Source: a virus | Taxonomy: Duplodnaviria > Caudoviricetes | DNA length: 54,633 nt | Virus record (IMG/VR): IMGVR_UViG_3300046171_000030 | Location: 1 to 54,633 of that record | Strand: one strand, 5' to 3' | Shown: positions 1-54,633 of the stretch, one piece after another | Layout of the letters: every line of letters starts with the position of its first letter | How positions within the stretch are numbered: the stretch's first letter is position 1 | Notes under the pieces: generated by a model | Databases searched by the model: none | What the model was told of the DNA's origin: nothing | Seen by the model: only the letters and a program-made list of their open reading frames with translations | Translations under genes and position numbers: made by a program

Positions 1-34
1 CTGCAAGGTTTGGCCCCGGTTCAAAGAAAAACAA

Positions 35-439
35 ATGACACGTAGCATAGGCAAGTGGAAGCTACCACAGCCAACAGACATTAAAGAAGAAAATGAATGG
101 GTAGCTATCCCACGTATTGCACGTACAGTACCCTTCGGATATGAACAGGATGACGAAGACCCCGACATTCTTCAACCTATCCAAATTGAATTGGACTTGT
201 TAGAGAAGGCTAGATCACACGTAAATCAGTACAGCTATCGTGAGGTAGCCAATTGGTTGAGTACACAGACTGGCAGATACATCTCGCATGTAGGTTTAAG
301 GAAACGGTTAGCTAATGAACGACAGCGTAAGAACCAAGCTGCAAGCCTCCGCAAGTGGGCAGAATATGCGGAAAAGGCAATCGCCAAAGCGGAAGAAATC
401 AGTAACCAAAGGACAGGCTCAAAAGCCAGCAGCGGTTAA
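35..439 (+). CDS. Hypothetical DNA-binding protein upstream of TerL (PFGY + helical/HTH-like segment)
   Basis: 134 aa ORF; VPFGY and SYREVANWL resemble the DNA-binding part of recombinase-type domains; sits directly before TerL. Confidence 0.55.
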   Translation: MTRSIGKWKLPQPTDIKEENEWVAIPRIARTVPFGYEQDDEDPDILQPIQIELDLLEKARSHVNQYSYREVANWLSTQTGRYISHVGLRKRLANERQRKNQAASLRKWAEYAEKAIAKAEEISNQRTGSKASSG

Positions 440-1886
440 GATACAAGAAACTGTATCACCTGAATATGACAGCAGCGAGATAGAACAACATGCTAATGTA
501 CTGTTTAAGCCTAATGACGGGCCGCAGACAGAGTTTCTAGCGGCAGCTGAACGTGAGGTATTATATGGTGGTTCAGCAGGTGGTGGTAAGTCATACGCCA
601 TGCTTGCTGACCCACTACGTTACATGGGGCATCCACAGTTTAGTGGATTGCTACTGCGACACACAACAGAAGAACTACGAGAACTGATTTTTAAGTCGCA
701 GGAGTTGTACCCAAAAATCTGGCCCGGTATTAAGTGGTCAGAAAGAAAAATGCAGTGGACTGCGCCATCTGGTGCAAGGTTGTGGATGTCGTATCTCGAC
801 AGAGATGATGATGTCTTGCGTTATCAGGGTCTAGCATTTAGCTGGATAGGCTTTGACGAACTGACACAATGGGCCACACCATATGCATGGAATTACATGC
901 GAAGTCGTCTTAGGTCCACTGCACCAGACTTGCCTATATTTATGAGGGCTACGACCAACCCCGGCGGTAGAGGTCATCACTGGGTTAAGAAAATGTTTAT
1001 TGACCCTTCGCCATATAACAGAGCCTTCGATGCAACAGATATTGAAACAACCGAAGTCTTGCGATACCCCGCAGGACATAGCAAGGCTGGAAAGTCTTTA
1101 TTCAAAAGAAGATTTATACCAGCAAGACTTTCTGATAACCCATACCTTTCGGAAGCAGGCGATTACGAAGCCATGCTCCTATCATTACCAGAGCAGCAGC
1201 GAAGACAGCTTCTTGAAGGTGATTGGGATATCAAAGAAGGTGCTGCCTTTACTGAGTTTGATAGGCGTGTTCATGTTGTTGAGCCTTACAATATTCCTAG
1301 TAATTGGGTTAAGTTTAGGGCTTGCGACTATGGCTACGGTAGCTACAGCGGCGTTGTTTGGTTTGCCGTTGCGCCTAATGAGCAACTTATCGTATATAGA
1401 GAACTATACGTTTCTAAAGTCCTTGCCACAGATTTGGCAGATATGATTCTGGACTTAGAGGCAGAAGACGGTAATATAAAGTATGGTGTTCTGGATAGTT
1501 CTCTTTGGCATAAGCGTGGCGATACTGGACCATCACTAGCAGAGCAAATGATTAGTAAGGGTTGTCGTTGGCGACCATCAGATAGAAGTAGGGGAAGCCG
1601 TGTAGCTGGTAAGAACGAGATACACAGGCGTTTGCAGATAGACGAATTTACAGAGGAGCCTAGACTTGTTTTCTTTAATACTTGCACAAACCTCACGGCC
1701 CAACTTCCCTCAATACCGTTGGACAAGAAAAACCCAGAAGACATTGATACAAAGAGTGAAGACCACTTGTATGACGCTCTTAGATATGGTATAATGTCCA
1801 GACCAAGATTTAGTATATTTGATTACGACCCTACGGGTAGACCCGGTGGCGGTATGCGGGTAGCAGACGCAACCTTTGGATACTAA
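315..1886 (+). CDS. terL: Terminase large subunit (start uncertain)
   Basis: Walker A YGGSAGGGKS, Walker B FDELTQW, ATTNPGG coupling motif, nuclease DYGY and DHLYDALRY; precedes portal. Confidence 0.95.
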   Translation: MNDSVRTKLQASASGQNMRKRQSPKRKKSVTKGQAQKPAAVKIQETVSPEYDSSEIEQHANVLFKPNDGPQTEFLAAAEREVLYGGSAGGGKSYAMLADPLRYMGHPQFSGLLLRHTTEELRELIFKSQELYPKIWPGIKWSERKMQWTAPSGARLWMSYLDRDDDVLRYQGLAFSWIGFDELTQWATPYAWNYMRSRLRSTAPDLPIFMRATTNPGGRGHHWVKKMFIDPSPYNRAFDATDIETTEVLRYPAGHSKAGKSLFKRRFIPARLSDNPYLSEAGDYEAMLLSLPEQQRRQLLEGDWDIKEGAAFTEFDRRVHVVEPYNIPSNWVKFRACDYGYGSYSGVVWFAVAPNEQLIVYRELYVSKVLATDLADMILDLEAEDGNIKYGVLDSSLWHKRGDTGPSLAEQMISKGCRWRPSDRSRGSRVAGKNEIHRRLQIDEFTEEPRLVFFNTCTNLTAQLPSIPLDKKNPEDIDTKSEDHLYDALRYGIMSRPRFSIFDYDPTGRPGGGMRVADATFGY

Positions 1887-1897
1887 GGAAAAATAAT

Positions 1898-4036
1898 ATG
1901 AACGAAGATGAAATTATGATTGAAGACGATGCTATTGCACTAGAAGATAGTGACGATACTTCTATCTCTGACGTAGATGTAACTAATATTATTCCTTTTA
2001 TTATGGAACGCTATAAGCGGTCTGAAGATTATAGGTATCAGGACGAAGAACGCTGGCTTAAAGCCTACCGCAATTATCGTGGTTTATACGGACCTGATGT
2101 TCAATTTACCGAATCAGAAAAATCTCGTGTCTTTATTAAAGTCACAAAAACTAAAACGCTGGCTGCTTACGGACAAATTGTTGATGTCTTGTTTGCAAAC
2201 CAGCGTTTTCCTTTATCTGTCGAACCTACGGAGTTACCTGAAGGTGTGGTTGCTGATGTACACTTTGATCCACAGGAACCAGAGCAGCTTCGTGAAAGCC
2301 AAAATACAAGCCCTTATGGTTTTGCGGGTGATGGACAAGATTTACCGCCGGGTGCTACAGCACAAACACTACAAGAAAAACTTGGTGTTATGCAGAATAA
2401 ACTTGAGCCTATTTCTGATAAACTGAAAGAAGGGCCGGGTAAAACACCAACAGCTATTGCATTTAGCCCAGCTATGATTGCTGCAAAAAAGATGCAAAAG
2501 AAAATCCATGACCAGCTAGAAGAATCAGGTGCTACTAAACATCTGCGCAATGCTGCATTTGAAATGGCACTTTTTGGTACTGGTGTAATGAAAGGTCCGT
2601 TTGCCGTAGACAAAGAATATCCTAATTGGGATGAAGACGGTAACTATGATCCGCTGTTTAAAACAATCCCCCAAGTAAATCACGTATCTGTTTGGAACTT
2701 CTACCCAGATCCAGATGCAAACAACATGGATGAAGCACAGTTTGTGATTGAGCGTCACAAGATGTCACGGACGCAATTACGTAATTTGAAGAAGCGTCCA
2801 TACTTCCGTGGTGAAGTTATTAATGAAGTAATTGGCATGGGCGAAAACTATGTTAAAAAGTACTGGGAAGATGACTTGTCTGACTATGCACCAGAGCATG
2901 GTGTAGATCGTTTTGAGGTACTTGAGTATTGGGGCATGGTTGATGTTGAGTTGCTCGAAGAGCAGAACATTGACATTCCAAAAGAACTACGTGACTTTGA
3001 CGAACTACAAGCTAACGTATGGATTTGTAACGGACGTTTGTTGCGCATGGTGCTTAATCCATTTAAGCCATCTAAAATTCCATACTCTGCTTCTCCATAT
3101 GAGTTAAACCCATACTCATTCTTTGGCGTTGGTATCGCAGAAAACATGGACGATACGCAGACATTGATGAATGGCTTTATGCGTATGGCTGTTGATAATG
3201 CCGTACTGTCTGGCAACTTGATTGTGGAAGTAGATGAAACAAACCTAGTGCCGGGGCAAGACTTATCTCTATATCCGGGCAAGGTGTTCCGAAGACAAGG
3301 TGGCGCACCGGGTCAAGCTATCTTCGGTACTAAGTTCCCTAACGTATCGCAAGAAAACATGATGTTGTTTGACAAGGCACGTGTACTTGCAGATGAAAGC
3401 ACAGGCTTCCCATCATTTGCACATGGACAGACAGGTGTGTCTGGTGTAGGCCGTACTGCTAGTGGTATCTCAATGCTTATGGGTGCTGCGCAAGGTAGCA
3501 CTAAAACAATCATTAAAAATGTAGACGACTATTTATTACGTCCACTTGGTGAAGGCTTCTTCCGCTTTAATATGCAGTTTGACTTTGATCCTGAGATCAA
3601 GGGCGACTTGGAAGTTAAGGCACGTGGTACGGAAAGCCTAATGGCTAACGAAGTGCGTAGTCAGCGTTTGATGCAGTTCTTGCAGATTGCAAGTAATCCT
3701 GCACTCGCACCCTTTGCTAAGTTCCAGTATGTAATCCGTGAGATTGCAAAATCTATGGAACTAGACCCCGACAAAGTTACCAACAATATGGACGAAGCTG
3801 CACTGCAAGCAGAGATTATGAAGGGCTTCCAGCAGCCAATGCAACCAGAGCAAGGTGGAATGACACCACCACCGGGTGCTAATGCTATGGACCCAACAGG
3901 TGCAGGTGGTGGCAATATAGGTACTGGGCAGGTTCCTGTACCGGGTGAACAAGGATTTAGTGCGAATGGACAAGGAAATACTCAGCAAGCTGAAGCCGCT
4001 GGTGGGCAACAACCGCCAATGGGTCCACTTCAGTAA
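1898..4036 (+). CDS. Portal protein
   Basis: 712 aa right after TerL; FGTGVMKG, RTASGISML motifs typical of podovirus portals; RBS AAGGA upstream. Confidence 0.9.
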   Translation: MNEDEIMIEDDAIALEDSDDTSISDVDVTNIIPFIMERYKRSEDYRYQDEERWLKAYRNYRGLYGPDVQFTESEKSRVFIKVTKTKTLAAYGQIVDVLFANQRFPLSVEPTELPEGVVADVHFDPQEPEQLRESQNTSPYGFAGDGQDLPPGATAQTLQEKLGVMQNKLEPISDKLKEGPGKTPTAIAFSPAMIAAKKMQKKIHDQLEESGATKHLRNAAFEMALFGTGVMKGPFAVDKEYPNWDEDGNYDPLFKTIPQVNHVSVWNFYPDPDANNMDEAQFVIERHKMSRTQLRNLKKRPYFRGEVINEVIGMGENYVKKYWEDDLSDYAPEHGVDRFEVLEYWGMVDVELLEEQNIDIPKELRDFDELQANVWICNGRLLRMVLNPFKPSKIPYSASPYELNPYSFFGVGIAENMDDTQTLMNGFMRMAVDNAVLSGNLIVEVDETNLVPGQDLSLYPGKVFRRQGGAPGQAIFGTKFPNVSQENMMLFDKARVLADESTGFPSFAHGQTGVSGVGRTASGISMLMGAAQGSTKTIIKNVDDYLLRPLGEGFFRFNMQFDFDPEIKGDLEVKARGTESLMANEVRSQRLMQFLQIASNPALAPFAKFQYVIREIAKSMELDPDKVTNNMDEAALQAEIMKGFQQPMQPEQGGMTPPPGANAMDPTGAGGGNIGTGQVPVPGEQGFSANGQGNTQQAEAAGGQQPPMGPLQ

Positions 4037-4181
4037 TTACTTAGATGTGTTAATTGAGCAACATCATAAAACACTGGAACAGTCTGAAAACAAAATAACA
4101 TTACATAAGGCACAAGGTGCAATAGAAACATTGCGTAAGATTAAACGGTTACGTGAGGACGTATCAAAAGCTGAAGGATAA
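3966..4181 (+). CDS. Small hypothetical protein following portal
   Basis: ATG at 3966 after AAGGA; helical HKAQGAIETLRKIKRLRE segment. Confidence 0.65.
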   Translation: MDKEILSKLKPLVGNNRQWVHFSNYLDVLIEQHHKTLEQSENKITLHKAQGAIETLRKIKRLREDVSKAEG

Positions 4182-4185
4182 TACT

Positions 4186-6363
4186 ATGGCAAAACGTATG
4201 GCAAAACAAATGGAACTCTTTGAGCCTGTAGAACGTGGCTTTGATGAGGGTGGGCTTATGGAAGAAGGTGGTATGGTTGATGAGGTGTCTGGCAACGATG
4301 TACCGCCGGGATCACTGCGTACTGAAGTGCGTGATGACATTCCTGCTCAACTTAGCGAAGGTGAATTTGTTTTTCCTGCAGACGTAGTGCGTTATATTGG
4401 CCTTGAGAACTTGATGCGTATGCGTCAAGAAGCAAAGCAGGGCTTGGCACAGATGGAAGCTATGGGTCAGATGGGCAATAGTGAAGAAGCCACTATAGAA
4501 GATAATTTACCTTTTGACATGTATGACCTTGACGTAGATGATGAAGACGAGTATAATAATATGGCTGTAGGTGGTATGCCTACAAAAGACCAAACAAGAC
4601 AAGCCTTTCAATTAGGTGGAACTGTTCAGCTGCCCGGTTTTACAGGTGTGCAAACTACCCAACCAACTGCTCCAACTACAGGTTACAGACCTTATGTAGA
4701 ACCTGTACAAGCTGCTTCTAGTCAGTTTATTCCTCAGTTTACAGGTGTGCAGTATACTACAGCCACGGGAACAACCAATATTCCTACTTTCGCTGAAACT
4801 GTAGGTAGAAATCCCGGTCAGTATGATGAACTTAGAACATATGTAAATGATGCGGGGCAGATACTACGGATACCTTTTAAAAACGGTCAGCCTATTTATC
4901 CAATCCCATATGGCTATAAATACCAAGCAGAAGAAGCGGTAACACCAACAGATACAACTACAGTGCCTACAACGGTAGCTGGGCAAGATGATAGTGGCGG
5001 TGATGGTTCAGATGCAATATCTGGTAGAGTAGCAACAACACTAGGTACAAATCCTGCTATTGGTGTATCTGTACCTACGGGCGGTGCAGTCAGTCAAGCA
5101 GATAAAGATGCATTTGGTGGTAATGTTGGTGCTTATAAAAATACGGACTACCGTAGTGCCGTTATAGATTTAGCTGGTTATCAATTAGGTTCGTTATCTC
5201 CAACTGCGGCTCTAGCTAATCAAATGGGTAAAAATTTCGGATTAACACAATCCGGTAATTTTAATGAAATTGGCACAGCTATGAATCAAGCCCGTAATGA
5301 AGCATTGTCTGCATTAGGTCTTGCTAATATGGGACAAGTAACTACAGATGCGCAGTATTCTGCTATAGCAGATTCTATGATTGCCGCAAAAGAAGCAGCT
5401 AAAAAAGGTAATTTTGCTTACGCTACAGTAACTAGAGATGCATTAGCAAAACATCAAGATGCAATTAAAGCTGGTCAAGTTGCTGCGATGACGGAATTAG
5501 GATATAAGTCAACTGATATTAATAATCCTGTTGCAGTAGCGCGGGCTATGGCATCTTACGATACTCAGATAGGCCAATTAAGTGGAGAAATTGATGCTGC
5601 AACACAGTCTGGTGCTGTTACGTCAGCGGTAACCAATGAACCAGTAAGAGATAAAGACCAAAACCCTGTAATGACAGAAAAAGGACTTGCTAAAGTAAAT
5701 AACTTAAAAGAGATATTATCTGCTAAAAAGGCTAAAAAAGATTCATTGCTTTCAACGGAAGTAGGGAAAGCGGCAGCAGTATCGGCAGCGTTTGATGCGG
5801 CAGGTTATAATGAAGATGATGACCCCGGACAGAACGCACCTGCAGGTGGATACACAGGTAACGTGAGTGAAGACCCTGGATTTGACTCTGGTTTTTCAGA
5901 TGGCTCACAAGGTAGTGAATCTGGCGGCGGCTATGGCTCAGATAGTGGTGGCGTTGGTGGTGCAGGTGATATGGGCGTTATATGTCTAACTGAAGATATG
6001 AAAGTAAAATGCAACGGTATAGTTGACTTTGTAACCAGAGTACAAGTAGGTGACATCATAGACAACACAGTAGTTACAGAAGTATTACACAAGCATATGC
6101 GTGAAGGTTACTACAAAGTTAATGGCGAGTTGAAGATTACTAATGACCATCCTGTACTTGTTAACGGTTCATGGAAACGTACAGAAGACTTAGTGCTTGG
6201 CGACTACATTAATAATGTAGAAGTAACGTCACTTGAGTATGTAGAGCAAGTAACACCGACAGTTTATATTGGTACAGCGGATGACCGCTATGATGTGTAT
6301 ACAGAAGGTGAAGTCTACACAGTGCATGGACAATATAAAAATGCATTAAAGAAAGCTGCGTAA
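4186..6363 (+). CDS. Virion protein with N-terminal DDIPAQLSEGEFVF module, xxGG motifs and C-terminal Hint domain; candidate maturation protein
   Basis: Between portal and scaffold; ATG 4186 after AAGGA; Hint motifs CLTEDMKV, ITNDHPV, YTVH. Confidence 0.7.
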   Translation: MAKRMAKQMELFEPVERGFDEGGLMEEGGMVDEVSGNDVPPGSLRTEVRDDIPAQLSEGEFVFPADVVRYIGLENLMRMRQEAKQGLAQMEAMGQMGNSEEATIEDNLPFDMYDLDVDDEDEYNNMAVGGMPTKDQTRQAFQLGGTVQLPGFTGVQTTQPTAPTTGYRPYVEPVQAASSQFIPQFTGVQYTTATGTTNIPTFAETVGRNPGQYDELRTYVNDAGQILRIPFKNGQPIYPIPYGYKYQAEEAVTPTDTTTVPTTVAGQDDSGGDGSDAISGRVATTLGTNPAIGVSVPTGGAVSQADKDAFGGNVGAYKNTDYRSAVIDLAGYQLGSLSPTAALANQMGKNFGLTQSGNFNEIGTAMNQARNEALSALGLANMGQVTTDAQYSAIADSMIAAKEAAKKGNFAYATVTRDALAKHQDAIKAGQVAAMTELGYKSTDINNPVAVARAMASYDTQIGQLSGEIDAATQSGAVTSAVTNEPVRDKDQNPVMTEKGLAKVNNLKEILSAKKAKKDSLLSTEVGKAAAVSAAFDAAGYNEDDDPGQNAPAGGYTGNVSEDPGFDSGFSDGSQGSESGGGYGSDSGGVGGAGDMGVICLTEDMKVKCNGIVDFVTRVQVGDIIDNTVVTEVLHKHMREGYYKVNGELKITNDHPVLVNGSWKRTEDLVLGDYINNVEVTSLEYVEQVTPTVYIGTADDRYDVYTEGEVYTVHGQYKNALKKAA

Positions 6364-6388
6364 GAGGCTTACTTAAATCTTACAATTA

Positions 6389-6438
6389 GTTGGCTACTCA
6401 CTCCCCACGCCCGACAGTGTGGCTACAGTGGCCCCAAC
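6389..6438 (+). promoter_or_regulatory. Structured mRNA leader of scaffold gene (hairpin with two CUAC/CC internal loops)
   Basis: GUUGG-CUAC-UCACU-CC-CCACGC-loop-GUGUGG-CUAC-AGUGG-CC-CCAAC, immediately 5' of the AAGGA RBS. Confidence 0.65.
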
Positions 6439-6454
6439 AAAAGGAAATACAAAC

Positions 6455-7327
6455 ATGAACGATACAATTATGGCTGAAGAAATGCAGTCACCAAAGAAAG
6501 TTGCGTTTGCAAATCGTAAATACACTAACGAAGAAAAACGCAAGATGGAAGAAGAAGAATTAGAACAGTTGATGAAGGAACAAAAAGGTGAAGTAGAACA
6601 AGAAGCTGCTGAACCACAAGAAGCTGAACCTACAAACGCAGAAGAAAAAACATTTAAAAAGCGTTACTCTGACCTGCGCAGGCATCAACAGCAGCAAGCT
6701 GATGAGTTTAAGAAGGAAATTGAGGCATTAAAATCTCAACTAAGTCAGGCAGCACAGAAAGAAATGAAACTGCCTAAGTCTGACGAAGACATTGAACAGT
6801 GGGCGGCAGACTACCCAGATGTAGCAGCCATTGTTGAAACAATTGCAATGAAGAAAGCACGTGAACAAGCTACTGCGCTTGAAGAACGCTTTAAAGCAGT
6901 TGATGAGATGCAGTACAGTGCCAAGAAAGAAAAAGCTGAAGCTGAACTAATGCGACTGCATCCTGACTTTGATGAGATTCGTGACAGTGATGACTTCCAC
7001 AATTGGGCAGATGATCAACCTAAGTGGGTACAAGATGCACTGTATGACAATGACAATGATGCACGTTCCGCTGCTAGAGCAATTGATTTGTATAAGGCTG
7101 ACATGGGTATTGCTAAAAGCAAACCTGCTAAAGATAAAGATGCAGCTAAGTCAGTATCTACAAAGAACTCAAGAAGTAGGCCACAAGACGATGAGTCTTC
7201 GACTTACTTAAAGGAATCACAAGTACAAAAGATGTCACCTCAACAGTATGAGAAGATGTCTGACGAGATCATGGAAGCTATCCGTAGTGGTAAGTTTATC
7301 TATGATGTATCTGGCTCCGCTAGATAA
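6455..7327 (+). CDS. Capsid scaffolding protein
   Basis: Acidic coiled-coil protein directly upstream of MCP; FKKRYSDLRRH, HPDFDEI, C-terminal EIMEAIRSGK. Confidence 0.8.
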   Translation: MNDTIMAEEMQSPKKVAFANRKYTNEEKRKMEEEELEQLMKEQKGEVEQEAAEPQEAEPTNAEEKTFKKRYSDLRRHQQQQADEFKKEIEALKSQLSQAAQKEMKLPKSDEDIEQWAADYPDVAAIVETIAMKKAREQATALEERFKAVDEMQYSAKKEKAEAELMRLHPDFDEIRDSDDFHNWADDQPKWVQDALYDNDNDARSAARAIDLYKADMGIAKSKPAKDKDAAKSVSTKNSRSRPQDDESSTYLKESQVQKMSPQQYEKMSDEIMEAIRSGKFIYDVSGSAR

Positions 7328-7341
7328 TATATAAAAAAGTG

Positions 7342-7369
7342 TTGACAAATAGTTATTTTTACGTATAAC
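7342..7369 (+). promoter_or_regulatory. Sigma70-like promoter for capsid operon
   Basis: TTGACA-N16-TATAAC. Confidence 0.6.
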
Positions 7370-7382
7370 TATAGTCAGATTA

Positions 7383-7519
7383 GTGTAACTGTATTGCGCA
7401 ATATGGTTACACGACAATTCGCAAACAGCAAAGTCTTACGGATTACCTGAAGAACATGGCCCGTTGAATAGTAGGGCGGCCACCTTACTAAAATACGCAC
7501 CCAAGTGAATCAGCCTCTG
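7383..7519 (+). promoter_or_regulatory. Structured 5' leader of major capsid gene
   Basis: Hairpin 7383-7412 (with two G-U pairs) and long stem 7439-7519 with UUAC/CC and CC/CAC internal loops. Confidence 0.55.
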
Positions 7520-7573
7520 ATTAGTCTTGTGAGTTTGTATCTGTGAAATGCTATAAAATTAGGAGAAAATATC

Positions 7574-8635
7574 ATGGCTTTTACTACCGCAGCCGGGTAT
7601 GGTAACCTTCCTAACGGCAATTTTAGCCCAGTAATTTACAGCAAACAGGTGCAGCTTGCGTTCCGCAAGTCAGCTGTTGCTGAAGCTATCTCAAATTCCG
7701 ACTACTTCGGTGAGATTGCTAACATGGGCGATTCCGTGAAGATTATCAAGGAACCCGAAATCACAGTCAAGGCTTACGCCCGTGGTACAACCATCACGCC
7801 GCAAGACATTGACGATGAAGACTTCAACCTGACCATCGACAAAGCTAACTACTTTGCGTTCAAGGTTGATGACATTGAAGAGGCACACTCACACGTTAAC
7901 TTCCAGTCACTGGCAAGTGATCGTGCGGCGTATCGCCTTTCTGACCAGTTTGACCAAGATGTTCTTGGCTACTTGTCAGGTTACACTCAGTCTGCTTTAC
8001 ATGCAAATGCTGATACAGTAAACACAACTGTTAATGGTTCTGTAGCTGTTTCAACTGCTGGTACAGACGAATTGCTTGCCAGCATGAAGCTGGACGCAAC
8101 TGACTTTGCTGGCACAGGTGTTGCTGGTCAGTCAATCTCAATCCTGCCACGTACAGGTGCAGGTGCCGTTCCAACTGGTAACGGTGAAGCCAACCCACTT
8201 CAAATCGTTGCTCGTATGTCACGTCTGCTAGACCAGCAGAATGTAGACACACAAGGACGTTGGTTGGTTGTTGATCCTGTATTCATGGAAGTACTGAAAG
8301 ATGAAGATTCACGTCTTCTGGATGCAGACTTCGGTGGTTCAGGTCTGCAGAATGGTCTGGTGTTGAACAGCTTGCACGGCTTCCGTGTATACGTTTCAAA
8401 CAACCTGCCATCAATTGGTACTGGTGCTTCAACAACTGGTGGCATGAACGCTGATAACTTTGGCGTAATTGTTGCTGGTCATGATTCAGCTGTTGCTACT
8501 GCAGAGCAGATCAACAAGACTGAAACTTACCGTGACCCTGACAGCTTTGCTGACATTGTTCGTGGTATGCATTTGTATGGTCGCAAGATTCTTCGTCCTG
8601 AAGGTCTTGTTAACGCCATCTACAACTTGGCTTAA
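7574..8635 (+). CDS. Major capsid protein
   Basis: 353 aa after scaffold; AGGAG RBS; GDSVKIIKEP, FAFKVDDIE, DIVRGMHLYG motifs of podovirus coat proteins. Confidence 0.93.
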   Translation: MAFTTAAGYGNLPNGNFSPVIYSKQVQLAFRKSAVAEAISNSDYFGEIANMGDSVKIIKEPEITVKAYARGTTITPQDIDDEDFNLTIDKANYFAFKVDDIEEAHSHVNFQSLASDRAAYRLSDQFDQDVLGYLSGYTQSALHANADTVNTTVNGSVAVSTAGTDELLASMKLDATDFAGTGVAGQSISILPRTGAGAVPTGNGEANPLQIVARMSRLLDQQNVDTQGRWLVVDPVFMEVLKDEDSRLLDADFGGSGLQNGLVLNSLHGFRVYVSNNLPSIGTGASTTGGMNADNFGVIVAGHDSAVATAEQINKTETYRDPDSFADIVRGMHLYGRKILRPEGLVNAIYNLA

Positions 8636-8649
8636 GGGGGGATTAAGAC

Positions 8650-9129
8650 ATGCCTAACATTACCGCACTTCTTCATCCCGCTTCAGGGAACTCACAGCGT
8701 GGACGTAACCCGTACTACGTTGATGTGACAATTGACCTGACCACAAATAGCATTGCTCCCGGCGATACTATTCAGGCAATTACCGTACCTGCTAACACTC
8801 TGATTATGGGTGCTGGCTTCCAAGTTGTTGAATCTGCTACCATGAATACAGGTACAGATGCTACTGCTGCTCTTGGCTTCACTGCTGGTGACGTTGACGA
8901 GTTTGCTGTAGCACTCGACATTGACGGTGCATCAGACGGAGATTACGCTCCGCAGGTTGCAATTGATGGACTAGCACTCTCTACATCTGGTGACACAATT
9001 GACTTTGTGTTGGCAGGTAGTGGTGCATCATTTACGGCTGGTAAGCTACGTGCTTACGCCATTATGATGGACATCAGCGATCAGGGTGATACGACTGCTA
9101 ACGAAGTAGACCGTGACACTCTTGCTTAA
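8650..9129 (+). CDS. Putative capsid decoration/minor capsid protein
   Basis: 159 aa beta-rich protein directly after MCP, followed by hairpin. Confidence 0.6.
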   Translation: MPNITALLHPASGNSQRGRNPYYVDVTIDLTTNSIAPGDTIQAITVPANTLIMGAGFQVVESATMNTGTDATAALGFTAGDVDEFAVALDIDGASDGDYAPQVAIDGLALSTSGDTIDFVLAGSGASFTAGKLRAYAIMMDISDQGDTTANEVDRDTLA

Positions 9130-9139
9130 CTAATGTGTT

Positions 9140-9161
9140 GGGGGCAGGGCAACTTGCCCCC
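9140..9161 (+). terminator. GC-rich hairpin after capsid genes (terminator or mRNA stabiliser)
   Basis: GGGGGCAGG-GCAA-CTTGCCCCC with GNRA loop; weak U-tract. Confidence 0.55.
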
Positions 9162-9197
9162 GCACTTCTATGAGATTTAATAAAGGACGCACAAATC

Positions 9198-9635
9198 ATG
9201 GCAATCACAACTGCAATGTGTAACAGCTTTAAGACAGAACTTCTTGGCGGTGTCCATGATTTGGATACCGATTCTTTGAAGCTTGCTTTAATTAAAGCAT
9301 CACCATCTGGCACTTATAATGCCAGCACAACTAATTATTCTGATGTAACTGGTAACTCTGATGAGGCATCAGGTACAAACTATTCCGCTGGCGGTCAAGT
9401 ACTTGACGGTGCTGCTATTTCTTTATCCGGTTCAACAGCGATTGTTGACTTTACAGACGAAGTATTTGCTGACGTTACTGTGTCTGCTGACGGTTGTATT
9501 ATTTACAACGCAGGACAAGCTAACAAGGCAATTGCTGTTATTGACTTCGGTGGCACAGTAAGTGCTACTGCTGGTGACTTGACTATTGAATTTCCTGCTG
9601 CTGATGCGAGTAATGCCGTTATTCGGATAGCCTAA
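9198..9635 (+). CDS. Virion structural protein
   Basis: 145 aa, AAGGA RBS, beta-rich, in structural operon. Confidence 0.65.
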   Translation: MAITTAMCNSFKTELLGGVHDLDTDSLKLALIKASPSGTYNASTTNYSDVTGNSDEASGTNYSAGGQVLDGAAISLSGSTAIVDFTDEVFADVTVSADGCIIYNAGQANKAIAVIDFGGTVSATAGDLTIEFPAADASNAVIRIA

Positions 9636-9636
9636 C

Positions 9637-10470
9637 ATGTCTTTCTACGACTCCGCAGATGCTATCTATGGAGTTGCCCAATATGGAGCAGCTTCTTACG
9701 GAGTTGTAGCACCTAATGTTGCTTTAACAGGAGTAAGTGCTACAGGGTCTATTCAACCAGTAGCAACGACAGGGTTTGAAATTGACCTGTCAGAAAAACT
9801 AAATAGTGTATCTGCAGTATCTGCTGTAAATTCTGTAACGGTTAATATAGCCGAAACACTAGCTTCTGTATCTGCTGTAGGTTCTGTTGGAACTGTAAGT
9901 ATAAGCAACACTGTAACGCTATCTGGCGTTGAAGCAACAGGCGCAGTTAATAGTGTAGAAGAAAAACCTACGGAACTACTTGATAGTGTTTCAGCTACAG
10001 GTTCCATAGGAACACTATCTGTAAACTTATCTGTTCCGGTTACAGGCGTTCAGGCAACTGGTTCTGTCAATACCGTAGAAGAAAAACCGACAGAAGTTTT
10101 GAACAGCGTTAGTGCCACAAGTTCAGTTGGTACAGTTCAACCTAATATAGATGAAAAACCTAGTGGCGTATCTGCAACAGGTTCTATCGGTACACCACAG
10201 CCGATAGTTAGTTTTTCAATTAGCCTTACAGGTGTATCCGCTGTCGCTTCGTTTGGAGGTGCAGAGGCAAAAACAACAGAACCTGTAGTTGGCGTAAGTG
10301 CTACTGGCTCTGTGAGAACATTAACCTTATATACCACTGCAGGTATTACAGGTGTACAAGGCACAACAGCACTAGGAACAATTACAAAGACTGCTGTAAT
10401 ATTTAACTTTCAAGCTGTGGCAAATCAATACAGTCGTGTTAGAACAATTAAAATACCACGAGCAGCATAA
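9637..10470 (+). CDS. Repetitive fibre-like structural protein
   Basis: About a dozen repeats of GVSATGS(I/V)GT at roughly 18-19 aa period. Confidence 0.65.
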   Translation: MSFYDSADAIYGVAQYGAASYGVVAPNVALTGVSATGSIQPVATTGFEIDLSEKLNSVSAVSAVNSVTVNIAETLASVSAVGSVGTVSISNTVTLSGVEATGAVNSVEEKPTELLDSVSATGSIGTLSVNLSVPVTGVQATGSVNTVEEKPTEVLNSVSATSSVGTVQPNIDEKPSGVSATGSIGTPQPIVSFSISLTGVSAVASFGGAEAKTTEPVVGVSATGSVRTLTLYTTAGITGVQGTTALGTITKTAVIFNFQAVANQYSRVRTIKIPRAA

Positions 10471-10649
10471 TGACTACAGTAGCAGAAAGAACAATAGACA
10501 TACCGTTTGAAAGTAGGAAAGTGTATATTCCTCGTGGTACAACTTCAGATGACAGAACGGTACTGATTAAGTTTGAAAGCAGAACTGTTTATATAGAAAG
10601 ACAATCTACATCTGCTGAACGTACTGTGATGGTAACGGAGTTATACTAA
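10470..10649 (+). CDS. Small protein missing from ORF track (59 aa, MTTVAERTIDIPFESRKVYIPRG...)
   Basis: Fills the gap exactly with TAATG coupling; internal repeat RT..I.FESR.VYI.R. Confidence 0.7.
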   Translation: MTTVAERTIDIPFESRKVYIPRGTTSDDRTVLIKFESRTVYIERQSTSAERTVMVTELY

Positions 10650-10995
10650 ATGTCGTATCGCTGGCCTATTAAAGATAAAGATGAAACACTGGACTACAGC
10701 GTAGACTGGTCACGATTTCTTGATACTGCAACAATTAGTTCTGTAGAATGGCATGTGCAAACAGACAGCATAGGTAAAACACTCCTTGCATCTGGTCAAG
10801 ACTTAACAACAGCTTCAAGGTGGTGCAGTTACTGACAGTATTCAAAATGTTTCTCAATCAAATACAACTACTGTAGCTACTATTAATCTTGGTAGCGGTG
10901 TAAACAATAGGGAATATACATTTACATGTCGCATGACAGATAGCACAGGCAGTACTGCAGAGCGTACCATTAAGCTACGTATTAGAGAGAAGTAA
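10650..10995 (+). pseudogene. Structural/adaptor gene split by one extra base at about 10818 (sequencing error or frameshift)
   Basis: Removing one A from GCT TCA A GGT gives a continuous 114 aa ORF ending AERTIKLRIREK just before the next ATG. Confidence 0.75.
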
Positions 10996-11000
10996 AACAT

Positions 11001-11741
11001 ATGGCATATGATTTTCTTGGCCTAGTAAACGATATTAACAGACGCTTAAACGAAGTTGAACTTACGTCTGTAAATTTTGCTACTGCCGCAGGTTTTTATG
11101 GGCAAGCAAAAGATGCAGTCAATGCTTCAATTCGTTACATCAATCAATCACAGTATGAATGGCCTTATAATCACGTAGAACAAGAGGACACCCTATCTGT
11201 TGGTGTTTCACGTTATCCCTTTCCTACAGACTGCAAAGTAATTGACTTTGATACCTTTAGAATTAAAGAAGATACTACACTAGGTAATAACACAGTAAAA
11301 TTACCTATCTTATCTTATGAAGAATATCTTGACAAGTTTGTAGATCAAGAGTATAATAGTGCTTCGACAACTGTAGGACAGGGTGTTCCTCAATTTGTAT
11401 CACAAGCACCATCACTTGAGTACATCGTAACTCCTGCACCTAACAATGCTTATAAACTTATATATGAATATTACCGTATTCCAGTTGATTTAGCATTGTA
11501 TGATGATGTACCGGGTATTCCTGAACGATTCAGACATATTATTGTAGACGGTGCAATGCACTACGCTTATCTTTTCCGTGGCAATACACAAGATGCGGTA
11601 GTAGCTAAAGAAAAGTTTGAAGAAGGTATTTCACATATGAAGTCTATGCTAATTAATCGCTATACTTATGTGCGTTCTTACCTCATTCAGCAAAACACTG
11701 GTGGCGGTGGTAGAACAGGGTATTCAAGGCTTCCGTTGTAA
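11001..11741 (+). CDS. Head-tail adaptor / tail tubular protein A-like
   Basis: 246 aa; FLGLVNDINRRLNE start, IPERFRHIIVDGA; precedes nozzle gene. Confidence 0.7.
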   Translation: MAYDFLGLVNDINRRLNEVELTSVNFATAAGFYGQAKDAVNASIRYINQSQYEWPYNHVEQEDTLSVGVSRYPFPTDCKVIDFDTFRIKEDTTLGNNTVKLPILSYEEYLDKFVDQEYNSASTTVGQGVPQFVSQAPSLEYIVTPAPNNAYKLIYEYYRIPVDLALYDDVPGIPERFRHIIVDGAMHYAYLFRGNTQDAVVAKEKFEEGISHMKSMLINRYTYVRSYLIQQNTGGGGRTGYSRLPL

Positions 11742-13918
11742 TGGACAAATGGCAAACTTATCCTGTAGAATTTCGTGGTGGCCTAGTAACAAATTTAAGT
11801 CCTTTACAACAGGGCATAAACTCACCCGGTTCTGCTCGTATCCTTCGTAACTTTGAACCATCCGTTGAGGGTGGTTACAGGCGCATTGAAGGCTATGATA
11901 AGTATGACCCAGCAATTATACCGCCTTATGGTGAGCCTGTTGTACATGGAGATGGACAAAGCGGCACTGGATTAATTATAGGTGCAATACATACTACACC
12001 AGTAGCAGGTGATGGAATATCACTAGATGGTGGATTAGTAGATGGTGCAGCGCAGACAGGTACAAGTTTAGACGTAGATGGTTTAGATGTAGCACCATCA
12101 GCTAATGATACATTTACCATTGCAGGTGACACAACAGTATACACAGTCAGTGCAGCAACGGCTCTTGTAGGTACAGCATCTACTCTAACAATTACACCAG
12201 CTATTACAGTAGCACCTGCAGATAACGCAGTTCTTTCGTTTAGATATACTATAGCATCTGGTGGCGTATCTTTTGATGCTACAAATAATAGAGCAACACT
12301 TACGCTAGATCAGACAATGGTGGTTAACCCATCAAACGCAGACGTAGTTACCTTTGTAAGCACCATATCTGATTATAATGCAATTGGTGTAGCAAGCTGG
12401 GAAGACCAAGCAATTATAGCTAAAAATGCAGATGTGTTTAAAACATCCGGCAACGGCTTTACAAAAATAAATGTATACGACTACGGCGCACCACTTGTAA
12501 ACGGAGCAAGTCAAACAGGAAGCAGCTTAGTTGTAGATGGCATTACAGGTATACCACAAGCAGGTGACGTATTTAAGATTGCAGGAATTGACCTTGTATA
12601 TACAGTAACTGCAGACGCAACTGTAACAAGTGGGGCAGCAACATTAGCAATTAACCCAGCACTTGCAAGTAGCCCAGCAGATAATGCTGTAATTACATTT
12701 ATCTCTCTCAACAGAGAAGGTGCTAACAAAGTAAGATTTGCTAAATATAATTTTAGTGGCACTGAAAAAATAGCAATTGTAGATGGTGCTAATCCACCTG
12801 CGCTATACGATAACAATGACTTTATAGTATTAAATAGCGCACCTGCAGATGTAGTAAGTGCTACACACGTAGTAGAACATAAGAAGTCATTGTTTTTTGG
12901 TAAGGGTACTACACTAGCTTTTACAGCACCATACGCTGATGACAGTTTTGATGTAGCTGCTGGTTCGGGTTCTATTAACGTAGGCGGCACAATAACAGGA
13001 CTGGTTGTTTTTCGTAATCAGCTGATTATTTTTACAGAGAAAAACATTCAGCAGTTACTCGGTAACACACTTGCAGACTTTAATCTGCAGCCAATCACAA
13101 GAGATATAGGTTGCCTTGAAGGTGACACAATACAAGAGATTGGCGGGGATGTAATGTTCCTTGCACCAGATGGGTTAAGACTTTTAAGTGCAACAGAACG
13201 AATTGGCGACTTTGGACTTGCTTCAGTATCTAAAGTTATTCAGCCAAACATGACTAAGTTTATTGCAGCAAACACAAACTTTACTAGCTGTGTAATTCGT
13301 GAAAAGTCACAATACAGAATATTAGGCTTTAACACTAACATTACACAAGAAAATGCTCAAGGCATTATTGCCACACAGTTTGCTGAACAAGGCGGTGCTG
13401 GTACAGGATTTGCAGAAACACGTGGTATACGTGCTTATGTAGCAGACAGTAATTACAATGAAGCCGTAGAGGTTGTACTGTTTGCAAATGATGATGGTTA
13501 TCTATATCAAATGGAAGCAGGTAATAGTTTTGACGGACTTAATATCCAAACTACATTTGCTACACCGCATTTGCCAATTCAAGACCCACGAGTACGCAAG
13601 ACATTTTACAAATTATTTCTTTACACAGACCCACAAGGTAGTGTAAACTTTGATGTAAGTCTTAAACTAGATTTTGATACACAAGGAACTATTCAGCCTG
13701 CTCCAATTTCATTTGCAAACACATCTGGTGTTGTAGGTTTTTACGGAGGAGGCACATTTGGAACTACAAGCTACGGAACAAAACTGTTAAAGTTATTTGA
13801 AACACAGATTGTAGGTTCAGGATTTGCCGTTTCATTTCAGTTTGAATCAGACGGCACAGACCCACCATTTTCACTGGATGCAATCACAGTTGAGTATGGT
13901 ATTCATGACAGAAGGTAG
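11741..13918 (+). CDS. Tail nozzle / tail tubular protein B-like with inserted repeated beta domains
   Basis: 725 aa; FRGGLVTN start; propeller-like ITGLVVFRNQLIIF and DIGCLEGDTIQEIGGDVMFLAPDG. Confidence 0.75.
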   Translation: MDKWQTYPVEFRGGLVTNLSPLQQGINSPGSARILRNFEPSVEGGYRRIEGYDKYDPAIIPPYGEPVVHGDGQSGTGLIIGAIHTTPVAGDGISLDGGLVDGAAQTGTSLDVDGLDVAPSANDTFTIAGDTTVYTVSAATALVGTASTLTITPAITVAPADNAVLSFRYTIASGGVSFDATNNRATLTLDQTMVVNPSNADVVTFVSTISDYNAIGVASWEDQAIIAKNADVFKTSGNGFTKINVYDYGAPLVNGASQTGSSLVVDGITGIPQAGDVFKIAGIDLVYTVTADATVTSGAATLAINPALASSPADNAVITFISLNREGANKVRFAKYNFSGTEKIAIVDGANPPALYDNNDFIVLNSAPADVVSATHVVEHKKSLFFGKGTTLAFTAPYADDSFDVAAGSGSINVGGTITGLVVFRNQLIIFTEKNIQQLLGNTLADFNLQPITRDIGCLEGDTIQEIGGDVMFLAPDGLRLLSATERIGDFGLASVSKVIQPNMTKFIAANTNFTSCVIREKSQYRILGFNTNITQENAQGIIATQFAEQGGAGTGFAETRGIRAYVADSNYNEAVEVVLFANDDGYLYQMEAGNSFDGLNIQTTFATPHLPIQDPRVRKTFYKLFLYTDPQGSVNFDVSLKLDFDTQGTIQPAPISFANTSGVVGFYGGGTFGTTSYGTKLLKLFETQIVGSGFAVSFQFESDGTDPPFSLDAITVEYGIHDRR

Positions 13919-13926
13919 AGGACACT

Positions 13927-16900
13927 ATGGGTACAGGCTACACTCGTAACGACACCAGTAATAACATTGCTGATGGTAACATTATTAATGCGTCAGACCT
14001 TGATGGTGAATTTGATGCGGTAGAATCCGCATTTAACTCCAGTACAGGTCATACGCACGATGGCACAGCCGCAGAAGGTGGAGCAATCACAGTTGTTGGT
14101 CCAGTACAAGACCTTGTTGTAAGTGCCACCGAAGTTAAACCAAAAACAACAAATACACTTGACTTGGGTACATCAGCTTTGTTGTACAAAGATGCGTACC
14201 TGCAAGGCAATATGTATTTCCGTGATACTGCACTTAAAATTGTATCTAGTGCAGATGGTCAACTTGATATTGATGCCGATGTTGAACTGGAACTTGTAGC
14301 CCCCACAGTTGACATTGATGCCTCTACCGCTGTAACTATTGACACTGCCACACTCACAATCACAGGTTCTGCTAATGTAGTTGGTGACCTAGACGTTGAC
14401 AATATCAACATCAATGGCAACACCATCATCAGCACAGACACCAATGGCAACATTGCCCTGACACCTAATGGAACAGGCGAAGTTGACATCAGCAAAGTAG
14501 ACATCGACAGTGGTGCTATTGATGGCACTATTATCGGTGCATCTTCTGCTGCCGCAATTACAGGTACTACAATTACAGGTACATCCTTTGTGACATCAGG
14601 TGATATGACCTTTGGCGACAACGACAAGGCTGTCTTTGGTGCTGGGTCTGACCTTGAAATTTATCACGATGGCACTGAAAACGTAATAGACAGCAACGCA
14701 GGCACATTGGTTTTGCGTTCTGCTGGTGCTGGAACTATTGAAATGCGTGACCAAAGTTCACAGGTTTTAGCACAATTTAATGATAACAGTGACGTAAAGT
14801 TATACTATAATAACAATGAAAAACTCGCCACCACCGCCACAGGCATTGATGTCACAGGCACAGCAGTCACAGACGGCCTCACAGTAGCTGGTAATGTCAG
14901 TGTTGACGGCGGCACAATCAAGCTGGACGGTAACTATCCGACTGGTACAGGCAACGTGGCGTTGGGTGATGCTGCGCTTGATGATGGCAGCTTATCTGGT
15001 AGTTACAACACTGCTATAGGTGGGAATGTTCTTACTTTACACACTAGTGGCAGTTACAACACTGGAACTGGTTATGGTGCTTTAGCTAGCAACACAACAG
15101 GGTCTAGTAATGTATCCGTTGGTACTAACTCTTTACTAAACAACACCACCGCCAGCAACAACACTGCGATAGGTTATGCCGCACTCTTCGCAAACACCAC
15201 TGGCGCATCCAATACGGCGGTTGGTTCGGGTGCTATGCAAAATACCACCACAGGGGCAACAAATGCAGCCTTTGGTAAGGATACTTTGGCTGTAAACACT
15301 ACTGGCACAGATAACTCTGCGTTTGGACAGGGGGCTTTATACAGTAACACGACTGCAAATAACAATACGGCTGTTGGTAAATCGGCACTAAACGCAAACA
15401 CCACTGGTGCAGGAAACGTAGGGCTTGGAGCCTACGCAATGCAAGCAACAACAACTGGGCAGCATAACGTCTCTGTTGGTCTTAGTTCAATGTATTATAA
15501 TACAACAGGCCAATACAACGTAGCCATAGGCACATCTGCGCTTGAAAGAAACACCACCGCATCCAACAACACAGCAATTGGATATCAGTCTGCCTATAGT
15601 AATACTACTGGTTCGCCTATAACTGCTATAGGTCGCAAAGCACTCTACAGCAACACCTCTGGTGCAGATAATACAGCATTAGGTCGTAACGCTTTATTTT
15701 ACAATACTACAGGAGCAGACAATACTTCTTCTGGTAATGAAGCTATGCAAGCTAACACTACAGGTAGTTTTAATACAGCATATGGCTCTGATGCCTTGAG
15801 AGCAAACACCACCGCAAACAACAACACCGCTGTGGGCTATCAGGCTGGGTACAGTATTACTACTGGTGGAAACAACGTACTACTCGGTTTGCAAGCTGGC
15901 TTAACAAGTACAACTGGTGGTCAAAACGTATTTATTGGAGATAGACCTGCGTTTGAAGGTGTAGTAACAGGAAGCAACAACGTTGGCATTGGCTCATTTT
16001 CGTTAAGAAGAGCAACCAGTGCTACTATAAATGTTGGTGTCGGCGACCAAACTCTTCAGGCAACTACGACAGGCAACTACAACACTGCTTTAGGTGGTCA
16101 AGCACTGTATTCCAACACTACCGCATCCAACAACACGGCAGTGGGTTATCAGTCGCTAGATGCAAACACTACTGGCGGGTTAAATACTGCTGTTGGTTCA
16201 ACCGCTTTGTCTGCGGTAACAACAGGCAATAACAACACTGCTGTCGGTGCGTTTGCTTTGGATGCTTCAACAGGTTCTGGAAATACTGGAGTTGGGTCTG
16301 GTACTTTAGGAAGTTCAAGTAACTCCGCAAATAATAATACTGCTGTGGGTTTTGATGCTATGAACGGTACGACATCAGGACATTCAAACGTAGCTATAGG
16401 ACATGTAGCATTTGACGCAAACACAACAGGCTATCAAAACGTAGCTGTAGGTCGTCACGCTCTTGGCGCAAACACCACTGCAAATTTGAACACTGCTCTT
16501 GGTAATGAGGCACTGTTTGCAAACACTACTGGCACGTTAAATACTGCTGTTGGCGCACAGGCACTTGACGCAAACACCACCGCAGGCAACAATACGGCTG
16601 TTGGTTATGCAGCTATGTCCTTAAACACAACAGGCGCACAAAATACAGCACTTGGTCGTCAAGCCCTCTACTCCAACACCACCGCATCCAACAACACGGC
16701 AGTGGGGTATCAGGCTGGTTATTATGTAACCACAGGTTCTAAAAACACCATTGTCGGTGTCTACAACGGCAATCAAGGTGGCCTAGACATCCGCACATCC
16801 AGCAACAACATCGTGCTGTCAGACGGCGATGGTAATCCTAGATTTTCAGGTGATGCTGTTGGTAGATTTTACCTTAGGCATAATGGTGCAGCCCCATCCA

Positions 16901-17382
16901 CAGGAACTCCTGCTGCGTTAAACATTAGACGGAGTGACACTTCTAGAATTATCGCTACACAAAATGGGTCAAGTGATACACTTCAATATCATCATGTTTT
17001 TCTTAACACCTCCGCTAGTATTGTAGGTACCATTGCTGTAAACTCATCTGCTACTGCCTACAATACATCATCCGACTACCGCCTCAAGGAAAATGTAATT
17101 GACTTAACTGGCGCAGCAGACCGTGTTCAGCAACTTGCACCAAAGCGGTTTAACTTCATCGCAGATACCGACAAGACTGTTGACGGTTTTCTTGCCCACG
17201 AAGTCGCTGATATTGTGCCAGAAGCAATCACAGGTGAAAAAGATGCAGTTGACGAAGATGGCAACCCAGAATATCAAGGGATAGATCAATCTAAAATCGT
17301 TCCACTGCTAACCGCAGCATTGCAGGAAGCACTAACAAAGATTGACGCATTAGAGGCTAGAGTAGCCGCACTTGAGTCCTAA
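13927..17382 (+). CDS. Tail fibre with NTAxG 14-aa repeats and C-terminal peptidase S74 intramolecular chaperone
   Basis: Many NTTxxNNTAVG repeats; SDYRLKEN cleavage motif, GFLAHEV, terminal coiled coil. Confidence 0.9.
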   Translation: MGTGYTRNDTSNNIADGNIINASDLDGEFDAVESAFNSSTGHTHDGTAAEGGAITVVGPVQDLVVSATEVKPKTTNTLDLGTSALLYKDAYLQGNMYFRDTALKIVSSADGQLDIDADVELELVAPTVDIDASTAVTIDTATLTITGSANVVGDLDVDNININGNTIISTDTNGNIALTPNGTGEVDISKVDIDSGAIDGTIIGASSAAAITGTTITGTSFVTSGDMTFGDNDKAVFGAGSDLEIYHDGTENVIDSNAGTLVLRSAGAGTIEMRDQSSQVLAQFNDNSDVKLYYNNNEKLATTATGIDVTGTAVTDGLTVAGNVSVDGGTIKLDGNYPTGTGNVALGDAALDDGSLSGSYNTAIGGNVLTLHTSGSYNTGTGYGALASNTTGSSNVSVGTNSLLNNTTASNNTAIGYAALFANTTGASNTAVGSGAMQNTTTGATNAAFGKDTLAVNTTGTDNSAFGQGALYSNTTANNNTAVGKSALNANTTGAGNVGLGAYAMQATTTGQHNVSVGLSSMYYNTTGQYNVAIGTSALERNTTASNNTAIGYQSAYSNTTGSPITAIGRKALYSNTSGADNTALGRNALFYNTTGADNTSSGNEAMQANTTGSFNTAYGSDALRANTTANNNTAVGYQAGYSITTGGNNVLLGLQAGLTSTTGGQNVFIGDRPAFEGVVTGSNNVGIGSFSLRRATSATINVGVGDQTLQATTTGNYNTALGGQALYSNTTASNNTAVGYQSLDANTTGGLNTAVGSTALSAVTTGNNNTAVGAFALDASTGSGNTGVGSGTLGSSSNSANNNTAVGFDAMNGTTSGHSNVAIGHVAFDANTTGYQNVAVGRHALGANTTANLNTALGNEALFANTTGTLNTAVGAQALDANTTAGNNTAVGYAAMSLNTTGAQNTALGRQALYSNTTASNNTAVGYQAGYYVTTGSKNTIVGVYNGNQGGLDIRTSSNNIVLSDGDGNPRFSGDAVGRFYLRHNGAAPSTGTPAALNIRRSDTSRIIATQNGSSDTLQYHHVFLNTSASIVGTIAVNSSATAYNTSSDYRLKENVIDLTGAADRVQQLAPKRFNFIADTDKTVDGFLAHEVADIVPEAITGEKDAVDEDGNPEYQGIDQSKIVPLLTAALQEALTKIDALEARVAALES

Positions 17383-17402
17383 TAATTTACAAGGAGTATA
17401 AA

Positions 17403-17645
17403 ATGGACGAACTAACAGCAGAACAAATCGCACAGCACTACACAGCAATGGGTCACAGCGTTGACCTCATCAATGCTATCATTGCTGGTGAGGCTATGGC
17501 AGACGATGATGCAGCAGATAAGCAGGACTGTGTAAACAGGAATGTTGAGCATCTGGAACTCATGGTTGCTAAGGACTTCTGGGGTTCAGAAGACATGACA
17601 GCAGCCAACGCCGCTATCTCTGCTGGCAACTCCTACACAGCGTAG
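17403..17645 (+). CDS. Small fibre-associated protein
   Basis: 80 aa with AAGGAG RBS directly after fibre. Confidence 0.6.
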   Translation: MDELTAEQIAQHYTAMGHSVDLINAIIAGEAMADDDAADKQDCVNRNVEHLELMVAKDFWGSEDMTAANAAISAGNSYTA

Positions 17646-17655
17646 GGGTTGACCA

Positions 17656-17880
17656 GTGGAAATGACCAGCTTGATAGACATGTTACTTGGCCTAGTGTTG
17701 GCTGGTGGTGCGTGGTGGGCTAATGGCGTGAGCCAAGAACAAAAGCGCATCGAAATCTTGTTGAATAAAACAAGAGAAGACTATGCAACTCGCATGGAAC
17801 TACGTGACGATATGCGGCAGGTCATGGAAGCCTTGCATCGTGTAGAGGATAAGTTGGACAAAGTATTGAGTAGGGATTAA
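17656..17880 (+). CDS. Small membrane-anchored coiled-coil protein
   Basis: N-terminal hydrophobic helix then LHRVEDKLDKVL coiled coil. Confidence 0.55.
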   Translation: MEMTSLIDMLLGLVLAGGAWWANGVSQEQKRIEILLNKTREDYATRMELRDDMRQVMEALHRVEDKLDKVLSRD

Positions 17881-17884
17881 GTGA

Positions 17885-20800
17885 ATGGCAATGTTTAAAG
17901 CATTTAAGCCTAGTGGCATGGAAAAGATAGCACGTTCTATGGGCTATCAAGGTAATATGCAAGGGTTTCAAGATTACTTGGCTACTAACCCTGCTCAACA
18001 GCAACAGATGGAGTTGTACACCAACAAAGCTATGCAAATGGCTAAAGGCGGCTATGCAAAAAATAAAAAAGTAAAGTATTTTAAGAATGGTGGTGGTACT
18101 GAAGGCGATGGTCCAACTGATGCAGCAAAGCATTACTTTATTCCAGACCCAAGCGACCATAAAGAGTCTATAAGAATACGTGTTGGCTCTAGGCAAGACA
18201 CTGCTGAAGCTAGAAGTAGAACAGGGTACAGTGAAGACACTGCCCTTGCTTTTAAACAGTTAAAACCTTACGAAGTTCGTGTAGCTGAATATGAAGCACA
18301 GAAAAAACAAGGGCAAGAAGATTTACTTGCCCAACAACAAAAAGACTATGATGCTGCTATGCAACGTAGAAAGGAAGAAGAAGAGCGTCAAAAACAGATA
18401 AACGATCCATCTAAAATGGTTGCAAAAGGTATTTATAAAGAAAACCCTAGACCTGATATTATAAGAATGAACCCCGCTGTAGAAGCACCAGATGGTTTTC
18501 AGTATGCTTATAATGAAACTGGTGAGCGTATCACTGTGCCTATTGATTTTGGCGGTTGGACTAGTATTTCGGATTCAAATCGACAGCAACAAAAACCTGC
18601 TATAACACCTGAACAACAACAACAACAATACTCACAACAAGTTGCTGCTCAGATGCAAAATAGGATGGGTGGTAGGTACGTGCCTGATGGGCCGCAATAT
18701 GTCATGGTTGGCAACCCTCCCGCAACAATTCCAAATGACCCGCTTAATCCAAAGTTCGATGGTAGGTACGTGCCTGATGGGCGGCAAAATCTCATCGTTG
18801 GCCACCTGCCCGCAACAATTCCAAATGACCCGCTTAATCCAGAGCCTGCTACATACAAACCATCACTGCCACCTATTTATCAAGCACCTTATTTATCAGG
18901 TACTAGATTTACCCCTGTAGGCCAGTATGTACAAGACCCTAATACTGGGCAACCTGTAGCACAAGCTTATACACCACTTAATCAAGGCTATGGTGCAGCG
19001 GCAACTAACTTCCAACAACAAATACAGGGTGGTTATGGTACAAATACAACAAATACAGATATATCTGAAACAACACTAACACAAAATAGAGGCGGCTATG
19101 TCGAACCACAGAAGTTTGCAGTAGGTGGTAGTGTTACAAACCCTGCTGGCACACAAGCTGGTACACCCGTATACACAGGCGCAAGTCCAACACAATATAC
19201 CACAACACCCGCAACTTATTATCAACCCGGAGATGATATTCCAGAAGGTAAAAAAGCTGGCGATGAAAAAACACCAGAAGTAAAAAATGCTGTTCCGGGT
19301 GTAGCACAGTTTAGTGTAGAGCAAATGTATAACCCTGCGCTTCCTGTTGGTGGTGTTACTATTGCCGCACAAACACAAACAGACCCAAGACAGAATATTG
19401 CTACAGGTACAGGTGAATTAACAGGTCAAGTATCAGTTCCTACAGCTACAGCTACTACTGCGCAGGCACAAGGAATAACACCTACAGATGCTAACGTGAT
19501 GCAGGCTGCACAAGCTGCACCGGGTGTAGACAGCGCAATGAACGCTACACAAGCTGCACAGGCTAATCCTCAAGACCCTCGTGCGCAGATTACTGCAGCA
19601 CAACAAACTGCCTCATCAGTGGGTAATTTACAGGCTGCACAAGGTAATGCTTCACTTATTAACAATCCTGTACAACGTCAGATACAATCAGGTGAGTTGA
19701 TATCAGGTGTAGCTGACGCACAGGTAGCTTCACAGTTTACTGAGCAAATTCAAGCTGCACAAGCTACGCCTTCACAGCAAGCTACTGTACAGGGGCAACT
19801 GAGCAACCTGATGCAACAGTTTCAAGGTGGTAACACACCAGCTTGGGCTGCAGGTGCTATGCGGAGTGTTACTTCCGCTATGGCAGCTAGGGGTTTAAGT
19901 GCATCTAGTCTTGCAGGACAGGCAATGGTGCAGGCTGCTATGGAAAGTGCATTGCCTATTGCACAGGCCGATGCTCAAACACAAGCACAGTTTGAAGGTC
20001 AGAACTTATCTAACAGACAGCAACGTGCTATGCTTGCTGCACAACAACGTGCGCAGTTTATGGGTCAGGAGTTTGACCAAGCGTTCCAGTCACGTGTACA
20101 AAACTCTGCACGTATTGGTGACATAGCTAACATGAATTTCACTGCTGAACAGCAGGTACAGCTAGAGAACTCACGTGCTGTGAATACAATGAACCTGAAC
20201 AACCTGTCTAACTCACAGGCAATGGTCATGGCTGAAGCTGCTGCACTGGCACAGCTAGATACAGCTAATCTAAGTAATCGCCAACAGTCTGCAGTGCAGA
20301 ACGCACAAAACTTTTTGTCGGCTGACATGGCTAACTTGTCTAACAGGCAGCAGACTGAACTGTTTAAAGCACAGCAGCGTGTACAGTCTTTGTTTACAGA
20401 TCAAGCTGCTACTAATGCTGCTGCACAGTTTAATGCAACCAGTCAAAATCAGGTTGACCAATTCTTTGCGAGTTTAGGTTCACAAGTATCACAGTTTAAT
20501 GCCACACAGCAAAATGCACAAGCACAGTTTAATGCAGGTCAAACTAATACTGTTAATCGTTTTAATGCTGAACTGAATAATCAACGTGATCAGTTTAACG
20601 CACAGAACCAGCTTGTGATTGCACAGTCAAATGCACAATGGCGTAGGCAGATTGCTACTGCAGATACTGCAGCAGTTAATCGTGCTAATGAATTAAATGC
20701 TAATGCTGTTCTTGATATTAGTAAAAATGCTTACGATAATTTGTGGACATTTTATGGTGATACAATGGAATGGGCATGGAAATCTGCAGAAAATCAGATT

Positions 20801-21196
20801 GATCGCGTAAATGCATTGGCAATTGCTGAATTAGATGCGACCACACGTCAACAAATAGCAGATGAACAATCACAAACTGCAGCAGGTAATGCCGTAGGAT
20901 CATTAATTAGTACAATTGCCGGATCATATTTCTTTGGTATGTGTTGGGTAGCACGTGAAGTATATGGCAAACAAGATGTTCGTTGGTTGATATTCCGCAC
21001 TTGGCTAAAATATGAAGCACCTAAATGGTTAAACAAACTATATGAAAAACATGGTGAAAATTTTGCAGAGTTTATTAGTGACAAACCAGCACTTAAATGG
21101 GTTGTACGTAAGTTGATGGATAAGGTTGTAGCCAATAAAAAACCCTTGACTTTTAATACAGAATATGTAAAACTAATAAACACGAAAGAGGTATAA
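17885..21196 (+). CDS. Internal virion (ejection) protein, Q/A/N-rich, with C-terminal CWVAREVYG domain
   Basis: 1103 aa; AQFNA/NLSNRQQ repeats; xxGG motifs; position among internal virion genes. Confidence 0.7.
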   Translation: MAMFKAFKPSGMEKIARSMGYQGNMQGFQDYLATNPAQQQQMELYTNKAMQMAKGGYAKNKKVKYFKNGGGTEGDGPTDAAKHYFIPDPSDHKESIRIRVGSRQDTAEARSRTGYSEDTALAFKQLKPYEVRVAEYEAQKKQGQEDLLAQQQKDYDAAMQRRKEEEERQKQINDPSKMVAKGIYKENPRPDIIRMNPAVEAPDGFQYAYNETGERITVPIDFGGWTSISDSNRQQQKPAITPEQQQQQYSQQVAAQMQNRMGGRYVPDGPQYVMVGNPPATIPNDPLNPKFDGRYVPDGRQNLIVGHLPATIPNDPLNPEPATYKPSLPPIYQAPYLSGTRFTPVGQYVQDPNTGQPVAQAYTPLNQGYGAAATNFQQQIQGGYGTNTTNTDISETTLTQNRGGYVEPQKFAVGGSVTNPAGTQAGTPVYTGASPTQYTTTPATYYQPGDDIPEGKKAGDEKTPEVKNAVPGVAQFSVEQMYNPALPVGGVTIAAQTQTDPRQNIATGTGELTGQVSVPTATATTAQAQGITPTDANVMQAAQAAPGVDSAMNATQAAQANPQDPRAQITAAQQTASSVGNLQAAQGNASLINNPVQRQIQSGELISGVADAQVASQFTEQIQAAQATPSQQATVQGQLSNLMQQFQGGNTPAWAAGAMRSVTSAMAARGLSASSLAGQAMVQAAMESALPIAQADAQTQAQFEGQNLSNRQQRAMLAAQQRAQFMGQEFDQAFQSRVQNSARIGDIANMNFTAEQQVQLENSRAVNTMNLNNLSNSQAMVMAEAAALAQLDTANLSNRQQSAVQNAQNFLSADMANLSNRQQTELFKAQQRVQSLFTDQAATNAAAQFNATSQNQVDQFFASLGSQVSQFNATQQNAQAQFNAGQTNTVNRFNAELNNQRDQFNAQNQLVIAQSNAQWRRQIATADTAAVNRANELNANAVLDISKNAYDNLWTFYGDTMEWAWKSAENQIDRVNALAIAELDATTRQQIADEQSQTAAGNAVGSLISTIAGSYFFGMCWVAREVYGKQDVRWLIFRTWLKYEAPKWLNKLYEKHGENFAEFISDKPALKWVVRKLMDKVVANKKPLTFNTEYVKLINTKEV
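18670..18841 (+). repeat. In-frame 90-bp tandem duplication (GRYVPDG...PATIPNDPLNP x2)
   Basis: 18670-18751 and 18760-18841 identical except 7 clustered mismatches. Confidence 0.9.
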
Positions 21197-21198
21197 TT

Positions 21199-21420
21199 AT
21201 GTCAAGACAATTTAACGCTTCTCTAGCATCCTATAATAAACTAATTCGTATGATGGATGAAATACCAGCAGAAAAGCAGCCCGCAAAAAGTATAGGTCTA
21301 TTGTCACCATCACGTAGTAAAAGTGATACTAATAAAAAAGATATGTCACAACCTATAAATCGTATAATTAAACATTTTAATACTATCAAGAGTAAAAGGG
21401 GTGAATTAAATGGTTCTTGA
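21199..21420 (+). CDS. Hypothetical protein
   Basis: 73 aa, GAGG RBS, operon spacing. Confidence 0.55.
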   Translation: MSRQFNASLASYNKLIRMMDEIPAEKQPAKSIGLLSPSRSKSDTNKKDMSQPINRIIKHFNTIKSKRGELNGS

Positions 21421-21919
21421 AGATGTAACCTCAATGTTTGACGCACCTATACCGGGTGAATCATTAACAATTGAACTTGGTTCACGCCCGTGGCAACAAG
21501 CGTCTGAAATGTCTACAGTTGATGAGGCCATTGAATATTATATGGAACGGCTGTCAACTGATGAATTTATGAACCAGTTGATGGATGTGCTTGAGTTAGG
21601 TGTACCAATCACTAGTATTGTCAATACTATGCAACTTAACTCCGTGATGGAAGGTGTCCATTCTGTAGATGTAGGTGTACTGGTTTCTCCGCTTCTTGTT
21701 GAAATGATTATGTATATGGCTGACATGGCAAAAGTTGAATACGTTTCAGGTTTGGAAAAGCCGGATACTAGTGATAAACTTGCGCCAACTAAAGTTGCAA
21801 AAATGATGAGTAAGTTTAAACAAGAAGTTGAAGATGTTGACATACAAGAGGAGTCTTCTGTAGAAACTCAAGAAGAAGAAACAGAAGAGCCTAAAGGTCT
21901 TATGGCACGGAGAAAATAA
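21410..21919 (+). CDS. Putative virion protein
   Basis: 169 aa; DAPIPGESLT..GSRPWQ start, KGLMARR end. Confidence 0.6.
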   Translation: MVLEDVTSMFDAPIPGESLTIELGSRPWQQASEMSTVDEAIEYYMERLSTDEFMNQLMDVLELGVPITSIVNTMQLNSVMEGVHSVDVGVLVSPLLVEMIMYMADMAKVEYVSGLEKPDTSDKLAPTKVAKMMSKFKQEVEDVDIQEESSVETQEEETEEPKGLMARRK

Positions 21920-22998
21920 TGGGATTTGGAACTGGATTAGCAGCTGGCCTAGCATCTGGGTTTGAAAAAGTAGTAGAAAGAAATCAGGATAGTATTCGTG
22001 ATAGCATGTCACGTGCCGAAAAGTATATGTATGAAAGATATGGTCAAGAGCAAGCTGCTGAAAGAGAAAAAATAGAAAAAGCAGAAGAGGCCGTTAAGCG
22101 TCTTGCTAAGTATGTTGATGTAGAAAATTTACCAGAAGGCGTAAGACCAGAAGATGTTGCGTCTGCTTGGTTTGTAAAATCTGGTGGTAGTATTTCTGAA
22201 GCAGAAAAGATGGCAGATCGTCTTAGTGATGCTGAAAGTTATCTGGGTGCGGATGCAGCAAAGCTAACATTTGCTAAAGCACGTAACACTGGAATGACTG
22301 TTCGTGAGATGGTTAAATCTACTATCCGTCCACCTGATCTGGATTATATCCGTGGTCCACAGAAAACTATGAAGAGTTTGTTTGGTGAGGTTGATATTAC
22401 TGCCGAAGCACAAAAACGTGCAGGCGTTCCAACTGATGTGCAAACTAGAACAGCATTTGATACAGAAGGCTTTGAAGGTCTTGGTATTAAAGGTAAGTTT
22501 TATGATGTCACTGAGTATCAAACAAAACAGAAAAAAGATACAGTTGCGCTTGAGGCAGCGGAACTTGCTAACCAGCAAACTAAAAAAGAAATAGGTGAAA
22601 TTAACACATTTGATGATAATCAAATACAAGAATTTTTTGATAGGTCTAACAAAACAGCAGCAAGTATAACAGGCAATATTAATTCTGTAACTGGTGAGCC
22701 TGAGTTTAAAGGTACAGCAGACGCATATTCTCAAGGAAGAACCGTATACGAAAAAACACTTCAAAATTTAACTAAAGAAATGCTTAGAACAAATTCGTTT
22801 GGGGTTAAAACTAACGATTCTACTTTTAGAGGGGTGGCGCAACAAGTGCTTCCTTTTTATCCGGGAGGTTTTGCACCAAAGGGTAACCCCGGAGAAATGG
22901 ATATAGGTAAAGTGTATACTTTACCAAAAGAAGACGGTAGTGGTCCTAGAACTATACTATGGTTAGGTAGTGAAGATAACATTTTTGAGATAAATTAA
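21919..22998 (+). CDS. Putative internal virion protein
   Basis: 359 aa; MGFGTGLAAGLASGF N-terminus; TAATG coupling. Confidence 0.6.
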   Translation: MGFGTGLAAGLASGFEKVVERNQDSIRDSMSRAEKYMYERYGQEQAAEREKIEKAEEAVKRLAKYVDVENLPEGVRPEDVASAWFVKSGGSISEAEKMADRLSDAESYLGADAAKLTFAKARNTGMTVREMVKSTIRPPDLDYIRGPQKTMKSLFGEVDITAEAQKRAGVPTDVQTRTAFDTEGFEGLGIKGKFYDVTEYQTKQKKDTVALEAAELANQQTKKEIGEINTFDDNQIQEFFDRSNKTAASITGNINSVTGEPEFKGTADAYSQGRTVYEKTLQNLTKEMLRTNSFGVKTNDSTFRGVAQQVLPFYPGGFAPKGNPGEMDIGKVYTLPKEDGSGPRTILWLGSEDNIFEIN

Positions 22999-22999
22999 A

Positions 23000-25900
23000 A
23001 TGGCATTAAATTATTACACACAACAAGAGTATGATGCTTTATCTACTGATGTTACTCCACCTGCTGCTGTTGAACCAGCGCAGGAAACGCCACAAGTAGA
23101 TAAACCAAAACTTCAATATTATACTGAGGAAGAGTTTACAAATCTAGGTGGTGTATCTACACAAACTGTACAAGAACCTATTATATCGACAGAAGAACGC
23201 CTTGCACAAGAGCCTGTAGAACCTAGTGAGCCTCGTTCCAGAAAAGAGATGGAACAGGACGAAGAACTCATGTCTGACATAAAGCAGCATCTAAAAGATC
23301 GTTATGACATTGATGCTGATGAACGTATTCCTGATTTCTTCACTGGCTACCTTTTTGGTGGAGATGAAGTAAATAACGAAGAAATACTTGAACAGTATAT
23401 GGATCGTTGGCGTATGATGACTGGCAACACTATGGATGCTGGTTTTGAAATCTCATGGTTAAGCGATCTTGAAGATAAAGAAAATGCTGCAAGAAAAGCT
23501 GCTGAAGCTGGTGATGATAAAGCAGCAGAACAAGCAAATCAATACGCCGAACAACGGGCCAGAGCATTACGTGTGTACCAACGTGCAGACGAAATGGCTG
23601 GCCTTTTTGGTTCTAAGCGTTATGAAGGTATGTCAACTCTAGAAGCGATTGGTGAAATAGGTGAAACCGTAGGCGTTAATGTTGTCGCTGCTGTATCTGA
23701 TCCTGTATTTGCAGCTACAGCTTTTGCTGGTAAAATTGTTGGTCTTGGTGCGTCTGCATCTGGTGCAAGTCTTAAACAAGCTATCTTGAAAGCTGCAGGA
23801 ACAGGTGCTGCATTAGAGGCTGTTGCCTCTGCAGGTACTGATGTAATGGTACAGCAAATGGAAATTGAAATGGGTGCTAGGGATAGCATTGATTACAAGA
23901 GAACTGCTGCAGTAGCTAGTATTGCTGCTACAACTGCAGGTGTAGTATCTGGTGTAGCAACTAGAAATGCAACCACACGTGTGGACAAAGTAACTCGTGG
24001 TGAACTTACAGAAGCACTTAAAACTCAAAAAGAGGCACAGTTAAAAGTAGCTAAAGAAACACAGAAGAAACTTAGACAAACTTCAACGGATATTCGTGAG
24101 CAGCTTGCCGCATCTATTGAGGAAACTTATGGTAAGGAAGCTATCATTAGACACTCTAATGGTAATGTAAAAGAACTTAACTCAAAGTTTATTCGCGAAT
24201 CGGAAGACGCTAATGGTTTGTACAAACAAATAGAAGTAGATGATCCAGACTTTATTGATCCAGCTATGAGTGTAAATACATTTGAGCGTGTAGTTGCGTC
24301 TACTGCTGAATTATTCGATGGGGTAAAAAAAGGTACAATTAAACTAACAGATGAGATTACAGGTGAGCCACTAAATAAGAAACAGCTTAGTGCTTTAACA
24401 TCTAAATTACAGCCGGGTGAAATGGTAAGTGAACGTATGCTTACTATTCTAAAGAATACAGCCGACAGTGAATCAAACGACATAGTTGTACAAATGCTAG
24501 GTAAGTATGGCATTACTCGCAGAGAAATAGCTGCTGTAATGTTTGCTGACGCAAGTAAAGCGGGTCAGAAACTTAATCGTTTGTCACAGCTTAGTCGTGT
24601 CATTGGACGTGCTGGTAGAATTAAAACTGCAGGTGAAGTAGCAGAAGATGCAGAAGCCGCTGTTACAGATAAGCTAGGTTCCACGTTTCGTAGACTGGAA
24701 GACCTTCGCCGCTTGACACTTGTTAGTGGTGTGGCTACCGCTGCACGAAATTCTATAGGACAAGTAATTCGTTCTGGTGTAGACACTCTTGTTTATGGAT
24801 TTGAAAGTGCAATTAACCCGAATAAAAAGTTCGGCTTTAAAAATACTTTTGCGCAAGTATCTAATACATTTTTTAATTCTGATGATTCTGCTACTATGGC
24901 TCAGTTCTTACTTGATCATGCGCCAGAGCAGAAAGCAAGATTTTATAATATGTATTCTGAAATCACAAACAAGCTTGCTAAAAAGAATCCCGGTCAAGCG
25001 TCTATGGCTTCTAAATCCAATGGTCTGCAAAGTGAATCACCTATACTTGATACTTGGGAAAACACAATCACAACATTAAACTTTTTTAACAGGTTTCAAG
25101 AAGCTGTATATCGTAACGGTGCATTTACTACGTCAATACAACGTCAACTCTTTGATAAGGGTGTAGACATGCTTGATGTGCTAAAGAATGGTACGATTAC
25201 AGAAAACATTCCAGAAGACATGATTGCGAAAGCAGTAGATGATGCTCTTGAGTTTACTTATGCAAGTCAACCTAAAACTGGATTATTTCAATTAGCTAAT
25301 AACTTTATTGTTAAATCAGGCTTGACATTAGCAATGCCATTCCCACGTTTTATGTTTAAAGCGATTGAAAACACATATAACTACAATATTACAGGTGCAG
25401 GAACTGCGATAACACGTATGTTACTCCAAAAGTCACGTGGTCAACAAGTAACTGATGGTATGTATCGTCAGCTTGCAGAAGGTGTTGCTGGCGGAATACC
25501 TATGATTACTCTTGGTTATACGCTACGTGATCCAGAAAATGGTATGGCTGGTTCTGATTGGTATATGTTACAGGATGGTAAAGGTAATGAGTTTGATGCA
25601 CGTCCATACTTTCCGCTTACTCCCTACCTTTTAATTGGTGAAGTTATTCACAGGTATACGGATGACAGACCTATACCAGATAAAATCAATACACAGGAAT
25701 TATTAGAAGGATTCACTGGTACTAACTTCCGTGGTGCTGGGCCAATAGCTAAGATGACTGAAGATTTATTCAAAGCCATTGAAACAGGCGGTGATGATAT
25801 GGGCTTTAAGTATAGCATGGCTACACTAGGTGAGTATCTAGGTGAGGCAATCAGTGGATACGGACAGCCGTTATATCAATTTGCAGACGTAGAAGTATTC

Positions 25901-26587
25901 GGTGATATGAATCAGCGTAAAAAAGATTACAATGAAGACCCAGACTATAAAGATGGCGTTGATGGTTTCTTTGAAGGCTTCTCAAGACCCTTTGAGAAAC
26001 GTATTGGACGTATCTTTGAAAATTATAGTGATATGATGTCAGATAAACCAGATATGGCTGATCCACGTTTTTCCGATCCACAGAATCGTGTAATGCCATT
26101 TATGAAACTAATGTTTGGTGCCACATTCACCCGTGTACCACCTAAATATGTACTGGATTTAAACCGCATGGGTTTATCCTACCGTGACTTTATGACTAGT
26201 ACAGATACGCCATCACTTAATCGTAATATGAATAGGGAAATGGGCTACATGATGAACATGGAGATGCCAGAGTATTTGAAAACTCTTCGTGAAGAGTACA
26301 AAGATCAGCCAGATACAGAACAGATGGTAGCTAACGGTGTAAAGCAGTATATAAGTAGCACTAAATCTCTACTGTATAAGTTTGAACAAACTAAAGATGA
26401 TCAAAGTGGTAAAGCCGCACTTATGAATAAATATAAAAGAATGTCGCCCTACTCACGTATCGCAGCAATGCAACAGTATAAGAAAAGATTTGGAGATGAA
26501 GAGCCAACTACAGTTGAAGACTGGATGGAACTAAATAATATGGCTGCACAAGTAAGAACAAATGTAAAGTCAATAATAGGAAGATAA
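23000..26587 (+). CDS. Large internal virion (ejection) protein
   Basis: 1195 aa, last gene of the structural module; Ala/Gly hydrophobic segments. Confidence 0.65.
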   Translation: MALNYYTQQEYDALSTDVTPPAAVEPAQETPQVDKPKLQYYTEEEFTNLGGVSTQTVQEPIISTEERLAQEPVEPSEPRSRKEMEQDEELMSDIKQHLKDRYDIDADERIPDFFTGYLFGGDEVNNEEILEQYMDRWRMMTGNTMDAGFEISWLSDLEDKENAARKAAEAGDDKAAEQANQYAEQRARALRVYQRADEMAGLFGSKRYEGMSTLEAIGEIGETVGVNVVAAVSDPVFAATAFAGKIVGLGASASGASLKQAILKAAGTGAALEAVASAGTDVMVQQMEIEMGARDSIDYKRTAAVASIAATTAGVVSGVATRNATTRVDKVTRGELTEALKTQKEAQLKVAKETQKKLRQTSTDIREQLAASIEETYGKEAIIRHSNGNVKELNSKFIRESEDANGLYKQIEVDDPDFIDPAMSVNTFERVVASTAELFDGVKKGTIKLTDEITGEPLNKKQLSALTSKLQPGEMVSERMLTILKNTADSESNDIVVQMLGKYGITRREIAAVMFADASKAGQKLNRLSQLSRVIGRAGRIKTAGEVAEDAEAAVTDKLGSTFRRLEDLRRLTLVSGVATAARNSIGQVIRSGVDTLVYGFESAINPNKKFGFKNTFAQVSNTFFNSDDSATMAQFLLDHAPEQKARFYNMYSEITNKLAKKNPGQASMASKSNGLQSESPILDTWENTITTLNFFNRFQEAVYRNGAFTTSIQRQLFDKGVDMLDVLKNGTITENIPEDMIAKAVDDALEFTYASQPKTGLFQLANNFIVKSGLTLAMPFPRFMFKAIENTYNYNITGAGTAITRMLLQKSRGQQVTDGMYRQLAEGVAGGIPMITLGYTLRDPENGMAGSDWYMLQDGKGNEFDARPYFPLTPYLLIGEVIHRYTDDRPIPDKINTQELLEGFTGTNFRGAGPIAKMTEDLFKAIETGGDDMGFKYSMATLGEYLGEAISGYGQPLYQFADVEVFGDMNQRKKDYNEDPDYKDGVDGFFEGFSRPFEKRIGRIFENYSDMMSDKPDMADPRFSDPQNRVMPFMKLMFGATFTRVPPKYVLDLNRMGLSYRDFMTSTDTPSLNRNMNREMGYMMNMEMPEYLKTLREEYKDQPDTEQMVANGVKQYISSTKSLLYKFEQTKDDQSGKAALMNKYKRMSPYSRIAAMQQYKKRFGDEEPTTVEDWMELNNMAAQVRTNVKSIIGR

Positions 26588-26589
26588 GT

Positions 26590-26618
26590 AAAAAAGGGGG
26601 CAATTAAGCCCCCTCTTT
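26590..26618. terminator. Bidirectional rho-independent terminator between convergent modules
   Basis: AAAAA-AGGGGGC-AATTAA-GCCCCCT-CTTT. Confidence 0.85.
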
Positions 26619-26657
26619 CATAACAGATTAGTAACCCATATCATGACAAAACTATTA

Positions 26658-27032
26658 CTACCTGTTATCCCCACTACCACCTAGCTTACCTCTGGCTTGT
26701 CTATCTGCCAGCTTCTCAATATTATCTTCCATAACCTTGCCTAGATTAACACCTAGTTCTCGTGACAGTACAGCTATGTACCAGCATACGTCACCTAGTT
26801 CCTTTGTAATCTCTGCACGTTTAGCTGGGTTATCACCATCACGTATTAGCTTCTTAGCCTTGTTAGCAATCTCACCTGCCTCACCCGCCAGTCCTAACGT
26901 CAAGTACGCTAGGGCTGTTTCTTTTGGAAAGATAGCTGTGCTACAAGCTTTGTGTTGGTAGTCTGCTGCTGTAATGCTACTCATTTGTTTCTCCTTCATC
27001 CACTGTTTAACTTCCTGCTCTAGCTTTTTCAT
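26658..27032 (-). CDS. mazG: MazG-like nucleotide pyrophosphohydrolase
   Basis: GLAGEAGE and KELGDVCWY motifs. Confidence 0.88.
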   Translation of the reverse strand: MKKLEQEVKQWMKEKQMSSITAADYQHKACSTAIFPKETALAYLTLGLAGEAGEIANKAKKLIRDGDNPAKRAEITKELGDVCWYIAVLSRELGVNLGKVMEDNIEKLADRQARGKLGGSGDNR

Positions 27033-27222
27033 TACGTTGTACCTTCTGTAGATTCACATGATAGGCAGTGTTCCAACCTCTATGCCACTCCCTTGCTTGC
27101 ATTGTATTTGAATCAATTGGGCAGGTCAGTCTACCTTTCCTAAAGGCTTCCTGACCCCACTCAAATTGAATACGTAATGGTGCATCATACTTACTCAGTC
27201 CATTACGCCGCACTGTCTTCAC
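27007..27222 (-). CDS. Hypothetical protein
   Basis: 71 aa; G.EAF..G...CP and EW.RGW pattern. Confidence 0.55.
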   Translation of the reverse strand: MKTVRRNGLSKYDAPLRIQFEWGQEAFRKGRLTCPIDSNTMQAREWHRGWNTAYHVNLQKVQRNEKARAGS

Positions 27223-27439
27223 CTTCTTCTGTTTTTGGTTCAGTCACAGAAGCTACCAGCATCTTAGTGAAAGCATCTTGTGCTACAACAAGTTGATCTA
27301 GGTCAAACCTAGCCTGTGCAGTCTTGCTGTTCAATGAAGCAACGTGATTAACCATAGCCTTCTGGTTATCTTCTAGTTCTTCAAAGTCGTACTCTTTACC
27401 ATCAATGGTAATCATTCGGTTATCATCATTCATTTTCAT
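27203..27439 (-). CDS. Hypothetical protein (ITIDGKEY, coiled coil)
   Basis: 78 aa with AAGGAG RBS. Confidence 0.6.
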   Translation of the reverse strand: MKMNDDNRMITIDGKEYDFEELEDNQKAMVNHVASLNSKTAQARFDLDQLVVAQDAFTKMLVASVTEPKTEEGEDSAA

Positions 27440-27728
27440 TCTCCTTTTCTTTCTGTTTAAGTTTGTGCGCTTTACCCACTGATATATTATATTTATCAGA
27501 TAGTTTACGAATAGTCAATCCTTTTTTTACATCTTTGTAAAAACTTTTAGTGTTTATTTTAATTTCCGGCCTACCTTGTTTAACTTTGTTATGTCGTTTT
27601 TTAGGCAATACATATTGTTTTTTAAACCTATGCTTAAAGAACACGATAACATTAATTACTGTGTTGACAGTGATGGCTGTTAATAACCACCACTGCCACC
27701 AATTAGGCCAATTTGTACTGTCTATCAT
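27426..27728 (-). CDS. Membrane-anchored protein with C-terminal HTH-like segment
   Basis: WWQWWLLTAITVNTVINVIVFF helix; GLTIRKLSDKYNISVGKAHKL. Confidence 0.5.
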   Translation of the reverse strand: MIDSTNWPNWWQWWLLTAITVNTVINVIVFFKHRFKKQYVLPKKRHNKVKQGRPEIKINTKSFYKDVKKGLTIRKLSDKYNISVGKAHKLKQKEKENENE

Positions 27729-29656
27729 GCTGCTGCGATGTCAACTATTTCACACACCCCTGCAGTACAGGCTAACTCACGCCCACCTGAAGTGGTGTCC
27801 TCTTTTTCAAAGTCACTCAGCTTAGACCAGTCAACCTTCTTAGGCATCTTCTTCTTGAACTCAGCGTACTGTTCAGCATCAATGTCCTGATACGGTGCTT
27901 GCTGGTATGTGTGTTCACTGAATGGTAGGAAGCTGATGCCACTCACCTCATCAAAATGTTCGTACACCCAAGCACCTACATCCATCCACTCATTCTCTTT
28001 GACTGAGATAGTGACTGAAGGTTTGTGTTCACACCAGTGACGCTGATAAGTGAGCCACAGTTTAAGCTGTTCAATGGCAGTCATTGCAGTACGTGTTACT
28101 GCACCTTTAGGTGACTTCATCGGGAAGCTAAACACTGTAGTGCTATCAGGCTTCATTACGTCAGGCTCCGCTGGGATACCTTCAGCAACCAAGAACTGTG
28201 TCAGTGGGTCTTTGTTGTCGCCACGTACTGTACGGATGTAGTACGGATTGTGACGTGCATGAATACCACTGGCTGCATCAGTAAGCTGCGACACAGTACC
28301 ACTAGGCTTGACACAAGTGACAGCAGTAGACTGTGGTATTTTAAGCTGCTTAGATATAGCTTCGTTAACAATCACTGCCTCTGCACGTAATATTTCAAGT
28401 GCAGTTTCTAGCTTACCACCTGAAGTAGCAGTCAAGGAATTGTCCATGATGCCTGTCAGTGACACGCCCAACAACCGTTCTTCTTCAGTATTCTTCTGCC
28501 AAATCTTACGCAGATACTTGAAGTTAGTTAGTGTTGCTTGGAATGTACCCAAGATTGTAGCCAATCGTACCTTCTCTTTTAGTGTAGCAAGAGTATCTGA
28601 CTCACGTACTACTACCTCAGACAAGTTACAGAACTGGTACGGACGCAAGATAATTTCACTGCAAGGGTTGCAACCAAAATCATGTTCTGTTTCACGTCTA
28701 CCATTCTTTTCAGCCTGCTTCTTAGCTGACTGCCTGTTGAAGATGCCACGCTCACCTGACTTGCTGTCGTACAACGATAGCCACTCACGCATGAATGTAC
28801 CCATCTCAGGCTTAGTCTTGTATGCCACAGAGTTATTAGCCAATGCACGTTGACCTTCATTCTCCCACCACTGACCTGACTTGGCATGTGCCATCTGGTC
28901 ATCGTTAAGATTAGACAATGAAATCAATGCACTACGGCGTACACCACCGACAACTACAACCTCACCAATCTTACACATGATGTCGTGACACTCGATTGGA
29001 TACAGCCTACGTCCAGCAGCACCCTTGAACTTTTGAATACAGAACTCAAACAATTCAATAAGGGGCTGTGGACCTGATGCACGACCACCAAATGTTTTTA
29101 GCCGTGCGCCAGCAGGACGTACTTCGCTGACATCGAACTTAGGTACTTGTCCACTGTACAACATAGCAATCAGTTCTTTGAGTGACTTAGCCCAACCCGG
29201 ACGTGAATCACCTACCTTAATTACTGTGTCTGTATCGTGAAACTCTTCACTAACCATAGGTAGCTTCTCAATACAGTGACGCTCAACGCTGAAACCAACG
29301 CCAGTGCCACACATTAAGATGTACATAGACTCGTCAAAGGCACGAGGGCTATCTACAGGTACGTATGAACAGTTGTATCCACCTACGTGACAACGATCCA
29401 GTGCTGGCCCAGCAGTCATCAATGCCCTCATTGAAGGCATGATAGACTGGTTGAGTACAGCTTCTTCCAGTTCACCTCTTAGTGAGTCTGGTAGCTTATA
29501 ACCATTGTTACTTAGTAGATGCTTAGACATGTAGTCAAAGTATCGTTGTACAGTTTCACTCCAAGTTTCTCTTCGCTGCTCATCTTCTTTCCATCGTGCA
29601 TAACGTGAAAGTGCTATAAAGTTTTGGTAGTCTGTTGGTAATTGATTGCTTATCAT
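27725..29656 (-). CDS. nrdJ: Class II (adenosylcobalamin-dependent) ribonucleotide reductase
   Basis: YNCS, GGVRRSA, NPCSEI, VKPSGT, C-terminal CTAGVC; no nrdB gene in window. Confidence 0.92.
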   Translation of the reverse strand: MISNQLPTDYQNFIALSRYARWKEDEQRRETWSETVQRYFDYMSKHLLSNNGYKLPDSLRGELEEAVLNQSIMPSMRALMTAGPALDRCHVGGYNCSYVPVDSPRAFDESMYILMCGTGVGFSVERHCIEKLPMVSEEFHDTDTVIKVGDSRPGWAKSLKELIAMLYSGQVPKFDVSEVRPAGARLKTFGGRASGPQPLIELFEFCIQKFKGAAGRRLYPIECHDIMCKIGEVVVVGGVRRSALISLSNLNDDQMAHAKSGQWWENEGQRALANNSVAYKTKPEMGTFMREWLSLYDSKSGERGIFNRQSAKKQAEKNGRRETEHDFGCNPCSEIILRPYQFCNLSEVVVRESDTLATLKEKVRLATILGTFQATLTNFKYLRKIWQKNTEEERLLGVSLTGIMDNSLTATSGGKLETALEILRAEAVIVNEAISKQLKIPQSTAVTCVKPSGTVSQLTDAASGIHARHNPYYIRTVRGDNKDPLTQFLVAEGIPAEPDVMKPDSTTVFSFPMKSPKGAVTRTAMTAIEQLKLWLTYQRHWCEHKPSVTISVKENEWMDVGAWVYEHFDEVSGISFLPFSEHTYQQAPYQDIDAEQYAEFKKKMPKKVDWSKLSDFEKEDTTSGGRELACTAGVCEIVDIAAA

Positions 29657-29661
29657 GTTGG

Positions 29662-29823
29662 TTACTCCGTAATTGTTTTCATGTTTCTAATAGTAGCACC
29701 TTCTATATCATAGAAATATTCTTGGATGCTCTCTTCTAGTTCCTCTCCAACCATTCCATCGGCAGGTACAGGATACTCCTCATCATCAATGTCAATAGTA
29801 ATAAACATCTTAACTCTTATCAC
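29662..29823 (-). CDS. Small acidic protein missing from ORF track (53 aa)
   Basis: GTG start, fills gap: IRVKMFITIDIDDEEYPVPADG... Confidence 0.6.
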   Translation of the reverse strand: MIRVKMFITIDIDDEEYPVPADGMVGEELEESIQEYFYDIEGATIRNMKTITE

Positions 29824-30112
29824 TTGCCATTACCTCTTCAATTAACTTATCCAAGTACCACTTGGCTTTTTGCAAATCCTCTAACGGTTTATCCTTGTAA
29901 TCAAAACGCCAGAGATATTTCATAATGTTACCCTGTAGGTAGTATTTAAAACCTGTATCAGTAGCTGCAGATATAGCGTGAATACACTCAATACCTGTTT
30001 GATTATAATGTGGTGGGCTATTAACCATATCTACTTTCTTATCAGGCCATGCAGTTTTACCTACTTTTTCTTGTTCCATCATCAGTTTCATATATTGTTC
30101 GTGTCTACTCAT
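29810..30112 (-). CDS. DUF3310 / T7 gp1.7-like nucleotide kinase
   Basis: VNSPPHY, GNIMKYLWR, EDLQKAKWYL. Confidence 0.8.
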   Translation of the reverse strand: MSRHEQYMKLMMEQEKVGKTAWPDKKVDMVNSPPHYNQTGIECIHAISAATDTGFKYYLQGNIMKYLWRFDYKDKPLEDLQKAKWYLDKLIEEVMASDKS

Positions 30113-30480
30113 GCTGAACCCCCTGTCTTTGTGTTAAAGTGTAGGTGTATTACGTTACCATCATAAGTCTTTTCTACACCTGCTTCTTCCTCTAGTTCTA
30201 CATCAATATCCATCTCCGTGTCAATAACTTTTGACACATATTCATGTACAATATTGCGTAGTTCTTCCACCTCTTCCATAACAGGTACGGAAGCACACAT
30301 CATTTTAGTAAAGTGCATGATCTGATAATAGTCCTCATCATCCATAGGATTGTCAGGCATAGCCATAATAGATATATCAACCTCACCTGACCACCTACCT
30401 TCGTCATTAGCAAATGGCCTGACACGGATAAGGAAATCTTCCTCGTTTACTTCTTCAGCTAGTTTCTCCATCATATTCAT
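30109..30480 (-). CDS. Hypothetical acidic protein
   Basis: 123 aa, GGAG RBS, NVIHLHF C-terminus. Confidence 0.6.
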   Translation of the reverse strand: MNMMEKLAEEVNEEDFLIRVRPFANDEGRWSGEVDISIMAMPDNPMDDEDYYQIMHFTKMMCASVPVMEEVEELRNIVHEYVSKVIDTEMDIDVELEEEAGVEKTYDGNVIHLHFNTKTGGSA

Positions 30481-30482
30481 AG

Positions 30483-30950
30483 TTATCTCCTTTTCACTTT
30501 TGTGCCGCCAAACTTAATAAACTTTGGATGCTTGTTCTTGCCTTTTTCCTTCAACCAGTCTTCAGGAATAATCCTGTCATAGTATCTAAAGCCGTATTTA
30601 ATACACCATTCACCATAGGTAGACTTTGCACCCTTACGTAACTTTCGTCTGCTACTCTCAAACACAAAACGAATATCTAGTTTTGGATGTTGTTTTTTAA
30701 TAGCCAAATGTTTTCGTCTATCTGCTGCAGTGAACATACCTTTTGTTTCAATAATAATTCCGTTGGACAGCACGAAGTCCGGTGTATAAGTTCTGTATGC
30801 TAGGTCTTCCCATTCAATCTTAACTGCCTCATACAAGAAATCAACTTTATGTTCTTTGAGGTAATCAGATACTTTTAGTTCAAGACCACTACGATACCCA
30901 TATTTACGTGCTGCCCTAAATTGTTTAGCGTTAGGCAATAACTTCTCCAA
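30483..30950 (-). CDS. Endonuclease I (T7 gp3-like Holliday junction resolvase)
   Basis: YRSGLE, YTPDF, IETKG, DIRFVF. Confidence 0.92.
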   Translation of the reverse strand: MEKLLPNAKQFRAARKYGYRSGLELKVSDYLKEHKVDFLYEAVKIEWEDLAYRTYTPDFVLSNGIIIETKGMFTAADRRKHLAIKKQHPKLDIRFVFESSRRKLRKGAKSTYGEWCIKYGFRYYDRIIPEDWLKEKGKNKHPKFIKFGGTKVKRR

Positions 30951-31782
30951 TATAGCTTACTATAGGTGGGTTCTTTGCCTGTGACTTTACAGATGGACGC
31001 TCAGTAAGACTATCCCAACAATCAAAACGGTAGTTACAAAATCTGCATCCATCATTAAGGACTTTATTACCTGTGGGCTTTCCACGAAAAGTTTCAGGCA
31101 CTGGTTCAAAACATCTTTCAAATTTATTCTCCTTTACTGTTTCAACCGTATTTTTAATTCTCCCTACTTCTTCTTCAACATCAATACCTTTAGCTGGTAC
31201 ATATTTAAACTTACCATTTGCCTTGTTGACTACCCACCAGCCACCTACCTTCTTGCCAGATGCTTTTGCATAACCTGCAAGCTGTGCTACGTAGCCAAAC
31301 CCATCACCACTTGCAAGGGTGTCATAGGATTCAAATTTGTTTCTGTATGACCAGTCTGAAGCTGACTTAATATCATCAACTGCACCATCAATGACAAGAT
31401 CATAAGAACCAGAAACACTGTCGTCACCAAGATCAAGAGTAACTTTGTCCGTGTCTTCATATTTAACTCCTGCTTCCTTGAGTATACCCTTGAACACAGC
31501 TTCGACAATATCGCCAATCATCATGTTCATTACGAATGTTGTTGGGAAGGGTAACGCTACCTCTGGCTTGTTCTTATCATACCAGAGTTGACAGGTTGGC
31601 CTACCTACGTTTGACATACGCAGACCAAACTTATCACGCTTGTTACCCCCACCAAACTGGCGTTTTGCAGCAGCCATGACATCTTCACCAATCTGTTTGA
31701 TTGTTTCAGGTGACACAGTTGAGTTGCCTTTTACAGCATCCTGAAGGTACTGATGCAATGCCAGTTCAGCGGGGTGATTCAT
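30931..31782 (-). CDS. PD-(D/E)XK exonuclease
   Basis: GSYD, DIKS, QLAGY; Cys cluster CRFCNYRFDC. Confidence 0.8.
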   Translation of the reverse strand: MNHPAELALHQYLQDAVKGNSTVSPETIKQIGEDVMAAAKRQFGGGNKRDKFGLRMSNVGRPTCQLWYDKNKPEVALPFPTTFVMNMMIGDIVEAVFKGILKEAGVKYEDTDKVTLDLGDDSVSGSYDLVIDGAVDDIKSASDWSYRNKFESYDTLASGDGFGYVAQLAGYAKASGKKVGGWWVVNKANGKFKYVPAKGIDVEEEVGRIKNTVETVKENKFERCFEPVPETFRGKPTGNKVLNDGCRFCNYRFDCWDSLTERPSVKSQAKNPPIVSYIGEVIA

Positions 31783-32684
31783 TATGCTACCTCTTCTTCG
31801 ATTTCGATGTCAACTAAATCATCTACGATTTCACTGTCACCATCTTCTAGCTTTGAGTTAACTTTGTCTGCCCAAGAATTAACAATGTACGAATTGTAAT
31901 TATCAATCCAAGATACAAAATCACCAAACATCACCTGATCTTCTTGGTTAAGGTCAATGGTTTTTGTGACATCAAGAGATACCACAGGAACGAAGAAGCT
32001 ATTACCATTAGGCATCTTGCGTTCATTTGTATTCGCCAAGAATGTATGCATAGGTGGAAGACGTTCCATCTTAGCAAGTTTAGTGAACACGTCACCAACC
32101 AACTTAAATGCATCACGATTGTCAATCTCCCAGATGAATGGTGTAACGTCAACTTCTACTGGTTCACCTTTAGCGTTGACCGGATCAATAAGTTCAACAG
32201 TGCCTAAGACAACACGTACACGCTTAATCTGTTTAATTAAGTCTTGTAGTTTCTCAGGTAATGCCTTGAAGTCCTGAATGTATCCAGCAGGTTTACCGCA
32301 GTTAAAACCACCATCATTATCTTTCAAGTCAGATTCCATCTTAGCGTCATCTGTCATCAAAGATTTAATGAAACGATTAGGTGCTTTAGCGTCACCCATA
32401 ACAAAACGCTTATACATGAAGCGTTGAATAAAGGCACGTACCTTAACGGATGAAGCATAGTAGGTTGGCCCATCTGGGATTTCCAATTTGTATGTTCCCC
32501 CTTCTACTACTTCTACATTTACATTTTTACCGTTTACTTCAGCAGTACCCATTACTGGCGAATGGTTAATACGAAGACGTGCAAGGGAACTAGATTTATC
32601 TTTGTTCCCACCTTCTTTCGCAATACCCATCATCTTCGCCATAGCGGCATAATTATTTTGGTCTATCGTTGTAAGTTCTGTCAT
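31782..32684 (-). CDS. Putative single-stranded DNA-binding protein
   Basis: 300 aa after polymerase, own promoter, acidic C-terminal tail. Confidence 0.55.
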   Translation of the reverse strand: MTELTTIDQNNYAAMAKMMGIAKEGGNKDKSSSLARLRINHSPVMGTAEVNGKNVNVEVVEGGTYKLEIPDGPTYYASSVKVRAFIQRFMYKRFVMGDAKAPNRFIKSLMTDDAKMESDLKDNDGGFNCGKPAGYIQDFKALPEKLQDLIKQIKRVRVVLGTVELIDPVNAKGEPVEVDVTPFIWEIDNRDAFKLVGDVFTKLAKMERLPPMHTFLANTNERKMPNGNSFFVPVVSLDVTKTIDLNQEDQVMFGDFVSWIDNYNSYIVNSWADKVNSKLEDGDSEIVDDLVDIEIEEEVA

Positions 32685-32720
32685 GTGTGTTACTCCTTTC
32701 TGTAGAGTGAATGAGGCATA

Positions 32721-32749
32721 GTTATATCACGCTATGTCCTTAGTGTCAA
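32721..32749 (-). promoter_or_regulatory. Sigma70-like promoter overlapping 3' end of polymerase gene
   Basis: Minus strand TTGACA-N17-TATAAC. Confidence 0.7.
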
Positions 32750-34769
32750 GCCAATTCGGTCCAATTTTTGCTTCTAAAAGTAGCGGCACATTAAAGTTTA
32801 CACCCCAACGTGCAGCGATAAGTTTAGGTAGTACTTCATTAGTAGCGTCTATGATATTGAGTACCTGTGATTCTTCTTCAGGATGAACATCAATGACTAT
32901 ACTATCATGAACTGTATTCACTATACACGATTGCATACCCTTTAGCAACTCATCAATATGTAATAATGCAATCGGTACAATGTCTGCTGTAGCGAATGAT
33001 TGCACAGGGTAATTCTTAATCTGTGTAAAGTGTGATACACGTCCAGTAGCCTTACGTACCACATCAGGGAACGCAAACTCACGACCACTGGGCGTGGTAA
33101 TCTTTTGTGTTGTTATAGCTTCTTTAGCCAATCGGGCATGCCAAGCTGCCACGCCTTTGTATTTGCTGTTGAAATGTTCGTAGTACGCTGCTTCTGCTTT
33201 GCTTCTGCCATATCCTGTTGCGCCGTAGAGTGGTGCAAACGTATGCGCTTTCGCATCCTGCCTACTCGTAGGTTGACCAGCGGTACTAATAACTTCAGCG
33301 GTGTATGCATGTACATCAAATCCAGTAGATACTTCTTCAATTGCTACCTCATCTTGTGATAAATAAGCGGCAGCACGAAACTCTAGCTGTGCAAAGTCAG
33401 CTTCAAGTATCTTACCACCTTCAAATCGTGACACAAATACTTTCTTCACAGGAAACGTGCCGCCACGTGGCATGTTCTGCATATTAGGATCAGCGCCAGA
33501 GAAACGTCCAGTAGCTGTGCGATGCTGCAGCAGTCTTACATGCAGCTTACCGTCATGCTTTGTATGTGTCGCAATACCCTCAACAAAAGAAGATAGGTAG
33601 GTATCCACAGCACTCAGTCGGCGTACCTTGTACAGAAAATCTTCTGCATCCTTCATGCCCTTACTACGTGCGGCACCCTCAAGTATCTCAAGGTTTTGTT
33701 TACTAGTAGTGAAACCATTAGCACTTGCCCATTTAGCTGATGGTGGTTTGAACTTAAAGCCAGCCAGAACATCAGTTGGATTAAATAAGAATCCAGCAGT
33801 ATCACATTCTTTGCAACGACTAGGGTTTGCGAATGGATCACCATTCTTTTTAGTCTTACGAACATAACCAGCACCATTACATGATGGACATTGCTGTGCA
33901 ACAGTTTTGTATAAACGCTTCGTACCTGATGACATCATTCTATCAAATTCACTGTTTGACATATATGGGTCAATATGTGCAGCCCACTCAGTTTTATCAA
34001 GAACCTTGCGACCATAGATAACCCAAGACAATTGCTCTGGGCTGTTAAGGTTAATAGGTGTGTCACCCATCACCTTACGCACGTGTGACTGCAAGTCCGA
34101 TTCAAGTTGTTTCTTTTCTTGTTCAAACTCTTGTCGTACTTCATCTAGCTTAGACAGATCAACTGCAAAGCCACGCTGATATATACGTGCAAGCGAAACA
34201 CAAACCTGATTAGTTAAAGTAACAGTGTTTAGTAGTCCACTGTCAGGTAGTGTATTCAAACGATACCACAGTTTATCAGCAAGCTGCTGCGTAGCGTGTA
34301 AGTCAGCAGACAGATACTCTGACAACTCAGCGTGTGGTATATCACGAGTACTATAGCCTTTCTTGAAGTACTCTTTCAATGTGTCTTGCTTCTTTGTGTC
34401 TAACTCATATCTTTCTGCACAAGCCTCAAGTGACAATGGCTCTTTGATACCACGCTGTAACACATACTCTGCCAACATAGTATCAAAGACTGCACCATCA
34501 TACTTAAAGCCAGACTCCCACAGCCACATCAAATCATAGGCAGCGTTATGGCAGATGATGACCGTAGCTTTGTCTAACCACTCCTGAACAACAGTATGTC
34601 CAAAGTCGTCAGCATCAACCTCACTGTGATCAAATGTAACAATTCGCTCAACACCCTGATCGTTAAGCATACCAACCATTGTCAATGAGTTCTCTGGCTC
34701 AAAGGGGTCAAGGTGCATCTTACCATCACGATTTGTGACTGTGTTTTCTACATCAAGTGTTATCTTCAT
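32727..34769 (-). CDS. polA: DNA polymerase family A with DnaJ-like zinc-finger insertion
   Basis: Exo DVE, HNAAYD, YLSAD; TATGRFS, DFAQLE, RQDAKAHTFAPLYG, VHDS; insertion CPSCNGAG...CKECDTAG. Confidence 0.96.
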   Translation of the reverse strand: MKITLDVENTVTNRDGKMHLDPFEPENSLTMVGMLNDQGVERIVTFDHSEVDADDFGHTVVQEWLDKATVIICHNAAYDLMWLWESGFKYDGAVFDTMLAEYVLQRGIKEPLSLEACAERYELDTKKQDTLKEYFKKGYSTRDIPHAELSEYLSADLHATQQLADKLWYRLNTLPDSGLLNTVTLTNQVCVSLARIYQRGFAVDLSKLDEVRQEFEQEKKQLESDLQSHVRKVMGDTPINLNSPEQLSWVIYGRKVLDKTEWAAHIDPYMSNSEFDRMMSSGTKRLYKTVAQQCPSCNGAGYVRKTKKNGDPFANPSRCKECDTAGFLFNPTDVLAGFKFKPPSAKWASANGFTTSKQNLEILEGAARSKGMKDAEDFLYKVRRLSAVDTYLSSFVEGIATHTKHDGKLHVRLLQHRTATGRFSGADPNMQNMPRGGTFPVKKVFVSRFEGGKILEADFAQLEFRAAAYLSQDEVAIEEVSTGFDVHAYTAEVISTAGQPTSRQDAKAHTFAPLYGATGYGRSKAEAAYYEHFNSKYKGVAAWHARLAKEAITTQKITTPSGREFAFPDVVRKATGRVSHFTQIKNYPVQSFATADIVPIALLHIDELLKGMQSCIVNTVHDSIVIDVHPEEESQVLNIIDATNEVLPKLIAARWGVNFNVPLLLEAKIGPNWLDTKDIA

Positions 34770-35989
34770 ACTGTATACCTCGCTGTCTGATATTCAAGTT
34801 CACAGTGTACCACACCATGCCACCCTGTCAACTTATTCTTTACAACATTTAGGTGACGTTGTGTATCTTCTTCATCTTGCCCATCTACTACAGGGTTCTT
34901 GGCAATCAATACCATCAAGTCAGCTTCAGCAGCTTTACCTGTGCGTGAGCCTTCCATCATTGACTGGTTAAGCAGTACTTTGCCTTCGGCATCAGCAGAT
35001 AACTGTGACATATAAAACATTGCACACTCATGCTGCTTGGCAATCATACGTGCATGAACAGCATTAGCTTTAAGTGCTTCATCTGTACGAGCGAAACCAC
35101 CTGTCTTGGCAAACTTATCGCCCATGTCTAGCAGTACAATATCAGGCTTGTACGATTTGCAAATGGACTCAACCCAATTCATGTCACGACCTGTTGCATC
35201 TTTAATCTTAATGCGTTCCTTCACAGGTGCATATAACTCACGTGCTTTAGCTGGATTGTCTTTAATCTCACGCATAGTCATTCCAGTTGCAGCAGTAAGG
35301 TATCTAGCACCCACACGATGGTAGCCTTCTTCATTACACAAGATGATGCAGTTAGCACCTTGATGTGCAAACCCACCCGGTGCAGCAATTAAGCTGGCGT
35401 GGAATGATGTCTTACCTGTGTTGGGTCTAGCACCTACCTCAATCAAGTGTCCAGCATTAACGCCTTCTACCTTACGTGTAAGGCTAGGAATGTTGAATGT
35501 CCAACGTGCCTCTAGGTCATTGCGTGATAGCAGTGTTTCAATGTCGATGTCATCCCACTCCACATTTAGGTTGGGGGTGAAGTCATCACCATATTGCTCA
35601 AGCAACATACGCAATGGCTCAAGGCTAGACTTGTCACCATTCACATAATCAAAGCCAAGATTGGCAATGTCTTCTCCAACAACCTGCTGGAACAGTTTAG
35701 ATAACACTTCTTGTGCTACGTCACTGCCCATTGGATGCTCTTGTTTAATCTTATGAAACAAAGAAGAGTATGCCTGCTTCTGTGCTGTAGTCATTGTTGG
35801 GTTGTTTGAAATAAACAGAGCCTCAATCTCATCAGGTGTTACAGTACGCTCATAACGATCCATAGCTGTATCAATAGCCTGTTTGATTTTACGCACATCC
35901 TTGCTGAACAATCTGTCAGGGCAACGTGCGCCACGATGGTCATCATAAAATGACCTATCCATTAAACTTCTAATCAGTGATAATTCCAT
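34766..35989 (-). CDS. DnaB-like SF4 replicative helicase
   Basis: Walker A GARPNTGKT, SQL, AEADL, VVKNK. Confidence 0.9.
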   Translation of the reverse strand: MELSLIRSLMDRSFYDDHRGARCPDRLFSKDVRKIKQAIDTAMDRYERTVTPDEIEALFISNNPTMTTAQKQAYSSLFHKIKQEHPMGSDVAQEVLSKLFQQVVGEDIANLGFDYVNGDKSSLEPLRMLLEQYGDDFTPNLNVEWDDIDIETLLSRNDLEARWTFNIPSLTRKVEGVNAGHLIEVGARPNTGKTSFHASLIAAPGGFAHQGANCIILCNEEGYHRVGARYLTAATGMTMREIKDNPAKARELYAPVKERIKIKDATGRDMNWVESICKSYKPDIVLLDMGDKFAKTGGFARTDEALKANAVHARMIAKQHECAMFYMSQLSADAEGKVLLNQSMMEGSRTGKAAEADLMVLIAKNPVVDGQDEEDTQRHLNVVKNKLTGWHGVVHCELEYQTARYTV

Positions 35990-36740
35990 ATAAATTCTCC
36001 ATATCTGTCGGGTTACGATATTTCAAGTCATCTTTTAGTTTTAGTACACGAACATCGTTTACGTGTCCTCTTAATTCCTTTGCCATCTGTAACGTCTTAG
36101 GTAGCGCATCGGGGTCTAACGCTATAATTGCTGTTGAGAACTGTGCAAGATACCCTTTATGCGATTCTTGCAGAGATGTTCCAAGAAGCGCAACCCCGAC
36201 AAAGGAACCGTAACCAACAACGGCTGCACTTACACAGTCCTCAACAACTACTGCGACATTACCACAACCATACGTGTATGGCAAGCCACTTTTTCCATAT
36301 CTTTTCCATTTAGGTAGACGCTTGCCAATTGCACGACCAGTAGCATCTACGATTTTTCCATCATGTACGACAGGGAAAACAATCCTGTCTTCTTTAACAT
36401 CATACATAACACCTAACTCATCTGGATCAAGTTTATATTGATAGCAAAAGTTTAGTACAGTACGCTTATCTCTGTGAGGTATAATGTAACTAGGCAGTTC
36501 AAATGTCTGCGTAGCAAACTCTTCTGCACCACTAAACCCAGCACGTATGTCATCCATAGACAGATGCACTCTAGTGCCACCTTTGATATTGCAGGATGCT
36601 TTATAACAGTTCCACACAAGAGAACCCATATTGTTGGTCACTGTGAATGTACGATAGCCACCACAGTTAGGACAATCTACTCTCTTTGTAGTTCCATTAG
36701 TAATATCCATATCACTTACAATGTTATATATATTATTCAT
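35970..36740 (-). CDS. DNA primase
   Basis: Zn finger CPNC..CYKASC; TOPRIM VVED and LDPDA. Confidence 0.88.
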   Translation of the reverse strand: MNNIYNIVSDMDITNGTTKRVDCPNCGGYRTFTVTNNMGSLVWNCYKASCNIKGGTRVHLSMDDIRAGFSGAEEFATQTFELPSYIIPHRDKRTVLNFCYQYKLDPDELGVMYDVKEDRIVFPVVHDGKIVDATGRAIGKRLPKWKRYGKSGLPYTYGCGNVAVVVEDCVSAAVVGYGSFVGVALLGTSLQESHKGYLAQFSTAIIALDPDALPKTLQMAKELRGHVNDVRVLKLKDDLKYRNPTDMENLYGIITD

Positions 36741-37666
36741 GTATTATCACTTTCCTTTGCGGCACTTGCTATGCTTATACCATGTGTTTTTCTAGCTGTC
36801 AATGCACTATCTGCACTTTGTAGTGTATTTTTTAAGTACGGTTTTACTGAAGATGGATTAGCATGTCCTGTAACCGACATAATTTGTGCCATACCGACAC
36901 CTGCCTCTACCATTTCAGTTGTACCAGTCCTTCGTAAATCAGATAGTCTTAATTCACTTGACAATCCTGCTGCATCCATAATCTTACGGCTATGTAACGG
37001 TAGTTTGTACAAGCTGTAAGGTATGAACTTACCATTGATAGGCTTTGGTCTAGGTGCAACATACTTCTGAAAGCCAAAGTCCTGCTCTTGCTGCTTCAGC
37101 ATCTCAAATAAATCATCTTCAATGGGCAAATGTACCTCTGCCTTACGCTTCGACTGCTCAATGTAAACAGTCTGTGCATCAAAGTCGATGGCATCCCATG
37201 TGAGCAGACGCATATCACCCAGACGTTGGCACCATTCATAGGCCATGTGAGCAATCAAACCGATGTTACGGCTGCTAAAATCGCCGTAGGCGGCGTTTAG
37301 GAACTTCTGTACATCCTCCCTACCCCAAACAACCTTACGCCTGTCAGCAGCCCTTTTACGCACGTTAGCGAAAGGATTGATTACACACATCTCCATACGC
37401 AATCCGTGATTGAATACAATGCGAGTGACTGACAGCAGGTGATTTGCTGTTGAGATACCACGTTCACACCAGTCGTTGTATGCAATCTTAGCAACACGAG
37501 TTGGCATGTCGGTGTAATTGTATTGGCAGAGGGGCTTGCCCTCTACCTCTGTGTTTAGCATGACGTTTAGCAGATACTTATAATGTCCTTTAGTTTCATC
37601 ACGTAAGTTCCTGTAATCGTAGGAAGAATAGTAGTCGTTTACTAACTTAAGAAGTTTCTTCATCAC
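36737..37666 (-). CDS. int: Tyrosine recombinase/integrase
   Basis: QRLGD (R), QSKR (K), SDLRRT, TGH, KPY (Y). Confidence 0.9.
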   Translation of the reverse strand: MMKKLLKLVNDYYSSYDYRNLRDETKGHYKYLLNVMLNTEVEGKPLCQYNYTDMPTRVAKIAYNDWCERGISTANHLLSVTRIVFNHGLRMEMCVINPFANVRKRAADRRKVVWGREDVQKFLNAAYGDFSSRNIGLIAHMAYEWCQRLGDMRLLTWDAIDFDAQTVYIEQSKRKAEVHLPIEDDLFEMLKQQEQDFGFQKYVAPRPKPINGKFIPYSLYKLPLHSRKIMDAAGLSSELRLSDLRRTGTTEMVEAGVGMAQIMSVTGHANPSSVKPYLKNTLQSADSALTARKTHGISIASAAKESDNT

Positions 37667-37847
37667 TCTCCTCCCAATCTATTACAACTTTCCATCCAAG
37701 AACTTTAACTTCAAAACCTGCTACGTACAGATTATGTTTCCAATTCATTATGTCTACTATTATATTTCTTTCTGTTTCCTCTGACAGATTTAATTCTTCT
37801 CTCCAATCGCTCATATCAGTATTTCCTTTCATAGAACTCAAAACCAA
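37647..37847 (-). CDS. Hypothetical protein (likely start at MSDWREE)
   Basis: ORF with AAGGA RBS before internal ATG. Confidence 0.5.
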   Translation of the reverse strand: MVLSSMKGNTDMSDWREELNLSEETERNIIVDIMNWKHNLYVAGFEVKVLGWKVVIDWEESDEETS

Positions 37848-38280
37848 ATTGCTGACAATATTCTTCTATCGTATCGAGCTTTTGTTTAAACCCATTCTCA
37901 CAACGAATATTCTTTTTTAGATAAGCAAGAGCAGCCTCTTCTGTTTCATACTCATGATAGCCTTCTTCAGAGTAGAAATCATCTATGCGGGTTGCGTCCT
38001 CTACGTCATACCAGTACTTGATTATGTACTTAGGTTTATAGGTATATCCAGTTGATGTAACACCTCTTGGTTTTTTTAACCAGCGTCTGTACTCTTCCAT
38101 ACGTTGAACCAAGCTACTCAGCCATAAGGGGCATCTATCTTCTAATTCACCAGTCCGTATTAACTCGTAGGCTATAGGAAGCCACCGTGTTGGCGGCTCC
38201 CATTTATTTGTTTCAGGATTAATGAATACATCTTTCCAAGTGTATTCTTGTATGTCACCAGTTTCATCTAAGATCGCCAT
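37816..38280 (-). CDS. Hypothetical aromatic-rich protein
   Basis: 154 aa, TAATG coupling. Confidence 0.55.
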   Translation of the reverse strand: MAILDETGDIQEYTWKDVFINPETNKWEPPTRWLPIAYELIRTGELEDRCPLWLSSLVQRMEEYRRWLKKPRGVTSTGYTYKPKYIIKYWYDVEDATRIDDFYSEEGYHEYETEEAALAYLKKNIRCENGFKQKLDTIEEYCQQFGFEFYERKY

Positions 38281-39125
38281 TACGCTGCAACCTGCTGAAA
38301 CTGAGGTGAATCAATCCACTTGGCAACTTCCTGTTCTCTTGCCCACATGGACTGTGCTTCAGTGTCATTGCCAGTGTTACGAAGGTTGAACCCATTACGC
38401 TCATCGGCATAGCTGGCATAGTTTGTGAAGGCAGAATATAATGCCCAAACATTACGTCCACGTGTGCTAACCTCTTGATTATAAAGGGTAAACATCTTCT
38501 CTGACTTGCGTTCAGATTTAACTACAGCCTCAAGCAAATCTTTAACATCAACAGTCATAAGACTTGTGTTAGCCCAACGCTGGAACTTGTCAGCAGTTTC
38601 ATAGAAGTCTGTGACAGATGACTGCAACTCTTGAATAAACTTATCCAAGCTGAAGTTGCTAGTGTTCTTACGCTTGATCTTGTCATAGTCACCAGTGACC
38701 ATTCCATTTGTACAGAAGAAGTCTATAGCACCGAAGAAGACCATGTTGCTGCATGAACCATCAATGCCGTGCAAGGCAATCAGGCGAGGTGCAATGGTTG
38801 TGCTATGCTTGTCTGTAGTAATCTTACGCAGGACGTTAGGCATCGTCATGTCCATCATAACCCATGCATTGCTACGTGCAGTCTTGTAGTTGATGTTCAT
38901 GTTTTCACAGAACTCTGCACCAAGATGTTCAGATACAGCGTTATGTGCTTGGGTGAAGAAGTCACCATGTGAGGCACAGTTAAAGCCATTGCCTACAATA
39001 CCAATGTAGTCACCTGTGTTGCCATTGATGACATACTTTGACTTATCAAACTTAGTTGGCTCAAAGACCACAGGGAAGTTGATGTGATCTGGTAGTAGTG
39101 TTTCGGGTGTAAAATCTAGTGGCAT
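38280..39125 (-). CDS. DUF932-family protein
   Basis: HGIDGS, FFCTNG, WALYSAFT. Confidence 0.75.
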   Translation of the reverse strand: MPLDFTPETLLPDHINFPVVFEPTKFDKSKYVINGNTGDYIGIVGNGFNCASHGDFFTQAHNAVSEHLGAEFCENMNINYKTARSNAWVMMDMTMPNVLRKITTDKHSTTIAPRLIALHGIDGSCSNMVFFGAIDFFCTNGMVTGDYDKIKRKNTSNFSLDKFIQELQSSVTDFYETADKFQRWANTSLMTVDVKDLLEAVVKSERKSEKMFTLYNQEVSTRGRNVWALYSAFTNYASYADERNGFNLRNTGNDTEAQSMWAREQEVAKWIDSPQFQQVAA

Positions 39126-39235
39126 AATAATTCTCCTTTCATAGAGTCAATTGATATTCTTTTATATCAGTAAACTTTCACAAAGTAAAGACTGCTAGTA
39201 CAACAAATATTATTACTCCTATTATAATATCCATT

Positions 39236-39487
39236 CTAATAGTTCCAATATTTTACTTCAACATTGTCATCAACAATCAGCCGCCTCATCACAAACCACG
39301 CCTTATCCATGTTGCGTAAATCCTCATAGCTAATCTCGCACAACTCAGACACTGATTCTCTGATAGGCACAAAAGCCTGTAGCATTTCCAATACAGCCTG
39401 TTGCTGTTTAGGTGTCATGCTTTTCCATGTAGCAGTAGCCTGCTCCTTGTTGATTTCCCATTCTGATTTAACTTTTTTCTTTGTCAT
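39236..39487 (-). CDS. Hypothetical protein
   Basis: 83 aa, AAGGAG RBS. Confidence 0.6.
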   Translation of the reverse strand: MTKKKVKSEWEINKEQATATWKSMTPKQQQAVLEMLQAFVPIRESVSELCEISYEDLRNMDKAWFVMRRLIVDDNVEVKYWNY

Positions 39488-39555
39488 GTCTATTCTCCTT
39501 TACATTAGTATTAACAATAGTGGTATTACAGTTATCCACAACAACAACTCCATCT

Positions 39556-40071
39556 TCATTCTCCTCTCATCCATTGTGGCATCTCACGGCCTTTGTTATA
39601 ACGTGCGAACTTTGATTTGTCAACTACATAAAATGCACGGTAAGCCATGATAGGCCAACGCTCATCTGTCTTCAGGTCATCGTGTCCACTGAAGCATTGA
39701 GGGTGCGGGGTAAGACCAACAGCACCTTCACCTGTCGTGTTTGGTATGTGTTTTGTGCCATGATACAACGCAGCCTTGTGTTTACCTGCCCCATGATCTT
39801 TGCCATAGCGGTGTGTGTATTCACGCAGCATTGCGTCATACAGGGTGTATGCAAATGAGTAGTTAGCTTGGTTGTCCATAGCCCACAATGTGCATGGATG
39901 TTTCTGATGCACAGGCTTGTACAGGCCATGTTCTTCTGCATAGTCAGGGGCATGATGCCACACAGCAGTGCATAGCATCTGCGCTTCTTCCAATGGCATC
40001 TTCACAATGTGCTGGTCACATAGCTGCTTGGCTATGGCATCAGGGTGATGGTCAATTAGAAATCTATTCAT
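39556..40071 (-). CDS. Pyrimidine-dimer DNA glycosylase (T4 endonuclease V-like family)
   Basis: Start MNRFL after GAGGAG; CDQHIVKMPLEEAQML, YKPVHQKHPC, AYRAFY. Confidence 0.78.
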   Translation of the reverse strand: MNRFLIDHHPDAIAKQLCDQHIVKMPLEEAQMLCTAVWHHAPDYAEEHGLYKPVHQKHPCTLWAMDNQANYSFAYTLYDAMLREYTHRYGKDHGAGKHKAALYHGTKHIPNTTGEGAVGLTPHPQCFSGHDDLKTDERWPIMAYRAFYVVDKSKFARYNKGREMPQWMRGE

Positions 40072-40294
40072 TGCAATTCTCCTCATACCATGTCTTGAAC
40101 TTGTGATAAGCCAATAGCTTATATGCTTCCAAGTCAAGGGTTTCCCAATCTCGTATGCTAATACCACATACTTCATGCGTGTTTTCAATCTCAGAGTCTA
40201 GCATCACCATCAAAGCGTTAGCTTCGTTGCGTGTTAGCTGTATCCATAGTGTGTTATCTTTAGCCATCGTAATCGCCTCCTTCATCACGTTCAT
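40064..40294 (-). CDS. Hypothetical early protein
   Basis: GGAGG RBS before MAKDN. Confidence 0.5.
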   Translation of the reverse strand: MNVMKEAITMAKDNTLWIQLTRNEANALMVMLDSEIENTHEVCGISIRDWETLDLEAYKLLAYHKFKTWYEENCNE

Positions 40295-40472
40295 GTAAGT
40301 CGCCTACATCTACATCATCACAGAGGTATGAGTAATTGTAGTTGGATAAGTTGAATAGCTTGACAGTGCCATCCTCATTACGGACGTAATCATCTGCCTC
40401 TACATCCACTACGGATAAGGACAAATCCCAAACCGCTACTGCATACGTTTTATTAGGGTCAAACATCGTCAA
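40260..40472 (-). CDS. Hypothetical acidic early protein
   Basis: GAGGAG RBS; tight packing. Confidence 0.5.
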   Translation of the reverse strand: MTMFDPNKTYAVAVWDLSLSVVDVEADDYVRNEDGTVKLFNLSNYNYSYLCDDVDVGDLHERDEGGDYDG

Positions 40473-40614
40473 TCTCCTCTATATTAATTTCAACTTCTCT
40501 CACGTGGTCATCCCATATGGTATGAATTGCATCCTCGTGTGCGTCTTCCTCTGTGTCACCTTCCACCTCAAATTTGTGGTAGACTGCGACATATGCTGTC
40601 CATCGTTTACCCAT
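40459..40614 (-). CDS. Small acidic protein missing from ORF track (51 aa)
   Basis: MGKRWTAYVAVYHKFEVEGDTEEDA...; GGAGG RBS. Confidence 0.55.
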   Translation of the reverse strand: MGKRWTAYVAVYHKFEVEGDTEEDAHEDAIHTIWDDHVREVEINIEEIDDV

Positions 40615-40625
40615 GCTCACCTCCA

Positions 40626-40781
40626 TTACCATTCCACAGGGTAGAATACTTCTACCATGCTATCACACTTAGGGCAAGTCAGTATCGTGACCATGCTAAA
40701 CTCATCACCACGATGCTCATCAGGGTTGATGTCATGGTCATTGCCCCAGATTAACTCGGTGTTACAGTGCCAACAGTTCAT
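40626..40781 (-). CDS. Small zinc-ribbon protein missing from ORF track (51 aa)
   Basis: MNCWHC...LTCPKC. Confidence 0.65.
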   Translation of the reverse strand: MNCWHCNTELIWGNDHDINPDEHRGDEFSMVTILTCPKCDSMVEVFYPVEW

Positions 40782-41005
40782 CGTCTTACTCCCATTACCC
40801 AATCCTCTGCGGTATCCTCTGCATATTGCTGCGAGCGTCCAAGCAGATTAAGTTCCTCTACGATAGCACCATCCTGTATTAGCACAATGGTGTAGCTGCC
40901 ATCAGGTTCCTTGAACACACACGACTTGCGGTATGATATGTCACCACGGCTGCAATCTTCATCACTGTAAAACTCATGCAACAGCATCTTCATTCTCCTC
41001 TGCAT
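40778..41005 (-). CDS. Hypothetical early protein
   Basis: ORF ending YAEDTAEDWVMG; GAGGAG RBS. Confidence 0.55.
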   Translation of the reverse strand: MQRRMKMLLHEFYSDEDCSRGDISYRKSCVFKEPDGSYTIVLIQDGAIVEELNLLGRSQQYAEDTAEDWVMGVRR

Positions 41006-41462
41006 ACTCAGCTATATATTCACTGATACCAAACTCAAGGTCAAGGTCAAGGTAATCTTCTACTACACTTTCCACATCGGTAGTAAACCAGTCATCATCA
41101 TCAGTGTACTCACCAATGTATCCCCAGCCTTCGTCAAGGTAACGTGCATTGATTTCAAAGCCCATGTCCACCAGCTTGTCAAAGACAGGAATAGGTGGCG
41201 ACCATGCAGTGTAGAAGTTTAGGTGTAGTGTGTTAGCATCAATGCGGGTACAGTGTGCTTCGTACACATCCCACTTTGTACCCCAATTCTCTAGCCGCCA
41301 CTCATACCAGCCTGATGTGGGTTCATTCTCATCATCACGAGGCTCTGGTATAAGATGATGACACAGTTCTGTGTTCTCTGTGTTCATCACATTGTAAATG
41401 TTATCAATCATCTGGCTGTCATCATGTGACAGGATTACTCTGTTATCTGTATGATTAGGCAT
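40974..41462 (-). CDS. DUF1281/YubB ferredoxin-like-fold protein
   Basis: MPN start, WYEWRLENWGTKWD, FYTAWSPP. Confidence 0.72.
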   Translation of the reverse strand: MPNHTDNRVILSHDDSQMIDNIYNVMNTENTELCHHLIPEPRDDENEPTSGWYEWRLENWGTKWDVYEAHCTRIDANTLHLNFYTAWSPPIPVFDKLVDMGFEINARYLDEGWGYIGEYTDDDDWFTTDVESVVEDYLDLDLEFGISEYIAEYAEENEDAVA

Positions 41463-41665
41463 TACAAATCTCCTTCATTATTTTGTTGAAAATGCGCTGC
41501 TAACTTTTTACAGTAAAAACTGTTAAAATTAGCTATGAAAACTAATTCGTTTCTGTCAACATCGTCATGAAATTCTACTGTGTACTCGTTTGTTAAAGCG
41601 TCATGTACAGTACTCCATTCTTTTGCTTGCTTTTGGAAAACCGCAATTAAATTGTCGTAATTCAT
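41462..41665 (-). CDS. Hypothetical protein
   Basis: 67 aa, coupled overlaps both ends. Confidence 0.5.
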   Translation of the reverse strand: MNYDNLIAVFQKQAKEWSTVHDALTNEYTVEFHDDVDRNELVFIANFNSFYCKKLAAHFQQNNEGDL

Positions 41666-41994
41666 GTGTCATTCTCCTCATCTTCTGTTTCTTCGTAAGG
41701 GTCTGTGTCTTTATCACCTTCAAACAACCACGGCTGAATGTACTCACTGTGTAGCCCTAGATTGTACAGGTTAGCGTCTGACCAATGGCTGTCATGTACA
41801 GGTCTTAATTCACCTACAGGATTATCAAAGATGCTCTCATGTGTCAAGACATCCCATTGATCGTACCCACTGGACACCATGACATCTCCAATGGCAAAGA
41901 CACTACCCATGCCAAGTTTACTATCCCTGACTTCTATTTCAAAGTCTTGCTCAACTACAAAACGTACTGTGATTTTCTTCTTAGCTGTTTCCAT
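41662..41994 (-). CDS. Hypothetical protein
   Basis: 110 aa, AAGGAG RBS. Confidence 0.55.
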   Translation of the reverse strand: METAKKKITVRFVVEQDFEIEVRDSKLGMGSVFAIGDVMVSSGYDQWDVLTHESIFDNPVGELRPVHDSHWSDANLYNLGLHSEYIQPWLFEGDKDTDPYEETEDEENDT

Positions 41995-42089
41995 GTTACT
42001 TCTCCTTTAATGCTGTTGTTACAAAATATACTAGTAACATTATGCCTGTCACAAGGTATGTCACAATGAACACATCCTCTGGAAGTATC

Positions 42090-42665
42090 TCAGGTATTTG
42101 ATTTTGCACACATAGCAGTGTGTTGCAGTTCGTTATCATGGTTCACCTTATCTGCACATTGTACTTGGTAATTGAATAGCTTGATTGCTTTGATCTTGTC
42201 AATCTTAAACCACTCACCTCTACGTTCTTCAGCAAAGTGTTCAAAGATTTTGTGCATCTCTTTCTCTTTCTTCGCTCTATTATCTGAGTAAACTACAGCC
42301 ACTACACTGTAATCACGAAAGGGTGATGATGTTTGGTAGCCTTCACATCTGTGGTACGCATCAATAGCCTTACCGACTTTTATCCAGTCATAGAAGTTTG
42401 GATTCCAGACAGCATACACATCACCTGCTTCTTCAGCATCATACAGGGCTTCTACTAGCTTGTGGATGTCATTGATCTTGGCGTTCTTAAACACTACACG
42501 ATCAACAGAACCACCTTGCTGTATGTACCCATCTAACGTGCGATATTGATTTTTGTAGTACACTAAGCCCTTGTCATTCATGTGATGTGGTACACCTACC
42601 TCACGCCAAGTGTAGCCATCATAGCGTTTGCCATCGGCACGAACATCACCTCTTATTGGTTTCAT
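42090..42665 (-). CDS. GIY-YIG (T5orf172-like) nuclease domain protein
   Basis: VYAV, WIKVGKA, YQTSSP, RRGEWF. Confidence 0.72.
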   Translation of the reverse strand: MKPIRGDVRADGKRYDGYTWREVGVPHHMNDKGLVYYKNQYRTLDGYIQQGGSVDRVVFKNAKINDIHKLVEALYDAEEAGDVYAVWNPNFYDWIKVGKAIDAYHRCEGYQTSSPFRDYSVVAVVYSDNRAKKEKEMHKIFEHFAEERRGEWFKIDKIKAIKLFNYQVQCADKVNHDNELQHTAMCAKSNT

Positions 42666-42779
42666 CGGTTCATCTCCTTTGAAAATGTAACGGCGTTACA
42701 AAAAATGAGTGACAGTGTTAGTTTGGCACTTTTGGTGGTCAGGTAGTTCTCACCTGCACTGTCACTCTGGTTACCCACC

Positions 42780-43025
42780 TTACTTAGCTTCGTGAATTAC
42801 AAAGTCATTGCCATTCTTAGATACTACACGATACAGGTTCCAGAATGGATTGCCGTAGTAGCGAATGTGCTTGCCATCATTTACCTGTAAGAACTTGCCA
42901 CTGGCTGATGCACCTACATAGTATTTGCCCATGCGATTGAATGAGCGAACATTCTGGCGATCAATGGTTGGCTTTGTACCTGTCAGGGCGTTGAGGATAT
43001 TGATAGCTTTTACTTTTACAAACAT
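42780..43025 (-). CDS. Hypothetical protein
   Basis: 81 aa, AAGGAG RBS. Confidence 0.6.
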   Translation of the reverse strand: MFVKVKAINILNALTGTKPTIDRQNVRSFNRMGKYYVGASASGKFLQVNDGKHIRYYGNPFWNLYRVVSKNGNDFVIHEAK

Positions 43026-43062
43026 GATTACATCTCCTTTGTACTGATTAAGTTGGTTAAGG

Positions 43063-43090
43063 TGAGTAGTTTTATGCCATACTCAGGGCA
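43063..43090 (-). promoter_or_regulatory. Candidate H-type RNA pseudoknot in 5' leader
   Basis: UGCC-C-UGAGUA-U-GGCA-UAAAAC-UACUCA. Confidence 0.5.
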
Positions 43091-43189
43091 GTAAGTCAAG
43101 AGGCTTGAGCCATGCGCTTGGCAAACCTAGCTGCCTTACGCTGAGTGGTCTTGCTCTTGTTGTGGCTACGCCAATGGTCACGCTTGCCA

Positions 43190-43357
43190 TCAGCCTTTGG
43201 GGTCTTCAAGTTCTTCATCTTTTCGATTTTGATTTGCAAGGTCTTTCTCCTTTTTTCTGTTGTATTTAGTTTTGTCAGGCACTACTTGTGACCTACGCCT
43301 GTTGGTCTGAAGCATTGCCCTCGCTATAGGATTTACACTATTAGGTTTTATTCTCAT
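43190..43357 (-). CDS. Small basic protein
   Basis: NPIARAM...VVPDKTKYNRKK. Confidence 0.55.
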   Translation of the reverse strand: MRIKPNSVNPIARAMLQTNRRRSQVVPDKTKYNRKKEKDLANQNRKDEELEDPKG

Positions 43358-43368
43358 TGTCAAGCCCT

Positions 43369-43596
43369 CTATGCAAACTCCAATGCCCATGATGAAAGGT
43401 ATTCAGCATGACGCATAGCCTCATCACGAGTGTTGTGGGATGATACATGAGATTTACCATTGGTATAATCAATGTCCAATGTCCAGCACCCAATGTCCTT
43501 GACCACCGTGACATGGTTTGTGCCAAGAGAATTGACACCACGCCACACGTTCTTTGTGCCTGCCAATAATTGCCAATGTGATACAAAATGTTTCAT
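43369..43596 (-). CDS. Hypothetical protein
   Basis: 75 aa, GGAG RBS. Confidence 0.5.
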   Translation of the reverse strand: MKHFVSHWQLLAGTKNVWRGVNSLGTNHVTVVKDIGCWTLDIDYTNGKSHVSSHNTRDEAMRHAEYLSSWALEFA

Positions 43597-43597
43597 C

Positions 43598-43816
43598 TTA
43601 TTTCTCCATCTGTTTGATTATATACTTAGCACGATTGATGTACTGCCTAGCAGTTTCGCCATCACCCAATGCGATACGTTCTTGTGCATCAGATAATACA
43701 GACATCGCCAGCCTTGTCAAGCCACCCATCAAAGGCTCTTGCCAATCGGTAATCAATTCATCTATCCACTCTTGTGGACACCCATACATAGTGTCATTCA
43801 TATCATTACCCCTCAT
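43598..43816 (-). CDS. Hypothetical protein
   Basis: MYGC...AMSVLSDAQE...ARQYINRAKY. Confidence 0.6.
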   Translation of the reverse strand: MRGNDMNDTMYGCPQEWIDELITDWQEPLMGGLTRLAMSVLSDAQERIALGDGETARQYINRAKYIIKQMEK

Positions 43817-43982
43817 CTGCCATTGTCAATATGAAACCAGTTAGACCACACGCCGATAGCGCAAGGCACATAATTGATGCGACCATGTGTTCTGAGTGTA
43901 GCAGTATAAACGACACAAAGAAAAACAGTAGGCACATACCTAGTCCAATAGTCATTAGAACTAATCTGTCAAACATTTTCAT
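43806..43982 (-). CDS. Small two-helix membrane protein missing from ORF track (58 aa)
   Basis: AAGGAG RBS; two hydrophobic stretches. Confidence 0.6.
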   Translation of the reverse strand: MKMFDRLVLMTIGLGMCLLFFFVSFILLHSEHMVASIMCLALSACGLTGFILTMADEG

Positions 43983-44009
43983 TCTCCTTTTTTGTAACGG
44001 CGTTACATT

Positions 44010-44882
44010 TTAGCAATCATACACAAAGCCTGATGTGTCTTGCCATGCAGTCTTACCTTTAGGCAACAGCCCAACGAATACACTTTGCGGATCACTAGGC
44101 CGATAGTCATGTGCATCACCATTGATAACACGCTTGCCCATAAACTGCTTGGGCAAAACCTTGTCAGCATTACGCAATACGACAGCCACATTCCAACCCT
44201 TCATAAACGCTGTTTCGATAAACAAACCATTAGATTCATTCAGCGAGAATGTCAAGCTGTAGTTTGGTATATGTGACACATCACGCCGAATGTTTTTGGT
44301 GTAGTCATAGAACACCACATCAGGAAAGGCACTGAACATCTCAGGAAACAGCTTTTCCCACATAACATCCTGCACCACATTAGGCCGCACAGAACATGTC
44401 ACACCCAGCCTGTCAGCTTTGCGCTTGTGCAAACCTATCTCGTGCAACAACCTAGCCTTGAATTGGTCACGGTATTCCATCCACAACAGCATACGAGTGA
44501 CACGAGCAATGTGGACATGATGACTGCCATCAATGACCATGTGCTTTTGCCCATGCCCACTGTAGGTAAGACACGCCAAGCCACAACCTATAGACGCATC
44601 ATTGCAGCCATTGTAGCCAGATGCCCATGATGCAGCCATTGCAATGCCAGCAGTAAGCACATCCTCTTTGTCGGACTTGACCAGCTTGGGATTGCGAGTG
44701 AGTAGGTCAGGTAGCCTAGACCAGTCAAACGTATCATCAGGCCGCAAAGCATTGGCTATTTTGGCTCGTGCTGCCCCACGACAGGCAATGATGAGTGGGT
44801 CATTGTCGTAATGCTCTCGCAATGTCTGGTTAGCCTTACGCATATAGTCACGATAGTTTTTAAGAGTGATATTCATAGTCAT
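44010..44882 (-). CDS. GP88-family (radical-SAM-like) protein
   Basis: CNDASIGCGLACL, RPNVVQD, FYDYTK, VINGDAHDYR. Confidence 0.7.
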   Translation of the reverse strand: MTMNITLKNYRDYMRKANQTLREHYDNDPLIIACRGAARAKIANALRPDDTFDWSRLPDLLTRNPKLVKSDKEDVLTAGIAMAASWASGYNGCNDASIGCGLACLTYSGHGQKHMVIDGSHHVHIARVTRMLLWMEYRDQFKARLLHEIGLHKRKADRLGVTCSVRPNVVQDVMWEKLFPEMFSAFPDVVFYDYTKNIRRDVSHIPNYSLTFSLNESNGLFIETAFMKGWNVAVVLRNADKVLPKQFMGKRVINGDAHDYRPSDPQSVFVGLLPKGKTAWQDTSGFVYDC

Positions 44883-44908
44883 TCTCCATTTTGTAACGCC
44901 GTTACATT

Positions 44909-45091
44909 TTACAGTTTGATTTTACCTTCATCCGTAATCAATACAGATTGAACACATACGCTATACCCCAGATCACGCAATTCTTGTGCGGTTTCTGTTG
45001 CCACATGCAAAGAGTGCGTAGCTAACTGGCATCCCCAATTATCCATTGCTTTTGGGTGGGCATAGTTTACGATGAACAATTCATTTTCCAT
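44909..45091 (-). CDS. Hypothetical early protein
   Basis: 60 aa, exactly bounded by two palindromes. Confidence 0.5.
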   Translation of the reverse strand: MENELFIVNYAHPKAMDNWGCQLATHSLHVATETAQELRDLGYSVCVQSVLITDEGKIKL

Positions 45092-45147
45092 TTTGTAACC
45101 TCGTTACATTTTGTTGTTAGACACTGGTCAAACCCTGACCATACTTA

Positions 45148-45176
45148 AAATTAGCACAAACCTAGTCCTGTGTCAA
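45148..45176 (-). promoter_or_regulatory. Early promoter
   Basis: TTGACA-N17-TAATTT with extended TG. Confidence 0.6.
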
Positions 45177-45404
45177 TGCAGCCAGCCTAGCCTGTTGCTT
45201 TGCAATAATATATTTACGCCTCTGCAATTCCTCCATCCACTGGTTTTCCAGATAAGTTTTCATTGCGCTATCCGCTTGACCTGTACGCAATACAGGATAA
45301 AGCCACTCTTGCCGGAAGCGTTCTTGATTAGGCATATCAACCCAGCTTGAACGTACATCCTTGCCCACTACAACAGGCCGATCATTTTCCCATGCTATCT
45401 TCAT
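45162..45404 (-). CDS. Hypothetical early protein
   Basis: 80 aa downstream of promoter and palindrome. Confidence 0.55.
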   Translation of the reverse strand: MKIAWENDRPVVVGKDVRSSWVDMPNQERFRQEWLYPVLRTGQADSAMKTYLENQWMEELQRRKYIIAKQQARLAALTQD

Positions 45405-45478
45405 TTTGTTTGCACCCCATAATTTGTAACGCCGTTACATTTTGTTGTTAGAAATCAGCCACATCTCGACTGTTATTA

Positions 45479-45507
45479 ATAGTAGCACAAACCCCATGTG
45501 GTGTCAA
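45479..45507 (-). promoter_or_regulatory. Early promoter
   Basis: TTGACA-N17-TACTAT with extended TG; shares GGTTTGTGCTA with the 45148 promoter. Confidence 0.7.
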
Positions 45508-45588
45508 TATAGCCAACCCCCCAACCCCACAACCCTACCAGCCGACCCCATGATATGACCGTAGGTATGATGGGCAGAAAATTGGCAC

Positions 45589-45618
45589 AAAAAAATACCC
45601 CGCTGTGAAGCGAGGCAT
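45589..45618 (-). terminator. Rho-independent terminator
   Basis: Minus strand ATGCCTCGCT-TCAC-AGCGGGGTAT-TTTTTT. Confidence 0.75.
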
Positions 45619-45641
45619 CGTTGAGATATTTTGTAACGCCG

Positions 45642-45788
45642 TTACATTTTTTGATATTGATCGTTAAAATCACGGTGCAAAACAATATGCAAATATAAAA
45701 GATAATGATCAGCACGATCAGCAATTGGTAAAGAATTATATAATGCGACTCTTTCAGCTAGCGTCATTGTATCAATATTGTATGTCAT
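45642..45788 (-). CDS. Small early protein (48 aa, MTYNIDT...)
   Basis: GAGG RBS; lies between two terminators. Confidence 0.45.
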   Translation of the reverse strand: MTYNIDTMTLAERVALYNSLPIADRADHYLLYLHIVLHRDFNDQYQKM

Positions 45789-45803
45789 GGGATTGCCTCT
45801 CAT

Positions 45804-45837
45804 AAAAAGAGATAGGCCAGCAATGAGCCAGCCTATC
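45804..45837 (-). terminator. Rho-independent terminator
   Basis: Minus strand GATAGGCTGGC-TCATT-GCTGGCCTATC-TCTTTTT. Confidence 0.65.
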
Positions 45838-45850
45838 AATGGGGTTTCAA

Positions 45851-46498
45851 TTATGCTGCAAGGGATTTTAGTTTTGGTAATTCTGGCTTGGCATTGCGCT
45901 TGGCGTTTGTCAATCCTGCTTCGATTGCTTCATTATTGCCTTTTTCAATCCATTTCCAAAATGCTTTTGGATTGCCAGCAAATGCCGATTTAATGAAATC
46001 AGCGTATTGATCAGCAATTGATTTTTCATTTGGCGTATCGAGTAAGGCACCATCATTGCCGGTTTCACTTTCACCGGCATCACTTGCGCTTTCAGTTTTT
46101 GCGCTGGTGGTTTTAAAATGATCAGCGGCAAATTGACGAACACTGGTTATCTCTTTTACATGGTTTTTAATCAATGCTTTAAAATCAGTATCGGATAAAA
46201 CGTGCAGATCATTCTTTGCACATTTACGCATACCGCCTAGTTCCATTGCGAGTGATCTTTCTTGTTTAGCGTCATTATCAAAAAAGACACCTAAACCACC
46301 CTTTGTCATTGCGGCATAAAAAGCTTTGCCTTTGTCTTTTTCGGTGTCTGCTTTTGCCTTTTCTGCTTTTGCCATAACGGCAATCGTTGCCTTTAATGCT
46401 AGCGGATTTGCCCGCATTTTATCGTTAAAATCATTAGCGTTATCTTTTACTGATTGAAAGATTGTTGCAGCTATTTGGATTTGCTTTGAAATGGTCAT
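45851..46498 (-). CDS. First early gene, K/A-rich hypothetical protein
   Basis: ATG 46498 after AAGGA; own promoter and terminator. Confidence 0.65.
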   Translation of the reverse strand: MTISKQIQIAATIFQSVKDNANDFNDKMRANPLALKATIAVMAKAEKAKADTEKDKGKAFYAAMTKGGLGVFFDNDAKQERSLAMELGGMRKCAKNDLHVLSDTDFKALIKNHVKEITSVRQFAADHFKTTSAKTESASDAGESETGNDGALLDTPNEKSIADQYADFIKSAFAGNPKAFWKWIEKGNNEAIEAGLTNAKRNAKPELPKLKSLAA

Positions 46499-46565
46499 TG
46501 GTTTTTCCTTTGTCTGATCGGGCAAATGGCCGCCCGTTGGCCTTCGATCTTTTTGATCTATATAG

Positions 46566-46594
46566 ATTATCAGCTATTTTTCAGATAAACGCAA
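46566..46594 (-). promoter_or_regulatory. Early promoter for first gene
   Basis: TTGCGT-N17-GATAAT. Confidence 0.5.
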
Positions 46595-47080
46595 GCGGTA
46601 TCATGCATTTTATTTGATCTAATTTCATTTTGTAACGCCGTTACATTTTGCAGCATATGACCATTGATTTATGGGGGTGGTATATTTTGCCATTATATGC
46701 ACCCGTTATGCCTTGCCCGATACGCTAGCAAAAACCTTGCCAGCAATCACCAACGTGCAAACGGCAATGGATAGCATATCAATTGACGGCTTATAGCTAT
46801 GATCAGCGGTTTTGTTGGCATTATGGGCTGAAACATTAGTGTTTTTGCGGGTGTTTTAGCGTGTTAGCACACAAAATCGGTCATAGGTAGCCCCTCCGGG
46901 CGTGGCCACACGGGGGGTATACGTAGTATATATACACAGAAATACACAGATTAGGAAAATTAAGTGTTAACCACAGAGGCAATTGACATCCATATACAAC
47001 CAAGTACACACATATATGCCTAAAAAATAGGCAACTATAGGGGGTGTACGGACCATTTAAATGTTTTTACAAAAAAGATG

Positions 47081-47119
47081 TTGACAGGGGTTGACATAAT
47101 TTGCTATAATTGGTATAAC
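47081..47119 (+). promoter_or_regulatory. Tandem overlapping sigma70-like promoters
   Basis: TTGACA(47081)-N18-TATAAT and TTGACA(47091)-N17-TATAAC. Confidence 0.75.
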
Positions 47120-47276
47120 TACACTACACTATAAGTGATACACTAAAGTGCCTCTTAAATAAGATTGTTAATAACACCTAAATGCTTCACTTAAGTGTAC
47201 ACTAAAATAATCCCTAAATATTCTTTGTTAATAACACTTAAGTGTAACACTATAGTGTACAGCATAGTGTAGTTAT
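47115..47276. repeat. AT-rich cluster of CACT-W2/3-AGTG palindromes bounded by 12-bp inverted repeat
   Basis: Copies at 47127, 47141, 47188, 47235, 47248; ATAACTACACTA/TAGTGTAGTTAT ends; TTGTTAATAACAC twice. Confidence 0.8.
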
Positions 47277-47299
47277 TTGTGCTTTTATAAAGAAAGTTC

Positions 47300-47521
47300 T
47301 TGACATTGGCAAAGAAATCCGTAAAACTATATACAGATAATGTACTTGATGCATTTTACGATGCTATCCGTACTAATTCATTAGACCGTCTTCATATTCC
47401 TCACAGTGACGTATTCTACGTGCGCAGTGCATTGGAGGCTAAGTTTGCCCCACGTACCTTTACACTAAAAGAAACAGAAGACTACATGCGTTTAGAAGGG
47501 TGGAGTGAAGGAAATGAGTGA
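47300..47521 (+). CDS. Hypothetical protein
   Basis: 73 aa, IPHSDVFYVR; start uncertain. Confidence 0.6.
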   Translation: MTLAKKSVKLYTDNVLDAFYDAIRTNSLDRLHIPHSDVFYVRSALEAKFAPRTFTLKETEDYMRLEGWSEGNE

Positions 47522-47736
47522 TGGAACTTTATACCTTTTTTGTGTTCTTATCCGTGATCGTAATGCCGGATGGGGAACTAAAGTCTTACGCACGTAATGT
47601 AATTGAGTGTCCTGCTGCAGATGTAGTGACACAGATGCATCAATCTAAACTGGACAGTGGAGAGATTGTAGACTGGTCAGCTACGTGCCTGACAACACAA
47701 TTACCATTAACGATACCACAAGGACTGAAGACGTAA
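47518..47736 (+). CDS. Small exported/membrane protein
   Basis: Hydrophobic N-terminus, two Cys. Confidence 0.55.
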   Translation: MMELYTFFVFLSVIVMPDGELKSYARNVIECPAADVVTQMHQSKLDSGEIVDWSATCLTTQLPLTIPQGLKT

Positions 47737-47737
47737 C

Positions 47738-48031
47738 ATGGCTATACCTACACGAGTAGCAAATAAGATGAAAGAGGAAGGCTTGTCTGGCGTTAACAAG
47801 CCGAAGCGTACTCCGAAGCATCCAACTAAGTCACACTGCGTAATGGCTAAAGAAGGTGACACATATAAATTCATTCGCTTTGGACAGCAAGGCGTTAGTG
47901 GTGCTGGTAAGAATCCTAAGACTGCAAAGGATAAGGCACGTAAGAAATCATACTACGCACGTCACGATGCGCAGGGTAAGCCGACCAGCAAGCTGTCAGC
48001 GAAGTATTGGTCACACAAAGTTAAATGGTAA
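47738..48031 (+). CDS. Basic protein (IRFGQQG...YYARH...SAKYWS; DUF5754-like)
   Basis: Motif pattern recalled from phage/giant-virus small basic proteins. Confidence 0.55.
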   Translation: MAIPTRVANKMKEEGLSGVNKPKRTPKHPTKSHCVMAKEGDTYKFIRFGQQGVSGAGKNPKTAKDKARKKSYYARHDAQGKPTSKLSAKYWSHKVKW

Positions 48032-48045
48032 TTTAGGAGATACCG

Positions 48046-48708
48046 ATGGCACCTAGAGATAAAGAAAATGAAATGATTGAAGAGTTGCGTAGGCGTATTC
48101 GTAGAGCCGCAGCTAACAAAAAACCGGGCAAGCAGAACACACCTTCGATGCTAGAGGAAATGGGCGGTCGCTCTAAAATAGGACGTGCTAAAATTAAAGA
48201 TGCTTTAAAGGGTTCAGCAAAGCAATCTAAACCGTCTATGATGGGCGGTAAAATGACTGTAGCTGAGATGGAAGCCAAACTTAAAAAGAAAGCTGCAGAG
48301 AACAAAGAACTTGCAGCAACTCGCGCACGTGCTAAGAAAGCTGCTGCAAATAAAAAACCTACTACGCAAGTAAAGCCATCTATTATGAAAGAAATTGAAT
48401 CTAAAACAGGTAAGGCCACAGGTCAAGGTGTATTTGCATCTTCTGCAAAAAAGAAGAAGGAGCCAGCTAAAAAAACAACAACAGCAAAGAAGGCACCTGC
48501 GCCAAAAAAAGCACCACCTGCAGCTAAAAAAGATACTAGTACGACTTTTAAAGAGGCATTTGCTGCAGCACGTAAGGCAAATAAAAAAGAGTTTACGTGG
48601 AAAGGCAAGAAGTATGCCGCAGTAACTAAAACTGAAGTTAAGAAGTCTGGCTCTAAAAGTCTTAGAGAATATCTCAACAAAAAATCTGGTAAAGCTAAAG
48701 GGAAATAA
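48046..48708 (+). CDS. Histone H1-like K/A/P-rich basic protein
   Basis: AKKAPAPKKAPPAAKK; FKEAFAAARK..KKEFTWKGKKY domain. Confidence 0.65.
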   Translation: MAPRDKENEMIEELRRRIRRAAANKKPGKQNTPSMLEEMGGRSKIGRAKIKDALKGSAKQSKPSMMGGKMTVAEMEAKLKKKAAENKELAATRARAKKAAANKKPTTQVKPSIMKEIESKTGKATGQGVFASSAKKKKEPAKKTTTAKKAPAPKKAPPAAKKDTSTTFKEAFAAARKANKKEFTWKGKKYAAVTKTEVKKSGSKSLREYLNKKSGKAKGK

Positions 48709-48712
48709 AACA

Positions 48713-49078
48713 ATGTCTGGTAAGAAGAAAATTGTTCGTGACTATTCGGAGATGGATACTGCCGATCTAAAGAAAATGATTCAGAAAGATAGCGGTGCTT
48801 CTAAGCAATCTGCTAAAGCGGCATTTAAAGAGTTAGAGAAGCGTGAAGGCGATATGGGCTACAGCGTAACTTTAATTCTTGGTGGACGTAAACGTGAGCC
48901 TGACACAATGGATTTACCTAAGTCAAAGCCTAAGAAAAAGCCAGCAATGGCTAGAGGTGGTATGGCATACGGCAAAGAGCATATGTATGTCGCAGGTGGT
49001 TCAGTACAAATGAATCCGGGCCTGAAGGCATTGAAAGCTGCTAGCCCAGAAGCTTACAACAAGATCACGGGTAAGTAA
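48713..49078 (+). CDS. Basic protein with MARGG and YVAGG motifs
   Basis: 121 aa; NPGLKALK C-terminus. Confidence 0.6.
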   Translation: MSGKKKIVRDYSEMDTADLKKMIQKDSGASKQSAKAAFKELEKREGDMGYSVTLILGGRKREPDTMDLPKSKPKKKPAMARGGMAYGKEHMYVAGGSVQMNPGLKALKAASPEAYNKITGK

Positions 49079-49079
49079 G

Positions 49080-49376
49080 ATGGCTCCTCGTGCGCCTCAA
49101 AGACCAACAGCCAAAAAACCTGCTCCTAAACGTAACTATAGAAAAGAACAGGCATATGATTCACAGCCTCACGTTAAAAAGAAACGTGCTAATCGTAACT
49201 TGGCACGTAGACGTGCTATGAGGGCGGGTCTTGTACAAAAGGGTGATGGCAAGGATGTGCATCACGTAAATGGTAACGCATTAGATAAAAATGGTGCCAC
49301 TAAAGTAGTGAAGGCATCACAGAATAGATCGTACCCTCGTAAACGTAATGCAGGTAAGCGTAACGCCCGTGCATAG
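49080..49376 (+). CDS. HNH-like basic protein
   Basis: KDVHHVNGN...SQNRS. Confidence 0.65.
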   Translation: MAPRAPQRPTAKKPAPKRNYRKEQAYDSQPHVKKKRANRNLARRRAMRAGLVQKGDGKDVHHVNGNALDKNGATKVVKASQNRSYPRKRNAGKRNARA

Positions 49377-49896
49377 AATTGAAGCTGACATACGCAAGTG
49401 GTCACACGAGTTCCTAGAAGTACCTAATAAGAAACTTAATGGATTACCGCCTTGCCCCTACGCTAAACAGGCGTGGCTAGACAACAAAGTTGTGTTCAGC
49501 ATAAACACAGGGGTAGATGGACTAGCAAAAGAAGTGGCAGACTTTGAGTCACATGACTATGACATAGTTGTATGGGCTAGTCAGTACCTACCTGAAATGC
49601 AATACCTAGATGGATGGTGTGATGGTGTAAATGAAGCCATGTCCATTACAGGTAAAGATATGCACCTCATGGTGTTTCATCCAGACTACGATGCTGAAGA
49701 AGCTGGTCTGGACTTTTTAGTTGATGAGGACGCAACAGATAACAGCCTAGTGTACTGCATGGTGTTTGTACAGAGGCTATCAACCCTAGACGATGCAGCA
49801 CTAAGTCTGGAGAAGTCTGGGTACTACAAGCACTTTCCAGTGGATGTGTTTCAATCATTAGTAATAGACAGACGGAGATTAAGAAATGGTAGCTAA
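49348..49896 (+). CDS. DUF1415-like protein
   Basis: CPYAK, VFHPDY, VQRL. Confidence 0.6.
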   Translation: MQVSVTPVHRIEADIRKWSHEFLEVPNKKLNGLPPCPYAKQAWLDNKVVFSINTGVDGLAKEVADFESHDYDIVVWASQYLPEMQYLDGWCDGVNEAMSITGKDMHLMVFHPDYDAEEAGLDFLVDEDATDNSLVYCMVFVQRLSTLDDAALSLEKSGYYKHFPVDVFQSLVIDRRRLRNGS

Positions 49897-50062
49897 GAAA
49901 AAGATGCGTGGCGGCGGAATGGCTAAAATGGCAAAGAAGAAGATGATGCGTGGTGGCATGGCAGCTAAGACAGCACCGAAGCGTATGCGTGGCGGTGGCA
50001 TGCCTAAGATGGCAGCTAAAAAGAAAATGATGATGCGTGGTGGGGCTGTTAAAAAGAAATGA
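49886..50062 (+). CDS. Unannotated 58-aa polybasic protein with four MRGG repeats
   Basis: MVAKKKMRGGGMAKMAKKKMMRGGMAAKTAPKRMRGGGMPKMAAKKKMMMRGGAVKKK; GGAG RBS. Confidence 0.8.
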   Translation: MVAKKKMRGGGMAKMAKKKMMRGGMAAKTAPKRMRGGGMPKMAAKKKMMMRGGAVKKK

Positions 50063-50181
50063 GGAAGAAACTCGTTTATTATTTTGCGTTAGCCCTGCTT
50101 AATATTGGTAAGCCATTTACTCGTATTGGTAACTGGTTCTGGAAGAAGCATAGAGATGTTTTAGACTGGAACGATAAGTGA
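50059..50181 (+). CDS. Small protein missing from ORF track (40 aa)
   Basis: ATGA and GTGA overlaps on both sides. Confidence 0.55.
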   Translation: MRKKLVYYFALALLNIGKPFTRIGNWFWKKHRDVLDWNDK

Positions 50182-50936
50182 GTATTACGCATTATCCAGA
50201 AGTAGTGACGTTTGGTGGTGGCGTAGGCGACTACCCATACTTCCTGCAGGTATCTCGTGGTTTAATTACCGGACACAAACGTGTATTTAAGTTTGGGTAC
50301 AACGGCGACATTGACGACTCAGAAGAAACTATTTGGGATGTAGGCGGTCTGTATGCTTATTCAGCTAGTGCTGTTACCATGACAGCTACCAGTAGTTCGG
50401 GTGCTACAGACGAAGATGTCGAAGTAACCATTCAAGGTTTGGACGCAAGTTATAACGAGTTATCTGAAACAGTAACTCTAGACGCATCAGGAACGGCAAC
50501 GACAACAGGAAGTTTTTTGCGTGTATATCGTGTCTTTGTGTCTAGCGGTACTGCATCCGCAGGCAACATTACTATTGCTAACGGCGGCACAACCTACGCA
50601 TATGTTTCAGCGGCTGACCAACAAACATTGATGGCCTTGTGGACTGTACCTGCTGGATATACAGCATATTTATTTCAAGTAGACACCACTGCGTTTACGG
50701 TACAGAACAATAAAGTTGCCACGATACGTATGCTCACCCGTGAACTAAATGGTGTGTTCCGCACGCAAAACAAGTTTGATTTGTTCGAAGGGTCGTATCA
50801 TCAAGACATCACTTGCCCACAGCCGATCCCGGAAAAAACAGACATCGAGTTTCGTGCCATTGCAGACAGTTCAAACGCTGACCTACGAGTTGCAGCATCT
50901 TTCGATATCATTTACATAGCGAACACAGCCCCATGA
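50178..50936 (+). CDS. Putative virion structural protein
   Basis: 252 aa beta-rich; FKFGYN, FLRVYR, PEKTDIEFRA. Confidence 0.6.
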   Translation: MSITHYPEVVTFGGGVGDYPYFLQVSRGLITGHKRVFKFGYNGDIDDSEETIWDVGGLYAYSASAVTMTATSSSGATDEDVEVTIQGLDASYNELSETVTLDASGTATTTGSFLRVYRVFVSSGTASAGNITIANGGTTYAYVSAADQQTLMALWTVPAGYTAYLFQVDTTAFTVQNNKVATIRMLTRELNGVFRTQNKFDLFEGSYHQDITCPQPIPEKTDIEFRAIADSSNADLRVAASFDIIYIANTAP

Positions 50937-51271
50937 TACAAACCAAAAATAGAACAGTAGGTGTAGAACTGACTACAAGCAATCAAGACTTGTACACAGT
51001 GCCTGCAAATTTTGAAACAAACATTAAATCTATTTACGTGAACAATGCCTCATCTAGCAGTGTTACATTTAGTCTTGATTGGTACGACAGTCAAAATGCA
51101 ACATACTATACGTTAGCTGAAACAGTAAACCTTGTGCCAAATAGTTTGTTACAGATTACAGAAGCTATGTGGCTGTATAAAGCTGACAAGTTTCGTGGTC
51201 TTGCTAGTGCAAACAGTGCAGTGACTGTAGTGTTTAATGTAGAAGAAACATTCGTACCCCAAAGGAATTAG
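50933..51271 (+). CDS. Putative virion structural protein
   Basis: DLYTVPA...IKSIYVNN beta-sandwich pattern. Confidence 0.55.
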   Translation: MIQTKNRTVGVELTTSNQDLYTVPANFETNIKSIYVNNASSSSVTFSLDWYDSQNATYYTLAETVNLVPNSLLQITEAMWLYKADKFRGLASANSAVTVVFNVEETFVPQRN

Positions 51272-51283
51272 AGGAGATAGGAG

Positions 51284-51565
51284 ATGGTACGTGTCCCTAA
51301 AAAAGCCCCCCTTAAAAAGAAAACCACACAAGCTAGAGCGAAAAAGAAACCGACTGGAAAGGTTAGCCTTTCGCAAGGGGGTGCGCCACAAAGCAAGTCG
51401 AGAGTTAATGAAGCTGGCAACTACACTAAGCCCGGAATGAGGAAACAACAGTTTAATCGTATCAAAGCTGGTGGTAAAGGCGGTTCGCCCGGTCAGTGGT
51501 CTGCACGTAAAGCGCAGATGTTAGCTAAAGCATATAAGGCAGCAGGCGGTGGATATAAAAACTAA
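51284..51565 (+). CDS. Basic protein (GQWSARKAQ; DUF5872-like N-part)
   Basis: GGSPGQWSARKAQMLAKAYKAAGGGY. Confidence 0.6.
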   Translation: MVRVPKKAPLKKKTTQARAKKKPTGKVSLSQGGAPQSKSRVNEAGNYTKPGMRKQQFNRIKAGGKGGSPGQWSARKAQMLAKAYKAAGGGYKN

Positions 51566-51753
51566 TGGAAAAGCAAATTATCACTGGCTTGATGGCTATT
51601 ATGATTGGCCTTGCCGGTTGGAACCTAAAGACAACACATGACTTGAGTATTACAGTTAGCAATATGCAAGTTAGCCACGCAGACAAAGATGCTATTCAAG
51701 ATATGAAGATGGCTATACAAAGGCTAGAATTACTACTTCTACAAGACCAATGA
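51565..51753 (+). CDS. Small membrane-anchored coiled-coil protein
   Basis: N-terminal TM helix. Confidence 0.55.
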   Translation: MEKQIITGLMAIMIGLAGWNLKTTHDLSITVSNMQVSHADKDAIQDMKMAIQRLELLLLQDQ

Positions 51754-51929
51754 TTGTATTTGTTTTGTACGTATATTTAGGTGCAAATGTAATAGACAAA
51801 ACACAGAAGTTTATAGACATGGATAGGTGCCTATACTTTGCTGAACGACTGTCCCGACAACAATCTGTTCCAGTAGGTGAAGGTAGAAGACTAAAGATAA
51901 CTGCAGTATGTAGACCCCAACCTAAGTAG
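51750..51929 (+). CDS. Small protein missing from ORF track (59 aa)
   Basis: MIVFVLYVYLG...RCLYFA...AVCRP; ATGA overlap. Confidence 0.6.
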   Translation: MIVFVLYVYLGANVIDKTQKFIDMDRCLYFAERLSRQQSVPVGEGRRLKITAVCRPQPK

Positions 51930-51941
51930 GAACCAACCAAC

Positions 51942-52439
51942 ATGATTGCTGAAACCCTAGCAGGTATTGCACTTGTAAAGAGTGCCGTAGATGGAATTAA
52001 ATCCGCAATTGGCACAGCCCAAGACATCGGTGAAATTGCAAGTCATATAGATAATCTCTTTGAGGGCGAGAAGCAAGTACAACAGCAACGTGCTAAGAAG
52101 TCGGGTGCTGGTGTAGCAGATCAGTTCGGCATCAAAACTGTAGCACAGGAAATGATAGACGCTAAACTTGCAAAAGAAAAAATGCAAGAGATGGCTACTA
52201 TGATTGACATGCGATTTGGTCACGGTACGTGGGCAGGTATTGTAGCGGAACGTGCAAAGAGAATACAAGAAGCTAAAGAAGCTGCAGCAGCAGCCAGACG
52301 TGAAGCAATAATAAAACACAATGAAATGATGGAAACAGTAAAGATTGTACTTGCTGTTGGTGTGGTTTCTGCTATTGCACTTGGGTTTTTTATTTTTGCA
52401 ATAACTGCTTCTGCTATGGCTTATGCATTAATTACTTGA
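51942..52439 (+). CDS. Membrane protein with coiled coil and C-terminal TM helix
   Basis: 165 aa; IDMRFGHGTW; hydrophobic C-terminus. Confidence 0.65.
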   Translation: MIAETLAGIALVKSAVDGIKSAIGTAQDIGEIASHIDNLFEGEKQVQQQRAKKSGAGVADQFGIKTVAQEMIDAKLAKEKMQEMATMIDMRFGHGTWAGIVAERAKRIQEAKEAAAAARREAIIKHNEMMETVKIVLAVGVVSAIALGFFIFAITASAMAYALIT

Positions 52440-52464
52440 CATTTGAATTAGAAACTGGTATAAC
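52436..52464 (+). promoter_or_regulatory. Sigma70-like promoter giving near-leaderless mRNA
   Basis: TTGACA-N17-TATAAC, ATG 6 nt downstream. Confidence 0.7.
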
Positions 52465-52470
52465 TTAACC

Positions 52471-52734
52471 ATGACACTTAAAAAACCACAAGCAAGCCTT
52501 AAACGCTGGACAGCAGAAGAGTGGGGTACTAAAAGTGGAAAGCCGTCTACTCAGGGATCAAAAGCAACGGGCGAAAGATATCTCCCAAAAAAGGCTCGCC
52601 AAGCGTTATCGCCGCAGGAGTATGCGGCTACAACCCGTGCTAAAAGAGAAGGAACTCGTGCTGGTAAGCAGTTCGTCAGCCAGCCTAAAGCGATACGAAA
52701 GAAAACCGCTAAGTTCAGAAGGGGTAAGGCATAA
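52471..52734 (+). CDS. Basic protein (SLKRWTAEEW...ERYLPKKA; DUF5872-like C-part)
   Basis: Motif pattern. Confidence 0.6.
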   Translation: MTLKKPQASLKRWTAEEWGTKSGKPSTQGSKATGERYLPKKARQALSPQEYAATTRAKREGTRAGKQFVSQPKAIRKKTAKFRRGKA

Positions 52735-53117
52735 TGTGGACAGCACTGATAGGTCCAATAGCTAATATAGCTGGGAGTTGGATGAATGGAAAACTTGAAG
52801 AAACGAAAGCTACATCGTCAGTTAAAGTCGCAAAGGCGAAAGCTGAAGCAGCTATCATGGAAAAGAAAGCCACTGGCGAAATTGACTGGGATATTGAAAT
52901 GGCTCGCAGTTCGGCTTCGTCTTGGAAAGACGAGTGGCTTACCATACTTTTCAGTATTCCGCTAATCCTAGCATTTGTACCCGGCATGGAAGATGTAGTA
53001 GCTAATGGATTTGCAAGACTCAACGAGATGCCTGAATGGTATCAATACTCACTTGGAGTTATCGTTGCGGCTTCTTTTGGAGTTCGTAGCGCAACTAAAT
53101 TCTTTGGAAAAAAATGA
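52734..53117 (+). CDS. Putative holin
   Basis: SWKDEW followed by two TM helices; near lysozyme. Confidence 0.6.
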   Translation: MWTALIGPIANIAGSWMNGKLEETKATSSVKVAKAKAEAAIMEKKATGEIDWDIEMARSSASSWKDEWLTILFSIPLILAFVPGMEDVVANGFARLNEMPEWYQYSLGVIVAASFGVRSATKFFGKK

Positions 53118-53222
53118 AAACCTTACTAAGATTATTAAGTAAATTATTGCCTAGTGTTGAAAGCGGTGACTTGTCAAAGCATCGTTTGTATACGACTAGA
53201 TATGAAGATTTGTGTAAGTAAT

Positions 53223-53462
53223 ATGGCTGCAGAAAAGATACTTGAATGGAAACTCCTACCAAGATTTATGATGCTCGTAATGACGCTTATGAGTTGGCGT
53301 GTAGTGGAGTGGTTCATGTCCTTGTCCGATCCCAGTGCAGCACAGGCTGGTTTAGTATCTGTGGTAACAGGCGCAATGACAGGAGCGTTTGCCGTGTGGA
53401 TGAACCACGAAGGTAAACATCCGGGCCAGTCTAACCACAAGATTAGTGAATCACGTAAATGA
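53223..53462 (+). CDS. Two-TM membrane protein (possible lysis accessory)
   Basis: LPRFMM; two hydrophobic helices; abuts lysozyme. Confidence 0.55.
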   Translation: MAAEKILEWKLLPRFMMLVMTLMSWRVVEWFMSLSDPSAAQAGLVSVVTGAMTGAFAVWMNHEGKHPGQSNHKISESRK

Positions 53463-53944
53463 AGTATCGCAGAGAAAACTTTATTGAAAAGCTAGTGGCG
53501 CATGAAGGTTTGCGTTTACAAGTATATCAGGATACTTTAGGAATTGATACAATTGGTATCGGACGAAACCTAGAAGACCGTGGCATTACTAAGGAAGAAC
53601 TAGATGACCTAGATATTCCTACTATAGATCACGTATATGAATATGGTATAACAGAAGCCGATGCGGTCTATCTAGCAACGAATGACGTACAGATTGTCGA
53701 AGAAGAACTGGTACGTGCGCACCCTTGCGTGGACAGATTAGACAGTGTACGTCAACTTATCTTGATGGATATGGCATTTAATATGGGTGTGCCACGTTTG
53801 TGTAAGTTTGCTAAGATGTGGAACGCTATCCATGAAGAAGATTATCCTACCGCAGCAAAAGAAATGCTTGACAGCAGGTGGGCAAATCAGGTAAAATCAC
53901 GTGCAGTGAAGTTAGCTAACGCAATGCACAACGGAGAATTTTAA
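53459..53944 (+). CDS. Endolysin, T4-lysozyme-like (GH24)
   Basis: HEGLRLQVYQDTLGIDTIGIG (E-8-D-5-T triad), MAFNMG, SRWANQV. Confidence 0.92.
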   Translation: MKYRRENFIEKLVAHEGLRLQVYQDTLGIDTIGIGRNLEDRGITKEELDDLDIPTIDHVYEYGITEADAVYLATNDVQIVEEELVRAHPCVDRLDSVRQLILMDMAFNMGVPRLCKFAKMWNAIHEEDYPTAAKEMLDSRWANQVKSRAVKLANAMHNGEF

Positions 53945-53945
53945 T

Positions 53946-54101
53946 ATGACTACTAAAAAAGCTAAATTTAGAAATGTTAGCCGTAAAGGAAAAACCTTTG
54001 ACGGTTATGAAAAAGAGTTTCTTCCTATGCTTAGTTTCGATAATTTAAAAAAGGGTGCTAAAGAGTTTGCAGACTATCTTGCAAGTAAGGTAAAAGATTA
54101 A
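53946..54101 (+). CDS. Small basic protein missing from ORF track (51 aa)
   Basis: GGAG RBS, TAATG coupling to next gene. Confidence 0.55.
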   Translation: MTTKKAKFRNVSRKGKTFDGYEKEFLPMLSFDNLKKGAKEFADYLASKVKD

Positions 54102-54475
54102 TGGCTAGACAATTAACAGAAAGACAACAGAAGTTTTTAAATGTCTTGTTTGATGAAGCTGGTGGTGATATGGTTGCTGCCAAGAAACTGGCAGGTTATG
54201 CTGACACTTCTAGCACTGGTGAAATTATCAAGGGTCTTAAAGAAGAAATACTTGAGGCCACTCAAATGTACATGGCACGTAATGCGCCGAAGGCAGCGAT
54301 GGCGATGACAGGTGCTTTGTATGACCCGACTGAACTTGGTATTCGTGATAAGATGTCTGCAGCTAAAGAACTGCTTGACCGTGTAGGTCTAGTGAAGACT
54401 GAGAAGATGCAAGTAGAAGCATCCGGCGGTGTCATGCTTATGCCACCTAAAGCTATTGTAGAGGATGATGACTGA
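54101..54475 (+). CDS. terS: Putative terminase small subunit
   Basis: LTERQQKF...AAKKLAGY HTH, AAKELLDR; lies shortly upstream of TerL if circular. Confidence 0.7.
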   Translation: MARQLTERQQKFLNVLFDEAGGDMVAAKKLAGYADTSSTGEIIKGLKEEILEATQMYMARNAPKAAMAMTGALYDPTELGIRDKMSAAKELLDRVGLVKTEKMQVEASGGVMLMPPKAIVEDDD

Positions 54476-54633
54476 TGGCACCGCCAAATAAAAGACCTAA
54501 AACTAAAGCGCAAACTAGACACGCAGCTATAGCTAAAGATACTAAAGTTAAAACAGCGCAAACGAAAATAGAAGAATTAAAAAAAATTAAACCTTCTAAT
54601 TTAAGTGCAAAGGATGTAAAAGTACGAAACGCA
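54475..54633 (+). CDS. Basic protein running off window end (may continue at 1-45)
   Basis: ATG 54475, open 53 codons; frame 1 of window start continues LQGLAPVQRKTNDT-stop. Confidence 0.55.
   Translation, partial: MAPPNKRPKTKAQTRHAAIAKDTKVKTAQTKIEELKKIKPSNLSAKDVKVRNA

Follow-up and report, generated by a model that had tools for sequence, protein, structure and literature searches.

Genomic context of the tagged proteins

The window analysed here, a stretch of 54,633 nucleotides (54.6 kb), is the genome of an HMO-2011-type podophage, an abundant marine phage type. Its TerL, portal, and capsid proteins share 84–87% identity with those of HMO-2011, both synteny and similarity place it within the HMO-2011 type, tblastn matches were confined to this group, and a DnaJ_CXXCXGXG match inside the window DNA polymerase corresponds to the DnaJ-like insert of HMO-2011-type phages. 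The + strand encodes a portal protein (1898–4036; SU10_portal, E 5.6e-27; 64–87% identity across nine genomes), a 725-aa post-portal protein (ORF 4186, 4186–6363), an acidic, Gly-poor, scaffold-like protein (ORF 6419, 6419–7327; phrog_13678, function unknown), and the major capsid protein (7574–8635; phrog_267, E 2.4e-67; Phage_capsid_4, E 1.7e-8). The location of ORF 6419 between the post-portal and capsid genes suggests its scaffold role. On the same strand, a large Gln/Ala-rich protein (ORF 17885, 17885–21196) occupies the position of an internal virion protein, after the adaptor, nozzle, and fibre genes, and the small terminase gene is preceded by genes for small Lys-rich proteins. Upstream of these small-protein genes, ahead of the first + strand gene, stands a perfect sigma-70 promoter (12/12 consensus positions), and Pfam searches identified neither an RNA polymerase nor a protease gene among the phages’ own proteins.

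A recurrent GG motif in late proteins

Five + strand proteins carry short sequences of the form [MFYL]xxGG, referred to here as tags, of which a first-pass annotation had listed 14 copies. All 14 are present in the translations, and two of the listed positions need shifting by one base: FKNGG begins at 18080 rather than 18079 and FAVGG at 19115 rather than 19114. In ORF 4186, the overlapping pair FDEGG-L-MEEGG (4240–4272, with FDEGG at 4240 and MEEGG at 4258) lies directly ahead of the conserved core of the protein, and MAVGG-M (4561) and FQLGG-TV (4606) follow past an acidic linker downstream of this core (4561–4620). ORF 17885 contains MAKGG-Y (18038) and FKNGG (18080) at residues 52 and 66 (18038–18094), along with a single FAVGG-SV in its variable middle (19115–19129). 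Three small basic proteins are also tagged: the 121-aa ORF 48713 (48713–49078) carries MARGG-M (48947) and YVAGG-SV (48986) in its C-terminal half, the 58-aa Lys/Met/Arg/Gly peptide ORF 49886 (49886–50062) carries four M(M)RGG copies (49904, 49943, 49985, and 50030) in units ~13 aa apart, and the translation of the 93-aa ORF 51284 (51284–51565) holds the degenerate copies LSQGG (51368) and IKAGG (51461).

A hydrophobic or aromatic residue had been described as usually following the motif within two residues, and it does so in 12 of the 14 copies; LSQGG, followed by AP, is ambiguous, and FKNGG, followed by GT, lacks one. The refined consensus reads (K/M)-G-[M/Y/F]-[A/N/Q]-x-G-G-[V/M/F/Y/L]-V, and a logo of 109 copies displays M/L at +1 and, in 36 of them, V at +2. 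Within tags, GG codons are dominated by GGTGGT, as for all other GG, with GGAGG at 3% vs 6%. The tag is not a signal at the nucleotide level but a protein-level element.

Tags usually occur in groups of two to four, spaced by a few residues, in disordered stretches, and the motif is symmetric about the GG. One explanation, which we consider quite unlikely, is that the tag has no dedicated reader and is instead a self-associating or turn-forming unit (hydrophobic, GG turn, hydrophobic) through which disordered internal proteins would cohere, either as a protein–DNA core to which Lys-rich flanks add DNA contacts or as an oligomeric ring of the post-portal module. Beyond the symmetry, multivalency, and disordered context, this would be consistent with tags occurring in both an acidic setting (the post-portal protein) and a basic one (the small proteins), so that charge is not what is read, and with some small proteins consisting of little beyond tag repeats. 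Nevertheless, a single tag position is strictly conserved in 149 of 150 post-portal proteins, which points to a specific contact and not to non-specific adhesion.

Enrichment on the structural strand

Motif counts in the 47 + strand ORFs of at least 40 aa in the window (greedy ORF caller) were compared with 2000 shuffles each of whole proteins, 30-aa blocks, and 15-aa blocks, using a motif pattern that was fixed after data inspection. [FMY]xxGG was observed 17 times vs 7.7–9.2 expected (about 2x; matched by 4–16 of 2000 shuffles), and 9 times with a hydrophobic residue next, vs 2.1–2.5 expected (~4x; 1/2000 shuffles). The tendency of copies to form pairs, noted in the first-pass annotation, was confirmed, with seven close pairs (4–20 aa apart) vs 0.09–0.17 expected and four proteins holding such a pair vs ~0.1 expected, neither value being reached in 2000 shuffles. 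By contrast, there was no excess on the replication (−) strand (37 ORFs; 3 vs 2.7–2.9 expected, no pairs). A second, weaker test, restricted to GG sites, found F/M/Y at −3 in 14/76 GG sites vs a background of 0.10 (p = 0.02).

Across five whole genomes, in which homologous copies are counted separately so that pooled p-values overstate independence, the structural strand displayed 45 motifs followed by a hydrophobic residue vs 10.9 expected and 18 close pairs vs 0.72 expected (25x), both at 0/300 shuffles, compared to 4 vs 4.1 expected and no pairs on the replication strand. In single relative genomes, 7–11 such motifs were observed vs 1.4–2.2 expected, with 0/500 shuffles reaching the observed count in six of eight relatives and 1/500 in CRP-207; the excess in CRP-603 was not significant (3 vs 2.1), and none was detected in T7 or pelagiphage HTVC010P. 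The comparison of late and replication proteins that had been proposed earlier reveals enrichment on the structural strand and no excess in replication proteins, and tag positions are conserved in homologs; the absence of enrichment or of conservation had been named as counting against the earlier proposal. Overall, the analysis shows a genuine, modular motif with enrichment, pairing, strand specificity, and conserved positions, and the data support its copies being one shared, selected, protein-level element on structural-strand proteins.

Spread and modularity of the tag

Eight related phages carry tags at matching positions, and the three unrelated protein classes (post-portal, large internal-virion-like, and small Lys-rich proteins) are tagged in all nine genomes. 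The hosts of these phages (SAR116, Roseobacter, and others) differ, and the motif is constant. The tag is also mobile as a module, being found on small basic proteins that are otherwise unrelated: ORF 52471 of the window is untagged and its homologs in CRP-13 and CRP-9 have a tagged C-terminal extension. Lys-rich proteins of 230–345 aa, with no mutual similarity detected, finish in a tag, and many tags lie 5–10 residues short of the C-terminus. CRP-9 and CRP-13 are both tagged although, according to an excerpt of PMC8528129, they share only morphogenesis and packaging modules with HMO-2011-type phages, which indicates that the tag moves with the morphogenesis module.

This modularity bears on a very unlikely alternative, namely that a conserved host factor reads the motif, either following ejection or in early infection, the tag serving as a handle on a protein that SAR116, Roseobacter, and other hosts have in common, with tagged proteins acting on the nucleoid, ribosome, or chaperones. 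Given the perfect sigma-70 promoter, the small basic proteins may be early products whose site of action is the cell and not the head, their composition resembles that of nucleic-acid binders, the phages encode neither an RNA polymerase nor a protease, and the motif does not change with the host. However, the tag follows the morphogenesis module when replication modules swap, brackets the core of a gene product wedged between portal and scaffold genes, and lacks a candidate host partner.

A longer similar stretch ahead of the tag (the PE[AV]..K...MGY element) is also common to the large internal protein and the small ones, so that at least some copies are homologous rather than convergent. The copies could then have no common function and be relics of one mobile peptide segment recombined among late genes, mixed with chance Gly-rich matches, as the single copies in fibre and decoration proteins appear to be. 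We judge this very unlikely: relics are expected to decay, yet the five defining positions persist amid turnover of the adjacent residues and even of the first residue, and pairs occur at 25 times expectation.

Post-portal protein

ORF 4186 starts at an ATG (4186; the longest ORF runs from a GTG at 4153), and the database protein of the same contig (P0001) is also 725 aa long. Its N-terminal module is conserved, its middle is variable and of low complexity, and its C-terminal module begins with Cys. It belongs to a family of 5862 + 1270 members (3737 representatives at 50% identity). The whole protein had no Pfam, PHROG, NCBIfam (0.001), or PDB match, and its N-terminal 145 aa had no family match even at E <= 10. 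In a tblastn search against 13 HMO-2011-type phages, coverage was limited to the conserved core (4273–4506), which contains DDIPAxLSEGE[FY]V followed by a helix. AF2 modelling of the tagged N-terminal 175 aa alone yielded a pLDDT of 52 (44-row alignment) with only helix 65–97 somewhat confident, and the conserved part (~75 aa) is predicted to be disordered when alone.

The N-terminal pair (GG, four residues, GG, with F/M/Y before) is found in 149 of 150 divergent representatives and in seven of eight cultured relatives, CRP-603 being the one without it, and runs straight into invariant core columns with no linker. A tag after the core is likewise found in 149/150 representatives, vs 30/569 control windows; its first residue varies (M/Y/F 65/45/39), and the residue after GG is V/F/M/Y/L in 140/149.

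The C-terminal module (5983–6363) resembles Hint and bacterial intein-like domains in its Cys start, here after a Gly-rich linker, and its T-x-x-H block (T-N-D-H), and differs from them in ending in H-G where H-N is usual and in scores mostly under Pfam cut-offs. Its own Pfam matches are weak and sub-cut-off (Intein_splicing, E 0.007; Vint, E 0.027), it matches the Hint region of relative P0016 by BLASTP (E 5e-5), and relatives match Hom_end_hint and Vint with E values of 1e-5 to 1e-6, for the most part short of the cut-offs; relative P0072 reaches the cut-off for Phage_L5_gp82, which is not a Hint family. The start of this module is likely a self-cleavage point, concerning one bond and unrelated to the tags.

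Large internal protein and small basic proteins

No family match was obtained for ORF 17885 in Pfam, PHROGs, or NCBIfam. Its N-terminal module of ~70 aa terminates in the tag pair, and tags stand at residues 49–64 of the homologs from HMO-2011, CRP-345, MW202701, CRP-207, and CRP-603; in CRP-1, the same tagged module is internal (residues 445–510). Single mid-protein tags, not necessarily at positions homologous to the copy at 19115, also occur in CRP-1, CRP-9, and CRP-603. Residues 473–1090 are conserved in seven of eight relatives, and a Cys-initiated C-terminal module (C-W-V-A-R-E-V-Y-G; 20942–21196) is also present in HMO-2011, while homologs in five other phages stop just short of it.

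Conservation between ORF 48713 and HMO-2011 gp67 is restricted to the tagged C-terminal part (68–76% identity). ORF 49886 is shorter than the default ORF cut-off, has a GGAG ~10 nt upstream, and has homologous small ORFs in HMO-2011 (unannotated there) and CRP-345; its codons compare with those of HMO-2011 as 25 identical, 14 synonymous, and 10 non-synonymous differences, with stops in the other frame. The stop of the preceding gene, which encodes a 182-aa protein (ORF 49348, 49348–49896), overlaps its start, and ORF 49348 is present in three of nine genomes, the same three that carry the peptide gene. The AF2 model of ORF 49348 is an alpha/beta fold (pLDDT 71.7, pTM 0.72), for which Foldseek against PDB returned no match at E <= 0.001 and none that was protease-like. 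For ORF 51284, a by-eye comparison places YAKGG and YKAGG of the CRP-603 homolog ahead of the same conserved downstream stretches.

Proposed readings: cleavage sites or docking tags

The tags had initially been interpreted as recognition sites of a phage-encoded, adenovirus-like processing enzyme, a proposal that the analysis does not support, in view of the lack of a peptidase family, the offset of the hydrophobic residue, and the conservation beyond GG. No peptidase family was identified in window proteins searched against Pfam (71 proteins), PHROGs (64), and NCBIfam (17), apart from the self-cleaving S74 chaperone domain of the fibre and the weak Hint-like end of ORF 4186. Many phages keep a prohead protease gene between the portal and scaffold genes. 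At this locus the window encodes ORF 4186, which matches no prohead protease family (S77, S78, S80, U35, or S49) and, with a conserved part of ~75 aa, is not recognisable as an enzyme. The adenovirus protease rule, for sites in core and capsid precursors, is given in an excerpt of PMC4246237 as (M/I/L)-X-G-G|X, also (M/I/L)-X-G-X|G. It fits 4 of 14 window copies, all of them M-R-G-G of ORF 49886, whereas in 10 of 14 the hydrophobic residue is at P5, not P4. In the logo of 109 copies and in 149 post-portal tags, P4 is mostly A, N, or Q, with K and similar residues also occurring. P1′ and P2′ are conserved as strongly as the P side, and such constraint on both flanks of the GG argues for a bound peptide rather than a scissile site.

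A broader version, in which an unrecognised phage or host protease cuts after the GG or within the motif during head maturation, seems to us unlikely. As in adenovirus, it would trim a post-portal polyprotein to its modules and chop basic precursors into DNA-binding peptides. It would account for tags at the domain boundaries of long, multi-domain post-portal proteins, for the start of ORF 4186 coinciding with the point just after the tag position where longer relatives have GG then M, for the location of this gene between portal and scaffold genes, for the ~13-aa spacing of the M-R-G-G units, and for tagged proteins being basic, as adenovirus core precursors are. The boundary tags and the start of ORF 4186, which also fit polyprotein cleavage sites, the literal adenovirus match of the four ORF 49886 copies, and the perfect sigma-70 promoter, with the early, cellular role that it would allow the small basic proteins, are points against docking. 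On the other hand, cutting the N-terminal pair would free a 6-residue piece beside invariant core residues, cutting the tags 5–10 residues from a C-terminus would remove almost nothing, and the fold search with ORF 49348, the neighbour that co-occurs with the peptide gene in only three of nine genomes, turned up nothing resembling a protease.

The packaging tag that the first-pass annotation had mentioned as an alternative appears to fit the sequence evidence better than protease sites. Our preferred, still tentative, reading is that the motif, placed in disordered segments, serves multivalently as a docking or virion-loading tag that a head-assembly component would recognise. Each copy would be a low-affinity peptide ligand of one conserved head component, the candidates being the portal protein, the scaffold-like protein, and the interior of the capsid protein, and several copies, acting jointly, would bring otherwise unrelated cargo proteins into the particle or retain them there. 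The motif marks three classes of protein whose genes accompany those of the head and tail: the post-portal protein, with copies bracketing its ~75-aa conserved core; the large internal-virion-like protein, in its N-terminal module; and several small Lys-rich proteins. We infer that the tag binds a partner, that this partner is a product of the morphogenesis module, and that the proteins bearing tags are carried in the virion. Gene position and composition suggest that these proteins may reside in the head or condense DNA; no virion proteome was found in the genome papers on HMO-2011-type phages that were searched.

It is possible, if doubtful, that this one portable tag constitutes a general cargo-loading code across HMO-2011-type phages and marine phages with a borrowed head module. 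A single conserved pocket would then draw proteins with two or more copies to the procapsid, much as cargo is taken up by encapsulins; among these proteins would be a set of histone-H1-like basic ones and a post-portal protein that is hypervariable and carries effectors. If true, this would be the first loading tag that is defined by its sequence and shared across a family in a tailed phage lacking a maturation protease, and it would lend itself to loading foreign proteins into these capsids.

Comparison with known systems

Like adenovirus protease sites, the tags combine a GG core with an upstream hydrophobic residue and are common to several proteins, including small basic ones. Unlike them, the hydrophobic residue is one position further from the GG (in 10 of 14 copies and in the family logo), conservation continues after the GG, and no adenain-like or other peptidase gene was found in this bacterial podovirus. 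Excerpted descriptions of the T4 internal-protein targeting sequence and of the cargo-loading peptides of encapsulins (HK97-fold shells) offer a likeness in the form of a short portable peptide, in a disordered tail, that would guide otherwise unrelated proteins into an HK97-fold shell; a portable peptide on unrelated proteins is observed here in 9/9 genomes and in the tagged extensions. The phage tag differs in its sequence, in occurring as several copies per protein, and in being internal as well as terminal, and the shell is built from a phage capsid protein matching Phage_capsid_4 rather than from an encapsulin.

ORF 4186 is portal-adjacent and combines a conserved module with variable domains, as do the MuF / SPP1 gp7 minor head proteins and the polyvalent proteins described in an excerpt of PMC5512222; it is likewise presumed to be packaged and delivered. 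The likeness to MuF is one of gene position and modular build only, as ORF 4186 has no Phage_Mu_F or other Pfam match. Its conserved module is only ~75 aa long and is tag-flanked, a feature that the same excerpt does not mention. Relatives of ORF 4186 carry DUF6973, L5 gp82-like, lysozyme-like, and Hint domains, and in CRP-207 and CRP-9 the post-portal protein terminates in a stretch resembling the tag, in CRP-9 without the M/Y/F residue, followed by a poly-Lys tail.

Genome organization

The window, of 54,633 bases, spans all or almost all of an HMO-2011-type podophage genome, whose TerL, portal and capsid proteins share 84-87% identity with those of phage HMO-2011. A plus-strand block runs from ~47300, through the window ends, to 26587, comprising about 20 small genes with the lysozyme and TerS genes, then TerL (315-1886), the portal (1898-4036, SU10_portal), the post-portal gene (ORF 4186; 4186-6363, 725 aa), an acidic, Gly-poor scaffold-like gene between the post-portal and capsid genes, the capsid gene (7574-8635), the adaptor, nozzle and fibre genes, and another four, of which two encode products longer than 1100 aa. 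Replication and nucleotide-metabolism genes occupy the minus strand (26658-46525), among them the gene of a family A polymerase (32727-34769) in which a DnaJ-like zinc motif is present (Pfam match, E 5e-5). A tyrosine integrase gene (36737-37666, minus strand; Phage_integrase, E 5e-18) is also found in HMO-2011, and no tRNA genes were detected in the window.

A GG-containing motif is enriched in structural-strand proteins

The first-pass annotation had drawn attention to a [MFYL]xxGG peptide recurring in late proteins; all of the copies that it listed are present in the translations, two of them with coordinates off by one base. The observation is genuine, and its support goes beyond what could be known at that stage. 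Relative to shuffles preserving local composition, [FMY]xxGG occurs on the plus strand of the window at about twice the expectation and, when followed by a hydrophobic residue, at four times the expectation, with 7 close pairs against 0.1-0.2 expected, a count reached in none of 2000 shuffles. Minus-strand proteins of the window showed no excess by the same test. Conditioning on GG dipeptides alone gives a weak result for this one genome (p = 0.02).

The comparison was extended to eight relatives, each represented by its structural half (HMO-2011, CRP-1, CRP-345, CRP-207, CRP-13, CRP-9, CRP-603 and an uncultured freshwater genome), with the remaining halves added for four of these, giving five whole genomes in the pooled test. 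The placing of the motif in late rather than replication proteins held across these five genomes, where the excess is found on the structural strand only. Structural-strand proteins carry 45 hydrophobic-followed tags (10.9 expected) and 18 close pairs (0.72 expected), neither value being reached in 300 shuffles, and these pooled numbers overstate independence because homologous copies in related genomes were counted separately; replication-strand proteins carry 4 tags against 4.1 expected and no pairs. Tested singly, six of the eight relatives lay above all 500 shuffles and CRP-207 was exceeded once; the excess in CRP-603 alone was not significant (500 shuffles). No motif excess was seen in T7 (6 vs 6.6 expected, no pairs) or in the pelagiphage HTVC010P (1 vs 4.0 expected).

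Three classes of tagged proteins

A logo built from 109 copies reads (K/M)-G-[M/Y/F]-A-x-G-G-[M/L]-V-K-K, and its five-residue core is found in the post-portal protein, in the large internal protein and in a number of small basic proteins. Tagged proteins form three classes, each represented in 9 of 9 genomes. In the first, the post-portal protein, an overlapping tag pair stands immediately before a conserved core of ~75 aa, and one or two further copies lie beyond the acidic linker that succeeds this core. Outside the tagged module the protein is hypervariable, ranging from 438 to 1395 aa among cultured phages. By tblastn it was found in 14 records, all from this phage group and two of them HMO-2011, and in metagenomes the tag-bearing family comprises thousands of proteins (5862 + 1270 at 90% clustering). 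A profile of the N-terminal module yielded 3737 representatives at 50% clustering; among the best 150 of these, 149 carry the upstream pair and 149 the downstream tag (150 with Leu permitted), compared to a tag in 30 of 569 control windows from the same proteins. The downstream tag begins with M, Y or F in 65, 45 and 39 cases, respectively, and its GG and a hydrophobic residue next to it are retained. Natural minimal post-portal forms of 170-185 aa retain all three copies.

The second class is ORF 17885, a large Gln/Ala-rich protein at the position of an internal virion protein. Its N-terminal ~70 residues make up a conserved module that closes with a tag pair (residues 49-66); the CRP-1 protein has this same module at an internal location. 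The third consists of small Lys-rich proteins encoded upstream of TerS, in which the tag lies in the C-terminal tail and frequently comes within 5-10 residues of its end. Tblastn against 50,697 phage records recovered the ORF 17885 N-terminus in five records and ORF 48713, a small basic tagged protein, in two, all HMO-2011-type. ORF 52471 is untagged in the window, but its homologs from CRP-13 and CRP-9 are extended by a tagged stretch, and therefore the tag moves as a module. Ahead of the tag, the small proteins also resemble the module of ORF 17885 over a stretch of sequence, so that some copies are related by descent.

Two small tagged proteins, from CRP-9 (L007 3566-4048) and CRP-603 (L008 2648-2917), contain a zinc-knuckle C-x-x-C-x-G-x-G-C-x-x-C-x-G-x-G of the same kind as the DnaJ-like insert in the DNA polymerase of the group. 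Two further, very basic window proteins are without a clean tag: one of 220 aa (48046-48708) is Lys/Ala/Pro-rich and histone-H1-like and contains M-G-G variants, and the other, of 98 aa (49080-49376), is Arg/Lys-rich. BLAST gave no homologs of either among the eight relatives.

The MRGG peptide gene and its neighbour

ORF 49886, a 58-aa peptide gene with four M(M)RGG units, is absent from the default ORF list. A frame artefact was rejected, as the other frame is closed by stops in three genomes; compared with HMO-2011, 14 codons differ synonymously and 10 non-synonymously, favouring the Lys/Met/Arg/Gly frame, and a GGAG lies upstream. Tblastn against the 50,697 phage records returned none. The homolog in HMO-2011 (L001 4503-4655, between gp66 and gp65) is unannotated in its record, and that in CRP-345 is annotated as gp77.

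The neighbouring ORF 49348, encoding a 182-aa protein, overlaps the start of the peptide gene and occurs only in 3 of 9 genomes, the same three that have the peptide gene. In metagenomic P0328, P0334 and P0357, the call for its homolog extends through the peptide-gene region (window 49886-50062) in the other frame, which gives the protein a Trp-rich, acidic tail; these sequences either lack the stop or have two open frames. The ORF 49348 model is usable (pLDDT 71.7), and Foldseek returned no match at E <= 0.001, the weak top rows being Rossmann-type methyltransferases. ORF 49348 had been considered as a hidden protease for the MRGG peptide; with no fold match and a limited occurrence, it was rejected as the general tag reader.

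Cleavage site or docking tag

In many phages, the post-portal position held here by ORF 4186 is that of the prohead protease gene. The N-terminal 145 aa of ORF 4186 matched no family with the threshold relaxed to E 10, a PDB sequence search found no relative, and the predicted fold of residues 1-175, which hold the conserved part, reached a pLDDT of 52, too low for a fold search. The first-pass annotation had taken the tag as the recognition site of a phage-encoded, adenovirus-like processing enzyme. Cutting by a protease would fit with tags marking domain boundaries in long post-portal proteins, and with the start of the window post-portal protein, which falls exactly behind the site that bears a tag in longer relatives. 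However, no peptidase was found among window proteins with Pfam (71 proteins), PHROGs (64) or NCBIfam (17), save the self-cleaving chaperone end of the fibre, and residues after the GG are conserved as strongly as those before. The position rule differs as well: the adenovirus rule, as given in the covered portion of PMC4246237, places M, I or L two residues before GG, whereas the hydrophobic residue of the tag stands three before, with A, N or Q at the adenovirus position, and only the four ORF 49886 copies in the window satisfy that rule. The protease-site reading was thus not supported, and we consider it doubtful. A nucleotide signal (Shine-Dalgarno-like GGAGG) was also rejected, since the GG codon pairs of the tag mirror those elsewhere and GGAGG is rare.

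The alternative of a packaging tag offers the best current reading. The evidence points to binding rather than cutting of the peptide, a disordered and portable element that is multivalent and under constraint on either side of the GG. It is found in acidic and basic surroundings alike. We tentatively favour a docking or loading tag, for which the portal, the scaffold-like protein and the capsid interior are candidate readers, with the tagged proteins as putative virion cargo, judging from gene position and composition. Cleavage ranks below this reading, followed by a sticker with no reader at all, which seems unlikely, and by a host target and a functionless relic, both improbable. CRP-9 as well as CRP-13, phages that according to the covered part of PMC8528129 have only morphogenesis and packaging modules in common with HMO-2011-type phages, retain tags, and therefore the reader would be either a product of this module or a protein conserved among hosts. 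A complex prediction combining the capsid protein, the scaffold-like protein and the N-terminal 150 aa of the post-portal protein scored 0.00, below the mark, in a run without controls, and this score counts neither for nor against the tag reading. An atlas search returned viral clusters only, plus a weak lead (0.84) to a crAss cargo-protein family. Other known peptide ligands were considered for likeness to the core and dropped, as no analysis supported a resemblance.

A 12/12 sigma-70 consensus (TTGACA, 18 nt, TG-TATAAT) lies at 47081-47110 on the plus strand, upstream of the first plus-strand gene, and bears on the question of early or late timing for the small basic proteins; promoter-like sites in the region are not above shuffles (7 vs 8.9).

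Ejection proteins are known chiefly from P22 and T7, and to our knowledge the choice of head cargo in podophages without a prohead protease is poorly understood. The shared five-residue core is a concrete, mutable handle for finding the tag reader, whose identity would tell whether this phage group loads cargo by tag or processes it with an unrecognised enzyme, either outcome being new for the group. Among the matches listed by literature searches, none dealt with such a tag. Within the covered text of the genome papers searched for this group, there is no mention of the motif, of "protease" or of a virion proteome, and the sole motif discussed in the covered part of PMC9038755 is the polymerase CXXCXGXG.

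Additional domains of the large tagged proteins

The C-terminal modules of ORF 4186 and ORF 17885 both open with a Cys directly after a Gly- or Ser-rich linker; that of ORF 4186 (5983-6363) is a Hint-like domain, and that of ORF 17885 (20942-21196; C-W-V-A-R-E-V-Y-G...) is also present in HMO-2011. The post-portal C-termini of CRP-345 (L003) and CRP-13 (L006) show poly-G or poly-S followed by C-C-F-I-M-L-E-A-R-Y-G... modules. From their sequences, these Cys-initiated modules suggest self-cleavage or anchoring at a second site, unrelated to the tag. Further post-portal relatives (P0100, P0044, P0072, P0238, P0132 and that of CRP-9, L007 10933-15120) carry varied domains ahead of the tagged module, including DUF6973, a mycobacteriophage L5 gp82-like domain, and precomputed PF18013 and PF00478, and in this they look like published polyvalent, effector-carrying head proteins.

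Follow-up and report, generated by a model that had tools for sequence, protein, structure and literature searches.

We found that positions 6389-6438 of the viral DNA studied here formed a real and conserved RNA structure of the + strand, which matched no catalogued RNA family (Rfam 15). The element occupied a fixed position, preceding the ribosome site of a gene that lay between the portal and the major capsid genes; it was unique in its genome, and its internal-loop unit was used in a modular way among related phages. Our leading, still tentative interpretation of these sequence patterns was that a trans-acting factor may recognise the element and control translation of the scaffold. Below, the window means the whole stretch of DNA that was analysed, a nearly complete linear virus record of 54,633 bases (CheckV 99%).

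By its sequence, the window was the genome of an HMO-2011-type podophage; its scaffold-capsid region had 82% identity to Puniceispirillum phage HMO-2011 and resembled, more distantly, the same region of Roseobacter CRP phages, one pelagiphage and Rhizobium phages. The genes around the element were arranged as follows.

1898-4036: portal gene, 5' of the scaffold-position gene
4153-6363: open reading frame of 736 aa between the portal gene and the scaffold-position gene, with no PHROG or Pfam match
6455..7327, + strand: scaffold-position gene (290 aa), between portal and capsid, with its ATG at 6455
7574-8635: major capsid gene

The interval between the portal and the scaffold-position genes differed among relatives, with HMO-2011, CRP-1 and CRP-345 carrying other or extra small genes. 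A Pfam scan of the 76 open reading frames of the window revealed neither an RNA polymerase nor any recognisable RNA-binding protein. One frame of 71 aa (27007-27222, - strand) had a weak, sub-threshold match to the ribosome modulation factor (PF04957, 19.8 bits vs a cut-off of 27.9).

The preliminary description of this DNA had claimed three stems of 5, 5 and 6 bp separated by two identical internal loops, CUAC opposite CC, and the sequence at 6389-6438 indeed read so: GUUGG-CUAC-UCACU-CC-CCACGC-CCGACA-GUGUGG-CUAC-AGUGG-CC-CCAAC. Stem 1 had 5 bp, stem 2 had 5 bp including one U-G pair, and stem 3 had 6 bp including one G-U pair and was closed by the hexaloop CCGACA. The two-fold symmetry that had also been claimed was present in the window, with an axis through stem 2 relating both CUAC/CC loops. 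The hairpin was located beside the scaffold ribosome binding site, as described, but the distance of 3-4 nt given to AAGGA had to be corrected, since it was 2 nt to AAGGA and 4 nt to GGA. There were 16 nt from the hairpin end to the ATG (6455). The leader was composed of the following parts.

6381..6388, + strand: A/U-rich 5' flank (UACAAUUA), from the leader sequences
6389..6393, + strand: stem 1, 5' strand GUUGG, pairing with 6434-6438
6394..6397, + strand: proximal internal loop, long strand CUAC, unchanged throughout the homology-based set
6398..6402, + strand: stem 2, 5' strand UCACU, pairing with 6427-6431
6403..6404, + strand: distal internal loop, short strand CC, an invariant C run
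6405..6422, + strand: stem 3 (CCACGC/GUGUGG) with the hexaloop CCGACA, variable in length
6423..6426, + strand: distal internal loop, long strand CUAC, invariant
6427..6431, + strand: stem 2, 3' strand AGUGG
6432..6433, + strand: proximal internal loop, short strand CC, invariant
6434..6438, + strand: stem 1, 3' strand CCAAC
6441..6445, + strand: Shine-Dalgarno (SD) sequence AAGGA, 2 nt 3' of the hairpin

A CAYAAY-like hexamer 5 nt 5' of the GG was recurrent in full and single-unit leaders. The flank at 6381..6388 was also considered as a promoter and rejected, as it lacked a sigma-70 consensus. Machine calling of open reading frames pushed the scaffold frame into the hairpin (GTG at 6419; window 6419-6454). 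Similarly, the annotated ATG of CRP-345 (L083, 1114) fell within the element, being the AUG of AAUGGCUAC; since this start codon sat inside the element, the annotated scaffold start of CRP-345 was probably wrong. Annotators should therefore be warned that gene callers extend the scaffold frame into the hairpin.

The single-sequence case for the two-loop fold was weak. The minimum free energy of the hairpin alone was -17.6 kcal/mol (z -1.86, with 10 of 200 shuffles folding as well), and it belonged to a different register, GGCUACU/AGUGGCC; the two-loop fold had -15.7 kcal/mol, which was 1.9 kcal/mol worse. Overall, the hairpins of the window and its relatives had z values between +0.6 and -2.3 and were thermodynamically unremarkable. 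We accepted the two-loop fold over the minimum-energy register because comparative covariation favoured the former and rejected the latter. Namely, the covariation among related leaders, which the preliminary description had proposed as a check, was clearly present: in 79 distinct leaders, 95.4% of cells were paired and 9 of 14 pairs were changed on both sides. The two-sided changes occupied 141 cells, none of 500 shuffles reached any of these measures, and the slid controls did not exceed 25 such cells. The 79-row set was derived with a model (R2) that aligned 80 matches from 81 sources, the source L169 having missed the E threshold. A set of 32 distinct homology-derived variants had 97.4% of cells paired and compensatory changes at 7 of 16 pairs, with none in the slid controls. 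In the minimum-energy register, by contrast, none of the seven outer pairs was compensatory, and 18 and 23 of the 79 cells were unpaired at two positions. Another candidate fold, produced by RNAalifold from a plain MAFFT alignment, paired both invariant UGGCUA copies without covariation and was judged to be an artefact of misaligned stems.

Individual parts of the hairpin varied to different degrees. The outer two pairs of stem 1 covaried in the 79 leaders (GC/AU/UA and UA/CG/AU), and both loop-adjacent G-C pairs were unchanged in 79 of 79; GUUGG/CCAAC was replaced in relatives by ACUGG/CCAGU, AUGG/CCAU or UAAGG/CCUUA. In stem 2, 98% of cells were paired and 4 of 5 pairs were compensatory in the same leaders, with the variants UUAUC/GAUAA, CUAUG/CAUAG, UAAUC/GGUUG and CUAAUC/GGUUGG, and the length shifted from 5 to 6 nt on both strands in step. 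Stem 3 spanned 2-7 bp in relatives; its two loop-adjacent C-G pairs were invariant, the next two pairs covaried, and the hexaloop sequence varied freely. The presence of many U-G pairs meant that only the + (sense) strand of the scaffold gene fitted. As for the loops, UGGCUAC (twice) and CCC (twice) were invariant in 36 leaders found via protein homology, where stems 1-3 varied freely. The loop invariance rests on such homology-derived sets, in alignments that were themselves fitted to the model; in alignment A5, where 61 of 80 sequences were pattern-selected on GGCTAC and CCCC, it was present by construction. Rare variants of the CUAC strand were CCUAC, CUUAC, CCAC and AUAC. Thus, the stems varied by compensation while the loop nucleotides stayed, which is a pattern suggestive of a recognition site.

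The strict descriptor of the unit (GG-CUAC, a helix of at least 4 bp, CC-CC), applied to both strands of the 54.6-kb genome, identified the two units of the hairpin and no others, while 300 mononucleotide shuffles contained 0.15 units on average, with at least two units in 5 of the 300. Additionally, a covariance model of the two-loop fold (R1) had one match in the window, at 85.5 bits. A search of the whole window against Rfam 15 at gathering scores gave no matches, and a search of 6300-6520 at E up to 10 returned a single match, to the model of a tombusvirus 3' UTR, which was due to chance (10.9 bits vs a threshold of 33).

Relatives of the element were found from the protein side as well as from the RNA side. 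With the 290-aa protein as the query, viral contigs yielded 80 loci of 76-100% identity. One copy of the element, and no more, was located upstream of the scaffold-position gene in 80 of 86 sources, which included these loci, four cultured relatives and HMO-2011. The six sources without a full element were five truncated contigs and CRP-603, which had a single-unit form. Since the homology with HMO-2011 started at window position 6383 and the genes upstream were different, the element travelled with the scaffold gene and not with the preceding gene. Scanning viral contigs with a sequence pattern gave at least 120 matches, and the DNA of 80 loci was examined. A scaffold-like open reading frame began 12-22 nt 3' of the element in 72 of them; the other loci were four chance tandem repeats and four unscored cases (truncation or choice of ATG). 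Each genome had one copy of the element.

Phages of SAR116, Roseobacter, SAR11 and Rhizobium retained the unit, as did one freshwater phage. As judged from these sequences, the element belonged to a large group of alphaproteobacterial phages, which came from the sea, from fresh water and from soil. A BLAST search of the 63-nt element against cultured phages returned only HMO-2011, one freshwater phage and chance matches in mycobacteriophage genes. In a two-unit scan of bacterial and archaeal genomes, one true hairpin with an SD sequence and ATG was present among the 120 matches listed, and the remaining ones of these 120 were tandem repeats in G+C-rich genomes; there was no host copy of the element among them. 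The true hairpin was located on a 62.8-kb contig (L312) of a marine MAG, which probably represented either a prophage or phage DNA that had been binned with the MAG.

Comparison of the different forms indicated that the working brick was one internal-loop unit, GG-CUAC-helix / helix-CC-CC. The CRP-603 protein, used as a query, gave 80 loci (81 with CRP-603 included), and 71 of these 81 had a single unit of the form AUAAGG-CUAC-(5-bp helix)-CC-CCAAC, then AUAAGGAG, with a helix that was often UUCG- or UACG-capped. These single-unit forms had just 2+5 bp; their helix was 100% paired in 18 distinct sequences, and 2 of its 5 pairs were compensatory. The remaining loci of this clade were five nested forms, one head-to-tail form (L160) and four truncated ones. 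In the head-to-tail form, located at 738-775 of an IMG/VR contig, both CUAC loops were on the 3' strand, and this was the sole contig of its kind seen. At the equivalent place, CRP-3 and Rhizobium phage RHph_N3_19 had nested forms, CRP-738 had a single unit with the loops AUAC/AC, and pelagiphage HTVC115P had two separate (tandem) hairpins. The existence of single, tandem and head-to-tail forms meant that two-fold symmetry was the commonest arrangement in the lineage and was not required; in the window, it arose because two units sat back to back on one 5-bp helix. It had been proposed earlier that the hairpin was an operator for a dimeric protein. The conserved RNA at the ribosome binding site agreed with this proposal, but the notion of an obligate two-fold site was weakened by the same three forms.

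The distance between the unit and the start codon was also conserved. A script found the unit, an ATG and the motif FK.RY.DLRRH in 250 of 284 sources, a set that was not de-duplicated and included a few regex artefacts. In these 250 sources, the terminal CCCC was 8-25 nt from the ATG (16 nt in 59 cases, 17 nt in 69 and 18 nt in 47), and the SD core began 1-9 nt past the CCCC, with 17 sources having no clear GGA. Stem 1 adjoined or overlapped the SD sequence in some variants. Both the SD sequence and the AUG were unpaired in the predicted fold of 6350-6480. The hairpin therefore had the placement by which translational operators are recognised, i.e., a structure adjoining the SD sequence or the start codon. 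Translational control was the most economical reading because the element abutted the ribosome binding site of the scaffold-position gene.

With respect to transcription, a consensus scan of 5900-7700 for -35 and -10 hexamers spaced by 16-18 nt revealed no sigma-70 promoter. An intrinsic terminator was considered and rejected as well: there was no terminator-like site at 6389-6450, and the 3' flank was A-rich and not a U run. The phage had a promoter class of its own, TTGACA-N15-18-TAHAAY (mostly TATAAC), with 9 sites vs 0.5 expected.

7342-7369, 11329, 32721-, 39595-, 47081, 47091, 47300, 52436, 53868: sites of this promoter class

The site at 7342-7369 directly preceded the capsid leader and was almost invariant in 70 related leaders. 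None of the nine sites preceded the scaffold gene, and it was therefore probably located on a long transcript with the terminase and portal genes. The RNA data consisted of assembled contigs (four runs), which covered ~6370 onward and nothing in 5900-6369; they were uninformative on the transcript start, since contigs hide ends and the upstream gene was not conserved in relatives.

The capsid leader downstream of this promoter (7370-7573, ~200 nt) folded well (z -2.43) and had long invariant blocks in relatives. It contained a candidate for a second use of the unit.

7439..7519, + strand: tentative related unit CGGA-UUAC-CUGA ... UCAG-CC-UCUG, a match to a relaxed descriptor

In 70 distinct leaders, conservation of both sequence blocks of this unit was 90% or more. 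Its inner helix had a compensatory CUAA/UUAG in CRP-1 (L082) and an IMG/VR relative (L046), extending to CUAAU/AUUAG in CRP-1, and the loop of the CRP-603 capsid leader was CUAC/CC. Compensation was seen at one of six pairs and most positions never varied, so covariation lent this unit weak support. The loop was about 55-135 nt from the capsid ATG, and simple SD occlusion was therefore insufficient as a mechanism for the capsid leader. As a partly confirmed lead from these sequences, one factor may read both head-gene messages. Moreover, the location of a related UUAC/CC loop in the capsid leader disfavoured a purely autogenous scaffold circuit.

In PHROG, the 290-aa protein matched phrog_13678 and, less strongly, phrog_479, both of them families of unknown function, and no others; it had no Pfam match. 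An AlphaFold model (from a 14-sequence alignment, mean pLDDT 73) was all-helical and elongated, with two very long helices. Against the PDB, a profile search gave only coiled-coil noise and Foldseek gave nothing at E below 1; no RNA-binding domain was detected in the protein by Pfam, PHROG, the PDB profile or Foldseek. Its position, size and predicted shape were consistent with a scaffolding protein, which it may be. Between the nested-form and the single-unit clades, EEKTFKKRYSDLRRH and EKAEAEL..HPDF..IR..FH.WA..QPKWVQDALY (residues 63-77 and 159-219) were nearly invariant. The proteins of the two clades had 51-56% identity overall, and the conservation of these motifs was unusually strong for a scaffold.

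Our preferred, though tentative, interpretation was that the element may act as a translational operator. The recognised unit would be a helix ending in two G-C pairs, followed by CUAC opposite CC and then by a helix of free sequence, and its binder would be a trans-acting factor, most probably a protein, which may be dimeric or oligomeric. The free RNA would keep the ribosome site open. Since 0-6 nt separate the end of the proximal unit from the SD sequence, the bound factor would hinder the 30S subunit and lower scaffold translation. Here, we infer that a factor binds, which factor it may be and in which direction it acts. The factor might be unassembled scaffold, providing feedback as in phage P22, or alternatively another head-assembly protein that would also bind the capsid-leader loop. 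By analogy, the scaffold protein was the natural candidate and a possible binder.

The analogy in question was that the gene downstream of the element, like gene 8 of P22, was a head-scaffold-position gene beside the portal and coat genes. In the available portions of the P22 literature, control of the scaffold was described as post-transcriptional and dependent on free scaffold, with the N-terminus implicated, and the scaffold protein was described as forming dimers. The autoregulation work was reportedly done in 1985 by Wyckoff and Casjens and by Casjens and Adams, and we know of no RNA target site defined for it. However, the P22 genome had no comparable leader: the portal stop was at 3879 and the gene 8 start at 3893. 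Because this portal-scaffold gap was just 13 nt, the analogy was functional only. Furthermore, no similarity of the 290-aa protein to the P22 scaffold was detected by the PDB profile search or Foldseek, and the window phage, unlike P22, had a related loop in the capsid leader too.

Other phage systems provided more structural parallels. The T4 gene 32 leader, the gene 43 hairpin and the RegA sites are translational operators bound by a phage protein, and in the case of genes 32 and 43 the repressing binder is the gene's own product. The element resembled them as a structured RNA in a phage gene leader, directly 5' of the ribosome site, but the sequences and folds were unrelated, and where they rely on a pseudoknot or an apical loop, it had a repeated internal-loop unit. 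The operators of MS2 and PP7 are small hairpins bound by a dimeric coat protein, which couples translation to assembly. Our element was likewise a small hairpin whose unpaired nucleotides were invariant and whose stems were free to vary. Unlike these operators, which have the start codon inside, a bulged A and an apical loop, it had 4x2 internal loops upstream of the SD sequence and belonged to a dsDNA phage. Searches of the literature on HMO-2011, P22 scaffold autoregulation and phage scaffold translational repression gave no title or abstract opening that pointed to the hairpin.

The internal loop itself was comparable to the C-loop. According to the accessible text of two sources (bioRxiv 10.1101/2021.12.02.470923; PMC4551918), C-loops are asymmetric, with a long strand that is usually C-first and 0-2 extra nt on the short strand; they often occur in hairpins and can be protein sites, e.g., for Virp1 on a viroid. 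CUAC opposite CC showed this asymmetry, but the C-loop core in the same text had three unpaired long-strand nucleotides (e.g., CAA), and the CUAC/CC loop had four. In a C-loop, two bases of the long strand also make non-Watson-Crick pairs and triples with the flanking pairs. We regard the likeness suggested by these sequences as a lead only.

The alternative that survived best, which we nevertheless considered unlikely, was that the hairpin is an element of mRNA processing or stability: cleavage in the A/U-rich stretch 5' of the hairpin would place the hairpin at a new 5' end, where it would shield the message from 5'-dependent decay and raise the output of scaffold, or of scaffold and capsid. 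Hairpins at the 5' terminus can stabilise bacterial mRNA, and the scaffold gene probably shares a long late transcript with the terminase and portal genes, whose products are needed in far smaller amounts. A processed 5' end would also agree with the lack of a sigma-70-type promoter before the scaffold gene in a phage whose own promoter class has its 9 sites elsewhere, with the conserved A/U-rich flank directly 5' of stem 1, and with the free SD sequence in the predicted fold. However, merely a stable stem would be needed for this purpose, whereas the stems here were short, some z values were near 0, and selection acted on the unpaired CUAC/CC. In addition, the single-unit forms, with just 2+5 bp, would make poor stabilisers.

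Rather improbable was a translation element made of RNA only, i.e., an insulator or a standby or enhancer platform touching the ribosome, with no regulator involved. The location of the element immediately 5' of the unpaired SD sequence at a nearly fixed distance, in front of a gene whose product is needed in many copies, would be natural for such a device, and the Pfam scan of the phage frames offered no candidate binder. But an insulator would leave the invariant loop letters across phages of such distant hosts as SAR11, Roseobacter and Rhizobium unexplained, as well as the reuse of the loop far from the SD sequence in the capsid leader.

A site for RNase III, of the type found between T7 late genes, was very unlikely, even though a dimeric nuclease would account for the symmetry. 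The full form stacks ~16 bp and, with its two internal loops, approaches two helical turns, and T7 RNase III sites also carry internal loops. Against this, the 2+5 bp of 71 of the 81 CRP-603-clade loci and the stem 3 of 2-3 bp in many full forms were too short, and conservation was found in the loop letters and not in the helix length.

We gave hardly any weight to an aptamer for a small ligand or ion, in which two minimal internal-loop copies would sit beside the SD-proximal helix. The invariant unpaired nucleotides, the duplication of a small unit and the variants in which stem 1 adjoined or overlapped the SD sequence would suit it. Yet there was no expression platform, since the SD sequence was unsequestered in either state; the unit had only 6 unpaired nucleotides, Rfam contained no riboswitch match, and a gene of the head-scaffold class offers no metabolic logic for a sensor. 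The least probable and disfavoured alternative was a DNA-level site, with the two exact TGGCTAC copies 29 bp apart being direct repeats bound by a DNA-binding protein, or a promoter, which was contradicted by the compensatory helices, by the many G-U pairs that are A-C mismatches on the other strand, by a repeat spacing that varied from ~20 to 40 nt, and by the lack of a promoter consensus.

Returning to the operator, we considered a bolder version of it, which was doubtful in our estimate, ranking below the stability element and just above an RNA-only device. In this version, the YUAC/CC unit would be the address label of one head-assembly sensor that ties the translation of scaffold and capsid to procapsid assembly. 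The sensor could be free scaffold or a complex of scaffold with coat or portal, and the message might be a start site for assembly.

HMO-2011-type phages are reported to be among the most abundant phages in the sea. To our knowledge, the way in which the scaffold:capsid ratio is set in dsDNA phages is poorly understood, and the genetics of P22 scaffold autoregulation has been available for decades, apparently without a defined RNA site. The element described here was a compact, uncatalogued RNA motif, proven by covariation, with a clear minimal unit and natural variants, and cultured systems exist in which it can be tested (HMO-2011/IMCC1322 and the CRP Roseobacter phages). Its CUAC/CC unit was a candidate for a new internal-loop recognition motif in the RNA repertoire. 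If the reading as a head-assembly sensor were true, the element would be the first defined RNA target for feedback of the scaffold type, a question open since the 1985 work on P22, and the translation of both proteins would be coupled to assembly in a very abundant group of marine phages.

Follow-up and report, generated by a model that had tools for sequence, protein, structure and literature searches.

Phage and gene neighbourhood

The DNA analysed here, hereafter the window, is a whole stretch of 54,633 bases that makes up one virus record with an estimated completeness of 99%; it represents a complete marine podophage of the HMO-2011 type. According to PMC9038755, phages of this type are among the dominant viral groups of the sea. 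Region 6300-8700 of the window shares 81.0% identity with Puniceispirillum phage HMO-2011 (94% of the region covered), and Roseobacter phages CRP-345 and CRP-9 match it in short parts. The genes that frame the locus are the following:

315-1886: large terminase (PHROG)
1898-4036: portal/adaptor (PHROG)
6419-7327, plus strand: scaffold-position gene, between portal and capsid; start probably at ATG 6455, by comparison with relatives
7574-8635, plus strand: major capsid protein gene (PHROG major head protein, 2.4e-67; Pfam Phage_capsid_4, 1.7e-08)

The HMO-2011 homologue of the capsid protein is annotated as coat protein. The gene at 6419-7327 has no match in Pfam and belongs to a PHROG without known function; 'scaffold' is used here as a label by position only. 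Other PHROG-named genes of the window include those for DNA polymerase, helicase, ribonucleotide reductase, and integrase, among others, and PHROG annotation revealed no phage-encoded RNA polymerase in the window. The late operon extends over about 19 kb of the same strand (7574-26587).

The leader in front of the capsid gene is about 195 nt long (about 7377-7573). The order of elements in the spacer is TTGACA, 16 nt, TATAAC, a hairpin of variable sequence, GCAAAC, the hairpin P0-P4, GUUUGY with AUCUGU, an AU-rich stretch, AGGAG, and ATG. In the window these elements are placed as follows:

7342-7369, plus strand: sigma-70-type promoter; -35 element TTGACA at 7342-47, 16-nt spacer, -10 element TATAAC at 7364-69
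7383-7412, plus strand: 5'-proximal hairpin of 13 bp; structure kept, sequence variable
7421-7426, plus strand: 5' strand of the closing helix, GCAAAC; partner at 7533-7538
7439-7519, plus strand: core irregular hairpin P0-P4, with comparative and folding support
7439-42/7516-19, plus strand: P0, CGGA/UCUG
7443-46/7514-15, plus strand: outer internal loop, UUAC/CC
7447-50/7510-13, plus strand: P1, CUGA/UCAG
7454-55/7505-06 and 7457-59/7501-03, plus strand: P2, the latter part being UGG/CCA
7460-61/7498-7500, plus strand: inner internal loop, CC/CAC
7462-64/7495-97, plus strand: P3, CGU/ACG
7469-76/7483-90, plus strand: P4, UAGUAGGG/CCUUACUA
7477-7482, plus strand: apical loop of P4, CGGCCA, with the palindrome GGCC at 7478-81
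7533-7546, plus strand: 3' strand of the closing helix, GUUUGU (7533-38), then AUCUGU (7539-44)
7561-7576, plus strand: Shine-Dalgarno sequence AGGAGA (7561-66) and capsid start codon ATG (7574-76)

All pairings that the sequence-only reading of this DNA had named within 7439-7519 are present where it had placed them. In the window, about 23 nt separate the closing helix from the Shine-Dalgarno region downstream of it; across loci the domain and the Shine-Dalgarno sequence are 25-40 nt apart. Inspection of the capsid leaders by eye revealed no conserved pairing that masks the Shine-Dalgarno sequence, so nothing points to a simple on/off switch of translation.

Promoter and 5' end of the leader

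The pattern TTGACA-N15-18-TATAAC occurs five times in the window versus 0.10 expected, a number that none of 100 shuffled sequences reached, and all five copies face a downstream gene. This suggests that the capsid gene has a host-type promoter of its own. The promoter is near-invariant in the 64 unique intergenic regions, and its TATAAC presumably fits the alphaproteobacterial housekeeping consensus. Transcription would start near 7376-7378.

The 5'-proximal hairpin begins 4-17 nt past the -10 element (9-13 nt in 45 of 51 unique segments) and folds with z < -2 in 50 of the 51, the median z being -4.3 and the median dG -15.6 kcal/mol. Stem-loops at the 5' terminus are known to protect mRNA. 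Contigs from the RNA libraries of four studies (7326-7798, 7223-7596, 7202-7963, and 7440-7598), which show neither ends nor strand and for which DNA carry-over is possible, span the leader and capsid coding sequence and weakly suggest that the leader is carried on the capsid mRNA. One RNA-library contig extends from the scaffold gene through the leader.

Conserved structure of the core hairpin

Folded alone, segment 7439-7519 adopts the structure listed above as both its minimum free energy (MFE) and its centroid fold (-20.1 kcal/mol; ensemble frequency 0.45). Single-sequence folding was unexceptional for this segment (z = -1.36; 23 of 200 shuffles fold at least as well) and not significant for 7416-7546 (z = -0.85). 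Since shuffled sequences fold nearly as well, support for the structure must come from relatives.

When IMG/VR was scanned with the window's capsid protein, 597 of the 599 candidates proved to be relatives, of which the best 80 (capsid proteins 78-96% identical) were kept. In loci with both gene ends, the spacer between the scaffold-position and capsid genes measures 219-268 nt, except for L072, L074, and L077, where it measures 861-889 nt. Unique spacers numbered 64 of 79. Alignment A2 comprises these 64 leaders minus L039 and L040, which have a large insertion in P4, and the divergent L062 and L065; alignment A3 was made without L065, and alignments A4 and A5 were fitted to covariance models. 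Pairs in the helices were counted over the 57 distinct rows of the window's clade.

The share of paired cells and the number of pairs changed on both sides were 94.7% and two of four in P1, 84.9% and four of five in P2, 99.4% and three of three in P3, and 83.6% and eight of eight in P4. P0 (89.0% of cells paired; none of four pairs changed on both sides) and the closing helix (92.6% paired) are nearly invariant in this clade. The covariation score over the 57 rows was 0.321, as compared with 0.130 in shuffles, none of 500 reaching 0.321, and at most 0.063 for slid partners. RNAalifold, given 60 relatives and no structure as input, predicted P1-P4 with compensatory changes in 15 of 18 pairs. 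G-U pairs outnumber A-C pairs by 125 to 34 and 92 to 28 in the two clades examined, as expected for an RNA of the plus strand; at one position of P4, G-U is the commonest pair (35 of 57).

The leader is also under selection: its mean pairwise identity (0.70) exceeds that of third codon positions of the capsid gene (0.56), first and second positions having 0.87. Thirty-three columns are invariant among the 60 leader sequences, and AUCUGU (7539-44) is invariant in the window's clade. The letters of both internal loops, NNAC/CC and CC/CAC, are kept; the sequence-only reading had named their loss as an outcome that would speak against it. Its claim that the capsid leader contains a genuine RNA structure is borne out by covariation and conservation across relatives. 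Judged in this way, the hairpin at 7439-7519 is real: before the capsid gene lies a conserved leader RNA that folds, and the hairpin is its core.

Several other pairings were considered and rejected. The helix of ACGGAU (7438-43) with AUCUGU (7539-44) is 89.4% paired and shows no covariation. A local hairpin at 7432-44 (74.4% paired), a hairpin formed by 7537-40/7548-51 (77.6%), and P0', the outer helix of the MFE fold of 131 nt (75.2%), all covary less than shuffles. The competing hairpin AAUCAG/CUGAUU (7508-13/7517-22), which the same reading had named as a possible refutation, retains all six pairs in 20 of 57 rows of the window's clade and in none of 62 rows of the second clade; by this comparison it is a possibility of one lineage and not a conserved feature.

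Distribution of the motif and the second clade

The covariance model of the capsid leader, R1, matched the window once, at 7416-7546, with 147.4 bits; its runner-up had 16.9 bits (E = 0.27). One site was also found in 81 of 83 loci, including HMO-2011, CRP-345, and CRP-9, and always directly 5' of the capsid gene. The two exceptions are L062, in which R1 had no match, and L076, which lacks upstream DNA. Outside its training set, R1 scored 68.6 bits in CRP-345, 39.5 in CRP-9, 64.9-66.3 in L039-type loci, and 51.8 in L065. Of 80 pattern loci, 34 carried one R1 match, directly upstream of the capsid gene; among the bacterial-genome pattern loci listed (at least 80), none of 80 was a real leader.

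A second scan of IMG/VR with the capsid protein of CRP-9 as query provided 80 further loci. R1 matched 73 of these 80 (E up to 0.01), and about 12-50 nt separate the end of its match from the capsid match. In this independent CRP-9-like clade, 88.1% of the structure is paired and the covariation is 0.374 versus 0.124 in shuffles (62 distinct sequences; the alignment is model-fitted and leans to the structure). Helices that are nearly invariant in the window's clade are replaced here. Namely, P0 changes from CGGA/UCUG to AAGA/UCUU (90.5% paired), and the closing helix changes from GCAAAC/GUUUGC to CUAAAC/GUUUAG, with six of six pairs changed on both sides in the model-fitted alignment. Taken over the two clades, compensatory changes back each helix of the leader. 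The letters common to both clades, ACCU, GGCCC, GCACCC, and CAGCCUC, correspond to the two internal loops together with the pairs that close them. Hosts of the phages that keep these loop letters are SAR116 and Rhodobacteraceae, which are different alphaproteobacteria.

A cmscan of 5500-9000 against Rfam 15 (both strands, E up to 10) gave no match in 6364-6454 or 7328-7573; the only matches were two below threshold to snoRNA models, both within the scaffold-position gene. With its compensated helices and fixed context, the capsid leader is by comparative definition a conserved structured RNA motif.

The palindromic tip of P4

The tip of P4 could be classified in 142 of 163 loci with near-full-length capsid protein matches; 17 loci had no anchor and four had too little upstream DNA. 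The classes were GGCC (91 loci), GCGC (25), GAUC (12), GUAC (two), non-palindromic (nine), and P4 absent (three), so that 130 of the 139 classified loci that bear P4 have a palindromic tip. A script applied to 109 unique P3-P4 segments recovered GGCC in 63, GCGC in 14, GAUC in eight, and GUAC in four. Tips that the script left unresolved were read as GGCC (L074, L327), GAUC (L097, L170, L385, L395), GUAC (L160), and GCGC (L030). The palindrome reported for L150 was dismissed as a chance match when rows were read individually. Truly non-palindromic tips occur in L337, L354, and L392 (GGCA), in L355 and L400 (GGCG), and in L344.

On a FastTree phylogeny of the capsid proteins, at least 18 changes took place among the four palindromic classes (mean 36.4 and minimum 31 with shuffled labels) versus only seven to non-palindromes, counts that assume a common history of leader and capsid gene and would be inflated by recombination. 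Every change from one palindrome to another replaces both middle bases in a coordinated manner. This pattern argues for selection for a palindromic tip of the form G-N-N'-C. P4 itself is missing in L065, L360, L370, L391, and L402 and is dispensable in some lineages.

An intramolecular pseudoknot between the loop GGCC and GGCC at 7458-61 was rejected, since each change in the loop breaks this pairing and 7458-61 does not change in compensation. Kissing-loop hairpins are expected to preserve self-complementarity of the apical loop by covariation, and the P4 tip does so. The simplest reading suggested by these data is that two molecules pair with each other via the P4 tip and form a kissing-loop homodimer.

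The leader of the scaffold-position gene

A second hairpin is located within the 91 nt before ATG 6455. Its parts are as follows:

6389-6438, plus strand: hairpin of the scaffold-gene leader
6389-93/6434-38, plus strand: S1
6394-97/6432-33, plus strand: outer loop, CUAC/CC
6398-6402/6427-31, plus strand: S2
6403-04/6423-26, plus strand: inner loop, CC/CUAC
6405-08/6419-22, plus strand: S3

As for the capsid leader, folding of the single sequence (6355-6460) was not significant (z = -1.08). In relatives, 84.5% of the hairpin is paired and its covariation is 0.238 versus 0.154 in shuffles (0 of 500). The register of the MFE fold, in which CUAC is paired, was rejected: the first pair of S2 is C-G in some leaders and U-A in others, a change that settles the register and shows CUAC/CC to be a true internal loop. 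The corresponding model, R2, scored 74.7 bits at its own site, and nothing else in the window passed E = 0.8. In the CRP-9-like clade, R2 revealed a shorter form, GG-CUAC-helix-CC-CC, with the outer CUAC/CC loop only, in 37 of 82 loci; the full leader with two loops is retained in six of these 37, including CRP-345. The loop arrangement that the sequence-only reading had ascribed to the scaffold leader is thus conserved, in a hairpin that covaries.

The same reading had proposed that both leaders have matching loops and share a cis-regulatory RNA element that would coordinate the stoichiometry of scaffold and capsid. The match in layout holds in part: the outer YUAC/CC loop occurs in both leaders, and the inner loop of the scaffold leader is present as the inverted CC/CUAC in the window's clade. 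A closing C-G pair is also common to both leaders across clades (YNAC-C ... G-CC). As regards a shared element, the layout of the loops is conserved in each leader, but R1 and R2 detect no overall similarity between them. With E up to 10 and filters off, R1 had no match at 6364-6454 and R2 had none at 7328-7573; nor did R1 match a scaffold leader in any of the 83 loci. The internal loops are separated by five positions in the scaffold leader versus 13 in the capsid leader, the loop letters of the two leaders show no joint change across clades, and no promoter is present before the scaffold leader. A loose descriptor of the shared loops occurs in the window at the level of chance (67 sites versus 59 ± 9 in shuffles); its match at 26597-26637 on the minus strand is a plain intrinsic terminator. 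By cross-detection with the models, the two leaders would not be assigned to one RNA family. The idea of a shared motif is suggestive, and for a recognition module common to both leaders, which is plausible, the arguments seem about evenly balanced.

Proposed function and alternatives

The explanation that we prefer, tentatively and with somewhat less than even confidence, is that the capsid leader is a cis-acting element of post-transcriptional control, whose loops would be read by a factor and which would be able to dimerise via P4. Host RNA polymerase would initiate at the consensus sigma-70-type promoter (7342-69), and the 5'-terminal hairpin would shield the transcript. The domain closed by GCAAAC/GUUUGY would display the asymmetric loops NNAC/CC and CC/CAC together with the self-complementary apical loop. 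A trans-acting factor, most likely a phage protein, would read the loops of the capsid leader and may also read the CUAC/CC loop of the scaffold-gene leader, and two leaders may pair through the P4 tip as a kissing-loop homodimer. The outcome would be a set level of translation or stability of the capsid mRNA. An unlikely but more specific form of this explanation is a homodimerising RNA operator: at high levels of late mRNA the leaders would kiss via P4, unassembled head protein (scaffold or coat) would read the dimer or the NNAC/CC loops, and the same protein would bind CUAC/CC of the scaffold leader. If true, this would couple capsid and scaffold synthesis to the state of assembly and would represent an RNA-level version of the long-unexplained autoregulation of the P22 scaffold, in abundant phages of the ocean.

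The leader may instead be a passive element of stability or processing with no regulator, which protects the abundant capsid mRNA or serves as an RNase III or RNase E site that separates read-through transcripts. We regard this as possible though doubtful. The retention of a 5'-terminal hairpin despite sequence drift, the contig in which the scaffold gene is joined to the leader, and a Shine-Dalgarno sequence not masked by conserved structure all agree with it. Phage RNase III sites are generally irregular hairpins with asymmetric internal loops, and the core of the leader has this look. The loop letters, however, are kept far beyond the needs of a generic stabiliser, as seen from the 33 invariant columns in 60 sequences, and neither selection on the palindromic tip nor a separate promoter directly 5' of the leader fits a passive role. 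Rather improbable in our view is a processive antitermination RNA of the HK022 put or Bacillus EAR kind, in which the nascent leader would bind host RNA polymerase and accompany it through the late operon of about 19 kb. The leader directly follows a host-type promoter where a long operon on the same strand begins, in a phage without RNA polymerase; this would suit such a role, as would loop letters kept across phages of SAR116 and Rhodobacteraceae hosts, which is expected for a conserved host partner. Yet the scan of 6000-9000 revealed no terminators that polymerase would have to pass, the scaffold leader has a similar loop without a promoter in front, the self-complementary tip would have no role, and similarity to Rfam models is absent.

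The strong promoter, compact closed domain, and self-complementary loop could also belong to a stand-alone dimeric non-coding RNA that acts in trans, perhaps in assembly or packaging, and only happens to share a transcript with the capsid gene. Natural RNA homo-oligomers exist, though PMC7357161 describes them as rare. We give this little credence: between the domain and the capsid start there is no terminator, the distance to the Shine-Dalgarno sequence is always 25-40 nt, the large terminase of the phage is an ordinary one, and there is no Rfam match to pRNA. Slightly less credible still is a riboswitch-like sensor of a small molecule. Conserved unpaired nucleotides between covarying helices recall one, but Rfam offered no match at E up to 10, the architecture is a single hairpin with no evident pocket-forming junction, and no alternative structure or expression platform is conserved (the alternative hairpin occurs in 20/57 and 0/62 rows, and P0' lacks covariation); nor is the logic of a metabolite obvious for a capsid gene. 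Finally, the inverted repeat of P4 with its palindromic centre could act at the level of double-stranded DNA, as a site of binding or modification. The tips are DNA palindromes of 4-6 bp, and methyltransferase genes lie near the capsid gene in some relatives. Against such a site, which we consider highly improbable, stand the predominance of G-U at one position of P4 (35/57), the three- to four-fold excess of G-U over A-C overall, stems that vary freely with pairing retained, and a nested structure of P0-P3 that has no rationale in DNA.

Significance and comparison with known systems

The capsid leader represents an apparently new RNA motif that is well supported and whose promoter is defined, and a second motif precedes the neighbouring head gene. 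Selection for a self-complementary loop is a rare signature, and the predicted dimerisation of an mRNA leader in a bacterial virus is directly testable. The leader is a candidate RNA for setting the output of head protein in phages that have no polymerase of their own and an identical promoter consensus for early and late genes. The cultured members HMO-2011, CRP-9, and CRP-345 make experiments feasible.

Literature searches found no described RNA motif upstream of capsid genes and no mRNA leader of a phage in which a palindromic loop is under selection. Gene regulation is absent from PMC9038755, in which the terms 'promoter', 'noncoding', and 'RNA polymerase' do not occur. PMC10690425 catalogues viral candidate RNAs from IMG/VR, about 10,000 in number. 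In two of its tables, the only candidate upstream of P22_CoatProtein genes is DNAVirus_7287, which comes from human and mammal gut and not from marine sources. The capsid leader resembles the candidate cis-regulatory RNAs of phage structural genes, such as Rfam GP20-a and GP20-b and the PMC10690425 entries: all were found by comparative analysis and are covarying, fixed in their upstream position, and of predicted function. It differs from motifs of the GP20-a/GP20-b type in that no Rfam family matches it.

The head module shares with phage P22 a P22-type coat protein, according to the HMO-2011 annotation, and the assembly proteins of both are thought to be balanced post-transcriptionally. Work from 1985, by Casjens and Adams and by Wyckoff and Casjens, reportedly described post-transcriptional autoregulation of the P22 scaffolding protein gene, and to our knowledge no operator RNA is known for it. 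The situation differs in that the RNA elements are visible here and the regulator is not, and the capsid leader has no counterpart in the P22 literature.

Hairpins of the ompA type at the 5' terminus stabilise bacterial and phage mRNAs. The element at 7383-7412 resembles them as a stable hairpin a few nucleotides from the predicted 5' end whose structure is kept and whose sequence is not; this comparison covers 7383-7412 only and not the sequence-conserved core. HK022 put and Bacillus EAR are processive antitermination RNAs, and the leader is similar to them as a structured RNA that directly follows a host-polymerase promoter and precedes the genes of a long operon. It differs from them in the absence of similarity in sequence or model, of demonstrated terminators, and of an explanation for the palindromic tip. 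Packaging RNA of the phi29 type differs in having two intermolecularly complementary loops instead of a single self-complementary one; also, the large terminase and the portal of the present phage are ordinary ones, and no match to such an RNA was obtained with Rfam.

The dimerisation initiation site of retroviruses is a hairpin whose apical loop contains a self-complementary stretch of 4-6 nt, flanked by unpaired bases that are mostly purines. The P4 tips are mostly loops of 6 nt with a palindrome of 4 nt, and P4 has been lost in some lineages. The systems differ in that the tip belongs to a bacteriophage mRNA leader and not to an RNA genome, and in that the dimer is a predicted one here. What likens the capsid leader to the retroviral site, besides this architecture, is the mode of change of the loop, which switches from palindrome to palindrome and rarely to non-palindromes.

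Promoter architecture

The capsid promoter (TTGACA at 7342-7347, TATAAC at 7364-7369) contains a perfect 8-bp inverted repeat, which lies within the promoter spacer and overlaps the -10 element:

7350-7357 and 7366-7373: left arm ATAGTTAT, right arm ATAACTAT

The repeat is kept in most relatives; drift is the usual fate of promoter spacers. It may represent an operator for a DNA-binding regulator.

Besides the capsid promoter, the window contains four copies of the TTGACA-N16/17-TATAAC consensus, each with a same-strand gene downstream:

32721-32749, minus strand: promoter consensus copy
39595-39623, minus strand: promoter consensus copy
47091-47119, plus strand: promoter consensus copy
52436-52464, plus strand: promoter consensus copy

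The promoters of the early and late regions look alike, and timing may therefore be set by something other than promoter class.

Hairpins and terminator

Two further structures were located in the window, one upstream of the leader of the scaffold-position gene (a purely positional label) and one at the end of the late operon, the same-strand gene run 7574-26587:

6359-6383: hairpin with arms GUAAGA and UCUUAC, across the stop codon that ends the 736-aa gene
26597-26640, minus strand: intrinsic terminator, a G-rich stem followed by a U-run, after the MazG-like gene

Since no U-tract follows hairpin 6359-6383 in the window, it is not a classic terminator. Relatives possess a hairpin at the equivalent position, with wholly different stem sequences. 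At the intrinsic terminator, the late operon meets the leftward genes that run towards it.

The loop of the 5'-proximal hairpin, located between the capsid promoter and the core leader hairpin (7396-7399 in the window, with its equivalents in relatives), is often a small palindrome, such as GCGC, AGCU or UAGCUA. This is not always so, and UUCGCU is a common exception.

Comparison with related phages

In three relatives (L072, L074, and L077), the stretch from the scaffold-position gene to the capsid promoter holds approximately 620 additional bases; the spacer in these loci is 861-889 nt. The gap 5' of the scaffold-position gene is 270 nt in HMO-2011 (L001 2800-3068) versus 91 nt in the window, a difference of roughly 180 nt. 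In CRP-9, the coat start is probably annotated 15 nt too early (L082 3149-3166). The motif GGAGGA is located 8 nt upstream of a second ATG, and translation from that ATG gives an N-terminus, MAF..., identical to that of the window's capsid protein.
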